Origin: Candidatus Acidiferrales bacterium
GTDB lineage: Bacteria; Acidobacteriota; Terriglobia; Acidiferrales; 2-02-FULL-67-57
DNA: 64,000 nt
Direction of reading: 5' to 3'
Assembly: GCA_965247455.1 (NCBI GenBank)
Contig: CBDFHE010000016.1
Location: forward strand, 183,054 to 247,053
Below the pieces are notes generated by a model. That model saw only the letters and a list, made by a program, of their open reading frames with translations. It searched no databases and was not told the DNA's origin. A program made the position numbers and the translations under genes. Each line of letters begins with the position of its first letter. Positions within the stretch are counted from its first letter, which is position 1. This document shows, piece after piece, positions 1 through 64,000 of this stretch.

Positions 1-940
1 CTTGCAGCTCGGCCGTCCCGGCGGACGAAAGAGGATGTCTTCGATTTCCAGCTCCAAGCTCTTGTTCGCCGGCATGCGAATGGCATAGTCCACGTCGCGC
101 TGCTCGAGCGCGTCGTAGATCTCGGGCTTCGCGAACGCGGCGTCTGCGCGGAACGCTACGCGCTTGCCCTCCACCTGCTGCCGGTCAATCTCCGGTACGA
201 GCAGGTCGTCCCAGTCGTCGGCGCTATGCACGTTGCCTGGCCGCAGCGTGGCGGCGAGGCAGTCCCCATGCTCGGTGAACAGAAACAGCGGGTGGTAGCA
301 GACGGACTCGAAGTGCCCGTTATAGGCGCTCCCTTCCTGCGCCCCATGCACCGGGCTCTCGCTCGAATCCATGTCGAGCACGATCCGGTCGGCGCGCGTC
401 GCCATCTCGGCCTGTGCAAGCACCTCCCGGTTCACGGCCCTCAACCCGACGAGATTCTCCTCGTGGGTCAGCAGCTCTGTCTCGAACCAATGCAGCGTCG
501 ATGTCAGCGCCGCACCCCGGTCCCAGCGCTTTGGCGACCCGATGAGACGAAATGTTGGGTCTGCCGACACGCGCCCCGCGTCGTTGAGATCTTCGTAGCC
601 CGCGAGGCGACTGTAGACCGACTGCCGCAGGAGATCCACCACGCTGAACTGGGTGTTCATCCCCTGTCGGGAATCGCTCAGGTGCTCGGCGATGAGTGTC
701 TCCAGCCCCAGACGTTCATCCAACTCGCGCACCAGAATGAGGCCAGCGTCAGAAGTGACGCGCGATCCCTGGAACGCGACTTTCAAGAAGCCGTTGAACG
801 CGAACTGGAATGGCTCGTGTTGTAATTCACCCACCGGGTGTCACCCTCCGTAGTGTGGTTCCTTACGTCGGAGCCCCAAAACTCAAGGCGCGGCGACTGG
901 TCCTGGCGATACGGTACCACAGCCAAATCGGAAATCCGGG
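1..940 (-). mobile_element. IS1380-family element, copy 1 (cut by window edge); transposase 5' part at 1..834
   Basis: Near-identical to complete copies in the window; end CCCGGATTTCCGATTTGG (minus strand) at 940. Confidence 0.93.
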
Positions 941-1019
941 CTTTAATCCTTCTCTAATGAAATCCTTATTTCCGTGTAATAAGAATGCTGCGAATCCACA
1001 CTCTAATCGGGAGGCTGAA

Positions 1020-1292
1020 ATGGCAGACACGAGAACTCAGGTGAAGGCAATGCAGGGCGATCTTGAAGTTGTGAATTTCAATGAAATAAGCCTGCAGGGG
1101 TGCTACGTCCTGCTGGACACAGGCCAACTGGTGCGTGTACCTACCCAGGCGATTGGACCTGAGCCCAAGCCAACGATCACTATCCACCAACAGGGGATTA
1201 CGCGAGCTGCCCTGCTCACTGACAACGACGCTGAAATGGTTTCCACCCTGCGGGACATTGCTCTCCACAACGCCATCAAACCTAATTTCTGA
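1020..1292 (+). CDS. hypothetical protein, 90 aa
   Basis: ATG preceded by GGGAGG; ORF MADTRTQ...IKPNF; no recognised domain. Confidence 0.6.
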   Translation: MADTRTQVKAMQGDLEVVNFNEISLQGCYVLLDTGQLVRVPTQAIGPEPKPTITIHQQGITRAALLTDNDAEMVSTLRDIALHNAIKPNF

Positions 1293-1408
1293 ACTTGAAA
1301 CCGGAGTTCTGGGTGGTGGGAAAGAACGGCAGTCCCTCGTTGGAAGGCGATCTACGCAGTAAGGAGGCCAACCCGCCACCCAGGCTTCCCCTTCAGGGAG
1401 CTAGAGAA

Positions 1409-1549
1409 ATGGAAGCAAGGGGAGACATCGTAGTGCTCTATCGCCGGTGGCGTCGGCGTGAGCTTTTGTGGTACCGCGTAAAGATCGCTCTTGGCCTCGG
1501 TGGGTTTGCGACGCTGACTTGGATGACTATTCAACTCTTCGGGAAATAG
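1409..1549 (+). CDS. small putative membrane protein, 46 aa
   Basis: ATG after GGAG; basic stretch followed by a hydrophobic C-terminal helix. Confidence 0.4.
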   Translation: MEARGDIVVLYRRWRRRELLWYRVKIALGLGGFATLTWMTIQLFGK

Positions 1550-1749
1550 AACTACTGTCCCCTGGTCGGGAATTGCCTGACCCCCCTATTCAACCAATCG
1601 AGGTGCCGGTTGGTGGCGCTGGTGGGGGTCACCCCCGTAACAGCCCCAGCGTTGGCCCATGACCTACTCAATGACGCAGCTTGCCAAACCATCCCACACC
1701 CACACCTGCGACCGTTGCCACGGCGAATTTCCTTGTTGGGAGAAGGACT

Positions 1750-2003
1750 TTCGGCGTTCGGGCTTGCACGGCTTTCGTCATGCGAACAGCAGCTTGATGG
1801 ACAGGCTCAGCACGCCAGTGAAAGTTAGGCAAGAACGACTTGGGCACAGCGACCCACGGATCACAATCAACACCTACACTCACAGTGTGGGCCAAGATGA
1901 CCGCAGGATTGCTGCCCAGTTGGGCAAGATTCTGCACCCAGATGCACCCAAGTCGGTAGAGGAGTGTGTTAGTCTTGTTGAGGAACTGCGTTTGGTTCAA
2001 TAA
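1750..2003 (+). pseudogene. tyrosine integrase C-terminal remnant
   Basis: LHGFRH...LGHSD...TYTH catalytic boxes; no N-terminal domain; ends at the tRNA 3' end. Confidence 0.8.
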
Positions 2004-2009
2004 GTTAGA

Positions 2010-2086
2010 TGGTTGCGGGGGCAGGATTTGAACCTGCGATCTTTGGGTTATGAGCCCAACGTGGTACCAGACTCCACTACCCCGCG
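2010..2086 (-). tRNA. tRNA-Met(CAT), initiator type
   Basis: Minus strand CGCGGGG...GGGCTCATAACCC...GGTTCAAATCC...CCCCGCAACCA; C1:A72 mismatch, three G:C pairs in anticodon stem, encoded CCA. Confidence 0.95.
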
Positions 2087-2136
2087 GCAGCATTGTACTC
2101 GAAGTACCCCCTTCTGGCAACCCTCGAAACTGAAGT

Positions 2137-3522
2137 TGTAGCTGCAAAGTGAGAATGTCCTATTTGCGCAAAGTAGGAATGTCCTCTTTCATCAGGGCCA
2201 GGAGGGACGATGAGAGAGGAGCGAATCGAATTGAGCCAACGGGAGCAGGATCGGTTGAAGGTACTCCACCAAGTCGAGCAGGGCTATCTGACCCAGGTGG
2301 AAGCGGGCCGGCGGGTGCAGGTGAGCGTACGCCACCTGCGGCGTCTGCTGAGACGGGTGCGGGCGGAGGGGGACAGGGGCGTAGTGCATCGGCTGCGGGG
2401 GCGGCCCTCGAACCGGAAGATTCCAGCGGCCCTCCAGGGGCGCATCCTGGCCCAGGTGCGGCGGCGCTACGCCGACTTTGGGCCCACGCTGGCCAGCGAG
2501 CACCTGGCGCGAGATGGGTGGCAGGCCAGCCGGGAGACGCTGCGGCAGTGGATGACCGCCGCCGGGCTGTGGCGGTCGCGCCGGCAGCGGAGGCCGGCGG
2601 TGCACGTCTGGCGAGAGCGGCGGGCCGCCTTCGGCGAGTTGGTGATGATGGACAGCTCGCCCTATCGCTGGTTGGAGCGGCGCGGACCTCCCGTGCAGTT
2701 GATCGCGCTGATCGACGACGCTACCAGCCGGGTCTGGGGCCGCTTCGCCGCCCAGGACTCGACCGAGGAAAACCTGCGCACCCTGGCAGGCTGGCTCCGG
2801 CGCTGGGGACGGCCGCGGGCACTCTATACCGACAAAAGCAGCCTGTTCCGCACCACCCGCTCGGCCCGGCTCGACGAGCAGCTCGGCGGTCAGCCGGCCC
2901 GCACCCAGATCGGGCGGGCCCTGCAGGAGTTGGGGATCGAGTGGATTCCCGCCCACAGCCCCCAGGCCAAGGGGCGCATCGAGAGACTATTCGGCACCTT
3001 GCAGGACCGCCTGGTCAAGGAGATGCGCCTGGCCGGGGTGCACACGGTGGAGCAGGCCAACCGCTTCCTGGCAGCAGTCTTCCTGCCTTTCTGGGAGCAG
3101 CGCTTCACCGTCGCTCCGCGCCAGCCGCACGATGCCCACCGCCCGCTGGGAGGCACCCAGCGGCTGGAGTCAATCCTGAGCGTGCGCGAACCGCGCCGGG
3201 TGGCAGGCGACTACACCGTGCGCTGGCAGGGCCAGCGCTGGGCGATCCCGCGCGCCCAGGTGCGAGCGGGGTTGCGGGGGGCGCGGGTGGAGGTCGAACG
3301 GCGGCTCGACGGCAGCCGCTGGGTCCGCTTCCGCGGCTCTTATCTCAGCCTGCGGCCCTGCCCGAGCCCGCCGCCCGCGCCCGCAACCCCCTTCGGCCTA
3401 CGGCCTACGGGGCTTGCGGGCCCAAGGAAAGGCAAACGAAAGTACATTCCCCCTCCCGATCACCCTTGGAGGAGGACATTTCTATCTGGCAAAAAACCGG
3501 ACATTTCTACTTTGCGTTGACA
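2137..3522 (+). mobile_element. IS1202/ISNCY-family element with 16-bp TSD
   Basis: TGT...ACA ends; repeated GCAAAGTnnnAATGTCC end motifs; CCCTCGAAACTGAAGT at 2121-2136 and 3523-3538. Confidence 0.88.
2210..3520 (+). CDS. ISNCY/IS1202 DDE transposase
   Basis: N-terminal HTH; MDSS, IDDATS, YTDK and SPQAKGRIERLFGTLQDRL motifs. Confidence 0.92.
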   Translation: MREERIELSQREQDRLKVLHQVEQGYLTQVEAGRRVQVSVRHLRRLLRRVRAEGDRGVVHRLRGRPSNRKIPAALQGRILAQVRRRYADFGPTLASEHLARDGWQASRETLRQWMTAAGLWRSRRQRRPAVHVWRERRAAFGELVMMDSSPYRWLERRGPPVQLIALIDDATSRVWGRFAAQDSTEENLRTLAGWLRRWGRPRALYTDKSSLFRTTRSARLDEQLGGQPARTQIGRALQELGIEWIPAHSPQAKGRIERLFGTLQDRLVKEMRLAGVHTVEQANRFLAAVFLPFWEQRFTVAPRQPHDAHRPLGGTQRLESILSVREPRRVAGDYTVRWQGQRWAIPRAQVRAGLRGARVEVERRLDGSRWVRFRGSYLSLRPCPSPPPAPATPFGLRPTGLAGPRKGKRKYIPPPDHPWRRTFLSGKKPDISTLR

Positions 3523-3566
3523 CCCTCGAAACTGAAGTTCGGAGTTCGCGGAAAAACTTCCGAGGT

Positions 3567-4817
3567 TCAGGACTTCATTTGCTCGAGGAGGAGAATGAAC
3601 AGGACCAGGTAGCTCTTGATGCTGCTGGTGATGAGGAAGTTAGCTTTGACGTGCTCGTAGCCGTTCTCGCCCAAGCGTTGCATCACCGCAGGGTTGGAGA
3701 GAAGGTAACGGATTTGAAACGCGCAGCCTTCAATCGAGTGAACCAGCATTCCGGTTTGTTTATGGATGATCTGGCTGGGAATGCCTCCGACCGCTGAGGC
3801 CACCACCGGAACTTTCTTCCACAGCCCCTCGGCCACGGTCAGGCCGAAACCCTCGCGCAGGGACTTCTGAATCACAATGGTCGAGGCACGCTGGAGCGCA
3901 TTGATTTCCAGCGCGCTCCACGGCGGCAGCTCCAATACGCGCACGTCGGGGTCCTTCCCCGCCGCTTCGCGGACTTCCGCCAGCACTTCGCCGCCTTCGG
4001 GATCGTCCCGGGCGCCACCGCCCGCCAGCACCAGTTGGCAATCCACGTATTTCTTGACCATCTTGTAAGCGCGGATGACGCCCACCGGGTCCTTCAGACG
4101 GTCGAAGCGCGAGACCTGGGTGAGGATGGGGCGGCGGGCGTCGATCTGGAAACGCTCCAGCACGCTCGCAACGTATTCGGGTTCGAGCTCGCGATTCTTC
4201 TCCGACAAAGGATCAATGGCGGGGAAAAAGAGATTCTGCGGGACGGTGAGTTTGCGGGAAAAGTTGGGGGAGGAAAAAATCGCGGCGTCGAACTTTCTCA
4301 CCCAGGGTTCCAGAAAGGACCACACCGCCGGACTGGGGTTGGAGAGGTCGATGTGACAACGCCAAATCCAGGGTTTCTTCCGCTTTTCCTGCTCGCGTTG
4401 GTGGACGAGCCCGACCGGCTGCGGGTCATGGATGACCACGATATCCTCGGAAAAGTCCATGCGCGCGCGGTTCATCTCGTTCACGGCTAGGAATAACTCA
4501 AAGTCCGCCGGGCGGGACTCATAGGGAGCACCGTGCAGCGCGTTGTGGAAGGCTTTGGTCACTTCGAAGAAATCATTGCCGCCGGTAATGACATCCCAGC
4601 GCGTCGGCACTTCTAGGTCTTGCAGCAGTGGCACCATGCAGTTCAGGATTTCGGCCACGCCGCCGCCGACCGAAGTGGAGTTTACCATTTTGACCGTGCG
4701 CCCGCCCAGCCGGGCAGCCAGCGAACGCAACAGGCTGATCTCGGCTTCGCCCAAGACGGCGGCGTAATCTTCCAGATGAACAATGCGGGGCAGCGGAATG
4801 GAAGGATTGGAACCCAT
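3567..4817 (-). CDS. treT: trehalose glycosyltransferring synthase (GT4)
   Basis: NSTSVGGGVAEIL, IHDPQP, WRCHID, QVSRFDRLKDP, EGFGLTVAE; likely ATG overlaps upstream stop. Confidence 0.82.
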   Translation of the reverse strand: MGSNPSIPLPRIVHLEDYAAVLGEAEISLLRSLAARLGGRTVKMVNSTSVGGGVAEILNCMVPLLQDLEVPTRWDVITGGNDFFEVTKAFHNALHGAPYESRPADFELFLAVNEMNRARMDFSEDIVVIHDPQPVGLVHQREQEKRKKPWIWRCHIDLSNPSPAVWSFLEPWVRKFDAAIFSSPNFSRKLTVPQNLFFPAIDPLSEKNRELEPEYVASVLERFQIDARRPILTQVSRFDRLKDPVGVIRAYKMVKKYVDCQLVLAGGGARDDPEGGEVLAEVREAAGKDPDVRVLELPPWSALEINALQRASTIVIQKSLREGFGLTVAEGLWKKVPVVASAVGGIPSQIIHKQTGMLVHSIEGCAFQIRYLLSNPAVMQRLGENGYEHVKANFLITSSIKSYLVLFILLLEQMKS

Positions 4818-5473
4818 TACTTCTCCACCCAGGCGCGGGCCAGCTCGATGATTTTGCTCCGTACTCCTTCCAGCGTGTTGGTATAGATATCGATTCGCTC
4901 CACCTGTTCCGCCAGCTCCGGCAAATCGAGGCTCCGGCGCAGCCACTCGGAAAAATCGTTGGTTTCCAACTGCAAACGCAGGCGGGAAGTAAGGAAATGG
5001 AAATGGATGGAGCTGAGGCTGGCGTTCTTGACACCCTCGGCGAACTCCCTCAACGTCCGTGCCACGACGCCGGTGGGCACGGTCACCAGCACGGTCTCGC
5101 AGAGATAAAAAGGCTCGAAGCCGGTGCGGTCGCGCCGGGTGGGGTTGTCTTTGATGTAGGCTCCCGTCACCCGAGTGAGTTGTTTTCGCAGGGCGGAGAT
5201 AGACACATAGTCGCGCACGTCCACTGCCGCCAATTGCTCGGCCAGGGTACTCTCGTTGCACGCCGCCAGGGCCCACTGCGCGAAGTCGTTGGTAAACCCC
5301 TCCGTCAGGTAATGGTGGGCTTGGAGGGTCTGAAACGTGTGGTGAAAGATGGAGGCGTCACTGGCAGTTTTTAGCAGCCCATGCAGTTCCGCCAGCGTGG
5401 TAGCACGCGTCCCGCAGATGCGCACAACGTGGGCGTCGCTGGTAAACGTGAACGTCTTTTTGGCCTGTAGCAT
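4817..5473 (-). CDS. DUF5752-like protein
   Basis: Internal duplication (SIFHH...NDFAQW / SIHFH...NDFSEW); coupled to treT. Confidence 0.7.
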   Translation of the reverse strand: MLQAKKTFTFTSDAHVVRICGTRATTLAELHGLLKTASDASIFHHTFQTLQAHHYLTEGFTNDFAQWALAACNESTLAEQLAAVDVRDYVSISALRKQLTRVTGAYIKDNPTRRDRTGFEPFYLCETVLVTVPTGVVARTLREFAEGVKNASLSSIHFHFLTSRLRLQLETNDFSEWLRRSLDLPELAEQVERIDIYTNTLEGVRSKIIELARAWVEK

Positions 5474-5511
5474 GGTTTTTGTTCAGGAGGATGCGGGCGG
5501 TCGAAGGGGGC

Positions 5512-6219
5512 CTACAGGTGGCGGATCTGGTCCTCCTGATCTTTCGGCATGTGCTTGCGCAGTTGTCCTTCCAACAGTTCGCGAGCCAAATCGCGCCCGC
5601 CCAGTCCAAAAGCTATGGCCAGAGCCAGCACCACGCCTCCGAAAACTGCTCCAAAGGCTACCAGGACGGTGGTCCGCCCAATCCCCAAATGCTCCAGCGC
5701 CGCCACGGTCGCCAGCGACATGACCAGAAAACGCACCGTGCCGGCGGCCAGCGAAGCAGCGCGCATCTGTGCATTGACAGCCGCCAGCAGGACCGCACGG
5801 CCCAGAAAGCGACTGGCAATCGCTCCCAGCACCAGGATAAAGCCCGCTACAATTAAGTTCGGCAGGTAGGCCAGAAACTGTACCAGCAACTTGTCGCTCA
5901 CTTCCGTTTCCAACGCACTCAAGCCGGTGAGCAAGGCCAAGATAATGATGAACCACTGCACGGCCTGGCCGGCCAGATAGGAAGGCGAGCGAAAAGCCCC
6001 CACGCGCTCGACCGCGGTTGTGATGCCCAGGCGGGCGCAGAGGCGGTCGAAGGTCAGCAGACGCAACAGCCGGTAGATAATCTCCTTGAGCAGCCAGGCC
6101 ACCAGCAGCCCAATCAGCACAATCACCAGGCTCTGCAGGAGGTCGGGCAGAAGGCTCAGTACGTCGTCGCGGAAGCGGCCTAGCGGGTCGAGGATTCCTT
6201 TTTGCCAGAAGTCGGTCAT
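5512..6219 (-). CDS. MscS/CmpX-like transmembrane-helix repeat protein
   Basis: YLPNLIVA repeat; C-terminal LALAIAFGLGGRD. Confidence 0.75.
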   Translation of the reverse strand: MTDFWQKGILDPLGRFRDDVLSLLPDLLQSLVIVLIGLLVAWLLKEIIYRLLRLLTFDRLCARLGITTAVERVGAFRSPSYLAGQAVQWFIIILALLTGLSALETEVSDKLLVQFLAYLPNLIVAGFILVLGAIASRFLGRAVLLAAVNAQMRAASLAAGTVRFLVMSLATVAALEHLGIGRTTVLVAFGAVFGGVVLALAIAFGLGGRDLARELLEGQLRKHMPKDQEDQIRHL

Positions 6220-6352
6220 GGCGAACGCAAAAGCGGAAAGATTACCGGGCTCGGATTCTCCTCAGCCCAAAACGGCCCGGTTCGGGTCTGGGCTGTTGTC
6301 GGAATCAGACCCTGTGCACTAGAATCCTAGCTTCGGTTAGGCTGAAGGTCAA

Positions 6353-7303
6353 ATGATTTACTACCGCACCTCCCGGTTGCACAGCCCCGCGCTGCTGCTT
6401 CTGCTCGCCTTCCTGTTTGTCTTTGCGTCTAGCCGCGCGCAGGACGACCCGCCGGCGGCCAGTCTCCAACCGGAAGTGGGGCAACTTCTGCCGGTTTCAT
6501 CCCCAGTGGAAGCACCCACGGCGATTCGCATCGTAAGTTTTAATGTGCACCTGGCTACAGACCTGCCGCTGCTGATTGCGAGCATTCAGGAAAACCCCAA
6601 CCTGCGGCGGGCAGACCTATTCCTCTTGCAGGAGATCGAGAGCTACCCTGCCGAGGGCGCCAGCCGCACGCGCAAGCTGGCGGAGGCGCTCGGCCTCAAT
6701 TATGTGTACGGCCCAGCGCGACCCACAGAAAATCAAGGCAAGCCCGGCACCCATGGGCTGGCCATTCTCAGCCGTTATCCACTCTCGGAGGTTCAAATCC
6801 TACTGTTGCCGCGCCTGAACTTGCGCTACAAGAGCCGCCAGCGCATCGCCCTGGCTGCCACCGCCGATGTGGCGGGCCGGCCGCTGCGCGTGTACAACCT
6901 CCATCTGGACACCCGGGCCAATTCGGCTGTTCGCATCAAGCAACTGGTGCCTGTATTGGAGGCAGCCAACAGTGATGGAAGGACGGCGCAGGTGGTCGGG
7001 GGCGACTTCAATACCAACCCCTTTCGCTGGCTGTGGAGCACGATTCCCATCTTTCGATCCCACCAGGCAAAGGCGGTCGATGCATTTATGAAAGAAAAGG
7101 GCTTCCAGACCTCCTTTGCCAAGGAAGGTCCGACCAGCCGGAAAGCGTTCTTTCCGCTTCGTCTGGATTCACTCTACACGCAGGGCGTGCGGTGGCTGGA
7201 CTACGCCATCGAACGTTCGGTGAAATCTTCCGACCACGCGCCGCTCTGGATAGACATTGCCTGGCCGCCTGGTGAGGCCGCCGCCGGGGACTTTGCCCAT
7301 TAG
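6353..7303 (+). CDS. secreted endonuclease/exonuclease/phosphatase family protein
   Basis: Signal peptide; SFNV, LQE, GGDFNT, LD and SDHAP motifs. Confidence 0.85.
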   Translation: MIYYRTSRLHSPALLLLLAFLFVFASSRAQDDPPAASLQPEVGQLLPVSSPVEAPTAIRIVSFNVHLATDLPLLIASIQENPNLRRADLFLLQEIESYPAEGASRTRKLAEALGLNYVYGPARPTENQGKPGTHGLAILSRYPLSEVQILLLPRLNLRYKSRQRIALAATADVAGRPLRVYNLHLDTRANSAVRIKQLVPVLEAANSDGRTAQVVGGDFNTNPFRWLWSTIPIFRSHQAKAVDAFMKEKGFQTSFAKEGPTSRKAFFPLRLDSLYTQGVRWLDYAIERSVKSSDHAPLWIDIAWPPGEAAAGDFAH

Positions 7304-8991
7304 CGCGGCTCAATCCGAAACGGCATCATCAGCAGCCCCGGCTCGCGGTTCAGCAAGAGTCGTTCGGGATCGAGCCACGCCCGCCGCGCGGTCGCTGCTC
7401 CGCCACTCATGCCCAACCAGCTTTGCAACTGCTCCCAAGTAGACTTGGGCCGAGGGAAGATTACGTATTGAACCGGCTGTTCTTCGGGAATGTTCGCTAA
7501 CTCCTTGGCCAGGGCCACCGCCCGCTCCAGCCCGCCCAATTCGTCCACCAAGCCGTGCTCCTTGGCCTGCGTGCCCAGCCAGACGCGGCCTTTGGCAATG
7601 CGGTCGACCTCCTCGACTGACATCCCCCGTCCTACCGAGACCCGCTGCAGGAAACTGTCGTAGGTATCTCTCATGAATTTCCGCACCACTCGACGCTGGG
7701 CGGGGGTAAAGTTTTCGAATGGATAGAGGAAAGTGGCGTTGGGCGCAAGCGCGACGTAGTCCTTGGTCATCCCCAGCATTTCGTAAAAGCCCTTCAGGTT
7801 TAATTTGCCAAAGACGACCCCAATGGAACCTGTGACTGTCCCCGGGTCGGCCACAACCTTGTGCGCCGACATTGCAATCAGGTAGCCGCCCGAAGCGGCC
7901 ACATCTGACATGGAAACCACCAGCGGCTTTTTTTCTTGGGCCAGTTCCACTTCCCGGCGGATGACCTCAGAAGCGATGGCGGAACCGCCCCCGCTGTCGA
8001 CCCGCAGAACGATGGCCTTGACGGAGCCATCCTTGCACGCCTGCCGCAAAGCGCCCGCGACGGTGTCTGCACCCATCACCCGGCCTTCCAGGGGCGAATA
8101 GCCGCTCTTGCCGCTCACGATGGTACCGGTGGCATAGACAATGGCAACCTTGGGGCCGGAGCGAGGCGTGGTGCGCTGGAGGTAGTTTTCCGCGCTAACG
8201 GTATTCAACTCCGAGCTGCCCGCTTTCTCTTTGAGCAGGTCGCGGTACTGGTCGTAGTAGAGAAGTTTGTCGATGAGTTTATTTTCAACCGCTTCGTGGG
8301 CGAGGTAGGGGCCGCTGCGCACCAATTGCTCGACCGCCGCCGCGTCCATGTCGCGCCCCGCCGCGATTCCGTCCACCAGTTGTCGCTGCCAGCCGGTGAG
8401 CAGGTCGGTGACCATTGTGCGGTGTGCGGGCGTGAAACGTTTTTCCGTGTACACATTCGTAAATGTTTTGTACTCAGCAATGTGGTAGAGATCGGGATAA
8501 ATGTGCAGCTTGTCGAGCGTGCCACGGATGAAAGTGGTGTGCCCCATCAAGGCGTTCAACCCCAGCAGGCTGGTGGGAGTCAAATAGACTTCCGGGCAGG
8601 CAGTGGCCAGGTAGTAGCTGAGATTGAATCCTGTTTCCAGGTAGGCGGTGCAGAATTTTCCGTTGGCGACCAGGGCCTGGAGTTTGTCGCGCAGTTCTTG
8701 CACCTTGCCGAAATTCATGCCGACATTCTGTACTTCCAGGGACACACCGGCGATGCGGGGGTCGTTTTGGGCGCGGTCCAACGCTTCCAGCAGGCGGCGG
8801 AAAACCGTCACATCGCCCTCAAACATACGTGCGCTCAGGTCGGGCCAATCCTCTTCCGCCACTTGTCCGGCGATGGTCAGCGTGAGCACGCTTTCGCTGG
8901 GGATGCGCGTCGCAATTTGCCCGGCAATGACCAGTCCCACCAACAACACGACTACAAGGATCAGAAAAATGTAACGTTTCTTGATTGCCAT
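7300..8991 (-). CDS. sppA: signal peptide peptidase SppA (protease IV)
   Basis: Two S49 domains; LRVDSGGGSA, SMSDVAASGGY, GRVWLG. Confidence 0.92.
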   Translation of the reverse strand: MAIKKRYIFLILVVVLLVGLVIAGQIATRIPSESVLTLTIAGQVAEEDWPDLSARMFEGDVTVFRRLLEALDRAQNDPRIAGVSLEVQNVGMNFGKVQELRDKLQALVANGKFCTAYLETGFNLSYYLATACPEVYLTPTSLLGLNALMGHTTFIRGTLDKLHIYPDLYHIAEYKTFTNVYTEKRFTPAHRTMVTDLLTGWQRQLVDGIAAGRDMDAAAVEQLVRSGPYLAHEAVENKLIDKLLYYDQYRDLLKEKAGSSELNTVSAENYLQRTTPRSGPKVAIVYATGTIVSGKSGYSPLEGRVMGADTVAGALRQACKDGSVKAIVLRVDSGGGSAIASEVIRREVELAQEKKPLVVSMSDVAASGGYLIAMSAHKVVADPGTVTGSIGVVFGKLNLKGFYEMLGMTKDYVALAPNATFLYPFENFTPAQRRVVRKFMRDTYDSFLQRVSVGRGMSVEEVDRIAKGRVWLGTQAKEHGLVDELGGLERAVALAKELANIPEEQPVQYVIFPRPKSTWEQLQSWLGMSGGAATARRAWLDPERLLLNREPGLLMMPFRIEPR

Positions 8992-9096
8992 GGAAGGCCT
9001 CCTACGCAGGAGATGCAGCGCGACGAGTTATGTTAGGTGACTGCAGGGAGGGGGTCAACCTGAGCGCCGCTTCCCTGCCCCGCGTGCCGCAAACGG

Positions 9097-9858
9097 TTAC
9101 TTTTGCACCCAGTACTGCTCTTCGCGCAACGACTCTTTGGAAAAGCCCCGGCGCAGCAAGATGCCCTTGGATTTTTCAATCATTTCGGGATGACCGCAGA
9201 GGTAGGCCGTGGTGTCGGTCGCGGCCAGGTTGAGTTGGTCGCTATATTTGCGCAGGATGTCTTCGCACCGTCCGGTTTCCCCGGCCCAGTTCGGGTCTTC
9301 CCAGGGACGGCTGATGGTGGGGATGTAGGTCAGCCACGGAGCTTCGCCGGCGTAACGCTCGAACTCCTCGCGGTAGCCCAGCTCCCAGGAACGGCTGGCG
9401 CCCTGGAGAACCACCACCTGCCAACCCGCCGGGAATTTCCCCTCCTTCCAGTCCTGGTAGAACGAGCGCACCATGCTGCAATAAGGGGCTAGGCCGGTGA
9501 CCGTCGCTACCATGAAATGGTTTTTGTGGCCGCTTTGGGTATCGAGGGTGAAACGGCCTTTGGCGACCTTGCGCAGTACCAGCTTGGCGCCCGGCTGCAA
9601 TTCATGCAGCCGCGGTGTCAGCCCCCCTTCGGGCACGCGCTCCAAAAAGAACTCCAAGCTCTCCTCGTAGGGGGAGGAGACGATGGAGTAGGGCCGCTCG
9701 ATGACCTTTTTGCCATCTATGATTCCAAAGGTGGCGTACTGACCGGGAGTAAACTTGAGCGGAGTTTCTGCTTTGAGGCGAATGGCCCACAAATCGTCGG
9801 AAAAATTACGCCGCTCGATGATTTCCGCTTGGGTGTGCTTGTCGCTGGGCACTGCCAC
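9097..9858 (-). CDS. fpr: ferredoxin--NADP+ reductase
   Basis: GQY, RPYSIVS, GGLTPRL, TGLAP, LCGHPEM. Confidence 0.85.
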   Translation of the reverse strand: MAVPSDKHTQAEIIERRNFSDDLWAIRLKAETPLKFTPGQYATFGIIDGKKVIERPYSIVSSPYEESLEFFLERVPEGGLTPRLHELQPGAKLVLRKVAKGRFTLDTQSGHKNHFMVATVTGLAPYCSMVRSFYQDWKEGKFPAGWQVVVLQGASRSWELGYREEFERYAGEAPWLTYIPTISRPWEDPNWAGETGRCEDILRKYSDQLNLAATDTTAYLCGHPEMIEKSKGILLRRGFSKESLREEQYWVQK

Positions 9859-10009
9859 ATTGTTTCTCCGCCGCCGCCGTTATGCATGGTTGGCCAGGCG
9901 GCGACCGACAGTATACTACACACAAGATCTCCTGCTGAACGAGTACACCCACACTCTCACTTTCAACAGAAAATCTTACAGACAGCCGGCAGCCGCCGGT
10001 GCCAGGATG

Positions 10010-11098
10010 CTATTCGAAGACGAGTGCGTTGACAGGGTCGGCGGCGGCGGCGCGCAGCGCTGGATAGACCGAGCCCAGCGTGCATCCCCCCAGCGCCAGC
10101 AATACCCCTTGCAGCAACCACGCTGGCGTGACCAGAATGGTCATGGTGGGGCGCAGGCTGATGACAATCTCTCTTACGCCATAGGTCGCCCCAATCCCCA
10201 CCACGACGCCGAAAACACCGATCAAGAGGGCTTCCCGCAACAGGAGCGTTACGATATTCCAGCGGGAGGCACCCAGCGCCTTGAGGATGCCGATCTCGCG
10301 CCGGCGTTCCAGGATGACGGTGTACATGCTCAGCAGCACCACCAGGAAGGTAATCAGCAGGCCCACCAAAATGATGGAGTTGGTGAAGGGCCGGACTTCG
10401 GGCAAGTTGCTGGAGACCATCAAGGAGAGATACTCATCCATCAGGCGGATGCGGTGCCGGGGTAGAAAAGCTGCGATGCGCTGGCGCACGGCGTTGGGGT
10501 CGCCCGTGGACTTGATCCAAAACATGGAGACGCGCTTCCCCACCGCCAGCAGTTCCTGCGCAGTCTGGAGGGGAATATACTGGCGGGCTCCGCGCCCACG
10601 CTCGGCGATCCCGCACACCCGCCACTGCCGGCCGAGCAGTTGCATCGCATCGCCGACCTTCAAGCCGCGTTCTTCGGCCCGGATGTCGTCAATGATTACG
10701 TCGTAGGGCCCCTGGAAAGGCCCACCTGCGCGGAAGAGGAAGCCGCGGCCTAAACGGTCATAGCTGTCGAAGTCAATGGCGTAAATTATGCTCAGGCTGG
10801 TATCGTTGACCACGGCAATCACGGGCGAGATTTTCTCAACGCCGTCGGTTTTCTGCAAGCGCTGGGTCAGGCTCTGGTTCAAGTTGGCGCTGGAAAAAGC
10901 AAAGAAAATCGAGGCGTTCGGGGGTTGCACCAGCAGGTCGGCGCCGATGCCTTGCACCCGCTCGCCCCACTCCTTCACGATGCCATCGGTCAGGCCCATC
11001 AGGAAAAGCAGCAGGAAGACTTGCAAGGCCACGGCGGTAACACTCAGCACCGTGCGTATGGGACGAGCGCGCAGGTTGGCCCAGATCAGTCTACCCAT
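10010..11098 (-). CDS. ABC transporter permease (MacB/FtsX-like)
   Basis: ERRREIGILKALGA; four TM helices; YPA...DPV. Confidence 0.88.
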   Translation of the reverse strand: MGRLIWANLRARPIRTVLSVTAVALQVFLLLFLMGLTDGIVKEWGERVQGIGADLLVQPPNASIFFAFSSANLNQSLTQRLQKTDGVEKISPVIAVVNDTSLSIIYAIDFDSYDRLGRGFLFRAGGPFQGPYDVIIDDIRAEERGLKVGDAMQLLGRQWRVCGIAERGRGARQYIPLQTAQELLAVGKRVSMFWIKSTGDPNAVRQRIAAFLPRHRIRLMDEYLSLMVSSNLPEVRPFTNSIILVGLLITFLVVLLSMYTVILERRREIGILKALGASRWNIVTLLLREALLIGVFGVVVGIGATYGVREIVISLRPTMTILVTPAWLLQGVLLALGGCTLGSVYPALRAAAADPVNALVFE

Positions 11099-11159
11099 GG
11101 GGTTTGCTTCCCTCTTCGGGCGTGCTCACTCAGCGAAGAGCAGCACAACACCCCACATC

Positions 11160-12012
11160 TAGTGGGTCATTTTGGAACTGGCAAGCAGATTGCTTAGGGA
11201 TAGGATGGCGATATGTACGAACGGCGTAGTCGGCTGAGCAAGGCGAAGCGGGATCGGTTGGTGGAGCACTTCGTTGCTGGGACGACGGCACGGGCGGCGG
11301 CTGAGCTTGTCGGGATTCATCGGAACACGGCCGCTTCGTTCTATACACGGATTCGCACGGTGATTGCCGAGGAGACCCAGAAAGCCTCTTCGGTTTGCGG
11401 CGAAATCGAAGTGGACGAGAGTTACTTCGGTGGTCGCCGCAAGGGCAAACGCGGTCGTGGTGCTGGCGGGAAAGTCCCGGTTTTCGGGCTTTTGAAGCGT
11501 GGAGGAAGGGTCTACACGGTGATGATCCCCAATGCCCATACGGACACGTTGATGCCGATCATGGAGCGCCTGATCCAGCCCGACAGCATCGTCTACACGG
11601 ATGGCTTTTCGAGCTACGATGCTCTGGATGTGTCGGACTTCCACCATGTTCGGATCAACCACTCGGAACGGTTCGTCGACGAACGGAACCACATCAGATC
11701 GAGAACTTCTGGAACCAGGCAAAGCGGCATCTTCGGCGCTTCAACGGGGTGCCCAAACAGAGTTTTCACCTCTTCCTGAAGGAGTGCGAATGGCGCTTCA
11801 ATGGCGGTAACCACCGGACACTGCTTAACCAATTGAAGACATGGATCAAATCGAGACAGAATCACCCTTAGCTAGGACAGCCCCTTTTGGAAATGTGAAT
11901 CTCACGCCGAGCCCCGTGGCACCTGCCACGGGGTGCTTTTGCCGCTCATCCACCCGGCGGCGGGTGCCGCCGGGCTCAGCGGTAAAGGTAACGTCGTCAA
12001 ACTGACCCACTA
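11160..12012. repeat. MITE-like element interrupted by IS1595
   Basis: TIRs TAGTGGGTCATTTTG / CAAACTGACCCACTA; two internal GC hairpins at about 11912-11975. Confidence 0.65.
11178..11884 (+). mobile_element. IS1595-family element with frameshifted transposase (11213..~11871)
   Basis: EVDESYFGG, VYTDG, and ENFW in a shifted frame near 11697; right IR CTAGGACAGCCCC; 8-bp TSD TTTTGGAA at 11170-77 and 11885-92. Confidence 0.85.
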
Positions 12013-12028
12013 CCAGTGATTAACCTGG

Positions 12029-12054
12029 GTAGGGCAGGGGCTTGTCCCCTGCCG
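12029..12054 (+). repeat. GTAG-type REP hairpin
   Basis: GTAG followed by GGCAGGGG-CTTGT-CCCCTGCC. Confidence 0.5.
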
Positions 12055-12097
12055 TTCTATCGTCTTATTGCATCAGATGCGCTGAGAGGAGAAAGCT

Positions 12098-13222
12098 TTG
12101 CCTGCGCGGAGGAGATGCCGTACACTAGCCGTCCCTTTCGATTTAATGCGTAACGTGAAGTTTCCCGACACATCTGAGCAGCCTGTCTTGCTCGTGACGG
12201 GCCTGTCGGGAAACATGGGCCGGCGCTTGGCGGCGCATCTGCCAGACCGCCGGCTGGTGGGGGTGGACCTCTTCTCCCCTCAATTTGACCACCCCCAGAT
12301 GCAGTTCTCGCAGCTCGACCTTTCCGCCTCTGACGCCCCGGCCAAGCTGGCCGAGTTGATGACCCGGTCCAACGTTCGGCAGGTTGTTCACTTGGCTTTT
12401 GTGCTGGACCCGGCGCGCACCGGCGCCCGGACGCGCCGACGGCAGTGGGAGATCAACGTGCTCGGCACCAAGCATCTACTGGATGCGATCGAGCGGGTGA
12501 ACAAGGCGCAGCGCCAAGTGGAACTCCTGCTCTACCTTTCCAGCGTCACCAGTTACGGGCCCATGCTGCCCGGGCCGGTGCGGGAAGACCACCCGCAGAA
12601 GCCCCACACCTATACCTACGCATTGCACAAGAAGGAAACCGACGAGCTGTGCCTCCGGCGGCATCCGCAGTTGAATGGGTGTGGGGTGTACATTGTGCGC
12701 GGGCACATTTTCCTGGGCGTCGGGGTGGAAAATTTTATTGTCCGGGCTCTGCAGGGACACGCCAGTGGGCGAAGCTGGCTGGGCCGTTGGGTGCAGCGCC
12801 GCGGGTGGCGCCTGCCGTTGTTGCTACCGTGGGGGCGCAAATATGGGGGTCTCTATCAGTTTATGGACATCGACGACGCCGCCCGCCTGTTGGCGTGGCT
12901 GTGCAAGAACTACGTCCCGGGACGGCTGGAAGTGCTGAACGCGCAAGGCCGGGGCGCGCCGGTGACGGGCGAACAGTTGGCGCGACTGGTGGGGCTTTCC
13001 ATCCTGAGACTTCCTTCCTACCGATTGGTGAGGCTCCTGTACCAATTGTTCTGGGCGCTCGGGATTTCCCCGGTTCCCGCCGAGGCCTACCCCTACTTCG
13101 CCGGCTCTTACGTGATGAATACCAGCAAGCTGGAGCAGTTGCTGGGAAAGGAATACGAGACCATCGTCCGCTGTACCACCGAAGAAGCGGTGCGCAAGAT
13201 CGCAATCCCCGATTCTCATTAG
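12098..13222 (+). CDS. NAD-dependent epimerase/dehydratase (start uncertain)
   Basis: LVTGLSGNMG, HLAF, SSVTSYG, YALHK. Confidence 0.85.
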   Translation: MPARRRCRTLAVPFDLMRNVKFPDTSEQPVLLVTGLSGNMGRRLAAHLPDRRLVGVDLFSPQFDHPQMQFSQLDLSASDAPAKLAELMTRSNVRQVVHLAFVLDPARTGARTRRRQWEINVLGTKHLLDAIERVNKAQRQVELLLYLSSVTSYGPMLPGPVREDHPQKPHTYTYALHKKETDELCLRRHPQLNGCGVYIVRGHIFLGVGVENFIVRALQGHASGRSWLGRWVQRRGWRLPLLLPWGRKYGGLYQFMDIDDAARLLAWLCKNYVPGRLEVLNAQGRGAPVTGEQLARLVGLSILRLPSYRLVRLLYQLFWALGISPVPAEAYPYFAGSYVMNTSKLEQLLGKEYETIVRCTTEEAVRKIAIPDSH

Positions 13223-13255
13223 CCACCCGAGCTGCTGCTGGCCCGGCATTAAAAG

Positions 13256-13345
13256 TTTTTAACAAGAATGTTGAAAAGCGTGTGGAAAAGAGGGAGCAGC
13301 GACCGACAAACGGCCCGCAGCCAGCTTCTTTACTCGGTTTGCACA
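13256..13345. promoter_or_regulatory. cluster of DnaA-box-like 9-mers
   Basis: TTTTTAACA, TGTTGAAAA, TGTGGAAAA (fits TTWTNCACA on minus strand) and GTTTGCACA between convergent genes. Confidence 0.4.
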
Positions 13346-13479
13346 AGACCGCAGCAGGAGGAACAGGAATTTTCTTTGGCACGGGGTTTGCTACGCTTCA
13401 ACAAATGCGGACTGAAGGTCGGCAGCAATCCTGCTGGGTGGGATGCCAGCGGAAAAGCTGCCGAATCAGAACAGAATCG

Positions 13480-13866
13480 TCAGTACCACTTCTTGGGTTT
13501 CTTGAGCTTGATTTCCAGAATCTGCTTGGGGCCGCGCAGGGTGTGGAAGCGGCCGTAGGTTTTCCATCCGGGCATAACTATCTGAACCAATACTTCGCCG
13601 ACCGGCAGAACCGGCAGGACGGCCCTGCCCTCGCGGTTGGTTTTGACGGTCCACTCATGGCGTTTGTCGCGCCGGAGCAGGCGTTTCCGCTTGAACTTGA
13701 TGTACACGGTCGCGTTGTCAATGGGTTTGCCCGTTTTTTCTGAGGTTACCTCTACCTCAAGGCGGACTAGCTTGTCCTGGTCGTCGGCAGCCACCAGCGC
13801 AGCAGTGGAGAGGAGCCAGACAGCAAACGCAAAGGCAAGGGCGGAGCTGCGGCTGGGTCCAATCAC
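13480..13866 (-). CDS. secreted carboxypeptidase-regulatory-like domain protein
   Basis: Signal peptide; GKPIDNATV, KTNREGRA. Confidence 0.7.
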   Translation of the reverse strand: MIGPSRSSALAFAFAVWLLSTAALVAADDQDKLVRLEVEVTSEKTGKPIDNATVYIKFKRKRLLRRDKRHEWTVKTNREGRAVLPVLPVGEVLVQIVMPGWKTYGRFHTLRGPKQILEIKLKKPKKWY

Positions 13867-14786
13867 GGTTGACTCTCCTGGGTGCGACGCCGCAAGCGCG
13901 GGCTGCCCTGTTCTCCGGGTTCGTAGAGCGAGTTCAAGTGCCGCCAGTGGAGCAGTCGAACCTTCAACTGGTCGAACCGGGAAGTGGAAACGACGTAATC
14001 CGTGCGCGCGGGTAACACCTGAGCAATCTCCTCCTGTGCTCTTTTGATGCGTTCTTTGCTCATGGGGTGAGTGGAGAAGACCTTGGGTAGATTCCCTTCT
14101 CTTTCGTGCTCGCTCAGCCGCTCCAGGAAATCGATCAGGGCGAGCGGGTCATAGCCGCTGCTGTAGGTGTACTGCAATCCGAGATAATCGGCCTCGCGTT
14201 CGGCGCCGCGGGCAAATTTCAAGAACGTGAGCGGCACCGCCAGCCCCAGCCCCTGCCGCACCGCCAGGCCCACCGGCCCGCCGACAAAGATCAGCGGCAG
14301 GCTGAACCATTGGAACAAAGTGGCTTTGGTAGCCCGCTTGGTGGCGTGGCGGGCGGTGACGTGGGCGATTTCGTGCGCCAGCACGCCGGCCAGCTCCGCT
14401 TCGGTCTGCGCCTCCAGGATGAGTCCCGTGTTCACGTAGACGAATCCACCCGGAAGGGCAAAGGCGTTGAGCTCGTCGGAATTGATGACCCGAACCGTGA
14501 AGGGCAGTTGCGCGTCCGAGTTGCGCACCAGGCGTTGGACCAGTTCGTTGACGTAAGCCTGAACCTCTTGGTCGCGCAACAGCAGGGAGGAGCTCTCTAC
14601 CTGCCCGGCCAATTGACGGCCTAGCTCAATCTCGCGCTCGATGGAGTAGAGGTTCCACGAGCCCTGGTTGATATCGCGCGCACCGATCTCTTCCACGTCT
14701 TTGTGTTTCTGGGCGAGCGCGCCGGGAGGCAGGCAAGCAAGAACCAGCAGAAGCGCGCATTTCATCGTCATGGCGTGCCGCATCAT
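13863..14786 (-). CDS. M48 family metalloprotease
   Basis: NAFALPGG, HEIAH, EREAD, STHP. Confidence 0.9.
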   Translation of the reverse strand: MMRHAMTMKCALLLVLACLPPGALAQKHKDVEEIGARDINQGSWNLYSIEREIELGRQLAGQVESSSLLLRDQEVQAYVNELVQRLVRNSDAQLPFTVRVINSDELNAFALPGGFVYVNTGLILEAQTEAELAGVLAHEIAHVTARHATKRATKATLFQWFSLPLIFVGGPVGLAVRQGLGLAVPLTFLKFARGAEREADYLGLQYTYSSGYDPLALIDFLERLSEHEREGNLPKVFSTHPMSKERIKRAQEEIAQVLPARTDYVVSTSRFDQLKVRLLHWRHLNSLYEPGEQGSPRLRRRTQESQP

Positions 14787-14951
14787 CGCTCGTCCCGCAG
14801 GCGCCGTACAGTCCCTAACAGCACATCTTTGGACAGGCGCGTTGCCCCCGTGCTACTGTAGTCCTCCTGCTGTCTCTGAAATTCTAACACGGTGTCATAA
14901 GAGAAACAAACCGGCGGCAGCACCGGATTGCCGAAAGGAGAAAGAATCCAC

Positions 14952-16091
14952 ATGGGCTTCGCCACCGATGCGATTCACGTGGGCCAAGAGCCGGACCCGG
15001 CCACGGGCGCCATCATCGTCCCCATCTACCAGACCTCCACCTACGTGCAGGAGGAGCTGGGCAAGCACAAGGGCTACGACTACGCCCGGGCGGGCAACCC
15101 CACGCGCACGGCCCTGGAGCGCAACCTGGCCCGGCTGGAAGGTGGGAGCCACGCGCTGACGTTTGCCTCGGGGATGGCCGCCATCAACGCTGTCATGACG
15201 CTGCTCCAGAGCGGTGACCACGTGATTTGCTCGCACGCGGTGTACGGCGGGGTGTACCGGCTGTTCACGCAGGTGCTGGCGCGCTTCGGGCTGGAGGCCA
15301 GTTTTGTGGATACCTCTTGCGCTGCCACGGTGGAGGCAGCCGTCAAGAAGAATACCCGCCTGCTCTACGTGGAGACGCCCACCAACCCGACCATGGCCCT
15401 CAGCGACCTGAAAGAGATGAAGCGGATAACGAGCGCTCACAAGCTCATGCTGGTGGTGGACAACACCTTCATGAGCCCCTACCTGCAACGGCCGCTGGAG
15501 TTCGGCGCCGACATGGTGGTGCACTCGACCACCAAGTTCCTCAACGGGCACAGCGACTCTATCGGCGGGGCGGTCATCCTGACGCGGCAGGAAGACTACG
15601 ACCGGCTCTACTTCATTCAGAAATCCGCCGGCGCCATCCTGAGTCCCTTCGACTGTTGGCTGGTGCTGCGCGGGGTCAAGACGCTGGCGGTGCGCATGCA
15701 GCAGCACGACAAGAACGGGCAGGCCATCGCCGAGTTTTTGGAAAAGCACCCGAAAGTGCAGCAGGTTTTCTACCCAGGGCTCAAAGCGCATCCGCAATAC
15801 GAGCTGGCTAAGAAGCAGATGAAGGGCTTCGGAGCGATGATCAGTTTCGAGCTGGGCTCGCTTGACGCTGCCAAGCGGATGCTGAAGCACGTCAAGCTCT
15901 GTTCGTTGGCCGAAAGCCTGGGTGGAGTCGAAACCCTCATTTCCCACCCCGTTACCATGACCCACGCCTCGGTGCCGCCGGAAGAACGCGCCAAGAACGG
16001 TATCACTGACGGCTTGGTGCGCATCTCAGCCGGCATTGAGGACGTCGAAGACCTGATCGCCGACCTCGACCGGGCTTTGCAACACGTCTAG
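14952..16091 (+). CDS. cystathionine gamma-synthase/gamma-lyase
   Basis: [33 protein letters not shown]. Confidence 0.92.
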
Positions 16092-16094
16092 CTT

Positions 16095-16210
16095 CGGTCC
16101 CGGTGGCGGGGGCCCTTCGGCTGTGCTCAGGACAGGCCACCGGGTTGGACGCAGGAGAGTTAGCCGGGGCAAACTGATGATCGTCCAGCCCAGCGGCCCC
16201 AGCCGCTGGG
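16095..16210. repeat. composite REP-like repeat (paralog of 52131-52321) with a 24-bp insert at 16114-16137
   Basis: Hairpins CCCGGTGGC..GCCACCGGG and CCAGCGGC-CCCA-GCCGCTGG. Confidence 0.7.
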
Positions 16211-16238
16211 GCTTAACGGCACTTTGGAAGGGCGCGAC

Positions 16239-16610
16239 TTACTTGCCTCGCTTACTTTCGGGCTTGGGAGTGGGCGCTGCGGGCTGCGGAGGCTCGCCGA
16301 CCGAGTCGGTCAGCCAGTTGAGGTAGTTGGGCGCGCCGTCGATGATGGGCAGGCAGATAACTTCCGGCACCTCGTAACTGTGCGCTTTCTCGACCGCGTG
16401 GCGCACCTGGTCGAAGAGCGAGCGAGAAGTCTTGATGACCAACAACACCTCTTGATCGTCGTTCAGCTTCCCTTCCCAGCGGTAGATAGAGCGGACGGGG
16501 CCGGTAATGTTCACGCAGGCGGCCAAGCGCGCTTCCACCAGAGCGCGGGCAATGCGCTCGGCTTCTTCGCTCGACCCGCAGGTTACTAGCACCACCACTT
16601 TGTCGGTCAT
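16239..16610 (-). CDS. cutA: divalent-cation tolerance protein CutA
   Basis: LAACVN, SIYRWEG, HSYEVPEV. Confidence 0.93.
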   Translation of the reverse strand: MTDKVVVLVTCGSSEEAERIARALVEARLAACVNITGPVRSIYRWEGKLNDDQEVLLVIKTSRSLFDQVRHAVEKAHSYEVPEVICLPIIDGAPNYLNWLTDSVGEPPQPAAPTPKPESKRGK

Positions 16611-16673
16611 CGTTCACCTACCTCGGCGCCTCGCGTTGCCGCTTGGCTGCTCCCACGGTACAATACGCGGTGA

Positions 16674-18089
16674 ATGCCACTCAAGCAGATTCATTTCGGC
16701 ACCAGCGGCTGGCGCGGCATCATCGGTGATGATTTTACCTTCGCGGGGGTGCGCGCCGCTTGCGCTGCCATCGCGGACTGCGTCCGAAAGGAAAATCCCA
16801 AAGATCCGCGACTGATTGTCGGTTACGATACGCGTTTTTACTCGCCTGAGTTTGCCCGCAGCGCCGTCAGCGTGCTGGCCGCGCGCGGCATCCATTCCTA
16901 CTTGTGCAAAGAACCCACGCCCACGCCGGCCATCGCGTGCGAGATTCTGCGCCGGCAAGCCGACGGCGGCATCAACTTCACCGCCAGCCACAACCCTGCC
17001 GACTACAACGGGCTGAAATTCTCCACTGCCGACGGCGCACCGACCTTGCCCCGCGTCACCCAGCAACTGGAAAATTTGGCGGAGAAGCACCTGCGACGCG
17101 GGGTGCCGGAGAACGGCAACGCCGATGCGAGCCGCTGGGAGGAGATTGATCCTCGTGACGGCTACCTGGAAACGTTGGCGGGCAAAGTGGATGTGGCCGC
17201 AATCCAGCAGGCCGAACTGAAAATTGCCTTCGACGCTCTCTACGGCACCAGCGCCGGCTACCTCGACCGCTTCTTGCGCGACCGGGACGTGGAAGTCCAC
17301 GCCCTGCACGGGCAGCGCGACGTGCTGTTCGGTGGGCACCCACCCGAGCCCGGCGACGACCGGCTGGGCGAGCTGCGACAACTGGTGCGTGAGCGCGGCG
17401 CCCACCTGGGCCTCGCCACCGACGGCGACGCTGACCGCTTCGGCATCCTCGACCGCACCGGAAGTTTCATTTCGCCCAATCACATCATTGCGCTGTTGCT
17501 TGACTACTTGCTGGAGACGCGGCCGGAGTGGCCACGTGGCGTGGCGCGGAGCGTGGCTACCACGCACCTGGTTGACGCCGTCGCGCGGCACCACAAGGTG
17601 CCCGTGTACGAGATGCCAGTGGGGTTCAAGTACATCGGCGAGCTCATCAAGCAGAACAAGATCACCATCGGGGGCGAAGAGAGCGCCGGGCTGACCATCT
17701 ACGGGCACGTGCCGGAGAAGGACGGCATCTTGGCCTGCCTGCTGGTGGCGGAGATGGTGGCGCGGCGGGGCGCGGCGCTGGGCGAGCAGCTTCAGGCGCT
17801 GTTCGCCAAGGTGGGCGCGTACTATCCCGTGCGGGTGAACCTGCATCTGTCAGACGAAGGGCAGGCGCGGGTGGCGGCGCGAATCAAGAAAGACCCGGCA
17901 AAGTTCAACGGGCGGCGGGTGGCGCGGGTGGATCGCACCGACGGGTTGAAGCTGCTGTTCGAGGACGACTCCTGGGTGCTGCTGCGGCTGTCGGGCACTG
18001 AGCCGGTGGTGCGCTGCTACTGCGAGGCGCACTCGGAGCAGGAAACGCAGGCCCTGGTGGAAGCGGCGCAGAAGTTCATCGCGGAGTAA
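16674..18089 (+). CDS. phosphoglucomutase/phosphomannomutase
   Basis: FGTSGWRG, TASHNP, DGDADR, GGEESAG, SGTEP. Confidence 0.93.
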   Translation: MPLKQIHFGTSGWRGIIGDDFTFAGVRAACAAIADCVRKENPKDPRLIVGYDTRFYSPEFARSAVSVLAARGIHSYLCKEPTPTPAIACEILRRQADGGINFTASHNPADYNGLKFSTADGAPTLPRVTQQLENLAEKHLRRGVPENGNADASRWEEIDPRDGYLETLAGKVDVAAIQQAELKIAFDALYGTSAGYLDRFLRDRDVEVHALHGQRDVLFGGHPPEPGDDRLGELRQLVRERGAHLGLATDGDADRFGILDRTGSFISPNHIIALLLDYLLETRPEWPRGVARSVATTHLVDAVARHHKVPVYEMPVGFKYIGELIKQNKITIGGEESAGLTIYGHVPEKDGILACLLVAEMVARRGAALGEQLQALFAKVGAYYPVRVNLHLSDEGQARVAARIKKDPAKFNGRRVARVDRTDGLKLLFEDDSWVLLRLSGTEPVVRCYCEAHSEQETQALVEAAQKFIAE

Positions 18090-18094
18090 ACGGG

Positions 18095-18424
18095 ATGCCT
18101 GTCAGGCGAAAACCATCCCCCTGGCGGCGGTTCCTGCTGATTGTGATCGGGCTGGGGTTGTTTGCGCTGGTGATGCACGCCGTCTTCGGGGAGCGCGGCT
18201 ATCTGGGGCTGCGTTCGCAGCGCGGCGAGTACGAGCGTTTGAAGCAAGAAGTGCGGACACTGGAAGAAGAAAACCAACAGTTGAAAAAGGAAATCAAGGC
18301 GCTGAAGTCCGACCCCAGTGCGGTCGAGCGCGTCGCCCGGGAAGAGTTGAAGATGGCCAAGCCGGGCGAAACCGTCATCACCCTGCCGGAAAAGAAAGAC
18401 CTCTCCACTGAGGATAAACCCTAG
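18095..18424 (+). CDS. ftsB: septum formation initiator FtsB/DivIC
   Basis: One TM helix, coiled coil, ERVAREELKMAKPGE. Confidence 0.85.
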   Translation: MPVRRKPSPWRRFLLIVIGLGLFALVMHAVFGERGYLGLRSQRGEYERLKQEVRTLEEENQQLKKEIKALKSDPSAVERVAREELKMAKPGETVITLPEKKDLSTEDKP

Positions 18425-18519
18425 CCGGGTTCCAGCAAGTAAAGATCTCTGTGTTGCTGCAAATTCTTATGGCTAGTAGTCTTGCTACTGCTTGATTTTG
18501 TTTCTCCCGACTTCGTCCG

Positions 18520-18575
18520 CCCCGTGGCAGGTGCCCTTCGGCTTTGCTCAGGACAGGCCACGGGGCTCGGCGTGG
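18520..18575. repeat. REP/MITE hairpin fragment with a 24-bp insert at 18535-18558
   Basis: Matches the reverse complement of about 11903-11933 once the insert is removed. Confidence 0.7.
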
Positions 18576-18586
18576 AAGGAAGGTAG

Positions 18587-19387
18587 TTAGCGGACTAGGC
18601 CGTCGAGGGGGCTGGAGGCGGAGGCGTAGAGCTTGCGGGGGATGCGGCCGGCGAGGTAGGCGTCGCGGCCGGCTTCGACGGCGGCCTTCATGGCGCGGGC
18701 CATCAGCGCTGTGTCTTTTGCTTCGGCGATGGCGGTGTTCATCAGCACGCCGTCGGCGCCCAGTTCCATAGCGATGGTGACGTCGGAGGCGGTGCCGACG
18801 CCGGCGTCCACGATCAACGGGACTTCGGTAATCCGCTCGCGCAGGATACGGATGTTGGCCTGGTTCTGAATCCCCATGCCGGAGCCGATGGGCGCGCCCA
18901 GCGGCATGACGGCGGCGGCCCCGGCGTCAATGAGCTTGCGAGCGGTCACCAGGTCGTCGTTGGTGTAGGGCAGGACGACGAAACCTTCTTTGACCAGAAT
19001 CCGCGTGGCTTCGAGGAGTTGTTCAACGTCGGGGAAGAGCGTCTGCTGGTCGCCGATGACCTCCAGCTTGACCCAGTGGGAGAGGCCGACTTCGCGGCCC
19101 AGCCGGGCGGTGCGCACGGCTTCGTCGGCGGTGTAGCAGCCGGCGGTGTTGGGCAGCAGGAAGAATTTGTCGCGGTCGATGTGGTCAAGCAAGGACTCTT
19201 TGGATTTGTCGGTCAGGTTGACGCGGCGAACGGCGACGGTGACCATCTCAGCACCGCTGGCTTGGTGCGCGCGCACCATTTCTTCCGAGGAACGGTACTT
19301 TCCGGTGCCGATGATGAGGCGGGAGCGGAAGGTCCGGCCGGCGATGGTCAACTGGTCGGTGACAACAGCAGTTTGCGTGGTGGCCAT
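18587..19387 (-). CDS. thiG: thiazole synthase
   Basis: [36 protein letters not shown]. Confidence 0.95.
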
Positions 19388-19439
19388 GACATTCCCCCCC
19401 CTCACACCATTTTAGGGTCAGGAGGGGTGGGAGCGCAAC

Positions 19440-21272
19440 TCACGCGGTCGGGGGTTGGGTTTCCTCGTTGTAGAGGCTGTCGATGAGGGTGCGGAACTCT
19501 TCTTCAATTTTGCGGCGGCAGACTTTCTGGGTGTAGGTGAGCTGACCGTCGGCAAAGGTGAAGTCCTTTTCGAGCAGAGCAAAGCGCTTGATTCGCTCGA
19601 ACTGTGCCAGCCGGCGGTTGACCCTCTCTACCTCGCCCTCCAACAATTCCTGCACACTTGGTTGGGCGGCCAGCTCGGCCGGCGAGTTGGCGGCGACACC
19701 CCGCTGCGCGGCGTAGTGCTCCAGTTGGGTGAAGTTGGGCACGAGCAGCGCGGCGATGTACTTGCGCCGGTCGCCGATTACAACTGCGTTGGCAATGAAG
19801 GAGCTGGCTTTGAGCTGGTTCTCAATCGGTTGCGGGGCGATCATCTTGCCGCCGGCAGTTTTGATGAAGTCTTTCTTGCGGTCGGTAATTGTGAGGAACC
19901 CTTCGTCGTCCAGGAAACCTACGTCACCGGTGTGGAACCAGCCGCCCCGCAGCACCTCGCTGGTTTCCTCTTCCAGCTTGTAGTAGCCCCGCATGATGTT
20001 CGGCCCGCGGGTCAAGATTTCGCCGTCCTCGGCGATCTTCACCTCTACGCCTGGAATTGGTTTTCCCACTGTGCCCAGCTTGGTGGCGCCGGACACGTTC
20101 ACTGCGATTACGGGCGAGGTTTCAGTCAGACCGTAGCCTTCATAAATCGTCAGGCCCATAGCATGGAAAAACTGGTTGAGCGGCTTCGAGAGCGGTGCGC
20201 CGCCGGAGATAAAGAAACGGAAACGTCCCCCCAATTGCCGCCGTAGTTTGCGGTAGATGAGGCGCTCGGCCAAGCGGTATTGCAGTCCGAGCCAGCCGGG
20301 CGGCGTCCGGCCCTGCAAGCGATGCGGCAGCGCCCGCCGGCCGACCTCAAGCGCCCAGTGGAAGAGCTTCTGCCGGAGCGGCGAAGCCTGGCGCACGGTG
20401 CCCATTACGCGCTGGTAGAGCTTCTCAAAGAAGCGCGGCACCACCGCCATCACCGTGGGCCGCAGCTCGCGCAGGTTGTCAGCCACTTTCTCAAAACTCT
20501 CCGCATAGGCGATAGGTGCTCCGCTGGCAAAATAGCCGTAGCAGTTCGTGCGCTCGTAGATGTGGCAGAGGGGCAGCACGGACATAATCAAGTCAGCCTG
20601 CGCGTATCCCAGCCGGCCCATGCAGCCTTTGACGTTGGAGGCCAGGTTGTCATGCGTGAGCAGCACGCCTTTCGGTTTTCCGGTGGTTCCCGAGGTGTAG
20701 ATCAGCGTCGCGATGTCGTCGGGTTTCGCTTGCAGAGCACGGCGGGTGAATTCCTCCATCCGTTCGTGTGGAGCATCTTCCCGCGCGGCCACCTGCCACG
20801 ACACCACGCGCGAATCGGCTTGCGCCCCTACGCTGTCCAGGGGCTGGAACGGGATCACTTTTTTGAGCGCCGGCAGTTGGCTCCACACCTCGCGCACTTT
20901 GGCGAACTGCTCCGCGCCCGAGACGAAGCAGAGACGCGACTCGGAATCCGCCAGGATGTAATGCAGCCGCTCCGGCGACTCAGCAAAATAGAGCGGAACG
21001 TTGACGGCCCCCACGCCCAGGATGGCCAGGTCGGCCATGTGCCACTCGGGGCAGTTCTCGCTGAAGACCGCCACCCGGTCGCCTTTCTGGATTCCGCACT
21101 CTCGCAGAAAGCGCGCCACGGCCGCCACTCGCCGCAGGTAGATGTCAGTGGAGATTGTTTTCCATTCGCCCTCGACCTTGTGCCAGAGCAGGTCGGGCCG
21201 ACTCTGCTTGCAGAGCGTATCGAGGAGGAGTTGGGTCAAGCTGGTGCCTTGCATGGTTGGTTGCGATATCAC
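19440..21272 (-). CDS. long-chain fatty acid--CoA ligase
   Basis: YTSGTTGKPKG, YGLTET, TGD, DRKKD. Confidence 0.9.
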   Translation of the reverse strand: MISQPTMQGTSLTQLLLDTLCKQSRPDLLWHKVEGEWKTISTDIYLRRVAAVARFLRECGIQKGDRVAVFSENCPEWHMADLAILGVGAVNVPLYFAESPERLHYILADSESRLCFVSGAEQFAKVREVWSQLPALKKVIPFQPLDSVGAQADSRVVSWQVAAREDAPHERMEEFTRRALQAKPDDIATLIYTSGTTGKPKGVLLTHDNLASNVKGCMGRLGYAQADLIMSVLPLCHIYERTNCYGYFASGAPIAYAESFEKVADNLRELRPTVMAVVPRFFEKLYQRVMGTVRQASPLRQKLFHWALEVGRRALPHRLQGRTPPGWLGLQYRLAERLIYRKLRRQLGGRFRFFISGGAPLSKPLNQFFHAMGLTIYEGYGLTETSPVIAVNVSGATKLGTVGKPIPGVEVKIAEDGEILTRGPNIMRGYYKLEEETSEVLRGGWFHTGDVGFLDDEGFLTITDRKKDFIKTAGGKMIAPQPIENQLKASSFIANAVVIGDRRKYIAALLVPNFTQLEHYAAQRGVAANSPAELAAQPSVQELLEGEVERVNRRLAQFERIKRFALLEKDFTFADGQLTYTQKVCRRKIEEEFRTLIDSLYNEETQPPTA

Positions 21273-21317
21273 TTCAGCGCAACTTTTTAGCTCTGGCGAA
21301 ATGTACAGTCCTTGCTA

Positions 21318-22466
21318 GTGCACTGTCCCGGAAATATATGAGCAAAGTCGTTCGACCTTAGCGAGGATGGATTCGGCCGTGGCGGTCCCGACGAAAGGAC
21401 TGGTGTTGGCGTTGTAATGTTCGACGAAGCGCTCGATGTTACGGACGAGAGCCTTGACGCTGGAGAAGGAACCTCGGCGAATGGCCTTCTGGGTAATGAT
21501 GCCGAACCAGCGTTCGACTTGGTTGAGCCAGGACGCATAGGTTGGGGTGAAATGAACGTGGTAGCGGGGACGCCGAGCGAGCCAAGCGCGGACTTTGGGA
21601 TGTTTGTGAGTAGCGTAGTTATCGACGATGAGATGGACGTCGAGGTTGTGCGGCACACTGCCGTCGATCTGACGCAGGAAAGTGAGGAACTCCTGATGAC
21701 GGTGTCGCGGTTTACAGCGGGTGATGACTCTCCCGGTGGCCACATCGAGAGCCGCGAACAGAGTGGTCGTGCCGTGACGTTTGTAATCATGGGTGACGCC
21801 TTCGACGTAGCCGAGGCCCATGGGGAGAACGGGCTGAGTTCGCTGAAGAGCTTGAACCTGGGTCTTCTCATCGACCGAGAGCACCACGGCGTGGTCCGGG
21901 GGATTGAGGTAGAGACCGACGATGTCGCGGACTTTCTCGACGAAGAACGGGTCGTTGGAAATCTTGAAATGCCGCTGGCGATGCGGCTGGACGCCGAACA
22001 GATCGAACCACCGCTGGACCGTGCTCTTTGAGACTCCCGTGTGTTCCGCCATGGAACGCACGCTCCAGTGCGAACGATCGGGAGGTTCGGTTTGCAGGGC
22101 CGTGTTGATGACTTCCGCAACACGTTCATCCTCATGCGTGCGGGGGCGTCCGGGACGCAGTTCATCGTGTAGTCCGGGGATTCCATGTTCACGATAGCGC
22201 TTTCGCCACTTGCCCACGGTCGTATTGGTGACACCCAGACGCCGGGCCACGGTAGAGCCGGGAACGCCTTCGGCGCAGGCCAGCACAATCTGGGCCCTCA
22301 GCACCAGACTATGCGGCAAGGTTCGGGAGCGGGCGAGGCTCCCCAGTTCCGATTCCTCACTCTCACTGAGAGTGAGGGGAGTAACGGGGCGACCGCGTGG
22401 CATGGGCATACCTCCAGAGGCCAAAGGTTGCCCATTAATATATCGCTTATTTCCGGGACAGTACAC
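21318..22466 (-). mobile_element. IS630-family element, copy 1
   Basis: IR GTG(C/T)ACTGTCCCGGAAATA; TA duplication at a CTAG site; DEK, DNY and WLNQVERWF transposase motifs. Confidence 0.92.
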
Positions 22467-22560
22467 TAGCTCCGCCCTGCACAGAACTTCCCCCAGGATG
22501 ATACCGATTGAACGGCCCCGACGATTTACGGTCCTTTGCACAGAGTGAGTAAGGACACCC

Positions 22561-23490
22561 CTAGGGCATGCGATTTCCCGAGGTAAGGGCAATGCCAGAA
22601 AGCCTTGTTAGGCTCGAAGCGTTCTGGGCATATTTGTGAATATTTTGCAAAGATATAGGGCATGCACCTATGTAGGATTCACATGGGTAGCCGTTTATGC
22701 CGCTAGATTGCTCATGCATCTCCATAAGAATGCGGGAGAACTCTCCAATGTCAAGAGATTCAATCTTGTGTGCTTTTCCTGTGTTCACAAGCACACAGCA
22801 ATTCGACAGTCTAAAGTCAGGTATTGTGAGGGACAAAAACCCCCGATCTCTTAGTAAACAATACGTCTGGTCAAAGTCTGTCCATCTTATCTCCAGACCG
22901 CCGAAGTGGCTGTCTTGCAAGGCTCTTACCGTCTTGTTAAATCGTGCCACCATCTTAGTTGATATTTCTCTTACGTTCGGGTAAACAAGTTTGACCGACT
23001 GTACGCCGAAGTCGGCGAGATACTCGACTAAGCCTAACACTTCCTCTTCGTTCTCTGGTAGGAATAGAATAGTAATAGTGACGTTGATCCGATGATCCAG
23101 CAATCTTCCTATGTTACGCATAGTACTACTCGGGCATGTTCGGGTTCCAAAGATCTTATTGTGGTTCTGCAGTGAGTGCAAACTAACCGTCACTTTGCTA
23201 GGCCTATTTGTGACAAGATGCTCCAGATGCCTCTCGAGGTCTAAGCCATTCGTTAGCAAAGTGTAATCCATCCCCTTTGCCGTTATGATGTCAATAACCT
23301 CGATTATGTTGTCGAATATGAGGGGTTCACCTCCCGTTAGCCTGATCTGCCGGAACCCAGCTGAACGCGCTAGCCCTGCAAATTGCTCCAGCGTCCTTAT
23401 GGTACTCGGCGGGACGCGAGCTCTTTGTGAGAAGCTTGGTTCTACGTAGCAGAAGTAGCACTTAGCGTTACATACATTTGGCAAAAACAA
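22561..23490 (-). CDS. radical SAM protein with Cys-rich C-terminus (start uncertain)
   Basis: CNAKCYFC (CX3CX2C), LTGGEP, LTNG; C-terminal C...CC...C...C; AT-rich. Confidence 0.85.
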   Translation of the reverse strand: MFLPNVCNAKCYFCYVEPSFSQRARVPPSTIRTLEQFAGLARSAGFRQIRLTGGEPLIFDNIIEVIDIITAKGMDYTLLTNGLDLERHLEHLVTNRPSKVTVSLHSLQNHNKIFGTRTCPSSTMRNIGRLLDHRINVTITILFLPENEEEVLGLVEYLADFGVQSVKLVYPNVREISTKMVARFNKTVRALQDSHFGGLEIRWTDFDQTYCLLRDRGFLSLTIPDFRLSNCCVLVNTGKAHKIESLDIGEFSRILMEMHEQSSGINGYPCESYIGACPISLQNIHKYAQNASSLTRLSGIALTSGNRMP

Positions 23491-23816
23491 AAATAGAACC
23501 CCCCGTAGTAATTGTTAACCACATATTCAAGGCTTTCATTGGGGAAATGATTGGGTCTCTTACTGCTCCTGCAACTTATCGATTAGGAATAGTGCTGCAT
23601 AACCTGTTTTTGTCAATCCACTTACACTTTCTAGCTTTGTGTGGTGGTTAGTTTTCTGCTGCCGGAATATTTCACGCCCCTTTCTAGAAGTATCTCCTAG
23701 TTCTTCTGTCTTTGTGTAATTTCCTTCCAGTATCGTTCGGGTGATTCGCACGCATTTCCTAATTTCTCTATCAGTCTTGTCTGACAATTTCAAAATCAAA
23801 TCTGGAATGCTATCAA

Positions 23817-25486
23817 CCGGGATTTCCGTTTTGCCTGCCCCTGATGGCACGTTTATACACCCGATCGCCGCCGATCGCACAAAAACTTCGATCGTCGCAC
23901 AATCGCTCAGCTTCAAAGGCCTTCATCTGAGCCCGCGCCGACGTGCGACCGACTGGAACCCCTGCTTTTCGGGCATTTCTCAGACACCGCTCCACACGTG
24001 TGCCCCGTGTCATCGCCGGGCGGGCTTCGTTGCACTTCAGGCCGCGCGTCAGCCTGCCGGCACGGGTAGCGCCCAGATCCTCCGCAGCATGTCGCCGAAC
24101 AGCCGCCGCGTGAGATGCCCTTCCGCCAGCAGAAGCCAGTAGTACCGCGCATGCTTCACCAGCCGGCCCCCAGTTTTCACCAGTCGCTGCTGGAGACTCG
24201 TGAGCGACCAGCGCTTGACCCGCAGCGGAAGGACCAGTCTGCGCCACAAGTTGCCCAGATTGTAGGCCAGGACGCTCAGTTGCAGGCGCACCTCGTTCGC
24301 CCGGAAACGATGGCACGACAGCCGCGTCCAGTGGGTGGCCTGCTTGCCTTCCTTGATCCATTGCTCCGCCGTACCGCGCTTGTTGTAAAACCGCACGACC
24401 GAGCGGCTCGGGAGGGCCATGTTGGTCACGATGAAGCCGACGCGAGGGAACAGCTCACCTTGGTGGTGCTCCACCTTGGCGACGATCCGTCTGGGCGTGG
24501 TCCAGCTCTTGGCCTGATAGCGGAAACTCTGGTAGCGCACCAAGGGCTTGCAGCTCGGCCGTCCCGGCGGACGAAAGAGGATGTCTTCGATTTCCAGCTC
24601 CAAGCTCTTGTTCGCCGGCATGCGAATGGCATAGTCCACGTCGCGCTGCTCGAGCGCGTCGTAGATCTCGGGCTTCGCGAACGCGGCGTCTGCGCGGAAC
24701 GCTACGCGCTTGCCCTCCACCTGCTGCCGGTCAATCTCCGGTACGAGCAGGTCGTCCCAGTCGTCGGCGCTATGCACGTTGCCTGGCCGCAGCGTGGCGG
24801 CGAGGCAGTCCCCATGCTCGGTGAACAGAAACAGCGGGTGGTAGCAGACGGACTCGAAGTGCCCGTTATAGGCGCTCCCTTCCTGCGCCCCATGCACCGG
24901 GCTCTCGCTCGAATCCATGTCGAGCACGATCCGGTCGGCGCGCGTCGCCATCTCGGCCTGTGCAAGCACCTCCCGGTTCACGGCCCTCAACCCGACGAGA
25001 TTCTCCTCGTGGGTCAGCAGCTCTGTCTCGAACCAATGCAGCGTCGATGTCAGCGCCGCACCCCGGTCCCAGCGCTTTGGCGACCCGATGAGACGAAATG
25101 TTGGGTCTGCCGACACGCGCCCCGCGTCGTTGAGATCTTCGTAGCCCGCGAGGCGACTGTAGACCGACTGCCGCAGGAGATCCACCACGCTGAACTGGGT
25201 GTTCATCCCCTGTCGGGAATCGCTCAGGTGCTCGGCGATGAGTGTCTCCAGCCCCAGACGTTCATCCAACTCGCGCACCAGAATGAGGCCAGCGTCAGAA
25301 GTGACGCGCGATCCCTGGAACGCGACTTTCAAGAAGCCGTTGAACGCGAACTGGAATGGCTCGTGTTGTAATTCACCCACCGGGTGTCACCCTCCGTAGT
25401 GTGGTTCCTTACGTCGGAGCCCCAAAACTCAAGGCGCAGCGACTGGTCCTGGCGATACGGTACCACAGCCAAATCGGAAATCCGGG
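23817..25486 (-). mobile_element. IS1380-family element, copy 2 (transposase 24049..25380)
   Basis: 1670 bp; TSD ATCAA; TSDAG, LDMDS, RADAAF and YNKRGTAEQWIKEGK motifs. Confidence 0.95.
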
Positions 25487-26118
25487 ATCAAACGCATTCA
25501 AGGCTTTGGGTCCGAACGTTGGAATAGGCTCGGCCTTGGATGTGAATATTGTCCTTCCCATGATCGGCGTAAGGTCCATCCCTTCATTCTGTGCTGATAT
25601 GCGGTAGAAGAGTCCTAATTTGTCTACCTCCGTTTCCCATATTATGAAACCCAGGTTTACACTGCTGCCATCTATTATTTTTTGCTTCTTCAGGTAGTCT
25701 GATATCAGCCACCCCCGAACCAAGTGTACGAAAGTGCTCAAGAGCCGGATATCCTTTGGGTGGTATTTATTAAAGTCGCCAAAGCCTCTGATTGATAGGT
25801 TTAAGTTATTTCTTGCGATAGCTAGGAACTCCTCGCTTCCAATGAACTTTATGCTTTGTAGGAAGTCAGTTGAAAGCAAATGCTGAGCCGGGGGAGCTAC
25901 ACCAAAGAGATCAACAACGCTAATCTGGTTCTTATGTTTGCTGAATATCGAGAAAACCCTTTCGGTGAACTCGTGAAGATCCCTTGTTTCTTGTGAAGGC
26001 GCAGTTAAGTCCTTCGAAGGGAACACCAAAATCTTTTCTGTACGACCACTAGCCACAAGGCTGTGGAGGAACTCCAGGTATAGTAGGCCAACCAAGGGTA
26101 TTTTTGGCCTTAACCCTA

Positions 26119-27267
26119 GTGTACTGTCCCGGAAATAAGCGATATATTAATGGGCAACCTTTGGCCTCTGGAGGTATGCCCATGCCACGCGGTCGCCCCG
26201 TTACTCCCCTCACTCTCAGTGAGAGTGAGGAATCGGAACTGGGGCGCCTCGCCCGCTCCCGAACCTTGCCGCATAGTCTGGTGCTGAGGGCCCAGATTGT
26301 GCTGGCCTGCGCCGAAGGCGTTCCCGGCTCTACCGTGGCCCGGCGTCTGGGTGTCACCAATACGACCGTGGGCAAGTGGCGAAAGCGCTATCGTGAACAT
26401 GGAATCCCCGGACTACACGATGAACTGCGTCCCGGACGCCCCCGCACGCATGAGGATGAACGTGTTGCGGAAGTCATCAACACGGCCCTGCAAACCGAAC
26501 CTCCCGATCGTTCGCACTGGAGCGTGCGTTCCATGGCGGAACACACGGGAGTCTCAAAGAGCACGGTCCAGCGGTGGTTCGATCTGTTCGGCGTCCAGCC
26601 GCATCGCCAGCGGCATTTCAAGATTTCCAACGACCCGTTCTTCGTCGAGAAAGTCCGCGACATCGTCGGTCTCTACCTCAATCCCCCGGACCACGCCGTG
26701 GTGCTCTCGGTCGATGAGAAGACCCAGGTTCAAGCTCTTCAGCGAACTCAGCCCGTTCTCCCCATGGGCCTCGGCTACGTCGAAGGCGTCACCCATGATT
26801 ACAAACGTCACGGCACGACCACTCTGTTCGCGGCTCTCGATGTGGCCACCGGGAGAGTCATCACCCGCTGTAAACCGCGACACCGTCATCAGGAGTTCCT
26901 CACTTTCCTGCGTCAGATCGACGGCAGTGTGCCGCACAACCTCGACGTCCATCTCATCGTCGATAACTACGCTACTCACAAACATCCCAAAGTCCGCGCT
27001 TGGCTCGCTCGGCGTCCCCGCTACCACGTTCATTTCACCCCAACCTATGCGTCCTGGCTCAACCAAGTCGAACGCTGGTTCGGCATCATTACCCAGAAGG
27101 CCATTCGCCGAGGTTCCTTCTCCAGCGTCAAGGCTCTCGTCCGTAACATCGAGCGCTTCGTCGAACATTACAACGCCAACACCAGTCCTTTCGTCGGGAC
27201 CGCCACGGCCGAATCCATCCTCGCTAAGGTCGAACGACTTTGCTCATATATTTCCGGGACAGTACAC
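26119..27267 (+). mobile_element. IS630-family element, copy 2
   Basis: 1149 bp; TA duplication at CTAG; near-identical to copy 1. Confidence 0.93.
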
Positions 27268-27415
27268 TAGCTCGTAGATAACATAGTCCATTTTATGTTG
27301 GCCTACTACGTCGAAATAGTCAGTGAAACTAGTCTTGGTTGTAAATAATCCTCTTGTGGCGGACCAAGCTTTCTTTAGGCCTCGAGGAGAGAATTCAAAT
27401 TCAATCGTAATCACA

Positions 27416-29861
27416 TCATAGATTGTAATTTTCATCTTTAGAGCACTGCTCGATTTCTCGCATGTAGGTATGATACTTATTCACATATTCATGCCTGAAT
27501 CTTCCAAAATATTTCTGAGCAAACCAAAGCATAGATCCAAAGTAAACCGTTCTGCTGCCAGCCAGATCTAGGAAGAAGCTAAACAGTTTGTCACGGCTTC
27601 GGCAGAATTCTTTCACGTCTCTATCAAATAACCTGCTCTTTCTGTTATCCCCTTTCAGGATCACTTTGTTTCTCTCTATTCGTGCCCGGACTTTTCCAGT
27701 GTGAAATTGTTCCACCACCGAAACCATTCTGTTTCCCTCTAGAAACTCGTATACCGTTTGGATGAATACCGAATTGCAAAAAGTGTTGTCATTCAAACAA
27801 GGAGAGTAGTCCCTTAGGCAGCTTGTTCCCAGAAGCGAGCTATTTCCGAGTTGGTATTCTGCCAACCTGAAGGCGTCATATCGTCCGAGGAGCTTCATTT
27901 CTCTACGATTGAAAAGCTTGAAACCGGGATTTCCGTTTTGCCTGCCCCTGATGGCACGTTTATACACCCGATCGCCGCCGATCGCACAAAAACTTCGATC
28001 GTCGCACAATCGCTCAGCTTCAAAGGCCTTCATCTGAGCCCGCGCCGACGTGCGACCGACTGGAACCCCTGCTTTTCGGGCATTTCTCAGACACCGCTCC
28101 ACACGTGTGCCCCGTGTCATCGCCGGGCGGGCTTCGTTGCACTTCAGGCCGCGCGTCAGCCTGCCGGCACGGGTAGCGCCCAGATCCTCCGCAGCATGTC
28201 GCCGAACAGCCGCCGCGTGAGATGCCCTTCCGCCAGCAGAAGCCAGTAGTACCGCGCATGCTTCACCAGCCGGCCCCCAGTTTTCACCAGTCGCTGCTGG
28301 AGACTCGTGAGCGACCAGCGCTTGACCCGCAGCGGAAGGACCAGTCTGCGCCACAAGTTGCCCAGATTGTAGGCCAGGACGCTCAGTTGCAGGCGCACCT
28401 CGTTCGCCCGGAAACGATGGCACGACAGCCGCGTCCAGTGGGTGGCCTGCTTGCCTTCCTTGATCCATTGCTCCGCCGTACCGCGCTTGTTGTAAAACCG
28501 CACGACCGAGCGGCTCGGGAGGGCCATGTTGGTCACGATGAAGCCGACGCGAGGGAACAGCTCACCTTGGTGGTGCTCCACCTTGGCGACGATCCGTCTG
28601 GGCGTGGTCCAGCTCTTGGCCTGATAGCGGAAACTCTGGTAGCGCACCAAGGGCTTGCAGCTCGGCCGTCCCGGCGGACGAAAGAGGATGTCTTCGATTT
28701 CCAGCTCCAAGCTCTTGTTCGCCGGCATGCGAATGGCATAGTCCACGTCGCGCTGCTCGAGCGCGTCGTAGATCTCGGGCTTCGCGAACGCGGCGTCTGC
28801 GCGGAACGCTACGCGCTTGCCCTCCACCTGCTGCCGGTCAATCTCCGGTACGAGCAGGTCGTCCCAGTCGTCGGCGCTATGCACGTTGCCTGGCCGCAGC
28901 GTGGCGGCGAGGCAGTCCCCATGCTCGGTGAACAGAAACAGCGGGTGGTAGCAGACGGACTCGAAGTGCCCGTTATAGGCGCTCCCTTCCTGCGCCCCAT
29001 GCACCGGGCTCTCGCTCGAATCCATGTCGAGCACGATCCGGTCGGCGCGCGTCGCCATCTCGGCCTGTGCAAGCACCTCCCGGTTCACGGCCCTCAACCC
29101 GACGAGATTCTCCTCGTGGGTCAGCAGCTCTGTCTCGAACCAATGCAGCGTCGATGTCAGCGCCGCACCCCGGTCCCAGCGCTTTGGCGACCCGATGAGA
29201 CGAAATGTTGGGTCTGCCGACACGCGCCCCGCGTCGTTGAGATCTTCGTAGCCCGCGAGGCGACTGTAGACCGACTGCCGCAGGAGATCCACCACGCTGA
29301 ACTGGGTGTTCATCCCCTGTCGGGAATCGCTCAGGTGCTCGGCGATGAGTGTCTCCAGCCCCAGACGTTCATCCAACTCGCGCACCAGAATGAGGCCAGC
29401 GTCAGAAGTGACGCGCGATCCCTGGAACGCGACTTTCAGGAAGCCGTTGAACGCGAACTGGAATGGCTCGTGTTGTAATTCACCCACCGGGTGTCACCCT
29501 CCGTAGTGTGGTTCCTTACGTCGGAGCCCCAAAACTCAAGGCGCAGCGACTGGTCCTGGCGATACGGTACCACAGCCAAATCGGAAATCCGGGTGAAATG
29601 GTACGAATTGATGCCCAAATCCTGATGCAAGTGCCTTTCTATTTTCAGTCTCATTTCCCTAAGTGTTCGGAGAGAGAGGTTGTTTCCTATTAGGATTACG
29701 GAGTCGATGTCCTTCGCAGAATTTTGTTCGCATTCTCGTCGGCCACTTCCGACTAATAAAATATCGATTAGGTGAAGATTTAAAGAGCACAAATAGTCGA
29801 AGACATTTCCGGAAACCCCTCTCCAGAACTCCCGCCGATTGGAGATCGTGTTTTCGCTCAA
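27416..29861 (-). pseudogene. 256-aa Pol-beta-superfamily nucleotidyltransferase-domain ORF split by IS1380
   Basis: ILLVGSG...KDIDSVILI (GS...DxD); frame restored at GINSYHF|KLFNRR. Confidence 0.72.
27924..29593 (-). mobile_element. IS1380-family element, copy 3 (transposase 28156..29487)
   Basis: 1670 bp; TSD TGAAA. Confidence 0.95.
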
Positions 29862-30002
29862 CTGGTGCAGCCGCCGGTTAGGGATCGGGCTCTCTTATTC
29901 GAAACATTGAAGGAAGTCTACAGTAATCTCAGTCTTGTTGACAAGCCCCTGCTCTACCCATCGCAGAGAGGCTGCGCTAAGATTGGCGGCGCAAGGTGCG
30001 CT

Positions 30003-31700
30003 ATGCCTGAGTCCACCGCAATCAACGCCGCCACCTACAAGCCGGTCAAGGCTCCGCGAGGAACGCAGCTCACTTGCCAGGGTTGGCACCAGGAAGCCGC
30101 CCGGCGCATGTTGATGAACAACCTCGACCCCGAAGTGGCCGAGCGGCCGGAAGAACTGATCGTCTATGGCGGCACCGGCAAGGCCGCGCGCAATTGGGAC
30201 TGCTTCCACGCCATCGTCCGTTCGCTGGAGAGCCTGCGCAACGACGAAACTTTGCTGGTCCAGTCCGGTAAGCCGGTGGGAATCTTCCGCACTCATGAGT
30301 GGGCGCCGCGCGTCCTGATTGCCAACGCCAACCTGGTGGGCCACTGGTCGCACTGGGAGCACTTCCGCGAGCTGGAGCGCGCCGGGCTGATGATGTACGG
30401 CCAGATGACCGCCGGCAGTTGGATCTACATCGGCACGCAGGGCATCGTCCAGGGCACGTTTGAGACTTTTGCCGCTGCCGGCCAGCGCCACTTTGGCGGC
30501 GACCTGCGCGGCAAGCTGATCGCCTCCGGCGGTCTGGGCGGAATGGGCGGCGCTCAACCGCTGGCCGCCACTATGAACGGCGCCTGCTTCCTCGGCATCG
30601 AAGTCGATCCCGCCCGCATCAAGCGCCGCGTCAAGAGCGGCTACTGCGACATCATGGTCAACGACCTCGACGAGGCGCTGCGCATCTTGAAGGAGAAGCT
30701 GCGGAAAAAGGAAGCGGTCTCGGTGGGCTTAGTAGGCAACTGCGCCGATCTGATTCCCGCGCTGGCCGAGCGCGGCATCGTCCCCGACCTGCTCACCGAC
30801 CAGACCAGCGCCCACGACCCGCTCAACGGCTACATCCCCAGCGGCCTGACGGTGGAGGCGGCAGCCGAGCTGCGCCGCAAAGATTCCGAAGGCTACCTGC
30901 AACGCTCGATGGACTCCATCGTCCGGCACGTGGAAGGGATGCTGCGCTTGCAGCGGCTGGGCGCGGTCACCTTCGATTACGGAAACAACATCCGCACCAT
31001 GGCCTACAAGCACGGGGTCAGCGAAGCCTACGCCTTCCCCAGTTTTGTGCCGGCCTACATTCGTCCTATGTTTTGCGCAGGGCGCGGGCCGTTCCGCTGG
31101 GTGGCGCTCTCGGGTGAGCCTGCCGACATCCACCGCACCGACAAGCTGGTGCTGGAACTCTTCCCGAAAGATGAAGTCCTGGCGCGTTGGATTCCGCTGG
31201 CGCAGAAGCGCATCAAGTTCCAGGGACTGCCGGCGCGCATCTGCTGGTTAGGCTACGGCGAGCGGGCCGAGTTCGGCCGGCGCATCAACGACCTGGTACG
31301 GCGCGGCGAACTCAAAGCGCCCATCGTCATCGGACGCGACCACCTTGACACCGGTTCGGTCGCCTCGCCCTTCCGCGAAACCGAAAAGATGAAAGACGGC
31401 AGTGACGCGGTCGCCGACTGGGCTTTGCTCAACGCGCTGCTCAATGCCGTCAGCGGCGCCAGTTGGGTTTCCATTCACAACGGCGGCGGCGTGGGCATCG
31501 GCTACTCGCAGCACGCCGGCCAAGTCATCGTCGCCGACGGCACTTCCGAAATGGACGTGCGCCTCGAGCGCGTGCTCACCAACGACCCCGGCATCGGCAT
31601 CGCCCGCCACGCCGACGCCGGTTACCCCGAAGCCCTCTCCTTTGCCCGCAAGAAAAACCTCAACCTCCCCATGCCTGAGCAATCAGACGAGAACGGGTAG
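30003..31700 (+). CDS. hutU: urocanate hydratase
   Basis: [41 protein letters not shown]. Confidence 0.96.
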
Positions 31701-31741
31701 GGCAAAGCTTGTTCCGCGAGAGAGCAGGAAGAAAAACCTCA

Positions 31742-31816
31742 GGGGCTAAAGCCCACCGTTCAGAGACTGGCTTTTGGCACGGCTAAAGCCCTGCCTGCGG
31801 CAGGCAGGCGTGCCCT
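31742..31816. repeat. GGGCTAAAGCCC / GGCACGGCTAAAGCCGTGCCC REP doublet with a 19-bp palindromic insert
   Basis: Insert CCTGCCTGCGGCAGGCAGG at 31790-31808. Confidence 0.65.
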
Positions 31817-31883
31817 GACAAGTCCATCACGACAGCAACGCAAGTTTGGAAGAGGTGCGGAGTTTATCCCCGTCACCCTATGT

Positions 31884-32402
31884 TCAGCCCACGGACTTCG
31901 GCCCGTGGGACGGTTTCTTCCGGCGCCTCGAGGAAGCTTTCTTTAGCACCACCTGGCGGCCGCCTTTTTGAAACTTCACTTCATCCATCAACTCGCGCAT
32001 GAGGAAGATTCCTCGCCCGTGCCCGGAGTAGATATTTTGGGCCTTGGTAGGGTCGGGAACAATCGAAGCGTCGAAGCCGGGTCCGAAGTCCCGCACCACC
32101 AGCAGCATCCTTTTGTCTTCCGTGCAGAGGCAGCAGACCCAAATCTGTTTCTCCGGGTCGCCCCGGCTGCCGTGCACCACGGCATTGATCAGCGCCTCGC
32201 GCAGCGCCAACTCCACCTTTTTGAGGTCCCCTTGGCGCACCCCATCGTCCGCGCGACCTTCAAGATGCGGCGAATCACCCGCTCGACGGCCGGAAGCGTG
32301 CTGGGGATGACCTGCCAGAAATGCAGGATCAACTCCTCGCGCGCAAACGGGCACCGAATCTTGCCGGACGACTTTCGCCGACGCTTTGCTGGCGTTACCC
32401 AC
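31884..32402 (-). pseudogene. RsbW-like anti-sigma factor/HATPase, frameshifted
   Basis: EALINAVVHG, VRDFGPGFD, GRGIFLM; the N-terminal IPSTLPAVERV segment is in another frame (G-run near 32230). Confidence 0.72.
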
Positions 32403-32632
32403 CTCGGGATTTTGCGCCTACCTGCGCAGACTGAGTCCTCCCAAAGCCGACCGCAAAGCTAGAACTTGGCTAAATTCTTTTCTGTAAACCTACGCGCAAA
32501 TGCAAGGAGGGGCATCCGACTTCCTTCCCTTTGGCGCTACTTCTGCTGCTATTCTAGACCTGCCATTCCTGATGTCAACCGGCGTAGAGACCGTTCCGCC
32601 GGGTTTGGCTTGATTAGGAAACACCAAAGACG

Positions 32633-35610
32633 ATGCCAACGCGCCCCTTCCTTCTCGCCCATTGCGGCCAGCTGCTGACGCTGCGCGGCCAGCGCCGCCC
32701 GCGTCGCCGACGCCAACTGGCTCGTTGGGTCTCATCCGCGATGGCGCAGTGCTCATGCAGGAGGGCCGCATTGTGGCCGTCGGCACGACGCGCGCGGTCG
32801 AGCGCCACCCGCTCGCTCGTCGCGCAAACAAATTCACTGCCCGCGAGCTGATCGTCCTGCCGGGTTTTGTCGATTCGCACACGCACTTACTCTTCCCCGC
32901 CAGCCGCGCCGACGAGTACGTGCAGCGCATTGCCGGCCTGTCCCGAGCGAAGTCGAGGGGCGCCAGCTACGAACAGATCGCCCGCCGCGGCGGCGGCATC
33001 CTCTCCACCGTCCGGAAGCTCCGCCGCGCTGACAATCAGAGCTTGCAGCAGCAAGCGCGGCGTTGGCTCGGCGAGTTTGCCACGCACGGCACCACGACGC
33101 TGGAAGCCAAGAGCGGCTACGGACTCAGCCTCGGAAGCGAACTCAAGATGCTGGAAATCCTGCGTCGCCTCAATCGCGAAGGCCCGCTCGAGCTGGTGGC
33201 CACGTTTCTGGGCGCGCACGTGGTGCCACCCGAGTACAAGCGCAAGCCGGATGCCTACCTGGACTTGTTGGTTCGGCGGATGATTCCCGCCGTGGCCGCG
33301 CGCGGGCTGGCCGAGTTCTGCGACATTTTTTGCGACCGCGGCGCCTTCATGCCTACGCAGGCGCGGCTCATCCTGACCGCCGCGCGTGTCTGCGGCATGG
33401 AACCGCGCCTGCACGCCGAGCAGTTGGCCCGCACCGGCGGCGCGCGGCTAGCGGTCCAACTCCACGTCGCCAGCGTGGACCATCTGGACCCGGATTTCCG
33501 ATTTGGCTGTGGTACCGTATCGCCAGGACCAGTCGCTGCGCCTTGAGTTTTGGGGCTCCGACGTAAGGAACCACACTACGGAGGGTGACACCCGGTGGGT
33601 GAATTACAACACGAGCCATTCCAGTTCGCGTTCAACGGCTTCTTGAAAGTCGCGTTCCAGGGATCGCGCGTCACTTCTGACGCTGGCCTCATTCTGGTGC
33701 GCGAGTTGGATGAACGTCTGGGGCTGGAGACACTCATTGCCGAGCACCTGAGCGATTCCCGACAGGGGATGAACACCCAGTTCAGCGTGGTGGATCTCCT
33801 GCGGCAGTCGGTCTACAGTCGCCTCGCGGGCTACGAAGATCTCAACGACGCGGGGCGCGTGTCGGCAGACCCAACATTTCGTCTCATCGGGTCGCCAAAG
33901 CGCTGGGACCGGGGTGCGGCGCTGACATCGACGCTGCATTGGTTCGAGACAGAGCTGCTGACCCACGAGGAGAATCTCGTCGGGTTGAGGGCCGTGAACC
34001 GGGAGGTGCTTGCACAGGCCGAGATGGCGACGCGCGCCGACCGGATCGTGCTCGACATGGATTCGAGCGAGAGCCCGGTGCATGGGGCGCAGGAAGGGAG
34101 CGCCTATAACGGGCACTTCGAGTCCGTCTGCTACCACCCGCTGTTTCTGTTCACCGAGCATGGGGACTGCCTCGCCGCCACGCTGCGGCCAGGCAACGTG
34201 CATAGCGCCGACGACTGGGACGACCTGCTCGTACCGGAGATTGACCGGCAGCAGGTGGAGGGCAAGCGCGTAGCGTTCCGCGCAGACGCCGCGTTCGCGA
34301 AGCCCGAGATCTACGACGCGCTCGAGCAGCGCGACGTGGACTATGCCATTCGCATGCCGGCGAACAAGAGCTTGGAGCTGGAAATCGAAGACATCCTCTT
34401 TCGTCCGCCGGGACGGCCGAGCTGCAAGCCCTTGGTGCGCTACCAGAGTTTCCGCTATCAGGCCAAGAGCTGGACCACGCCCAGACGGATCGTCGCCAAG
34501 GTGGAGAGCACCACCAAGGTGAGCTGTTCCCTCGCGTCGGCTTCATCGTGACCAACATGGCCCTCCCGAGCCGCTCGGTCGTGCGGTTTTACAACAAGCG
34601 CGGTACGGCGGAGCAATGGATCAAGGAAGGCAAGCAGGCCACCCACTGGACGCGGCTGTCGTGCCATCGTTTCCGGGCGAACGAGGTGCGCCTGCAACTG
34701 AGCGTCCTGGCCTACAATCTGGGCAACTTGTGGCGCAGACTGGTCCTTCCGCTGCGGGTCAAGCGCTGGTCGCTCACGAGTCTCCAGCAGCGACTGGTGA
34801 AAACTGGGGGCCGGCTGGTGAAGCATGCGCGGTACTACTGGCTTCTGCTGGCGGAAGGGCATCTCACGCGGCGGCTGTTCGGCGACATGCTGCGGAGGAT
34901 CTGGGCGCTACCCGTGCCGGCAGGCTGACGCGCGGCCTGAAGTGCAACGAAGCCCGCCCGGCGATGACACGGGGCACACGTGTGGAGCGGTGTCTGAGAA
35001 ATGCCCGAAAAGCAGGGGTTCCAGTCGGTCGCACGTCGGCGCGGGCTCAGATGAAGGCCTTTGAAGCTGAGCGATTGTGCGACGATCGAAGTTTTTGTGC
35101 GATCGGCGGCGATCGGGTGTATAAACGTGCCATCAGGGGCAGGCAAAACGGAAATCCCGGCTGGAACGCATCAACCGCGCCGACATTCGGGCACTGGGGG
35201 CCTCCGACACCATCTGCACGCTGCTGCCGGGGGCGGTCTTCCACCTCGGCAAGTCAACCTACGCGCCCGCGCGCGCTCTCATCGATGCTGGTGCTGCCGT
35301 GGCTCTCGCCACCGACTTCAACCCCGGCACCTCGCCCACCGTCTCCATGCCGATGATTCTCTCGCTGGCCTGCACGCAGATGCGGATGTCTCCGGCGGAA
35401 GCCATCGCCGCCGCCACCATCAACGGCGCTCACGCCCTGCGGCGCGCCGACCGCCTGGGCTCGCTCGAAGCTGGCAAGCAGGCCGACCTGTGCGCCTTTG
35501 AGCTTTCCGATTACCGCGAAATCCCGTATTATTTCGGAGTTAATTTTTGTCGGTTGACTATCAAGCGGGGACAGGTGATCCATGACGCCAGCGGGCGATT
35601 CCAAACCTGA
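32633..35610 (+). pseudogene. hutI: imidazolonepropionase, frameshifted near 32720 and split by IS1380
   Basis: PGFVDSHTH, EAKSGYG, HAEQL, VDHLE|RIN, ATDFNPG. Confidence 0.92.
33489..35160 (+). mobile_element. IS1380-family element, copy 4, transposase frameshifted
   Basis: 1672 bp; TSD CTGGA; extra AG near 34506. Confidence 0.94.
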
Positions 35611-35815
35611 GCGGCCGCTCGACTTCCACCACTGGCTGGCGTCGCGCGGAATGAACCCCAACCGCCGCCGCCCGCTCGGCCGCCAGGCCGCTCTGCTGAT
35701 CGAGTACCGCGCCTACCTGGAACGCCAGGTGGGCAAAGAAAACGTCAGCGTCTGGTTCGAGAAGTACGGCAAGAAAACCGAAGTGGCCTCGGCCCCAACC
35801 GAAAAATCTCACTGA
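35582..35815 (+). CDS. hypothetical protein, 77 aa
   Basis: Host-like codon usage; lies between hutI and ftcD. Confidence 0.5.
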   Translation: MTPAGDSKPERPLDFHHWLASRGMNPNRRRPLGRQAALLIEYRAYLERQVGKENVSVWFEKYGKKTEVASAPTEKSH

Positions 35816-35824
35816 GGAGTCCCT

Positions 35825-37336
35825 GTGCCTGCATCTCTGGTTGAGTGTGTCCCCAACTTCAGCGAAGGGCGCGACCCCGCCAAGGTGGAGGCCCTCGTCA
35901 ATGCCCTGCTCTCGGTTCCGGGCGTCTCCTTGCTCGACCGGGAGATGGACGCCGACCACAACCGCTGCGTCATTACCATCGTCGGCCCCCGGGATGCCAT
36001 TGGCGAGGCCGCCCTGCGCGGCGTGGGCAAGGCCGCCGAGCTGATCGACCTGACCAAACATCAGGGCGCGCATCCGCGCATGGGCGCCGCCGACGTCATC
36101 CCGTTTATCCCCATCGAAGGCGTGACCATCCAGGACTGCGTCGAGCTGGCCCGGCAGGTGGGCGAGCAAATCTGGAAACGCCACCAGGTCCCCGTCTATT
36201 TCTACGAGGAAGCCGCCACCCGCCCGGAGCGCACCAATCTGGAGAACATCCGCCGCGGACAGTTCGAGGGCCTGCGCGAGGAAGTCGTCACCAACCCGGA
36301 GCGCGCGCCCGACATTGGTGAGCCGCGCCTGCACCCCACCGCCGGCGCCACTGTGGTCGGTGCGCGGAAGTTCCTGATCGCTTACAACATCAACCTGAAC
36401 ACCAGCGACGTGAGTATCGCCAAGAAAATCGGCAAGGCCATCCGCTTTTCCGGCGGCGGCCTGCGCTACGTCAAGGCCATGGGCGTGGACCTGAAGGCGC
36501 GCAACCTGGCCCAGGTTTCCATGAACCTCACCGACTTTGAGTGCACTCCCATCTTCCGCGTCTTCGAGATGGTCAAGCGCGAAGCCGAACGCTATGGCGC
36601 TTCCATTGTGGGCAGCGAGATCGTGGGCCTAATCCCCAAGCGCGCGCTGGAAGCCACCAGCGACTTCTTCTTGCAATTGGAGAGCTTTGACCCGCAGCAA
36701 CAGATTCTGGAAAACCGTCTGGCGGCTGTGCTGGCTGAAGAAAAGCAGGCCAGCTTGGCGGCGCAGGCGGAAGGATTTGTGGAAGCGGTGGCGGCACCGA
36801 CGGCGACACCGGGCGGAGGTTCCTGCGCCGCGCTGTCGGGCGCGTTGGCCGCCGGGCTGGGACAGATGGTGGCCGGGCTTTCTGCTGGCAAGAAGTCCTG
36901 CGCGGAAAACGCCGATGAGCTCAAGCAGCGCGCTTGCGAGCTGGCAGGACTCAAACAGCAACTCCAGAGCGCGATTGACCGCGACGCCGCTGCTTTCGAG
37001 TCGGTCATGGGCGCCTACAAACTTCCCAAAGTCACCGAGGCGGAAAAGAAAAGTCGCCGCAAGGCAATCGAGCAGGCCACCCACACCGTCACCGAGGTGC
37101 CGCTGGAAGTTGCGCAAGCTGCGACTACCGTGCTGGACCACCTGCGCCGCCTGGCTTCCATCGGCAGTCCTTCTATGGCTTCGGACGTGAAGACCGGCGA
37201 GCATTTGGCCGTGGCCGCCCTGCGCGGAGCGTTGGAGAATGTCAAAATCAATCTCGACTCCATCCAGGACCAGAGCTTCCGCGAGCGTGTTCGCGACCAG
37301 GCAACCCAGTTGGAGGCCGTTTCAGCCGGCAAGTAG
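35825..37336 (+). CDS. ftcD: glutamate formimidoyltransferase/cyclodeaminase
   Basis: ECVPNFSEGR, DADHNR, HPRMGA, TPGGGS. Confidence 0.93.
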   Translation: MPASLVECVPNFSEGRDPAKVEALVNALLSVPGVSLLDREMDADHNRCVITIVGPRDAIGEAALRGVGKAAELIDLTKHQGAHPRMGAADVIPFIPIEGVTIQDCVELARQVGEQIWKRHQVPVYFYEEAATRPERTNLENIRRGQFEGLREEVVTNPERAPDIGEPRLHPTAGATVVGARKFLIAYNINLNTSDVSIAKKIGKAIRFSGGGLRYVKAMGVDLKARNLAQVSMNLTDFECTPIFRVFEMVKREAERYGASIVGSEIVGLIPKRALEATSDFFLQLESFDPQQQILENRLAAVLAEEKQASLAAQAEGFVEAVAAPTATPGGGSCAALSGALAAGLGQMVAGLSAGKKSCAENADELKQRACELAGLKQQLQSAIDRDAAAFESVMGAYKLPKVTEAEKKSRRKAIEQATHTVTEVPLEVAQAATTVLDHLRRLASIGSPSMASDVKTGEHLAVAALRGALENVKINLDSIQDQSFRERVRDQATQLEAVSAGK

Positions 37337-37483
37337 ACAAGTGCGCGGAGTTTCGTCCGGCAAAGCAGCCTGCCGACTCATGCGAGCATCTTAGGAGTAG
37401 GTGGCTGAAGAGGATTTCCACCGAATAATACTAATGACGCAACCAAACGCCTCCAACCACTGCCGCCGGAGCCAGAACCCAAG

Positions 37484-38452
37484 ATGAACCGCAAAACAAA
37501 ACTCGCTCTCCTTTTCTCTCTCGTGCTGTTGCTGGCAGCTCCCGCCGCGGCAAGCTCCTTGCGCGCCGACATTCTCTACCTGTTGCCACGCGAGAGTGGC
37601 GAGATCGCGTTTGTGGATTTGCAGGAAGTGCGTCGCTCCCCGCATTACCAGACCATCAAGCGGCGCGTGGTTCCGCAACGCTTCGCTCAGTTTGAGCGCT
37701 TTATTCGTTCGCTCGGCATTGATGTCGATACCGACCTCGACTGGATTTCCTGGATTCAGGTGGCGCCCGGCCGCGCGCATCCCCGCGAGCTTTTTTTCGG
37801 CATTGCCGAGGGGCGATTCCAGCCTGAGAAAGTAGAAGAGTACTTCCGGAAGCAAAAGCTCCCGGTGGAGAGCTACCGCGGCCAGACCCTATATCCTTTT
37901 GGCAGCGGGGCCGGGCCGGATCAATTCCTGTTGGCTTTCCTCGACAGCTCCACCGCCGTGTTCGGCACGCGACCGAGTTTGGAGCTGTTGCTGGAAACGC
38001 GCTTCGGCGGCCGCGAAAACATCTTCCAGAACGAGACTCTCTCCGCCCGCATCAGCGAAGTCAACGGCCACAACCCGATTTGGATTGTCATGGACGACTA
38101 CTATACGCGCTTGGCCGTCCGCCAACTGGTGCCGGAAGCGACCAAGTTCCCCGGCTTCGACGGCCTGGCCAATCGCTTCCGCTCCGCCTTTCTCCGAGCG
38201 GATATCGGGAGCGAGTTGACCCTTGAGTTCCACGCCTGGTGCGGCGGCGCCATTGACGCGCAGGCGTTTTCGCTCTTGCTGCAAACCGGATTGTGGGTGC
38301 AGGGCGGTCGCTTGCAGGAATCGAACCCGGAACTCAGCGCCGTCTTGGACCGCGCCAACGTGAGCAGCGCGGGCGACCGCCTGCTGGTCCGTCTGAGCGC
38401 GCGCGAGGACGAGTTGCGCGCCCTGCTCGACCGCCCCGTCAAGCTCTTCTAA
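37484..38452 (+). CDS. secreted hypothetical protein
   Basis: Signal peptide; 322 aa with host-like codon usage. Confidence 0.7.
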   Translation: MNRKTKLALLFSLVLLLAAPAAASSLRADILYLLPRESGEIAFVDLQEVRRSPHYQTIKRRVVPQRFAQFERFIRSLGIDVDTDLDWISWIQVAPGRAHPRELFFGIAEGRFQPEKVEEYFRKQKLPVESYRGQTLYPFGSGAGPDQFLLAFLDSSTAVFGTRPSLELLLETRFGGRENIFQNETLSARISEVNGHNPIWIVMDDYYTRLAVRQLVPEATKFPGFDGLANRFRSAFLRADIGSELTLEFHAWCGGAIDAQAFSLLLQTGLWVQGGRLQESNPELSAVLDRANVSSAGDRLLVRLSAREDELRALLDRPVKLF

Positions 38453-38468
38453 GACTTCTCTATTGATT

Positions 38469-39446
38469 CTACTTCTGCGGCGCGGGATCGCCCGGCTTGC
38501 GGTCGGGCGGATTCTTGATGCGCACCAGGCTGTAGGGGCGCTGCTTGATGGTGTCGGTAAACTCGCGGATGTTTTCCGACGAGACGCGGAAATTCTCCAG
38601 GCTGACGTCCAGGTGCTGGCGATTGGCCACTAGCAGTCGGCGCACCTCGTCCAGAGTTTGCTCGGCGCGGGTCAGCGTGTGCCGAAGATTTCGCAGCGCC
38701 TGCTGCACTTCGGCATCCTCTCCACTGGTAAGCCCGCTCCAACTGGCCAGGAGTTGATCGAGCGCTTCGCGCGTGCTCTGAATATCGCCCATGAACTGGT
38801 CGATCTTGGCGCTAGCGCTGTCCACGTGTGCGAGCGCGGAACGGATTTGCGGCCGCGCCTCCGTGACCATCTCATCCATTTGCGACAATAGTCTCTCCAG
38901 ATGCCGACGGTTCTCCTCCCCGGTCAGCTCTGCCACATTGTCCAGCACTTGGTTCAGCCGCGGCCCGGCATCGCTCAGCACGCCTTCCACCTCGCCGGCG
39001 ATGACGCCGACGCGATTGACCAACTGCGTCCACTGGACTAATTCTTTCACTTGAATCTCGCCGCCGGCTGGGAGTGGGGAAGCCTCGAGGCTGCCGGGAT
39101 AAATCTCAACGTAGTTTTCCCCCAGCATGCCCAGCGCGCTCACCTGGGCCTTGCTGTTGGTCCGCACCGGAGTCTTGGGGTCCACGATGATCGCAATGAC
39201 GACGCGAGTGGGGTCGTCCGGGTCGAATCGCGTTCCCTCCACTCGCCCTACTTTGATTCCGGCGTAGCGCACCGGAGCGCCGGTGTCCAGCCCGCCGGCA
39301 AAGCGGGTGCGTAGGGTGTAGGTGTTCATCGGTTTTTGCAAAATATTGAACCCGCCCACCAGCGCCAGGGTCAGCAGCAGCAGCGCAACCGTGGCAAGGA
39401 CGAACAATCCGACTTTCACTTCTTCGCTTCGGTTCATGGTTGTCAC
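38469..39446 (-). CDS. MCE/MlaD family protein
   Basis: KVGLFV, GLDTGAPVRYAGIKVGRV, LGENYVEI, long helical tail. Confidence 0.9.
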   Translation of the reverse strand: MTTMNRSEEVKVGLFVLATVALLLLTLALVGGFNILQKPMNTYTLRTRFAGGLDTGAPVRYAGIKVGRVEGTRFDPDDPTRVVIAIIVDPKTPVRTNSKAQVSALGMLGENYVEIYPGSLEASPLPAGGEIQVKELVQWTQLVNRVGVIAGEVEGVLSDAGPRLNQVLDNVAELTGEENRRHLERLLSQMDEMVTEARPQIRSALAHVDSASAKIDQFMGDIQSTREALDQLLASWSGLTSGEDAEVQQALRNLRHTLTRAEQTLDEVRRLLVANRQHLDVSLENFRVSSENIREFTDTIKQRPYSLVRIKNPPDRKPGDPAPQK

Positions 39447-39462
39447 CTCGCTGCGAGTGGAC

Positions 39463-41935
39463 TCAAAACCCGGCCGTGAGCGAACGCAGATAAGCTTCCC
39501 GGTCGCGCATCTGTTCCTCCGGCACCCGGTTCAGGAACTGTTGCACCCGCGGATGCGAAACCTGTTGGATCTCGTCGGGGGTTCCTAGGGCGATCACCTC
39601 TCCTTCGTGCAGCATGGCGATTCGGTCCGCAATCTGGAAAGCGCTCACCAGCTCGTGCGTCACCACCACCATCGTCAAGGGAAAAGTCTTCTTCAGGTTC
39701 AAGATCAACGCGTCGATGCCCGCAGCGGTGATGGGGTCGAGCCCGGCCGAGGGCTCATCGAAGAGCAGGATCTCGGGATCCATGGCCAGGGCGCGCGCCA
39801 GCCCCGCGCGTTTGCGCATGCCTCCGCTGAGCTGCGCGGGCATGTAGTCGTCAAAACCTGTCAACCCCACCAAGTCGAGCTTCATCCGCACCATGATTTG
39901 AACCCGGATTTCCGATTTGGCTGTGGTACCGTATCGCCAGGACCAGTCGCTGCGCCTTGAGTTTTGGGGCTCCGACGTAAGGAACCACACTACGGAGGGT
40001 GACACCCGGTGGGTGAATTACAACACGAGCCATTCCAGTTCGCGTTCAACGGCTTCTTGAAAGTCGCGTTCCAGGGATCGCGCGTCACTTCTGACGCTGG
40101 CCTCATTCTGGTGCGCGAGTTGGATGAACGTCTGGGGCTGGAGACACTCATCGCCGAGCACCTGAGCGATTCCCGACAGGGGATGAACACCCAGTTCAGC
40201 GTGGTGGATCTCCTGCGGCAGTCGGTCTACAGTCGCCTCGCGGGCTACGAAGATCTCAACGACGCGGGGCGCGTGTCGGCAGACCCAACATTTCGTCTCA
40301 TCGGGTCGCCAAAGCGCTGGGACCGGGGTGCGGCGCTGACATCGACGCTGCATTGGTTCGAGACAGAGCTGCTGACCCACGAGGAGAATCTCGTCGGGTT
40401 GAGGGCCGTGAACCGGGAGGTGCTTGCACAGGCCGAGATGGCGACGCGCGCCGACCGGATCGTGCTCGACATGGATTCGAGCGAGAGCCCGGTGCATGGG
40501 GCGCAGGAAGGGAGCGCCTATAACGGGCACTTCGAGTCCGTCTGCTACCACCCGCTGTTTCTGTTCACCGAGCATGGGGACTGCCTCGCCGCCACGCTGC
40601 GGCCAGGCAACGTGCATAGCGCCGACGACTGGGACGACCTGCTCGTACCGGAGATTGACCGGCAGCAGGTGGAGGGCAAGCGCGTAGCGTTCCGCGCAGA
40701 CGCCGCGTTCGCGAAGCCCGAGATCTACGACGCGCTCGAGCAGCGCGACGTGGACTATGCCATTCGCATGCCGGCGAACAAGAGCTTGGAGCTGGAAATC
40801 GAAGACATCCTCTTTCGTCCGCCGGGACGGCCGAGCTGCAAGCCCTTGGTGCGCTACCAGAGTTTCCGCTATCAGGCCAAGAGCTGGACCACGCCCAGAC
40901 GGATCGTCGCCAAGGTGGAGCACCACCAAGGTGAGCTGTTCCCTCGCGTCGGCTTCATCGTGACCAACATGGCCCTCCCGAGCCGCTCGGTCGTGCGGTT
41001 TTACAACAAGCGCGGTACGGCGGAGCAATGGATCAAGGAAGGCAAGCAGGCCACCCACTGGACGCGGCTGTCGTGCCATCGTTTCCGGGCGAACGAGGTG
41101 CGCCTGCAACTGAGCGTCCTGGCCTACAATCTGGGCAACTTGTGGCGCAGACTGGTCCTTCCGCTGCGGGTCAAGCGCTGGTCGCTCACGAGTCTCCAGC
41201 AGCGACTGGTGAAAACTGGGGGCCGGCTGGTGAAGCATGCGCGGTACTACTGGCTTCTGCTGGCGGAAGGGCATCTCACGCGGCGGCTGTTCGGCGACAT
41301 GCTGCGGAGGATCTGGGCGCTACCCGTGCCGGCAGGCTGACGCGCGGCCTGAAGTGCAACGAAGCCCGCCCGGCGATGACACGGGGCACACGTGTGGAGC
41401 GGTGTCTGAGAAATGCCCGAAAAGCAGGGGTTCCAGTCGGTCGCACGTCGGCGCGGGCTCAGATGAAGGCCTTTGAAGCTGAGCGATTGTGCGACGATCG
41501 AAGTTTTTGTGCGATCGGCGGCGATCGGGTGTATAAACGTGCCATCAGGGGCAGGCAAAACGGAAATCCCGGTTGAATAGTGGATTCCTCCAGCTTGGTC
41601 AGCTCGCGCAGCGGCAAGGCAACGTTGTCAGCCAGCGTCATGGAGCCGAACAGTGCTCCGCTCTGAAACAACACTCCCATCCGGCGCCGCACTCGATTCA
41701 ACTCCTCTTCACTGGCCCGGCAGGTGTCGATCCCGTTGATGAACACGTGCCCCTCGGAGGGCCTCTCCAAGGCCAGGATGTGGCGCAGCAGAGTGCTCTT
41801 GCCGGTACCGCTCGCCCCCAGCAACACCAGGGTTTCCCGGGGGCGGATTTGCAGGTTGATGTTGCTCAGGATGCGCCGCGTCCCGTAGTGGGTAGTGAGA
41901 CCTTCAATGCGGATGACGGCGTCGGTCGCGTCCAT
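39463..41935 (-). pseudogene. MlaF-like ABC ATPase split by IS1380
   Basis: GASGTGKS, then LSGGMRKR and FDEPSAGLD; frame restored at ESTIQ|IMVRMK. Confidence 0.9.
39903..41572 (+). mobile_element. IS1380-family element, copy 5 (transposase 40009..41340)
   Basis: 1670 bp; TSD TTGAA. Confidence 0.95.
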
Positions 41936-41939
41936 CGCT

Positions 41940-42733
41940 TCACCAGAGATAGTAAAAGAGCACGCTGAAAAACATATCAGCGACGATGACGAGCGTGATC
42001 GAGGTTACGACTGCGCTGGTGGTCGCCCGGCCCACGCCTTCCGCCCCGCCCCGCACCGCCAAGCCTTCGTAACAACCCACAGCCGCGATGATGATTCCAA
42101 ACACCACGCTCTTAATCAACCCGGAGAGGATGTCTCGCAACAGGAGAGCCCCGGTGGCGCGCGTCCAGTAGTATCCCATCGGCATCCCAATTCGTACAGC
42201 GTGAAAATGGAGCCCCCTGCGATTCCCATCAGGTCGGCCAGCAAAGTCAGGCACGGCATCACCAGCAACAACGCCAGGTACTTGGGAACCACCAGGAATT
42301 TGACTTTGTTCAGGCCGATGGTTTCCAGGGCGTCGATCTCTTCGCCCACCTTCATGGTTCCCAGTTCGGCGGCGAAGGAAGAGGCGGAACGCCCCGCCAC
42401 GATCACGGCGGTCATCAACGGCCCCAGTTGCCGGCTCATCGCCACCGCCACCAGGTCGACCACATAGACCGTGCCACCGTACTTGCGCAGCTCGTAGGCA
42501 GTCTGGAAGGCCAGGACCAAACCGACGAAGAAGGAAATCAAGGAAACAATCGGGATGGCGCTCACGCCCGTCAGCACCATTTGGTGAATCGCTGACCGGC
42601 CCTTTATTCCCTTGCCACACAGGGGAGCCCACAGGGTCCAGTAGGCGGCGTCTTTTCCTAACCGGGTGATCCCGCCGGCGTAGCGGAGGAAGTTCAGGGT
42701 GCCGCGTCCTACGTAGGCCAGCAAGGCGCCCAT
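41940..42733 (-). pseudogene. MlaE-like permease, frameshifted near 42187
   Basis: AGRSASSFAAELGTMKV and GGAEGVGRATT lie in different frames. Confidence 0.85.
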
Positions 42734-42744
42734 AGCGGTGGGGC

Positions 42745-43107
42745 CTAGTCGCTGTCTTGCGGCAAGGAGCCGGCGAGCTGCTGCAAGGCTTCGTCCTCGC
42801 TCTTGAAAATTCGGAACACCTTGTCCAGCCGCACCAGTTCGAGCACGTTCCGCAGGTTTTTGCTTAAGCTGCACAACCCGAAGGGAACCTTGTTGGCTTG
42901 CGCCGCTTTCAAGCCTTCCACCAGGGTGGCGATGCCGGAGCTGTCCATATAGCCCACCGCCCCCAGATTGACCAGAACCGCTGCCTGGGTTTTCTTCCTC
43001 CAGGCTTGCAAGAGGGGCCCGCGCAGGTCCGGGGTGCTCTCGAAGGTGAGCTGGCCCTCTACATCCACGATGGCCGCCTGGCCGCGTTCGCGCACCGTGA
43101 CGGTCAC
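42745..43107 (-). CDS. STAS domain / anti-anti-sigma factor
   Basis: NLGAVGYMDSSGIATLV. Confidence 0.88.
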   Translation of the reverse strand: MTVTVRERGQAAIVDVEGQLTFESTPDLRGPLLQAWRKKTQAAVLVNLGAVGYMDSSGIATLVEGLKAAQANKVPFGLCSLSKNLRNVLELVRLDKVFRIFKSEDEALQQLAGSLPQDSD

Positions 43108-43496
43108 TGGGTGCTTCCTTCGGGCGCGCGGTACTTGACCAGCGTCAGCCGCAACTTCCCCGCTTCGGTTTCTTCCACCACTACTCGATCCAGCAATTGC
43201 ATGAGGAGATAGGATTCCTCTTCGCTGGTCTCAGTGCCGTCGGCTTCATTTTCCACCACAACTTCCAGCCGGTCGGAAAAGCCGGTAAAAACCACATGGA
43301 GAGTGCGCCCCTCGCACCCGGAACGTTGCAAGAACTGCCGGCAGGCCTTCTCCACCCCTTCCTGCAAGCTCAGTTGTTGTCCTTTGGGAAATCCCAATTG
43401 GCTGGCCAGCACGCCGGCCGTCCGGCGCACAACCGGAAGCAACTCCGGGTCGGTTGTTAGTTCGAGGACCACCGCCACCTGCCTTGCAGTACCCAT
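43104..43496 (-). CDS. degenerate anti-sigma/HATPase-like protein
   Basis: LPVVRR...LGF...VEKAC, LMQLLDRV...LTLVK; ATP-binding boxes look degenerate. Confidence 0.55.
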   Translation of the reverse strand: MGTARQVAVVLELTTDPELLPVVRRTAGVLASQLGFPKGQQLSLQEGVEKACRQFLQRSGCEGRTLHVVFTGFSDRLEVVVENEADGTETSEEESYLLMQLLDRVVVEETEAGKLRLTLVKYRAPEGSTQ

Positions 43497-43713
43497 GACG
43501 TCAAACGGGGTCACTCCTTTGCTACGCCATGCTTCGGCAAGCTGCCTTCTTGCCCTCCCCGGCCCAAGCTCCGAGCACGGAGAGTACACCACAAAAGGAA
43601 AAGCCGCCAACCAAACTTGCCCGGCACTTGCTCGAGCAGCGACTCTTGTCAGCGGGTCGCCGCCACCCGCTGGCGCTGGAGGTCTGCACTCGGGTGGTGC
43701 GTTTCGCCGGTGC

Positions 43714-43893
43714 TCAACTCAACTCATCCTGTGTTGTGTAATCGCAAGCTTCGCGACACTCGCCACAGTAGTAGTACCCGTCCTCCACCAACCGAGCCCC
43801 CTCGAGATTTCCGCAGAGAGTGCAGTACTTGGTGCAGGAGCAGCGGCGTTCCGGCAAATCGCACTGAGCGCAGGCAAATTCCTTTTCGGGCAT
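43714..43893 (-). CDS. small Cys-rich protein, 59 aa, 9 Cys (not in ORF track)
   Basis: GAGGAG RBS; MPEKEFACAQCDLPERRCSCTKYCTLCGNLEGARLVEDGYYYCGECREACDYTTQDELS. Confidence 0.75.
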   Translation of the reverse strand: MPEKEFACAQCDLPERRCSCTKYCTLCGNLEGARLVEDGYYYCGECREACDYTTQDELS

Positions 43894-43960
43894 CGGACTT
43901 TCTCCTCGATCCTGTGCCCCACTCCACTATACGGAGGGCCAGCCGCCGCTGCAAGCTTGC

Positions 43961-43990
43961 TTGACCCTTCCAGAGACCGTGTGCTAACTT
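43961..43990 (+). promoter_or_regulatory. putative sigma70 promoter of the gcv operon
   Basis: TTGACC, 18-bp spacer, TAACTT with extended TG. Confidence 0.4.
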
Positions 43991-44020
43991 TCCAGTTCTC
44001 ATATTCCCACGGAGTTTTTC

Positions 44021-45130
44021 TTGGCTACCGAAACTCAAACCGCGCCCCGGCAGACTGTGCTCAACGCCGCCCACCGCGCCCTGAAAGCGAAGATGGTGAA
44101 CTTTGCCGGCTGGGACATGCCGGTGGAGTACAGAGGCATCATCCCCGAGCATCTGGCCGTGCGCACGGCGGCGGGTCTGTTCGACGTAAGCCACATGGGG
44201 GAAATTGAGATTCGCGGGCCGCAAGCGCTGGACCTGGTGCAGCAGGTCGCCTGCAACAATGCCGCCCGTCTCGCGGTGGGGCAGGCGCAATACTCCGCCC
44301 TGCTCACCGAGCAAGGCACCTTCGTGGATGACATTGTTGTCCACAAGTTCTCCGATACTCATTACTTCATCTGCGTCAACGCCGCCAATCGCGAGAAGGA
44401 TTTCGCGCATATCCAGGCGCAAAACCGGTTCAAGGCTGAAGTGAACCACACCAGCGACGACTATACCCAACTGGCGCTGCAAGGGCCGCGCGCGGCCTAC
44501 ATCCTCCAGCGGTTGACACCGGTGGACCTGAGCGCCATCCGCACCTACCGCTTCACTTTCGGAAAGGTCTGCGACGTCCGCTGCCTGATCGCCCGCACCG
44601 GCTACACCGGCGAAGACGGCTTCGAACTCTACTTGGAACCGCCCGTATCGGAAAAAGTTTGGAACGCGCTGTTGGATGCAGGCAAAGAAGATGGTTTGAT
44701 CCCCGTCGGCCTGGGAGCGCGCAACACCCTGCGGTTGGAATCGGGGTATGCTCTTTACGGACACGAGATTGACGACACTACTACGGTCTGGGAAGCGAAG
44801 CTGGGTTGGATTTGCAAGCTCGACAAAGGCGAGTTTGCCGGCCGGGCGGCTCTGGTGGCACAAAAGGAAGCGGGCGTCGGGCGCAAGCTGGCGGGGTTTG
44901 AAATGCGCGGGCGCGGCATCGCCCGCGACGGCTACCCGGTCTTGGTTGACAGGCAAGAATGCGGGCGCGTCACCAGCGGCAGTCCCGCCCCTTACTTGAA
45001 AAAGAACCTCGGCCTGGCTTATATCCCGGTTGGGGCTAGCGCCGTCGGCACACGCATCGGCATCGGAATTCGAGGCGCCACGGTGGAGGCGGAGCTGGTG
45101 CCGACGCCCTTCTACAAGCGGCCGAAATAG
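44021..45130 (+). CDS. gcvT: glycine cleavage T protein
   Basis: FAGWDMPV, FDVSHMGE, RTGYTGEDGFE. Confidence 0.96.
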   Translation: MATETQTAPRQTVLNAAHRALKAKMVNFAGWDMPVEYRGIIPEHLAVRTAAGLFDVSHMGEIEIRGPQALDLVQQVACNNAARLAVGQAQYSALLTEQGTFVDDIVVHKFSDTHYFICVNAANREKDFAHIQAQNRFKAEVNHTSDDYTQLALQGPRAAYILQRLTPVDLSAIRTYRFTFGKVCDVRCLIARTGYTGEDGFELYLEPPVSEKVWNALLDAGKEDGLIPVGLGARNTLRLESGYALYGHEIDDTTTVWEAKLGWICKLDKGEFAGRAALVAQKEAGVGRKLAGFEMRGRGIARDGYPVLVDRQECGRVTSGSPAPYLKKNLGLAYIPVGASAVGTRIGIGIRGATVEAELVPTPFYKRPK

Positions 45131-45178
45131 CCGGAACACTATATTTCCCCGAAGCGAGGAGCAAGCGCGGAACAGATT

Positions 45179-45574
45179 ATGTACCCGGCGGATTGTCGCT
45201 ACACCAAAGAGCACGAGTGGATCAAAGTGGCGGAAGGTGTCGCCACTATTGGTATTACTGACCACGCGCAAAAGCAGCTCGGTGACGTGGTGTTTGTGGA
45301 ATTGCCCCAACCGGGCGCCCACTTCGATGCGTTGCAGCCGTTCGGCACAGTGGAGTCGGTCAAGGCGGTCTCGGACGTGTACTGCCCGGTGGCCGGCTCC
45401 ATCACAGAAGTCAACTCAGCCTTGGCGGACAATCCCGCTCTGGTGAATGAGGACCCGCACGAGAAAGCCTGGCTCATCAAGCTCAAACTGGACGACCCCA
45501 AGGCGGCCGACGGCCTCTTGACCGCTGCGCAGTACGAAGAGTTTGTGCGCGAGTCCGAGGAGACGCAGGCGTAG
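45179..45574 (+). CDS. gcvH: glycine cleavage H protein
   Basis: HEWI, GITDHAQ, VESVKAVSD. Confidence 0.96.
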   Translation: MYPADCRYTKEHEWIKVAEGVATIGITDHAQKQLGDVVFVELPQPGAHFDALQPFGTVESVKAVSDVYCPVAGSITEVNSALADNPALVNEDPHEKAWLIKLKLDDPKAADGLLTAAQYEEFVRESEETQA

Positions 45575-46915
45575 ATGCGCTACCTGCCCAAGTCCGAGCA
45601 CGAACGGGCGGAGATGCTGGCCGCGCTCGGTTGCCGGTCGATTGATGAGCTGTTCGCTTGCATCCCGGATTCGATTCGGCTGAAGTGGCCTCTCAACATC
45701 CCGGCTGCCCTTTCCGAACCTGAAATTCTTGACTACTTCCGCGCCCGCGCGGGCGAAACCTCCGGCGGCTACGTGCGGCTGCTGGGCGCCGGCGCCTACA
45801 ACCACTTTCGGCCGGTGGTGCTGGACGCGCTGATTTCCCGCGGCGAGTTCCTGACCACCTACACTCCCTACCAAGGTGAAATCGCCCAGGGAACTTTGCA
45901 AGCCATCTTTGAATTCCAGACCCTGATTTGCCAGTTGACCGGCCAGCAGGTGGCCAACGCGTCCATGTACGATGGCTCCACCGCCCTGGCGGAAGCGGTG
46001 CTGATGGGATTGCGGGTCACGCGGCGTTCGCGCGCTTTGGTCTCGCGCGCCCTCCACCCCGAATACCGTCAAGTGCTTGCCACCTACTGTCAGCGGCCGA
46101 AGGTCGAGCTGACCGAATTGCCTTGCGCGTCTTCGGGCCAGACGGATTTGGCGGCGCTGGAGCGCGCCCTCGACGACGGGACAGGCGTCGTAGCAGTGCA
46201 GTCGCCGAACTTCTTCGGTTGCGTGGAGGATGTGCCCGCCGCGGCTGAGCTGGCCCACCGGCACGGGGCTTTGCTGGTAACTGCCATCACCGAACCGGTG
46301 TCGCTGGGATTGGTTCGCGCGCCGGCGGAGGCTGACATCGTAGCGCTGGAAGCACAATCGTTCGGCCTGCCGGTCAGCTACGGAGGGCCGTTCGTCGGAG
46401 TGCTGGCGACCAAGGAGAAGTTTGTCCGCAGCCTGCCCGGGCGGCTGGTGGGCCAGACCACCGACGCGGAGGGCCGCCGCGGCTTTGTGCTTACGCTGGC
46501 CACGCGCGAGCAGCACATCCGGCGGGAGAAGGCCACCTCCAATATTTGCACCGATCAGGCGCTGTGTGCTCTGGCCGTGACCATTTTCCTGACTGTGTAC
46601 GGCAAGCGCGGCTTGCGCTCGCTGGCGGAGCACAACCTGGCCAAGGCGCGTTACTTGGCAGAAGAACTCAGTAGGCTGCCGGGTGTGAAGCTTCCTTTTT
46701 CTGCGCCCTGCTTCAATGAGTTCGTAGTTGAAGTCCCCGGCCCGACCGCCCGCCTGCATCAGAGGCTGCAAAGCGAGAAGTTCATTGCCGGAGTGGAGCT
46801 GGGGCGGTGGTATCCGGAGCGCAAGAACGCGCTCTTGCTCTGCGTTACGGAGGTGGCGAAACGCGAAGAGCTGGATCGCTTCGTCGCCGCCTTCCGGCAG
46901 GCGCTGGAAGCTTAG
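45575..46915 (+). CDS. gcvPA: glycine dehydrogenase subunit 1
   Basis: YTPYQGEIAQG, NASMYDG, REQHIRREKATSNIC. Confidence 0.95.
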   Translation: MRYLPKSEHERAEMLAALGCRSIDELFACIPDSIRLKWPLNIPAALSEPEILDYFRARAGETSGGYVRLLGAGAYNHFRPVVLDALISRGEFLTTYTPYQGEIAQGTLQAIFEFQTLICQLTGQQVANASMYDGSTALAEAVLMGLRVTRRSRALVSRALHPEYRQVLATYCQRPKVELTELPCASSGQTDLAALERALDDGTGVVAVQSPNFFGCVEDVPAAAELAHRHGALLVTAITEPVSLGLVRAPAEADIVALEAQSFGLPVSYGGPFVGVLATKEKFVRSLPGRLVGQTTDAEGRRGFVLTLATREQHIRREKATSNICTDQALCALAVTIFLTVYGKRGLRSLAEHNLAKARYLAEELSRLPGVKLPFSAPCFNEFVVEVPGPTARLHQRLQSEKFIAGVELGRWYPERKNALLLCVTEVAKREELDRFVAAFRQALEA

Positions 46916-46922
46916 GAAGACC

Positions 46923-48452
46923 ATGGCCGAGATCCCCCGCAAAGCCGCGCCGCACGTGAGCCAGAACGAAGGGCTGATCTTTGAGAAAAGCTCACCCGGC
47001 AAGTATGCCTACGCGTTGCCGCCGCTGGACGTGCCCGCAGCGGAGGCCGGTGAACTCCTCGGCGCTGCGCAGGTGCGCAAGGAAATTGAAGGCTTCCCGG
47101 AGGTGAGCGAAATCGAAATCATCCGCCACTTCACCCGTCTCTCCACCTGGAACTACGGCGTGGACACCGGGATGTACCCCCTGGGGTCCTGCACCATGAA
47201 GTACAACCCGCGGGTGAACGAAGTAGTGGCGGCCCTGCCGGGACTCGCCGGCGAACATCCCTACCAGCCGCTGGAGTTGAGTCAGGGCTGCCTGCGAATC
47301 CTGTGGCTGCTGGAGCGTTGCTTGATTGAAATCACCGGCATGGACGCCATTACCCTGCAACCGGCGGCGGGCGCACACGGAGAGTTGACCGGCATCTTGA
47401 TGGTGCGCGCCTATCTGACCGCGCAGGGCAACCCCCGCAAGATGGTGCTGGTTCCCGACTCCGCCCACGGCACCAACCCCGCCACCGCCGCCATCGCCGG
47501 CTACGCTGTCTGCAGCATCCCTTCCAATCCAAACGGGCAGCTCGACCTCGACGCGCTGCGCCAACTGATGACCGAAGAAGTGGCCGCGCTGATGATTACC
47601 AGCCCCAACACGCTCGGCATCTTTGAAAAACAGATTCAGGAGATTGCCGAAGTTGTCCACCGCCGGGGCGGGTTGATCTATCTGGACGGGGCCAACATGA
47701 ACGCTCTGGCCGGAGTAACCCGCCCGGGGGAGTTCGGCGCCGACATCGTCCACCTGAACCTACACAAGACTTTTTCTACCCCTCACGGCGGCGGCGGGCC
47801 CGGCGCCGGGCCGGTGGCAGTGAAGAAAATCCTGGCGCCTTTCTTGCCCTTTCCGGTGTTGCGGGAGGAAAGCACCGGCGGCCTCAGTTGGGACTTCGAC
47901 CGGCCGCAATCCATTGGGCGTGTGCGCGCCTTCTTCGGCAACTTCGGAGTGCTGGTGCGGGCGTTGGCCTACCTTTTGGCCAATGGGCCGGCAGGAATTT
48001 TGCAAACTACGCGCGATGCGGTGCTGAACGCGAACTTCGTTCGCAAGCACCTGGAAGACGTCTATGAGCTGCCCTACGCGGCTCCTTCGCTGCACGAGTG
48101 CGTCTTTTCGGACCGGCGGCAGCTCAAGCACAAGGTGAGCACGATGGACATCGCCAAGCGCCTGATCGACTACGGCTTCCACCCCTACACGGTGGCTTTC
48201 CCGTTGATCGTGCAAGGGGCGCTGATGATCGAGCCCACTGAAAGCGTGAGCAAGGAAGAGTTGGAACTGTTTATCGCGGCCTTGCGTGCGATCGCTCGGG
48301 AAGCCGAGAGCGACCCCGAGTTGGTCAGAACCGCGCCCCATACCACGCGGGTCAAGCGGCTGGACGAAGTCACCGCCGCCCGCAAGCCCATCCTGCGCTG
48401 GAAGCCCAAAGCGGCGGCCACGCCGGAACCCCAGCCAGAAACCGCCGGTTGA
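46923..48452 (+). CDS. gcvPB: glycine dehydrogenase subunit 2
   Basis: YPLGSCTMKYNP, HLNLHKTFSTPHGGGGPG. Confidence 0.95.
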   Translation: MAEIPRKAAPHVSQNEGLIFEKSSPGKYAYALPPLDVPAAEAGELLGAAQVRKEIEGFPEVSEIEIIRHFTRLSTWNYGVDTGMYPLGSCTMKYNPRVNEVVAALPGLAGEHPYQPLELSQGCLRILWLLERCLIEITGMDAITLQPAAGAHGELTGILMVRAYLTAQGNPRKMVLVPDSAHGTNPATAAIAGYAVCSIPSNPNGQLDLDALRQLMTEEVAALMITSPNTLGIFEKQIQEIAEVVHRRGGLIYLDGANMNALAGVTRPGEFGADIVHLNLHKTFSTPHGGGGPGAGPVAVKKILAPFLPFPVLREESTGGLSWDFDRPQSIGRVRAFFGNFGVLVRALAYLLANGPAGILQTTRDAVLNANFVRKHLEDVYELPYAAPSLHECVFSDRRQLKHKVSTMDIAKRLIDYGFHPYTVAFPLIVQGALMIEPTESVSKEELELFIAALRAIAREAESDPELVRTAPHTTRVKRLDEVTAARKPILRWKPKAAATPEPQPETAG

Positions 48453-48509
48453 GAATCCTGCGGGCGTTCCTCGGTGTGGAATAACTTTGCGGGCGCAAGG
48501 CAAGCCGAA

Positions 48510-49931
48510 CTAGCGAAGGCGGAAGGACTCAAGCATTTCCTGGAAGGTGCGCCGGTAGCGGCGCTGATCCGATTCGGGCACGATGAAAATCAAATAAATC
48601 AAATCGTCTCCGCGCTGAAGGGTGTAGAGCCAATCGATTTCACGCTCTCCCGGCAACGGAGACTCCCCCATCAGCTTGGTCTGCAACGCGCGTTGCCCCG
48701 CCACCCGAATGCGGCGGCGCGAAACTTCCCGCATGCCAGGGTTGGATTCCTGGAGCCGTTCGAGCAACCAATCGGTTGATTCGTCTAGCAGTGCACGGGG
48801 ATCGTCAAGCTCCACAATGTTGATCATAACTCCGTAGCCGACCGAGTCGCCCTGCCGGGTGGAATAAATCCCTTCGGGTGGAGCCAGAGTCACCCCCGCA
48901 CCGCGCTCGTAGGCTTCCCAATTCTCCGGGTAGTAGATGAGGAAGTCGCGCTCGCGATAGCGGACGAACTGGTCGGAGGGAAGCGTTGGCCGATTGATTT
49001 TCCCGGCTGTTTCCCGGCCTGAATCGCGGCGCCTCTGGCCCGGTTTCGGGGGCGGTGGCAAGCTGCGCACGTGCTCCTGGACCAGGTGAAACTCTTCCGA
49101 GTCCTTGCGCGCGTTTGTCCTCGGCCCGCCCAGCCTTCGGACCTCCTCCATGATGCGCTCCTGGCGGTTCTCCGGATGCGGGTGGCTGGAGAAGAACTCG
49201 ATGGACCGCTTCTTGCTTTGGGCGGCCAGGGTTTCAAAAAAGGCTGCCATTTCGCGCGGGTCGTAGCCGGCGTCGTAGAGGATTTGTGCTCCCAGTATGT
49301 CGGCCTGGGTTTCGGCGCTGCGTGAGTACTTTAGGAAGACGGCGGTGAATCCCACCCCGATGCCGAGCTGGGCGAGCTGGCCGACAATGCCCCCGCCCCC
49401 GCCGAACAGGCCTCCCAGGATTGCCAGAGGAGCCTGGGCGACGGTGGCTTTGGTGAGCTGGTTGGTGCCATGCCGCAAGGCCACGTGGGCGATCTCGTGC
49501 GCCATCACCCCTGCCAGTTGCGCTTCGTTTTCCGCCGCCTCGATGGTGCCCCGGTTCATGTAGAGAAAGCCGCCCGGCAGCGCGAAAGCATTGATGGCCT
49601 CTTGGTTGACTGCTTTGAACTGGTAAGGATAGCGGTGACCGGGTGTGTGGCGAACCAAGCGCGCGCCCAGCCGGTTCAGGTAGTCATTGACCGCCTTGTC
49701 CTTCAGCGCCGGTAATTGTTTTTCGGCGTCCTGGGCCGCCTTCTGGCCGAGCTCGATGTCCTGCTGTTCGCTGAACACGTTCCAGCCCGGCTTTACGCGC
49801 GTCCGCTGGTCGCTTCTTGCGGCCGGCCCGGCATAGAGCGGCAATGCGAGCAGGAGTGCTGCCAGCAGCCAGGCTAGGCTGCGCTTCCCCGCCGGGCAGG
49901 GCGGGCGAGCTTTGTGTTTCAGCGTGCGCAT
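48510..49931 (-). CDS. M48 family metalloprotease with C-terminal extension
   Basis: NAFALPGG, HEIAH, ETQAD, SSHP. Confidence 0.88.
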   Translation of the reverse strand: MRTLKHKARPPCPAGKRSLAWLLAALLLALPLYAGPAARSDQRTRVKPGWNVFSEQQDIELGQKAAQDAEKQLPALKDKAVNDYLNRLGARLVRHTPGHRYPYQFKAVNQEAINAFALPGGFLYMNRGTIEAAENEAQLAGVMAHEIAHVALRHGTNQLTKATVAQAPLAILGGLFGGGGGIVGQLAQLGIGVGFTAVFLKYSRSAETQADILGAQILYDAGYDPREMAAFFETLAAQSKKRSIEFFSSHPHPENRQERIMEEVRRLGGPRTNARKDSEEFHLVQEHVRSLPPPPKPGQRRRDSGRETAGKINRPTLPSDQFVRYRERDFLIYYPENWEAYERGAGVTLAPPEGIYSTRQGDSVGYGVMINIVELDDPRALLDESTDWLLERLQESNPGMREVSRRRIRVAGQRALQTKLMGESPLPGEREIDWLYTLQRGDDLIYLIFIVPESDQRRYRRTFQEMLESFRLR

Positions 49932-50319
49932 TGTCAGATCCCTTCGTCTACGCTCTCTAAGATGACGCACGGCGCTGCAACGTTGCGCCCATTCTGCCAC
50001 AATTTTCCCACAAATTACTTTTGTCATCTTTGGGCCGGCTTCCGTGAGAGATTCGTCCAGGCAAACCACCCCTCTTGTTGAACCCCAGCACGCGGGCGAA
50101 GTTGCTTGATTCCGAAGACAATTTGGCGCTTGCTTTCCCCGGCTTTCCTGCGGTAGTGTGAATCAGCGCTCAATGGCAGGGACAAACACCAACGCAGGTC
50201 AGCAACTCTCGCCGTTTGTCAGAATACATCTCTTACGCTACTCACAGCGCAGTGCCCTGCTCGGCAGGAATGAATCAGTGGCCGTGCGCGAAGCATCCTA
50301 AATCAAAGCGGAGTGCGTT

Positions 50320-51264
50320 ATGTCCTTACAGAAAACTGAGAAGATTTGGCACAACGGAAAATTTATCGAGTGGGACGATGCCACCATCCACATCACCTCG
50401 CACGTCATCAGTTACGGCTCAGCCGTGTTTGAAGGCGTCCGCTGCTATGCCACGCCGCACGGGCCTGCCATTTTCCGCTTGCCGGAGCACGCCCAACGCC
50501 TGCTGAACTCTTGCAAGATTTACCGCATGGACGCGAAGTATTCTCTCGACGAGCTCATGCAGGCGATGGTGGAGCTGGTGCGGGTGAACAAGATGCCCCA
50601 CTGTTACATCCGTCCCATCGTGCTGCGCGGCTACGGTACCGTGGGTGTGGATCCGTCCAAGACCCCCATCGAGGTTTACATTGCCTGCTGGCCCTGGGGC
50701 GGCTACCTGGGCGCCGATTCGGTGGAGAAAGGGGTGGATGTGTGCGTCTCATCCTGGAATCGCATGGCGCCCAACACTCTGCCGGCGATGGCCAAGAGCG
50801 CGGCCAATTATATGAATTCACAACTCATCAAGACGGAAGCCACCATCAACGGCTACGTTGAGGGCATTGCGCTCGATGACCGCGGCTTGGTGAGCGAGGG
50901 CAGCGGGGAGAACATCTTTATCGTCCGCGCGGGCACCGTCATCACCCCGCCGCTGGCCAGCTCCGTCCTGCCCGGCATCACCCGCGATTCCGTCATCACG
51001 CTGTGCCGCGATTTGGAGATTCCCTTCCAGGAGCGGTCCATTCCGCGCGAGGAACTCTATATCGCCGACGAGGTTTTTTTCGTCGGCACCGCCACGGAAA
51101 TCGCGCCCATCCGTTCCATCGACAGGCATCCCATTGCCAACGGTCAACGCGGCCCGGTGACAAAAACACTCCAGGACGAATTCTTTGGCATCCTGCAGGG
51201 CAAGAAGGCAGACCGCCACGGCTGGCTGACCCTGGTCAAACAACCGGTGGCGGCTGCTCGCTGA
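50320..51264 (+). CDS. ilvE: branched-chain amino acid aminotransferase
   Basis: YGSAVFEG, YIRP, EGSGENIF, LPGITR. Confidence 0.94.
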   Translation: MSLQKTEKIWHNGKFIEWDDATIHITSHVISYGSAVFEGVRCYATPHGPAIFRLPEHAQRLLNSCKIYRMDAKYSLDELMQAMVELVRVNKMPHCYIRPIVLRGYGTVGVDPSKTPIEVYIACWPWGGYLGADSVEKGVDVCVSSWNRMAPNTLPAMAKSAANYMNSQLIKTEATINGYVEGIALDDRGLVSEGSGENIFIVRAGTVITPPLASSVLPGITRDSVITLCRDLEIPFQERSIPREELYIADEVFFVGTATEIAPIRSIDRHPIANGQRGPVTKTLQDEFFGILQGKKADRHGWLTLVKQPVAAAR

Positions 51265-51319
51265 ATTTCGGCTGCTGCCTGATTGTGTGGATCCCAATTT
51301 CTGTGATTGAGGAGGCGCG

Positions 51320-52009
51320 ATGAATTACAGCACCACTCAAAAGGCGATTGCGGAGTTCGTTGGCACGCTTGCGCTGATTTTTATTGGCGCGGGCTCCATC
51401 TGCGCCAACCAGTTTCTGGGCGGCGGCGTGGGTTTGGTGGGGATTGCCCTTGCTCACGGCCTCACCATCGCGGTTATGGTCTCCGCCATCGGACACATCT
51501 CCGGCGGGCACATCAACCCGGCCGTCACCATCGGCGCCTGGGCGGCGGGCAAGATTCCGACGCGTGAAGCCTTCATCTACTGGATGGCGCAACTCGCCGG
51601 CGGAGTAGCGGGCGCAGCCTTGCTGGTGTTGGCGTTTGACCCGGCCACGCGTGCCGCCGTCAACCTGGGCACGCCTGCGCTGGCCTCCGGCGTTACTCTG
51701 TTTCAGGGTATCGTGGTTGAGGTGCTGTTGACTTTCTTTCTGGTTTTCACCGTGTTTGCGACTGCGATTGACGACCGGGGCGCGTTCAAGATGGTCGGCG
51801 GCTTCGCCATCGGCATGGTGGTCACGTTCGACATCCTGGCAGGAGGCGCATTGACCGGCGCTTCCATGAATCCGGCGCGGTCGTTCGGGCCGGCTTTGGT
51901 GGCAAACTTTTGGACCGCGCACCACGTCTATTGGGTGGGCCCGCTGGCGGGCGGACTCCTCGCCGGCCTGTTCTACAATGGCGTCTTCCTGCGCCGGCAG
52001 AACTCCTAG
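51320..52009 (+). CDS. MIP family aquaporin
   Basis: Two NPA motifs (GGHINPAVT, SMNPARS). Confidence 0.93.
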   Translation: MNYSTTQKAIAEFVGTLALIFIGAGSICANQFLGGGVGLVGIALAHGLTIAVMVSAIGHISGGHINPAVTIGAWAAGKIPTREAFIYWMAQLAGGVAGAALLVLAFDPATRAAVNLGTPALASGVTLFQGIVVEVLLTFFLVFTVFATAIDDRGAFKMVGGFAIGMVVTFDILAGGALTGASMNPARSFGPALVANFWTAHHVYWVGPLAGGLLAGLFYNGVFLRRQNS

Positions 52010-52130
52010 CCATCCGCGATACCAGATCACAACGAGTTGGTGCACCGATACGTCTGTCCATTAGAGTCCGTACAGGTCGTGGCGCGCAGACGGCCAGAGG
52101 AGTTTTTAAGTCTTGCCGGGGGAGCCCTGA

Positions 52131-52321
52131 GTCCCGGTGGCAGGGGCCCTTCGGCTGTGCTCAGGACAGGCCACCGGGTTGGACGTGGGAGAGAGTGCCT
52201 GAGTCGAACCGCCGAAAAAGATTGATGTTCGTCCTTCTCGAATAGTGTCCAGCCCAGCGGCCCTTCAGGGCGAGCCTTCAGGACGAGCCCCAGCCTGCCT
52301 ACCGCAGGCAAGCCGCTGGGG
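52131..52321. repeat. composite REP-like repeat carrying three micro-inserts
   Basis: Paralog of 16095-16210; inserts at 52148-71, 52262-88 and 52295-313. Confidence 0.7.
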
Positions 52322-52339
52322 AGAACTCCCCATCTTTGG

Positions 52340-52464
52340 TAGTGTCTCAATTTCACACCGAGCCCCCAGGCCCCTGCCTGGGGGAAGCGAAAATCCCTGC
52401 GGCGGGAGCCGCAGGGCTCGGTGTGATTTGGGCCGAGTTCCGAATCGCTCAAATTAAGACACTA
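52340..52464. repeat. MITE-like element related to 11160-12012
   Basis: TIRs TAGTGTCTCAATTT / AAATTAAGACACTA; TCACACCGAGCC..GGCTCGGTGTGA stem enclosing two hairpins. Confidence 0.65.
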
Positions 52465-52481
52465 CCCCAACTTTGCTTACG

Positions 52482-52510
52482 TTGACACTGCCCAACACAT
52501 GTGCTAGCGT
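52482..52510 (+). promoter_or_regulatory. putative sigma70 promoter for pilT-recX-alaS
   Basis: TTGACA, 17-bp spacer, TAGCGT with extended TG. Confidence 0.5.
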
Positions 52511-52558
52511 CCGTCAGAATTGAAGCGGACGTGAGCAGAAGCCGATTGGTTAGTTACA

Positions 52559-53695
52559 ATGAACGTTGACGACCTGCTGCGTATAGCAGTTGAGCGCAAG
52601 GCCTCCGACCTGCATTTGAAGGTCGGCAACCACCCCTACCTGCGTATCGACGGGAGCCTCCACCCGTTGGCGGAACAGCCCCGCATCTCGCCCGAGGAAA
52701 TGCTGTCGATGGCCTTCAGCATGATGACCAACCGGCAAAAGCAGAAGTTCAAGGAAACAGCCGAACTTGACCTGTCGTACGGCGTGCCGGGGTTGGGACG
52801 TTTCCGCGTGAACATTTTCCAGCAGCGCGGCAACGTGGGCATGGTCTTGCGGGTCATCCCGACCAAAATCAAATCGATTGATGACCTGATGCTTCCGCCC
52901 ATAATCAACAAGATCTGCGAGGAAAAACGCGGGATCGTGCTGGTCACCGGAACCACCGGCAGCAGCAAGTCCACTACGCTGGCCGCCATGGTTGACCGGA
53001 TCAACTCCTCGCGCCCCGACCACATCATGACCATCGAAGACCCGATCGAGTTTCTGCACCGCGACAAAAAGGGGTTCGTCAACCAGCGTGAAGTGGAAGT
53101 TGACACCGCGAACTTTGCCACCGCGCTCCGCGCCGGGCTGCGCCAAGACCCGGACGTGATCCTGGTGGGCGAAATGCGCGACCTGGAAACCATCTCCACC
53201 GCTCTGCTGGCGGCAGAAACCGGCCATTTGGTCTTCTCCACTTTGCACACACTCGATGCCCCGGAAACTATCCAGCGCATCATCGCCGTCTTTCCGCCTC
53301 CCGAGCAGAAGCAGATTCGCATGCAGATGGCCAGCACTCTTCGAGCCATCGTTTCCCAGCGCTTGGTGGGCCGCGCGGACGGCAACGGGCGCGTGCCGGC
53401 GGTGGAAATGCTGATTTCTACCGCCTACATCCGCGACTGTGTTACCACCCCGGAGAAAACCCGCCTCATCCGCGACGCCATCGCCTCCGGCACTTCGCAG
53501 TACGGGATGCAGACCTTCGACCAATCACTCTACGACCTGCACAGCAAAGGCCTGATCACGTACGAAGAAGCGCTGCTGCACGCCACCAACGTGGACGACT
53601 TCAAGCTGCGCATAGCGGGCATCCATTCCTCCTCCGATGCTGCGCGCGAGGACATGCAGGAAGCGATCGGCGACTTGGAGCTCGACCAGAGGTAG
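52559..53695 (+). CDS. pilT: type IV pilus retraction ATPase PilT/PilU with altered Walker A
   Basis: ASDLHL, TIEDPIE, LRQDPDVILVGEMRD, GHLVFSTLH, GMQTFD; P-loop reads GTTGSSKST. Confidence 0.9.
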   Translation: MNVDDLLRIAVERKASDLHLKVGNHPYLRIDGSLHPLAEQPRISPEEMLSMAFSMMTNRQKQKFKETAELDLSYGVPGLGRFRVNIFQQRGNVGMVLRVIPTKIKSIDDLMLPPIINKICEEKRGIVLVTGTTGSSKSTTLAAMVDRINSSRPDHIMTIEDPIEFLHRDKKGFVNQREVEVDTANFATALRAGLRQDPDVILVGEMRDLETISTALLAAETGHLVFSTLHTLDAPETIQRIIAVFPPPEQKQIRMQMASTLRAIVSQRLVGRADGNGRVPAVEMLISTAYIRDCVTTPEKTRLIRDAIASGTSQYGMQTFDQSLYDLHSKGLITYEEALLHATNVDDFKLRIAGIHSSSDAAREDMQEAIGDLELDQR

Positions 53696-53698
53696 CGC

Positions 53699-54237
53699 AC
53701 GGCCCGACGTTCCCGACCCCGGCTCTCCGAAGACCAACTCCACACTTACGCCCTGCAGGCCCTGGCTCGCCGTCCCCACGCCACCAGCGAGCTGCGGACC
53801 AAGCTGGAAAAGCGCGCCGACGCTCCGGCCGACGTTGAGCGTGTGCTGGAGCGCCTGGCAGCGCGCGGCTGGCTCAACGACCGCCGCTTCGCCGGCGACT
53901 ATGCGCGCTCCCGCGCCCGCCACCGCCGCCTGGGGCGCTATCGCATCGCCCGCGAGCTTCGCCAAAAGGGCGTGGATAAAGAGTTGATCGAAGAGGCGCT
54001 GACCGCGGTCTTCCCCGCCCCGCACGATGAGGTGGAGCCTGTCCGTCAACGCATCGAGAAACGCTTGCGGCGGGAGCGACCGCCGTACACGCAAAGAGTG
54101 CTGCGTTCGCTGTATGACAGTTTGTTGCGGGCGGGTTTTTCGTCTGCGATAATACGGGACGAACTGTTTCGCCGCCCGGAATTCAGGCAGCGCGGCGCGG
54201 CCGGCAAAGAGTCTGTGCTGGAAGAAAACGGAGACGA

Positions 54238-54241
<4 letters not shown>
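53699..54241 (+). CDS. recX: regulatory protein RecX; apparent start codon is ACG
   Basis: ALQALARRPHATSELRTKL...WLNDRRFA...ELRQKGV...LLRAGF; frame is open from the pilT stop. Confidence 0.8.
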
Positions 54242-56928
<2,687 letters not shown>

Positions 56929-57060
56929 CAGGGCGCACCTGTGAGTTATATTCTCTGTATGCCGGAAACGTTCTTGTATGTGTGGATGGTTCGCAACACG
57001 CACGCGGACCCCGAGACTCCTCCCCAAACAAAACAGGTGTTGCAGCATTTTGCATGGAAG

Positions 57061-57710
57061 ATGGCAGCGATTGTGATTGCCGCGGTTGTGAGCTTGGCGG
57101 CTCCGTCGAGTGCCGAGGAAATCGTTGCGGTGGTGGACCGTGCGGGCCGGCACGTTTTTGTCAACATGGAGGACACGGAGTTGCGTTTGGCGGTCGAGCG
57201 CGGAGGCGCGCAGGCAGCGGGGCGACCGATTGAAAAGCGTAAGCAGGCACTGCCCGGCATTGACCGGCACATCGAAAACGTGGCCCGCCGCCACGCGCTT
57301 GACCCCGAGCTGGTGCGCGCTGTAATTCAGGTCGAGTCGGCGTGGAATCCCCGCGCCCGCTCGCGCAAAGGGGCGCTGGGCTTGATGCAGCTCATGCCCG
57401 CCACCGGGGCCCGCTACGGCGTGCGTGACCCGTTCGATCCCCGCGAAAACATTTCCGGCGGCACGCGACACTTGCGCTTTCTGCTGAATCGGTTCGGCGG
57501 CGACAGGCGCCTTGCGCTGGCGGCCTACAACGCCGGCGAAAACGCGGTGGAAGCCAACCGGGGCGTGCCTCCCTACCGGGAGACTCGTCTCTATCTCGAA
57601 CGGGTGGAGACGATCTACGGAAAACTGCGAGCAGGCCCCGCATTCCGCGCATCGGACGCATCTACAAGCTAGTGGACCAGAACGGCCGCACGGTATTCGT
57701 GAACGATTGA
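57061..57710 (+). CDS. lytic transglycosylase (SLT), probable frameshift near the C-terminus
   Basis: VES, GALGLMQL, AAYNAG; tail IYKLVDQNGRTVFVND (echoing the N-terminal VDRAGRHVFVN) is in a shifted frame near 57650; unshifted stop at 57672. Confidence 0.8.
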
Positions 57711-57732
57711 ACGGAGCGAACTAAGGCTGAGA

Positions 57733-59532
57733 ATGACGGCATTTTTTGGGCAGAGCCAAACGGGGAAGCACCGAGCCAGGCGCGTACTGGGGGCGCTGGT
57801 TGCGGCCTTGCTGCTCTTCTCTCTCGTCGCACCGGTGCACTCTGCCAGCCGCCGCACACGCCTCCGCCTGGGCAAGCAACAACTGGTCAAAGCTAAGCGC
57901 CTGCACGCCAACCTGAATGGCACCCCCAAAAAGAATCGAAGGGAAGAGGACTACCTCAACGCCACCCGCCGCTACCGCCGGGTGTACGATCTTGCGCCCT
58001 TCAGCAGCATCGCCGCCGATGCCCTGGCTGCGAGGGCCGAGTTGTACCACGACATGGGAGCGCAGTTCGGCCGCAAGTATTGGGTCAAGACCATCGAGGA
58101 ATACCGGTTCCTGCGGCGTGAATATCCCTACAGCCGCTATCGGGATAGCGCGCTTTTCAACATCGCCCAAGTCCAGCACATTCACCTGAAAGACTGGAAA
58201 GCGGCCCTGGCGAGCTACCAGGCGGTGCGCAAGGCCTACCCGCGCTCCCGCTATGCCGCCAAGGCCCGGACCGCCATCCAACAAATCAGCAAAGAGCGGG
58301 CCGCCGTCCGCAAACCCAAGCGCGCTCCGCCAAGCCACCGCGTGCAAGTACGCAACATTCGCTATTGGAATACCAAGGACTACACGCGCGTGGTGGTGGA
58401 CCTGGACGAAAAGGTGCGCTTCCAGGACGCGCGCCTCACCAACCCCGACCGTATCTTCTTCGATCTCTTCAACAGCGAACTCAGCCCCGTTCTCAGCGGC
58501 AAGACGTTCACCATGGAGGAAGGGCTGCTGAAGCGTCTTCGGGTGGCAGAAAACCGTTCCGGAGTCACGCGGGTGGTGTTGGAAGTCAAGAATGCGCAGG
58601 ATTATTCGGTCTTTACTCTGCCCAATCCGTTCCGGTTGGTGGTGGACATCCGTGCTCCGAATGCAAGCACGACTGCGAAGAAAAGCCGCAAACCGAGCTC
58701 CGCTCCCGCAGGGGGCAAGACCCAGGTGGCAGGTGGCGTCCCGCCGCAGCCAGTGTCTCCCCCCAAGCCCACCCGGGACGGCAACCTGACCAACATTCGG
58801 GCTTTGGGGTTGAAGATGCGCCGCATCGCCATCGACCCGGGCCACGGCGGGTATGACACCGGCACGGTCGGCGCCACCGGCTTGATGGAAAAGGACCTGG
58901 TGTTGGACGTGGCACAACGGCTGGGGCGGATGCTGCAAAAGCAACTGGGCGCAGAGGTCGTCTACACCCGCGAGGACGACACGTATGTGCCGTTGGAAAA
59001 CCGCATTGCGCTGGCCAATGAAAAGCAGGTGGACCTGTTCATTTCCATCCACGCCAACTCGAGCCGCAACCGTGGCGTGCGGGGCGTGGAAACTTTCTAT
59101 CTGAACTTTACCAGTGACCCAGCGGTGCTGGAGCTGGCGTCGCGGGAAAACGCCTTGTCGCAAAAATCCGTACACGAACTGCAAGATTTGGTGCGACAGA
59201 TCACTCGCAACGAAAAGATTTCTGAGTCGCGCGAACTGGCGCGCGAGATTCAGCGCCACCTACACGGCCAATTGCGGAAATCCTCCCGCCGCATCATAAA
59301 CCGTGGCGTCAAGCGGGCCCCCTTCGTGGTGCTGATTGGGGGCAACATGCCTTCTGTGCTGACGGAGATCGCGTTCCTCAGCAACCGAACCGACGAAAAG
59401 AGTCTCAAATCCGCAGCGGGCCGCCAGAAAGTGGCTGAGGGGCTTTACGCCGGAGTGTCCCAATACATGGAGAACCTGAACAGCATCGTGATGCTGCCGA
59501 ATGGCCAGAAGTCGGCTGCCAATCCTAAATAG
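57733..59532 (+). CDS. N-acetylmuramoyl-L-alanine amidase with TPR and AMIN domains
   Basis: IDPGHGG, EKD, ISIHAN, EIAFLSN; TRVV and PFRLVVD AMIN motifs. Confidence 0.92.
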   Translation: MTAFFGQSQTGKHRARRVLGALVAALLLFSLVAPVHSASRRTRLRLGKQQLVKAKRLHANLNGTPKKNRREEDYLNATRRYRRVYDLAPFSSIAADALAARAELYHDMGAQFGRKYWVKTIEEYRFLRREYPYSRYRDSALFNIAQVQHIHLKDWKAALASYQAVRKAYPRSRYAAKARTAIQQISKERAAVRKPKRAPPSHRVQVRNIRYWNTKDYTRVVVDLDEKVRFQDARLTNPDRIFFDLFNSELSPVLSGKTFTMEEGLLKRLRVAENRSGVTRVVLEVKNAQDYSVFTLPNPFRLVVDIRAPNASTTAKKSRKPSSAPAGGKTQVAGGVPPQPVSPPKPTRDGNLTNIRALGLKMRRIAIDPGHGGYDTGTVGATGLMEKDLVLDVAQRLGRMLQKQLGAEVVYTREDDTYVPLENRIALANEKQVDLFISIHANSSRNRGVRGVETFYLNFTSDPAVLELASRENALSQKSVHELQDLVRQITRNEKISESRELAREIQRHLHGQLRKSSRRIINRGVKRAPFVVLIGGNMPSVLTEIAFLSNRTDEKSLKSAAGRQKVAEGLYAGVSQYMENLNSIVMLPNGQKSAANPK

Positions 59533-59597
59533 CTGCTCTTTCCTTCTCTGTCCTGTCTGTACTACCATTTGGTCGGAGTGATTCAAAGGCGTTGTCT

Positions 59598-60668
59598 ATG
59601 AAGATGGCTCCAATTCTGCCGCTGCTTTTTCTGCTCAGTGCTGCTGTGCTGAGTGCGTCCGACGGCGACGATCTGTTGCCATCGGAATTGAACGGTTGGC
59701 AACGCGATTCCTATCAGCGGGTCAATGCCGTCGAGCTGGCTGTGGTGTCCGGCGATGAGGCCGCGCTGCTGCTCGAGTACGGCAGCCAGCGTGCCGAGAG
59801 CGCCCGCTACCGGCGCGACACAGCGGCTTGGCAACTGGTGGTACACCACATGCTGGATCGCAGCAGCGCCTACGGGGTCTTCACGTTGCTCCGCGCGGGC
59901 GGCACGCCGTTGCCGTTGGGAGAAGCGGCTGCGCACGTGGGCGACCGGATTGTTTTCTATCAAGGCAACTACTTCGTCGTGGCCGACGCCACGGCCCGCC
60001 GGCCCGCCTTGGCTGCTCTGGCGCGCCACCTGGAAGCACAGGCGGGCCGCCAGCCTGCCCTGCCCAACCTGCCTTACTATCTCCCGCAGACCGGGTTTGT
60101 GCCCGGAACGGACTACTATCTGCTTGGTCCGCTGGCCCTGGCGCGTGTGGCGCCTTTTGGCCCTGGAGATTGGGGAGGCTTTGCGTACGGGGCCGAGGCT
60201 GAAAGCGCTCGCTATCGGCTGAAAGGCGGTGAAGCCACGCTGGTGTTATTTAGCTATCCTACCCCCCAGATCGCTTCCGAACGCCTGCGTGATTTCCAGC
60301 GCCTGTTCGACTTTAACGGCGAGGGTGACCCGGCTCGTCCGCGGGCTTTTGGCAGGCGAACGGGGACTTTTGTAGCTTTTGTCGGCGGCCCGCTTTCCCC
60401 GGCAGCGGCGAATGGGTTGCTCGATCAAGTGCGCTACGAAAGGCACCTGTCCTGGAGCCGCCCCGGGAAGTCTCGCGTAGCGGAAGATTGGGCTGAGACC
60501 GTCGTAAGTCTTTTTATTGGAGCAGGTTTGTTCATCCTTTTAACCCTGGCCCTCGCTCTGGCTTTTGCGGTTTTTCGGATGCTTGTCGAGCGACTGTGGC
60601 CAGGGAAGGTTTTCGGCCGGAGAGACGCGGCTGAGATTATTCGTCTTGACCTCGATCGGGACAGATAA
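59598..60668 (+). CDS. secreted/membrane-anchored hypothetical protein (DUF6599-like)
   Basis: Signal peptide; EYG, AYGVFT, YPTPQIA; C-terminal TM helix. Confidence 0.7.
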   Translation: MKMAPILPLLFLLSAAVLSASDGDDLLPSELNGWQRDSYQRVNAVELAVVSGDEAALLLEYGSQRAESARYRRDTAAWQLVVHHMLDRSSAYGVFTLLRAGGTPLPLGEAAAHVGDRIVFYQGNYFVVADATARRPALAALARHLEAQAGRQPALPNLPYYLPQTGFVPGTDYYLLGPLALARVAPFGPGDWGGFAYGAEAESARYRLKGGEATLVLFSYPTPQIASERLRDFQRLFDFNGEGDPARPRAFGRRTGTFVAFVGGPLSPAAANGLLDQVRYERHLSWSRPGKSRVAEDWAETVVSLFIGAGLFILLTLALALAFAVFRMLVERLWPGKVFGRRDAAEIIRLDLDRDR

Positions 60669-60780
60669 CTCTCTGATACGTAAGAAGTTACTAATAAAGC
60701 CCGCCAGAACGCCTCCGAAACCCCTAATCTTATGAAAACAAATGGCTAGCGTTCTTTTCGCCTTTCGCAAACGTTTCCCC

Positions 60781-60809
60781 TTGACACCACCGTTCCCCCT
60801 TCCTAGACT
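60781..60809 (+). promoter_or_regulatory. near-consensus sigma70 promoter
   Basis: TTGACA, 17-bp spacer, TAGACT. Confidence 0.65.
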
Positions 60810-60815
60810 TGGCCC

Positions 60816-60900
60816 CCTCAAAGCGGTAGGCCCAACCGCGCACTGGGCCGTACCTGCTTTCCCCAAGAGCTCCCCGGGTTCGGGGGGCTCTTGGTCTTTC
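60816..60900 (+). ncRNA. candidate small structured RNA (possibly Acido-Lenti-1-like)
   Basis: AAAGCGGTA-GGCCCA..TGGGCC-G-TACC-T-GCTTT hairpin between a promoter and a terminator; no ORF. Confidence 0.5.
60863..60900 (+). terminator. intrinsic terminator
   Basis: CCAAGAGCTCCCCG-GGTT-CGGGGGGCTCTTGG followed by TCTTTCT. Confidence 0.6.
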
Positions 60901-60944
60901 TAGGGTTTGACTCGAGGCTTTGTGGCGTGCTACTTAGAAGACAG

Positions 60945-61019
60945 GCCGGCGTAGCTCAGCGGTAGAGCAGCCGATTCGTAATCGGCAGGTCGTCAGTTCA
61001 ATTCTGACCGCCGGCTCCA
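60945..61019 (+). tRNA. tRNA-Thr(CGT)
   Basis: GCCGGCG acceptor; GCCGA-TTCGTAA-TCGGC anticodon arm; GTTCAATT T-loop; encoded CCA. Confidence 0.95.
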
Positions 61020-61039
61020 ACTCTTTCTTCCCTAGAGAC

Positions 61040-61245
61040 TTGTTGTTCTTCACTCGCTGAGCGCGGAACTTTACGAAACAAAAACTGTTCCAAATGCTCC
61101 ATCGCAGCGCGCTCAACCTCAGGCATTGAGTGTGTATACACGGCCAACGTAGTTTTGATGTCGGAGTGACCGAGGATCGCTTGCGCGGTCTTTGGCGACT
61201 CACCGATCATCCCTAACCAGGTCGCAAAGGCGTGCCGCACAAGTC
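61040..61245 (-). pseudogene. tyrosine integrase C-terminal remnant
   Basis: RHAFATWL...LGHSDIKTTLAVYTH, pointing toward the tRNA 3' end. Confidence 0.8.
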
Positions 61246-61506
61246 GTGCTAACCGACGCGCCGAATGCCCACGGCCCTTGACAGCGGCCCCAGGTCTGTG
61301 TCCATTACATCTGTTCTCGCTACTGTGGCCTCGGAGCGGTGCTCCGCAGGCCGGAAGGTAGGTGAACGGAGAAAAGTGATGACGCACCGACTCCCACCTA
61401 ATTTCCGCACCAGTAGCGTTTACTCTCGTGCCCGCTTTTCGGGCTTGTCGCCTTCCCGTAGGGGGCATCGTCCAAAAAATCGGCACAACTTAAGGAGGAA
61501 ACGCTA

Positions 61507-62667
61507 ATGCCGAACATCTACACCATTAGGTACAACACTCTTCGGAACGTAACCCCACCTGAGGAAGAAGCGGTGGGGCGCAGGCGGTACTGTGGCAATG
61601 CTCAATCCGATCAATTCCTTGAAATCCCTGATAGCTTGAACATCCGGGAATACCTCCAAGAAGAGGTAAATGGGAAGCCGATCAAGAAGCGCACTCAGGT
61701 GAATGACACCATTAGGGACCAACTCGACCAAGACCGTTCGCTTTTTCCGGTCCTCAATGGCGGAATCGCCTTAATCGCAAAGGACGTGGCCGTAGAGGAT
61801 AAAAACCGTAGGGTTAGGCTCCATGACCCTTCGATCATCAATGGCACGCAAACCCGGGGTGTGTTGCGCGACTTCTTCAAAGCCCACCCCGAGGATGGAG
61901 CCTTCCCCAGCATCAACTTCGAGATCATCATCTGCGACGATGATCGTCTTGCCGCAGAAATCACAATCGCCCGCAACTACCAAAATGCTGTCCTTCCTGT
62001 GTCCACCTACGGCGCCCGCGGCTATTTCAAGGATCTCGAAGCGGCGATGAAGAAGCGTGATCCTTCGATCAAGCTGCGGACGTCTGAGACCGATGTCGGG
62101 CCTGAGTACATGGACACGGAAAAGCTCATCCAGGTTGTTACTGCGATGATTCCTGCGACAGTCACGATGCCACGGGAGGCGAAAGGCGAGGCAGGCAGCC
62201 ACGGGATCAGGGTGTACGCCTATTCCCAAAAGGCGACCTGCCTGAAAGACTTCGCCGAGATTGTCAACAGTCCAAGTAAGTACGCAGACGCAAAGCGGTT
62301 CTTTGAGGATGTCGCATGCGATGCCTGGAACATTTTCAAAGAACTGCGGTCCTACCAGGGCTTTTCCATCATCCACGCGGTTACCAAGAACAAGTCCAAG
62401 CAAGTAGCACAAGACGGAGTTCCGACCGGGATTGTCTTTCCGATTCTGTCCGCGCTTGGAAAATTGGCTACACAGCATCGGAATGGCCACTGGTCGTTCA
62501 AGCTGCCGAAGGACTTCGACCTGGACGACCTCTGCAAACAGGCCAAGATCACATACACCTATCCTGGGCCCGGCAGGTCTAACCCCCAGGCAATGGGAAA
62601 GGAACTCGCCTGCTACCTAAACTTGAATGCGATCGTTGATGCCTACTTGAAGTACCGGAGGCCGTAG
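61507..62667 (+). CDS. AIPR-family protein
   Basis: TAAGGAGG RBS; FPVLNGGIAL, SIINGTQT and IARNYQNAV resemble the AIPR NNG / NGxQT / NxQN motifs. Confidence 0.78.
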   Translation: MPNIYTIRYNTLRNVTPPEEEAVGRRRYCGNAQSDQFLEIPDSLNIREYLQEEVNGKPIKKRTQVNDTIRDQLDQDRSLFPVLNGGIALIAKDVAVEDKNRRVRLHDPSIINGTQTRGVLRDFFKAHPEDGAFPSINFEIIICDDDRLAAEITIARNYQNAVLPVSTYGARGYFKDLEAAMKKRDPSIKLRTSETDVGPEYMDTEKLIQVVTAMIPATVTMPREAKGEAGSHGIRVYAYSQKATCLKDFAEIVNSPSKYADAKRFFEDVACDAWNIFKELRSYQGFSIIHAVTKNKSKQVAQDGVPTGIVFPILSALGKLATQHRNGHWSFKLPKDFDLDDLCKQAKITYTYPGPGRSNPQAMGKELACYLNLNAIVDAYLKYRRP

Positions 62668-62784
62668 TACAATTGCGCCTCTATCATCTGGTGAGGGATG
62701 GCCTCCGGCAGCCGGGTCTAGTTTTCCTCCGCCGGAGGCAACTCCGAAGGTGAGTGTCTGTGCACCAGCCTCCCGTGCGCGCGG

Positions 62785-62985
62785 CTAGAACGGGATGCTT
62801 ATGCCGATGCCGATGCGAATGCGTCCCCGGCGGTGGTGACCACCGTGACCATGGCCGTAGCCATGGCCGTAACCGTAACCGTGGCCATAACCATGGCCGT
62901 AGCCGTGGCCGCGAGAATGGCCATAACCGTAGGCGTAGCCACGGGCCCGGCGATGGCGGCGATAAACGTCGTTGAGAGCGTCCAA
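62785..62985 (-). other. Gly/His/Tyr hexamer-repeat reading frame (small ORF or gene fragment)
   Basis: GHGYGHGYGHGYGYGHGYGHGHGG followed by IRIGIGISIPF and stop. Confidence 0.4.
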
Positions 62986-63316
62986 GGAATGATTCTCAAG
63001 GAAGAGTGGGCTGCCGCGATGGGAATGTTCCCCTTGCTCTGGTACTCATCAGTTCTGGGATTAGCTTAGTTGAGTTCATACTGGCCACGGTGCTGGGGGC
63101 TTAGCTCTACAAGGAGGCATAGCAGCCAACTCCTCCGCCGCAACCTCCCACAGTAGCTCCTTCACGTTGACTTGCCTGCGGGTGGGGGCTCCGTCTGAGG
63201 CTCGACTTTGCGATACGTCCCGTTGCTGTCCTGGATCAGTCGGTGGGCCGCGCCCTTCGACATCTCGGGGCAAGCTGCCGGGCTAAACGCGCGCGTGCCT
63301 GAGGGGAAATACTCCG

Positions 63317-64000
63317 CTAATTTTTCAAGAAGCGGCGGAAGCTTTCGGGTCGCATCTCGTAGCCGAGGAACACGCTCCGCAGGTCGGTGGCGCCCAGATG
63401 GTGGACCAGAATTTCGCCCAACACATCACGGAAGTCGGTGGTCAGAGCCAAGTCGCGCCCTTCAAACAACTGTTTGCGCCCCAGCCCTGGCCAGTCGCCG
63501 TACACTTTACCGCCGCGCACTGGCCCGCCCACCACGAACAGCGCGTTGGCGTGGCCGTGGTCGGTGCCGCGGTTGCCGTTCTCGAACGCGGTGCGCCCGA
63601 ACTCAGAAAGCGTCACCAGCACCACATCTTCCATGCGGTCGCCTAAGTCGCGCACGAAGGCAGTGATGCCGCCGGCAAACTGCCGCACGCAGCAGGTTGG
63701 CGAGTTGGCCTTGCGCGCCCCCCTCGTTGACGTGGTGGTCCCAGCCGCCCACTTCGGCGAAGGCAATCTCCAGCCCGATACCCGATTTGATCAACTGCGC
63801 GATTTGGAGCACGGCCTGGCCGAACGGCCCCCGCGGATACTGGGTGCCGTTGGCCGGCTGGTACTGGGCCGGGTTCACCCGCTGCAACAGGTCCACCGCG
63901 TCAAAGGTCTCCCGCGCCGTCGGAGTCAGCAGCGGGTCGCTCGAAGCAGCGTAGAGTTCCTCCAACCCGCCCCGCACCAGTTCGGTGCGGCGCCCGGCCT
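63317..64000 (-). pseudogene. DUF1501 family protein, 3' part, frameshifted near 63688
   Basis: GGWDHH, SEFGRT, GTDHG, DFRDV; a 4-bp TGCG duplication shifts the frame. Confidence 0.8.

Follow-up and report, generated by a model that had tools for sequence, protein, structure and literature searches.

Micro-elements and host hairpins in the window

The window, a stretch of 64,000 nt from a Candidatus Acidiferrales contig, carries four copies of a 24-nt unit. Copies 1 to 3 interrupt REP-type hairpins on the minus strand at 16113–16136, 18534–18557 and 52147–52170, while a fourth family member, at 32937–32960 on the plus strand, adds eight codons in frame to hutI at a unique-sequence target with no repeat hairpin. 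The initial annotation had described the first three at 16114–16137, 18535–18558 and 52148–52171, and the window search recovers the 24-mer there (three matches allowing up to 3 mismatches; none in 100 shuffles); it had overlooked the copy in hutI. Its view that removal of the 24-mer restores the host hairpin holds at all three sites, but its register, 2 nt into the 3′ arm at GC|C, does not. At these sites the placement of the unit can slide owing to a GCC ambiguity, and unambiguous sites elsewhere fix the ends and thus shift it leftwards by one base, so that the insertion bond becomes G|CC, which lies 1 nt inside the 3′ arm on the plus strand. Read on the minus strand, the unit at the three sites consists of a 4-base tag followed by a mismatched hairpin, the CTTG-tagged form being CTTG-CCCTGAGCGNAGYCGAAGGG.

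Copy 1, tagged CCTG, lies in a hairpin at 16099–16150 (minus strand) with a GTCCAA head and a CCCGGTGGC/GCCACCGGG stem (family count, 69 empty versus filled forms), and its orthologous site is empty in the same-genus genome G001. A second REP-type hairpin nearby (16189–16210, plus strand) is empty here and filled in G001 with a 19-nt sister element. The host hairpin of copy 2 (18520–18573, minus strand) is located between a DivIC-domain gene and thiG, where unrelated DNA in G001 makes orthologue comparison impossible. Its uninterrupted form, correctly noted before on the opposite strand, occupies 11912–11933 (plus strand) within a dispersed repeat of 130 bp (11885–12014); its G|C site falls between 11919 and 11920. 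A one-base loop/arm difference separates the 16.1-kb and 18.5-kb hairpins into two subfamilies of one host repeat. Copy 3 is identical to copy 1 and resides in the hairpin at 52133–52184 (minus strand); G001 has a matching repeat pair without the insert, with a different left arm. Since insert and host subfamily are the same, conversion between repeat copies is possible for the 16.1-kb and 52.1-kb sites, and the earlier caution that both may reflect one event stands.

The neighbouring REP hairpin contains a 19-nt sister element (tag CTTG plus hairpin) at 52294–52312 on the minus strand. The same REP hairpin also holds two tandem tag-plus-minihairpin units of 14 and 13 nt at 52261–52287 on that strand, their probable register taken from other copies. 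Another 19-nt sister element is found in a different repeat family at 31790–31808 (plus strand). An Rfam search of the window returns two tRNAs only. The stretch, or part of it, is present in 20 sequencing runs from 12 studies, which do not enter the evidence.

Copies, insertion sites and fold

The genome-wide motif search and flank comparison that had been proposed find 144 copies with 88 distinct sequences, 127 of them 24 nt and 16 of them 23 nt long, carrying the tags CCTG (69), CTTG (58), TTTA (12) or others (5). The base 5′ of the insertion site is G in 128/144 and a purine in 142/144 copies, and G again in 116 of 130 cross-phylum loci. Junctions with zero overlap show that there is no target-site duplication and rule out a 3-bp GCC duplication; with neither this nor terminal inverted repeats, the 24-mer is not a MITE, and it was rightly described as lacking such ends. 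The junction position shifts by lineage, with a net 25 nt in 7/8 informative sites of G179/G198.

The 103 distinct targets fall within a perfect stem of at least 6 bp in 21 cases, against 9% in controls, and inside the element's own hairpin in 32, with self-nesting that reaches three levels; ribE holds a tandem array of units. Hairpin hosts are therefore favoured, not required, and the constant feature is the G just 5′ of the site. Thus, of the structure-targeted insertion initially proposed, the bias survives and the requirement does not, while the fixed register is borne out within the host hairpin family, where 25/25 copies use one strand and one bond. Sister units, of 19 nt and other lengths, are inserted by the same rule; their hairpins are unrelated, and several of these have a conserved tag in common. 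As to replication-strand bias, the tag lies on the G-rich strand in 59 cases versus 55, and neither in G198 nor in G000 does GC skew show a replichore pattern that could be used. A de novo empty-site scan, which served only to view families, yields 1893 candidate events, many of them chance or IS-derived.

Comparison with relatives provides the empty and filled pairs that the initial annotation had called for, at the 16.1-kb site and at hutI, pyrG and ribD, whose in-frame copies are missing from relatives. At the hutI site 10 of 11 aligned relatives are without the insert, one of which carries a 24-mer elsewhere, ~33 nt downstream, and the remaining genome (G002) is filled, with two more units nested. 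Such units account for 10/15 clean 23/24/48-nt orthologue indels, and sister units for 17/17 of those of 19 nt. In addition, different genera have independent insertion sites in one gene. Judged by these sequence comparisons, the 24-mer is confirmed as a real, oligonucleotide-sized and strand-specific unit that is mobile by itself, as had been suspected. The unit most probably serves no host function; copies that keep the reading frame persist in protein loops.

The stem pairs are T-A in 88, C-G in 54, T-G in 2 and C-A in 0 cases, and at the foot T-G prevails over C-A (66 vs 3). From this wobble asymmetry and the compensatory stem pairs, the sequences indicate that the unit is folded on one strand only. 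Motifs stable in DNA include GNA triloops and tandem sheared GA pairs, and the folded form would be DNA with a GNA triloop and tandem GA. Standard folding of the element is weak (−1.2 kcal/mol, z +0.9).

Candidate mobilisers

The 24-mer may well be a non-autonomous unit whose ssDNA form is moved by a small nickase of the GIY-YIG (Ssn-like) kind that recognises hairpins and acts in trans together with host repair enzymes, the leading account, to which we give slightly less than even odds. The nuclease would cut on the 5′ side of the tag as well as at the foot of the hairpin. It would also nick exposed single-stranded targets, and the unit would be copied or ligated into the nick, just 3′ of G. 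The hairpin core of the element is that of YGTCA-headed repeats in the genome and around small GIY-YIG genes. It brackets such genes at 32/80 loci (21 in both orientations; 0 with the reversed control), and does so in Nodularia and two Flavobacteriaceae as well, while the tagged 24-mer itself brackets a GIY-YIG gene at 0/80 loci. Among 201 genomes (29 carriers and 172 non-carriers, a comparison confounded by kinship), an Ssn-like gene is present in 14/29 carriers vs 10/172 non-carriers, with an odds ratio of 15, or 9.5 without family f4 and G000; carriers are also enriched for the YGTCA-headed repeats (19/29 vs 19/172). The proposed correlation with nuclease families thus emerged for Ssn-like genes and not for Y1/RAYT genes. 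Ssn enzymes sever ssDNA a few bases 5′ of their own hairpin, and the cut position varies between homologues (passages of Chenal et al. 2025, PMC11893778); the junction of the 24-mer likewise shifts by lineage.

Other observations, the weak standard folding among them, count against the GIY-YIG account. An Ssn-like match is absent from 15/29 carriers, and G034 (one contig, 95% complete, nine copies) has neither an Ssn-like nor a Y1 match, only another small GIY-YIG. To our knowledge, Ssn activity is cutting and not joining, which also counts against it. In Acidobacteriota the element is not associated with the GIY-YIG subfamily whose flanking core matches (4/29 carriers vs 14/172; p 0.30). Because the junction rule also holds for sister units, whose hairpins are unrelated, the core held in common may be a sign of origin rather than of mobilisation. 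The copies are without a GTCA head, of which SsnA needs the last three bases for cutting (passages of PMC11893778). In addition, the SRM pattern (HGTCW-headed consensus) matches 0/144 copies; it also matches 0/79 TGTCA-type repeats of the genome, so this class of hairpin lies outside what the published pattern describes.

Two further GIY-YIG types, the tRNA-linked subfamily (5/29 carriers vs 6/172) and the C14:134513 type (7/29 vs 6/172), were rejected as mobilisers because each misses most carriers. The small GIY-YIG proteins of the genome short-listed as candidates are C18:634273, C12:75753, C14:134231, C14:134513 and C18:743356. The gene C18:634273 has a Pfam GIY-YIG match, no NCBIfam model, a frame of ~100–147 aa and inverted TGTCA hairpins on both sides; a C-terminal motif makes it a putative member of CDD cd10448. 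The 19-mer occurs in only 4/201 genomes, two of them carriers, too few to test for a shared mobiliser.

An HUH Y1 transposase of the RAYT/TnpA-REP type, initially suggested as one option, would cut and rejoin the unit as ssDNA, possibly via a tiny closed dumbbell with the 4-base tag as second loop. HUH enzymes perform strand transfer, both junctions follow G or A, and the genome has five Y1 genes, with RAYT genes on contig C17 flanked by the host hairpin family of copy 1. The tetranucleotide directly 5′ of the hairpin, the lack of target duplication and the strand specificity are REP/IS200-like, but the tag differs from GT[AG]G, and the TnpA-REP guide rule, as we interpret the relevant parts of PMC8266576, predicts cutting at C|A, C|G or T|A and not at G|N. 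The repeats that flank the five Y1 genes are not the 24-mer, and co-occurrence does not favour this chemistry, a Y1 match being found in 23/29 carriers vs 111/172 non-carriers (p 0.14; 201 genomes) and missing from 6/29 carriers, which leaves it improbable.

We consider it just as improbable that no dedicated enzyme is involved and that host replication or repair switches template at stalled hairpins and single-strand gaps through 1-base G microhomology, with gene conversion spreading filled repeats. Carriers without any tested candidate enzyme fit such switching, as do the targets (hairpins, slippery heptamer arrays and other copies) and tandem arrays such as that in ribE, and conversion would explain the six identical inserts in one host subfamily; unit length and ends are nevertheless constant across phyla, inserts in unique coding DNA are exact, some junctions have zero microhomology and one conserved tag heads several unrelated hairpins. 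Less probable still is an RNA copy with target-primed reverse transcription, reportedly proposed for cyanobacterial SDRs. The one-strand T-G wobble suits RNA as well as DNA and a slip in priming could have added the extra purine of the 25-nt junction type, but between co-directional genes there is no transcription-strand bias (39 sense vs 43 antisense, home-made gene calls), GNA triloops occur in 82/127 copies and the related Ssn enzyme ignores RNA (passages of PMC11893778). That all copies stem from one or a few multiplied filled repeats, the 24-mer never moving by itself, is very improbable: identical copies do occur in the window within one host subfamily, but this descent, which the initial annotation had set against its own proposal, fails on 103 distinct junctions, empty orthologues, unique-sequence empty/filled pairs, three-level nesting and independent sites in one gene of different genera.

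Spread across phyla and relation to known repeats

The 24-mer is also found in many other phyla, with identical copies in a Nostoc genome (5) and a Nodularia genome (23); the Nostocales loci lie in heptamer (period-7) repeats in 15/24 cases vs 1.1% in the control. Extending the GIY-YIG account, we advance only tentatively, as a rather doubtful proposal, a cross-phylum class of ssDNA micro-transposons, 13–30 nt long and built of tag plus hairpin, which would be the smallest known mobile units and which single-domain GIY-YIG nucleases would excise and insert with the help of host ligation. If real, this class would be the missing route of spread for Ssn/CGTC-type repeats and cyanobacterial SDRs, and a natural scarless writing of short oligonucleotides after G, essential genes included. 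How non-coding repeats of 20–30 bases multiply in bacteria is an old question, and SDR movement is unexplained. Through its exact ends, its target rule, its two lineage-specific junction types and the recent pairs of empty and filled sites, together with the short-listed enzymes and with cultured carriers (Nodularia harveyana, Edaphobacter aggregans, Aequorivita sinensis), the 24-mer makes repeat multiplication testable using oligonucleotides and only four or five small proteins. Odd insertions of 8, 16 and 24 residues in housekeeping proteins from metagenome-assembled genomes are explained by it as well.

The SDR4–6 of Nostocaceae are reportedly (Elhai et al. 2008, Genome Res 18:1484) self-nesting hairpins of 21–27 nt found in heptamer repeats. 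The 24-mer resembles them in size, hairpin, nesting and heptamer residence, and its presence in Nostocales heptamer repeats suggests that it is probably one of these small dispersed repeats. In contrast to SDRs, it occurs in many phyla and in frame in core genes, with a defined tag and junction rule and a GIY-YIG-linked core. A HIP1/SDR5 pattern search of two Nostocales genomes gives unrelated matches only, with 0/24 loci read in HIP1. Parts of PMC4390886 and PMC5861425 describe SDR5 insertion between base 3, a G, and base 4 of HIP1 and cite SDRs as limited to Nostocaceae among cyanobacteria.

With REP/REPIN-RAYT systems the unit shares a tetranucleotide at the 5′ hairpin foot, a one-strand hairpin and the lack of target duplication (parts of PMC8266576, PMC6006769 and PMC3116915), and the host hairpins here behave like RAYT-flanking REPs. 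The 24-mer itself has no GT[AG]G tag, its junction follows G instead of being C|T (or C|A), it is a single hairpin and not a doublet, and it neither flanks the RAYT gene nor co-occurs with it. Helitron ends (hairpin plus CTRR) and IS91 targets may show a likeness to the unit. RPE-1 of Rickettsia is several times longer than the 24-mer and lineage-specific. Rickettsia palindromic elements and intragenic REPs likewise lie in frame in unrelated housekeeping genes (passages of PMC3733652), whereas the 24-mer is one 8-codon monomer and nests. The Ssn-associated NTS/SRM and the CGTC-tagged REPs, the latter described as having no dedicated transposase (Di Nocera et al. 2013, PMC3733652, in part), share with it a single-strand hairpin and a short unpaired 5′ head. 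The head of the 24-mer is CCTG, CTTG or TTTA and not GTCA, and it inserts alone as a monomer, a behaviour for which the relevant passages of PMC11893778 and PMC3733652 report no counterpart.

Anatomy and spread of the 24-mer

The three 24-mers at 16.1, 18.5 and 52.1 kb of the window were found where the initial annotation had placed them (0 in 100 shuffles), as was an empty host hairpin at 11912-11933. The window's genome, G000 (3.12 Mb, 18 contigs, 95% complete), is assigned to Acidobacteriota by the names of its relatives' proteins. A loose head pattern matches it at 116 sites, compared with 2 once the genome is shuffled, and recursive parsing yields a family of 144 copies (122 outer or single, 21 second-level and 1 third-level), comprising 88 distinct sequences, with 127 copies measuring 24 nt. 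Every copy reads on one strand as a tag (CCTG 69, CTTG 58, TTTA 12, other 5) followed by the hairpin Y-CCY-GAGC-loop-GYC-GA-RGG-R. Counted over copies, which are not independent events, one stem pair covaries (T-A 88, C-G 54, T-G 2, C-A 0) and the foot pair is T-G in 66 vs C-A in 3; the T-G excess at the foot together with the stem covariation indicates that it is the tag strand whose folding is under selection. In 82 of 127 copies the loop has the form GNA. DNA stably forms C-GNA-G triloops and, in a Y-GA-R context, tandem sheared GA pairs. Both motifs lie outside the model of ViennaRNA, which scores the 24-mer as a weak fold, and the case for folding is therefore made by covariation. The pattern is present in 29 of 201 Acidobacteriota genomes (reversed control, 0) and in at least 126 stretches of a GTDB genome scan; the 80 listed stretches come from Acidobacteriota, Chloroflexota, Bacteroidota, Proteobacteria, Patescibacteria, Cyanobacteria, Nitrospirota, Verrucomicrobiota, Planctomycetota and others. 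G precedes 116 of 130 cross-phylum matches.

Empty sites, filled sites and junctions

Comparison with the same-genus genome G001 covered 1.16 Mb (overlaps included) of its 3.2 Mb and ~814 kb of G000. Indels of 8-60 nt numbered 428, of which 321 had unsatisfactory flanks and were discarded; the 107 kept show size peaks at 19 nt (17), 24 (9), 9 (15) and 23 (5). All 17 indels of 19 nt and 10 of the 15 of 23, 24 or 48 nt, including one tandem-unit gain, are micro-element units, gained on either side. The 16.1-kb site lacks the insert in G001, whose next hairpin holds a 19-mer, the sister unit, where the hairpin of the window is empty; the 52.1-kb repeat pair has a G001 counterpart without insert and the 18.5-kb site has no counterpart there. 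Repeat-borne differences could be explained by conversion between repeat copies, which cannot explain inserts in unique genes. The comparison of orthologous loci proposed initially reveals empty sites, both at 16.1 kb and in unique genes.

Predicted genes contain 18 of the 144 copies. Three nested units, none present in G001, occupy pyrG, and further copies lie in ribD, prmC, ribE, queG, lipB and tilS-like genes, all of them presumptive names given on sequence likeness. At the site of the window's hutI copy (32937-32960), 10 of 11 relatives have no insert, one of the ten, G009, carrying a separate copy ~33 nt off; in the eleventh, G002, three stacked units occupy the bond used in the window. 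hutI is truncated by one copy of an IS 1.68 kb long that carries a DDE_Tnp_1_4 transposase; several identical copies lie in the window (23813-25492, 27922-29594, 33489-35163, 39897-41576, 1-948) and ~96 in the genome. In-frame nested or tandem stacks occur in housekeeping genes (CTP synthase, PrmC-, RibD-, RibE- and LipB-like; C18:354891-356615 (locus L388), C12:47661-48638, C13:81790-84215, C17:98893-99804), and at the end of the RibD-like gene some nine 30-nt units belonging to a different hairpin family are arrayed in tandem.

Placement of the 24-mer can slide at the window sites. Two zero-overlap orthologous indels (24 nt at C17:600716, G before and T after; 23 nt at C17:107139, T before and A after), together with A-ending copies in canonical hosts, define a unit running from tag to foot without target duplication, which starts one base further left than initially annotated. 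The base 5' of the insertion is G in 128 and a purine in 142 of 144 copies. The host family of the three window 24-mers, identified as REP since it flanks two Y1 (RAYT-type) genes, holds 25 parsed 24-mers (13 distinct sequences), all at one bond on one strand; that bond is also filled by 19-mers, other same-tag hairpins of 19-24 nt and nested stacks of 38-67 nt, and 69 of the family's sites in G000 are empty. The 103 distinct targets fall within another copy's or a related hairpin (32), in REP (12) or elsewhere (59), with a perfect stem of at least 6 bp at 21, against 9.2% of intergenic G sites and 5.4% genome-wide. Structure-targeted insertion, as first proposed, therefore holds as a hairpin preference and not as a rule. 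Genomes G179 and G198 show a lineage-specific junction type: of their 35 sites, 8 are informative, and at 7 of these the symmetry of the host implies a net gain of 25 nt, the target G being preceded by an additional purine (A or G; loci L274-L343). The same tally across phyla is 7 vs 6. Locus L193 holds a 25-nt tandem unit. A 130-bp dispersed twin-hairpin repeat (window 11885-12014) has many copies in G001, and both its hairpins are micro-element targets elsewhere; just upstream (~11395-11884) lies a transposase-like remnant with no Pfam match, presumably resembling IS1595.

Candidate mobilisers

None of 14 window ORFs scanned is a candidate enzyme, in agreement with the initial annotation; G000 yields 5 Y1 and 13 GIY-YIG matches. 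The small GIY-YIG gene at C18:634273 is flanked on both sides by inverted TGTCA-headed hairpins with the mismatch type of the 24-mer, the layout of Ssn nucleases, which bind a hairpin and cleave single-stranded DNA a few nucleotides to its 5' side (PMC11893778). Repeats flanking a second small GIY-YIG subfamily share the 24-mer's core, CYGAGC-N2-4-GYCGAAG, with varying heads; the core adjoins this subfamily at 32 of 80 metagenome loci (both orientations at 21; control 0), about 16 negatives looking like one redundant sequence, and a CCTG-, CTTG- or TTTA-tagged unit at 0 of 80. There is good support for the view that the 24-mer hairpin descends from recognition repeats of GIY-YIG enzymes. At L488-L533, L461, L462 and L464, a small GIY-YIG subfamily is bracketed by CTGAGC-loop-GTCGAAG hairpins headed GTTCG, AGCTC or GGTC, not GTCA, outside the published SRM pattern; these are candidate new Ssn-like specificities.

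The suggested correlation of motif with enzyme across the 201 genomes appears for Ssn-like matches (14/29 carriers vs 10/172 non-carriers), beside 19/29 vs 19/172 for TGTCA repeats, 7/29 vs 6/172 for the C14:134513-type GIY-YIG, 5/29 vs 6/172 for tRNA-linked GIY-YIG, 4/29 vs 14/172 for the core-matching subfamily and 23/29 vs 111/172 for Y1, tallies that are inflated by kinship, derive from single-protein queries able to miss homologues and include the unpublished genome G052 (non-carrier; Y1 and TGTCA matches), on which no other result depends. The one-contig genome G034, with 9 copies, has no Ssn-like or Y1 match. A small GIY-YIG enzyme is tentatively ranked first as mobiliser. Movement by an HUH/RAYT enzyme is unlikely, and copying by host functions only is equally so. 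An RNA route is less probable still.

The Y1/RAYT-type genes (C17:105372, C9:28577, C11:21860, C17:347546, C17:472639) have four different flanking REP families, and C17:472639 is cut by an IS. Small GIY-YIG genes also adjoin tRNA genes (C18:743356-743859, C4:29320-29823, C12:73467, C12:75753, C17:257275), with duplicated tRNA ends interrupted by 19-30-nt hairpins. Another (C17:392220-392429, L060), bounded by a short inverted repeat, lies in what is presumably a 23S rRNA gene.

Relation to known small repeats

A full-text literature search found no description of the 24-mer sequence or of its junction rule, and its feature set was not found in the accessible parts of PMC11893778, PMC3733652 (with supplements), PMC6006769 and PMC8266576 and from those of PMC3116915, PMC4390886, PMC5861425 and PMC2884548. 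Features not found in the literature searched are the cross-phylum identity, the tag-plus-hairpin design common to sister units, the scarless G-adjacent junction with two lineage variants, the stacking within core genes and the hairpin shared with small GIY-YIG systems. The CGTC family figure of PMC3733652 may include the parent hairpin too. Among Nostocales, a Nostoc genome holds 5 copies and a Nodularia genome 23, with 15 of 24 loci read lying within heptamer repeats vs 1.1% of control windows. The small dispersed repeat (SDR) features used for comparison were reportedly set out by Elhai et al. in 2008. Because heptamer repeats of Nostocales harbour the identical unit, the 24-mer probably belongs to the SDRs previously reported from that group. 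It is a real insertion element, very small and recently active, and its kind, SDR-like, is a known one.

Follow-up and report, generated by a model that had tools for sequence, protein, structure and literature searches.

The window analysed here, a stretch of 64,000 nucleotides, contains a cassette of about 2.9 kb that was acquired horizontally into the short spacer between the divergent acyl-CoA ligase and hutU (urocanase) genes. The cassette has since been destroyed by three insertion sequences and a 1-nt frameshift, and all three of its genes are damaged. They encode a nucleotidyltransferase (NTase)-like protein, a synthetase-like protein and a radical SAM enzyme. We have found that the synthetase-like protein has a dedicated radical SAM enzyme, encoded by an adjacent gene in every readable locus and fused to it in two protein clusters.

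A foreign cassette and its decay

The sequence-only reading had placed an AT-rich block between the acyl-CoA ligase gene and hutU, in agreement with the GC profile and with database matches that confirm both flank identities. GC content is low (0.41-0.47) at positions 22500-23999, 25500-26249, 27000-27999 and 29500-29999, versus 0.58-0.67 in the flanks and in the bodies of the insertion sequences. In related genomes the two flanking genes lie only 110-156 nt apart (three of three examined), i.e. the site is empty. This GC contrast and the empty site bear out the horizontal acquisition that had been proposed. The cassette is also lower in GC than its host in metagenome contig L001 and, as GC3, in locus L005.

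In-silico excision of two IS1380-type elements and one IS630-type element, with one target duplication kept per element, reproduced the minus-strand reading frames described before: an NTase-like ORF of 256 aa (29861 to 27416, TTG start, GS-x11-DID) and a synthetase-like ORF of 349 aa (27435 to 23560, ATG start), overlapping by 20 nt (27416-27435) and followed by the radical SAM gene (Table 1). The IS1380-type copies are 1670 nt long, differ from each other at one base and both carry 22-nt terminal inverted repeats. Their 5-bp target duplications are ATCAA (23812-23816 / 25487-25491) for copy 1 and TGAAA (27919-27923 / 29594-29598) for copy 2, and IS630-type copy b is bordered by a TA duplication (26117-26118 / 27268-27269) within CTAG. 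One IS1380-type insertion disrupts the NTase gene; one IS630-type and one IS1380-type insertion disrupt the synthetase-like gene.

The restored frames are not due to chance, since three lines of evidence support them. Intact homologues of 350, 260 and 247 aa align colinearly with the rebuilt pieces from end to end. The cluster-mates P0001, P0065 and P0067, with at least 90% identity, are uninterrupted across the insertion sites, P0065 and P0067 spanning the junction at the N-terminal piece of the synthetase-like gene. Finally, contigs from other metagenomes hold the same DNA free of two of the three insertions, the compared stretch covering only those two sites. The X3 contig (3097 nt) bridges 23812 to 25488 and 26115 to 27267, the X5 contig (3109 nt) bridges 23812 to 25488 and 26118 to 27308, and the X4 contig likewise bridges the first joint. 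X3, X4 and X5 thus show the natural empty site of IS1380-type copy 1 (1675 nt skipped), and X3 that of IS630-type copy b (1151 nt skipped).

Table 1. Positions of the gene pieces and insertion sequences in the window
Feature	Position	Strand	Details
IS630-type copy a	21315..22469	-	abuts left edge of the island
Radical SAM gene as callable	22561..23490	-	309 aa from TTG 23490; PF04055 E 2.1e-22
Radical SAM, frameshifted N-terminal extension	23491..23559	-	-1 lesion; C6 run 23499-23504 (G6 on coding strand)
Synthetase-like gene, C-terminal piece	23560..23816	-	84 aa + stop; profile E 1.5e-9
IS1380-type copy 1	23817..25486	-	transposase 24049-25380; PF13701 E 7.2e-118
Synthetase-like gene, middle piece	25492..26118	-	208 aa; 40% identical to P0002; profile E 2.7e-93
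IS630-type copy b	26119..27267	+	DDE_3 + HTH domains; 22-nt inverted repeats
Synthetase-like gene, N-terminal piece	27270..27435	-	55 aa; start ATG 27435; overlaps NTase stop by 20 nt
NTase-like gene, C-terminal piece	27416..27923	-	168 aa + stop; 44-49% identical to P0070 and P0069
IS1380-type copy 2	27924..29593	-	transposase 28156-29487; one base from copy 1
NTase-like gene, N-terminal piece	29599..29861	-	87 aa; GS-x11-DID; start TTG 29861

The radical SAM ORF that can be called carries the CNAKCYFC motif. The real N-terminus of the protein is encoded further upstream in a different frame, in which the window corresponds to the N-terminal extension of the intact L001 homologue. Beside the C6 run, the X3 and X5 contigs have one base more than the window, at 23498 and 23496 respectively; here X1 agrees with the window. 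The cassette is dead, as had been stated, but "three insertions in two genes" was an undercount, the frameshift bringing the damage to all three genes. This lesion had been missed, as had a fourth insertion sequence at the left border of the island. The latter, IS630-type copy a, is inverted: over 1155 nt it differs at 2 positions from the complementary strand of 26116-27270, and a perfect inverted repeat of 470 nt (I1) was also recorded.

A synthetase-like family with its own radical SAM enzyme

The synthetase-like family comprises 61 clusters among 1.84 billion and is unannotated. The protein gave no Pfam hit to any family, PF00579 and CDPS included, and no aaRS match by sequence in the PDB. 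Its confidently predicted model (pLDDT 93.7) gave Foldseek hits of which 46 of 46 among the matches listed are TyrRS, TrpRS or derivatives (E down to 7.8e-7), and the best 14 VIA rows are all TrpRS or TyrRS (Z 11.3-15.0, 232-264 residues aligned over 26-350). As judged from this model, the protein shows the complete architecture of TyrRS/TrpRS (class Ic), comprising a Rossmann catalytic domain bearing the connective insertion and a C-terminal helical domain, which upholds the earlier term "aaRS-like". The C-terminal piece is colinear with residues ~267-350 of the intact P0002. A weak hhalign match (E 0.14) is in register just past KMSKS. As relics in its sequence, the protein has G-L-R-P before the HIGH position, where the genome's own TrpRS has G-M-R-P, and G-K-S/T at the KMSKS position. 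In the family, Y66 is invariant, D63 and G243 are nearly so, and G243 is followed by K/R and then S/T in most rows of the alignment. With the motifs placed by eye on H-L-G-H and K-M-S-K-S of the genome's own TyrRS and TrpRS, a conserved D-L-L-Y appears to stand in place of HIGH, and of KMSKS apparently no more than G-K/R-S/T is left. Unlike TyrRS/TrpRS, the protein would thus have a conserved Asp and the invariant Tyr at both His positions of HIGH and would lack the first Lys of KMSKS. Most members further differ by a predicted N-terminal membrane helix, and in readable loci a radical SAM gene is linked. Normal TyrRS and TrpRS are retained in the host genome.

According to a review (PMC12945691), cyclodipeptide synthases (CDPSs) derive from class Ic enzymes, have neither HIGH nor KMSKS any longer and have gained non-translational chemistry. 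CDPSs (AlbC, Rv2275, YvmC) match the synthetase-like model at Z 7.3-9.4; their chains among the matches listed have 220-255 residues, and most align only to about residue 246-293. The helical C-terminal domain, kept in the synthetase-like family, is absent from CDPSs; the conserved residues also differ, and the partner here is a radical SAM enzyme.

The same three-gene order is intact in L001, and the synthetase-like and radical SAM genes also adjoin in two actinomycete genomes. In all four loci with readable context, from very distant hosts, the synthetase-like gene is immediately followed by an orthologous radical SAM gene. The window radical SAM protein is 36% identical to that of L001 (E 9e-77) and 37% to that of L006 (E 2e-61), with 29-37% identity over the four loci. 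Clusters P0021 and P0050, which match the radical SAM profile at E 8.5e-75 and 3.7e-73, are fusions of both proteins. A Pol-beta-type NTase accompanies the synthetase-like gene in five loci, and homologues of both have neighbouring locus tags in a Flavobacteriaceae MAG. In two actinomycetes an IMPase-family phosphatase is added; similarity between these loci ends exactly at the cassette edges. The claim that the genes form a real unit is thus substantiated. That three unrelated foreign genes came together by chance could be argued from the NTases, for which orthology between the two cassette types is not demonstrable. However, the shared order, adjacency, fusions and sharp edges make such an accident scarcely credible, and for the synthetase-like/radical SAM pair it is already contradicted.

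The NTase-like protein (~250 aa) has an alpha/beta N-domain and a helical C-domain. Its N-terminal piece can be aligned to P0070 and P0003 in their VGS...DxD region, and a colinear alignment (A7) supports the C-terminal piece. Of 30 Atlas feature hits, 22 fall in clusters with NTP_transf_2. The pattern hG-S-x(9-11)-D-x-D occupies the same place as in two-domain Pol-beta NTases (ANT(4')/KNTase, AAD(9), MntA, Hailong HalB), which are the top but weak Foldseek rows (best E 0.054, none at E<=0.001). The window-type model has a pLDDT of 65 and RimP as top VIA row; significant Pfam, NCBIfam or PADLOC matches were absent, a PADLOC hit of one piece standing at 0.0073. The predicted NTase fold is accordingly a weak assignment for the window-type protein. 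The NTases of one cassette type resemble those of the other solely in the region of the catalytic motif (hhalign E 0.058), so that this third component may not be strictly equivalent.

Candidate substrates of the enzyme pair

The radical SAM enzyme has a CX3CX2C and GGEP-type core in common with MoaA, BlsE, SkfB and prokaryotic viperins, and a Cys pattern of its own. Five extra invariant Cys in its C-terminal part suggest an auxiliary cluster, and the subfamily of this cassette is set apart by an N-terminal YY/YC-x-G extension. The best NCBIfam rows are MoaA (GTP), with BlsE (cytosine nucleoside) and viperin (CTP) also present, all far below cut-off (72.7 vs 284, 52.7 vs 400 and 52.3 vs 180, respectively). 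By sequence, the peptide maturase SkfB is the top PDB hit, SkfB, BlsE and MoaA ranging from E 1.9e-13 to 2.9e-12. In PADLOC, similarity of the core to viperin stays below family level, the pVip models matching the first ~120 residues.

We tentatively favour the reading that the working cassette made a nucleoside or nucleotide that was modified and possibly also aminoacylated, through the synthetase-like/radical SAM pair. The two proteins would function jointly, as a pair of enzymes whose substrate bears a nucleotide. Radical chemistry by the radical SAM partner would target the ribose or the base of the nucleotide or nucleoside, and the remodelled synthetase half would bind an adenosine-like moiety and ligate or transfer an acyl, probably aminoacyl, group. 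The Pol-beta-type NTase may activate or cap the substrate by nucleotidylation, and in the actinomycete version the phosphatase would remove a phosphate. The "aminoacyl-nucleoside" hypothesized earlier is kept as a putative product. This reading draws on the MoaA, BlsE and viperin similarities, on the NTase and phosphatase as recurring partners, on the absence of tRNA genes in or beside the four loci, and on the window island, where less than 100 nt lie outside the three genes and a conserved small ORF has no room. Aminoacylation of nucleoside antibiotics by aaRS-like proteins is also a known kind: in the accessible text of PMC12945691, AlaRS-like AcmF and IleRS-like SbzA are stand-alone aaRS paralogues that aminoacylate a small molecule in nucleoside/sulfonamide antibiotics. 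Theirs is the logic that we favour, but they belong to another aaRS class or subclass and lie in large actinomycete clusters. That text does not mention "radical SAM" and gives TyrRS/TrpRS-type folds only for CDPSs. SkfB as top hit and the membrane helix, suggesting a membrane-associated job, speak against the nucleotide reading, as do the divergent NTase types, the weak fold assignment of the window-type NTase and the lack of a transporter or self-resistance gene in the cassette.

The C-terminal helical domain of TyrRS and TrpRS contacts tRNA. Its retention, with a structural match over the whole architecture, fits a tRNA substrate equally well; CDPSs, in which this domain is missing, reach no more than Z 7.3-9.4. 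The synthetase-like protein could dock a specific tRNA, the radical SAM enzyme modify its base or ribose and the NTase act at the tRNA 3' end, so that the tRNA would be protected, repaired or poisoned during a conflict with phages or competitors. The very sporadic, island-like and decay-prone distribution would agree with this, as would the only NCBIfam hit of the NTase N-terminal piece, an archaeal CCA-adding enzyme (E 0.039). However, that hit is far below cut-off and at noise level, no tRNA gene is close to the four loci, the phosphatase has no obvious tRNA role and a membrane helix would be odd for a tRNA enzyme. We consider a tRNA substrate possible but rather unlikely.

The membrane helix, predicted in 27 of 43 family members, could instead anchor the synthetase-like protein as a ligase that decorates, with the radical SAM enzyme, a lipid or cell-wall precursor, e.g. 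a head group activated with inositol or a nucleotide; NTase and phosphatase would then process the activated intermediate. The IMPase-family gene would suit this, as would the appearance among the structural matches of MshC (Z 7.8), a CysRS-like ligase whose substrate is an inositol conjugate. However, the window-type subgroup (window, P0002, P0004, P0006) has no helix, and glycosyltransferases, flippases and lipid enzymes are absent from the cassettes, so that an envelope role seems decidedly unlikely. Less probable still is a RiPP-type pathway, in which, by analogy with CDPS/PEARL logic, a precursor peptide would be crosslinked or modified by the radical SAM enzyme and receive an amino acid from the synthetase-like protein. 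SkfB, YydG, PqqE and the SPASM-type chain 5v1q among the PDB hits, ScmF, AlbA, PapB and similar maturases far below the NCBIfam cut-offs, and the five extra Cys are consistent with it. Against it are the missing small ORF, a conserved block of exactly four enzyme genes in L005 and L006, the absence of a peptidase or exporter from the cassette and of a SPASM Pfam match at E<=0.1.

Of the settings suggested by the sequence-only reading, a defence island is not what the flanks indicate, being metabolic or regulatory genes in three named contexts; nothing speaks for the putative defence role, and the viral_contigs scan found no relative. The view of the sequence-only reading that the combination is not a described system has held: it corresponds to no family of Pfam, NCBIfam, PADLOC or PHROGs, and the literature search found no paper describing it. 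The cassette, wrecked here and intact elsewhere, is centred on an undescribed TyrRS/TrpRS-like family that has its own radical SAM enzyme and which, on the nucleotide reading, may serve to make a modified nucleoside or nucleotide.

A three-gene cassette split by insertion sequences

Between 22.5 and 30 kb, the window contains four blocks with a GC content of 0.41-0.47, whereas the flanks and three interposed blocks have values of 0.58-0.67. The interposed high-GC blocks are insertion sequences. Two of them belong to the IS1380 family, with a DDE_Tnp_1_4 transposase (PF13701, E 7.2e-118), inverted repeats and short target duplications of 5 bp (ATCAA for the first copy, TGAAA for the second). 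The other belongs to the IS630 family, as indicated by its DDE_3 (E 1.8e-21) and HTH domains and by the TA target duplication. In-silico removal of each element together with one copy of its duplication restored ORFs of 256 and 349 aa with an overlap of 20 nt, exactly as the sequence-only reading had described for a hidden cassette of nucleotidyltransferase-like (NTase-like), synthetase-like and radical SAM genes. From end to end, the 349-aa gene in its three pieces is colinear with the intact homologue P0002 (350 aa), and the 256-aa gene in its two pieces with the intact P0070 (260 aa) and P0003 (247 aa). The insertion sites are uninterrupted in cluster-mates at 90% identity or more; one of these, P0065 (357 aa), is intact and identical to the rebuilt protein at 311 of 349 residues. 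IS-free versions of the same DNA, at about 95% identity, are also present in public contigs from other studies. The joint 23812 to 25488 is bridged by a 3097-nt contig from sequencing run X3, a 3109-nt contig from run X5 and a contig from run X4. At the second joint, X3 bridges 26115 to 27267, and X5 bridges 26118 to 27308 with 38 other letters between. Natural empty sites are thereby seen for two insertions, and the second IS1380 copy is judged by colinearity with intact homologues only.

Features of the cassette region in the window
Feature	Position	Strand	Remarks
IS630-type element, inverted copy (fourth IS)	21315-22469		abuts the island
Radical SAM ORF	23490-22561	minus	CX3CX2C; PF04055, E 2.1e-22
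Synthetase-like ORF, rebuilt	ATG 27435 to 23560	minus	349 aa
IS1380-type element, first copy	23817-25486		1670 nt; 22-nt terminal inverted repeats; 1 base different from second copy
IS630-type element	26119-27267		TA duplication within CTAG at both ends
IS1380-type element, second copy	27924-29593		1670 nt; 22-nt terminal inverted repeats
NTase-like ORF, rebuilt	TTG 29861 to 27416	minus	256 aa; GS-x11-DID
Flanking genes			AMP-binding acyl-CoA ligase; urocanase (hutU)

Foreign origin and decay of the window copy

A distance of 8.8 kb separates the ligase gene from hutU in the window; in all three related genomes examined (G003, G006 and G009, of the same family), the two genes are adjacent and divergently oriented with 110-156 nt between them. 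No member of the synthetase-like family turned up in 60 relatives, in 400 other genomes sampled across the window's phylum or in 400 others sampled across the family to which the Micromonospora match belongs. The island is foreign: the empty ligase-hutU site, the GC contrast and the absence of the family from the sampled genomes bear out the horizontal acquisition that had been proposed. Its neighbours in the window are housekeeping genes (M48 peptidase, Cys/Met PLP enzyme, phosphoglucomutase, ThiG and formiminotransferase). A pattern scan of genome contigs with the close subfamily gave 19 pattern matches and a scan of viral contigs gave 113, with no relatives in either. The listed hutU ORF (29865-31700, 611 aa, GTG at 29865), on the strand opposite to the NTase gene, starts at a distance of 4 nt from the NTase start. 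Its urocanase domains do not begin before residue 61, and the alignment with relatives sets in at about 30045; the true hutU start is probably about 180 nt further in. Metatranscriptome runs X7 and X9 contain 0.10 and 0.08 of the words sampled from the radical SAM/C-terminal synthetase-like stretch; these values have no bearing on expression.

The radical SAM gene appears to be damaged as well. The called ORF begins three residues before the first cluster cysteine, a start that would cost the protein its first barrel strand. The upstream frame in the window encodes an N-terminal extension like that of the three other radical SAM genes aligned, from a metagenome contig (L001), Micromonospora zhanjiangensis (L005) and Actinoplanes solisilvae (L006), and one extra base is found beside the C6 run 23499-23504 in both X3 and X5. 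Because of this match and the extra base, the gene would carry a -1 frameshift, unless a homopolymer error is common to the assembly and the contigs; run X1, probably the source sample (depth 4), is identical to the window at the C6 run. The X3 and X5 contigs also have a 6-nt insertion, GACCAG, at position 22544, just 3' of the radical SAM stop. Of the damage first described as three insertions in two genes, the insertions stand, and the probable radical SAM frameshift and the fourth IS at the island edge have to be added. Other assemblies of the same population carry other lesions. The tail of P0066 is encoded by the window in another frame, at about 25844 (25844-25858), which corresponds to a frameshift in the synthetase-like gene; the NTase P0068, with a longest contig equal in length to that of P0066, is N-terminally short, and P0001 has a different C-terminal end. 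These differences suggest repeated independent decay, unless they are assembly errors.

In the 3.12-Mb metagenome-assembled genome containing the window, the IS1380-type element is present in no fewer than 40 copies that are full-length and essentially identical (41 matches, with 40 of 138 candidates scored). For the IS630-type element there were 21 matches, 18 of which are 100% identical across 1153 or more of the 1155 nt. This genome has undergone an IS burst. Further IS copies are located in the window near 33595-34551, with a transposase ORF shortened to 318 aa, and near 40009-41340. Compared with uniform insertion, three insertions in 2.95 kb have a Poisson P of 3e-5 for 60 copies and 8e-4 for 183 copies. 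This excess could be due to relaxed selection, to a preference for AT-rich targets or to selection for inactivation.

A class Ic synthetase-like family and its partner enzymes

A HMMER search over 1.84 billion representatives found 61 proteins (50%-identity clusters) related to the synthetase-like protein at E of 0.001 or below, 51 of them at 1e-10 or below and mostly of 340-420 aa. Every named member is annotated as a hypothetical protein, and Pfam, NCBIfam, PADLOC and PHROGs gave no match. An AlphaFold2 model, built with a 43-sequence alignment, reached a pLDDT of 93.7 and a pTM of 0.89. When this model was compared with the PDB using Foldseek, all 46 rows shown were TyrRS, TrpRS or derivatives, with E values from 7.8e-7. 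In VIA, which is independent of Foldseek, the top 14 rows were likewise TrpRS/TyrRS (Z 11.3-15.0, 232-264 residues aligned, spanning residues 26-350), followed by a truncated TyrRS (Z 10.9) and then by MetRS and cyclodipeptide synthases (CDPSs) at Z around 9. The model thus presents the class Ic architecture, a predicted Rossmann-fold catalytic domain followed by a C-terminal helical domain, and the description as aaRS-like is not only upheld by the model and both searches but sharpened to class Ic. A CDPS was considered and rejected: the family has 340-420 aa and a helical domain versus a compact enzyme of about 220-300 aa, Pfam scans found no match at all, and the CDPS rows (Z 7.3-9.4 in VIA) are below TyrRS/TrpRS. 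The predicted retention of the helical domain could point to tRNA-directed modification or poisoning. The window has two tRNA genes, at 2010 and 60945, neither of them close to the cassette, and we consider this reading doubtful.

Sequence methods did not detect this relationship. PF00579 has no match in the window pieces, P0002 or the 43 members, and the family profile found no aaRS chain among PDB sequences at E up to 10. Its only PDB match, the cytidylyltransferase-like chain 3glv at 0.0072, was treated as unreliable. The language-model search Atlas, queried with P0002, gave a best feature score of 0.82 and nothing usable, its own model having a pLDDT of 0.37. The catalytic motifs appear to be replaced. 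None of the 43 members has H-x-G-H in the HIGH region, where D-L-L-Y-type residues are found instead (D63 nearly invariant and Y66 invariant in P0002 numbering, used for all family residues, from a by-eye alignment with TyrRS spacing); the host TyrRS and TrpRS carry HLGH/HLGN. Just before this position is G-L-R-P, with G-M-R-P at the same place in the genome's own TrpRS. At the probable KMSKS position, after the fifth strand, G243 is followed by K/R and then by S/T only, the first Lys being I/L; an hhalign comparison with TrpRS (3 sequences) gave a weak match (E 0.14), in register just downstream of this position. Further invariant residues are H186 and W216, with E219 nearly invariant. As the replacements at catalytic positions are conserved, the active site would be remodelled rather than dead. 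Ordinary TyrRS and TrpRS genes are present in the host. An N-terminal transmembrane helix is predicted for 27 of the 43 members and would fit with envelope or lipid chemistry; the subgroup of the window has no such helix, and this role seems improbable to us.

The radical SAM protein carries the cluster motif CNAKCYFC and a PF04055 domain (80.5 bits versus a cut-off of 29.5). It is 36% identical to the L001 protein (E 9e-77) and 37% to that of Actinoplanes (E 2e-61). Five additional cysteines in its C-terminal part, possible ligands of an auxiliary Fe-S cluster of the SPASM/twitch type, are invariant among four aligned sequences, with no SPASM match in Pfam at E up to 0.1. It reaches none of the curated NCBIfam cut-offs. 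MoaA (GTP 3',8-cyclase; TIGR02666) was the best NCBIfam row and was rejected (72.7 bits versus 284.05), as was prokaryotic viperin (NF038283, 52.3 bits versus 180, residues 3-114 only); the PADLOC viperin models also align with the first 120 residues or so only. The top PDB sequence matches are SkfB, BlsE and MoaA. A complex prediction of the synthetase-like and radical SAM proteins scored 0.00 twice, in runs without controls, and counts neither for nor against an interaction.

The Pol-beta catalytic motif is defined as hG[GS]-x9-13-Dh[DE]h. The 256-aa protein contains VGS-x11-DID, P0003 and P0070 contain VGS-x9/10-D-x-D, and hhalign sets the window motif on that of the actinomycete NTP_transf_2 proteins. 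The window-type protein has no match in Pfam or PHROGs; 22 of 30 Atlas feature matches are in clusters bearing NTP_transf_2. Its predicted fold, alpha/beta plus helical, comes from a poor model (pLDDT 65). The top Foldseek rows, AAD(9), ANT(4'), KNTase, HalB and MntA, are weak (best E 0.054, for AAD(9)), and VIA places the RimP N-domain first (Z 8.7), with NTases at Z 5.2-6.8. This protein is a probable nucleotidyltransferase. CBASS was rejected: the PADLOC 'Cyclase' match (E 0.0073) concerns an 87-aa piece only, and the cassette contains no effector-type gene.

The company of these genes is recurrent. The 5-kb contig L001 encodes intact NTase-like (247 aa), synthetase-like (350 aa) and radical SAM (303 aa) proteins in the same order as in the window, with gaps of 5-6 nt and a GC content of 24-32% versus a background of 44-48%. 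This cassette lies between two apparent parts of one beta-CASP/RMMBL ribonuclease gene (1-700 and 3459-4724), the right part matching PF07521 at E 1.5e-18. By eye, frame +3 of about 150-400 shows a remnant like the C-terminal end of an IS3-type integrase. The GC content of 3459-4300 resembles that of the host, and this stretch contains no clear ORF. Rfam gave one sub-threshold match on the contig and no more. In M. zhanjiangensis and A. solisilvae, the synthetase-like gene is followed by an overlapping radical SAM gene, an IMPase-family phosphatase and an NTP_transf_2 NTase that passes PF01909 (22.4 versus 21 bits). Nucleotide similarity between the two loci is restricted to these four genes, the flanks being unrelated. 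In L005 (7830-12754), third-position GC is 0.79-0.83 in the cassette versus 0.92-0.98 in the neighbours; because of this lower value, the four-gene block would be foreign in Micromonospora too, perhaps along with an adjacent APH-family kinase gene. Adjoining locus tags belong to an NTase homologue (49% identity) and a synthetase-like homologue in a Flavobacteriaceae MAG. Finally, synthetase-like and radical SAM parts of the same subfamily are fused in two proteins, the complete P0021 (649 aa) and the N-terminally cut P0050 (503 aa). The expected co-occurrence of the three genes is therefore found, based on four readable loci, one locus-tag adjacency and two fusions. BLASTP of the actinomycete NTase found neither P0003 nor the window piece. 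As the two NTase types are alike in the catalytic-motif region only, what stays constant is the pair of synthetase-like and radical SAM genes, and a Pol-beta NTase recurs as the third component.

Proposed function and significance

Several lines favour a nucleotide/nucleoside small-molecule pathway, which we put forward tentatively. The partners would handle nucleotides, relatives of the radical SAM protein act on nucleotides, and tRNA genes and precursor ORFs are absent. The fused or adjacent pair would combine radical chemistry with acyl or aminoacyl ligation on an adenosine-like moiety, and the NTase, plus the phosphatase in actinomycetes, would manage the phosphate state. The puromycin pathway employs an IMPase-like monophosphatase. 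A precedent is given by aaRS-like enzymes that aminoacylate nucleoside antibiotics, according to the available text of a recent review (PMC12945691). Peptide maturation by the radical SAM enzyme would call for precursor ORFs and is very improbable. The results neither support nor contradict a defence role for the cassette: PADLOC recognises no family, the three named loci show no defence-island surroundings and the scan of viral contigs gave no relative, but the distribution is sporadic and decay-prone. In a bolder reading, the pair could be a new two-part enzyme in which an aaRS scaffold, its ATP-handling His replaced by Asp/Tyr, supplies the radical reaction with an aminoacyl- or adenosine-type substrate, and the cassette a self-contained anti-phage or toxin system with an aminoacyl-nucleoside product that blocks translation or replication. 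We regard this as unlikely; if true, its cost would explain the repeated knock-out in this lineage. Overall, the initial proposal of an acquired system making or installing a modified nucleotide or aminoacyl-nucleoside is partly supported: the cassette is real and contains an aaRS-like protein, and the function is a deduction.

Titles and abstracts in the literature revealed nothing relevant as a described counterpart of the cassette, and the pairing of an aaRS-like protein with a dedicated radical SAM enzyme was not found in print. The available text of the same 2026 review, on aminoacyl-tRNA-dependent enzymes, has no mention of 'radical SAM' and gives TyrRS/TrpRS-type folds for CDPSs only (PMC12945691). 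With no family in Pfam, NCBIfam, PADLOC or PHROGs either, the view that this combination is not a described system is maintained.

The cassette would represent an aaRS paralogue recruited to non-translational chemistry, in which both the protein family and the pairing are new. Among aaRS paralogues working outside translation, CDPSs, MshC, GluQRS, AcmF and SbzA each opened new chemistry. Here, a full-length TyrRS/TrpRS look-alike, missed by sequence profiles and by the language-model search, is genetically tied to a radical SAM enzyme of its own. The family is rare, its hosts ranging from marine bacteria to Micromonospora and Actinoplanes, and the size of the cassette, 3-4 genes, allows a direct test by expression. 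The window copy records a natural history, that of a foreign cassette with three IS and, probably, a frameshift, which persists in related populations in a form that lacks two of those insertions. The locus is a wreck, yet it is a pointer to a real, rare and undescribed enzyme cassette.
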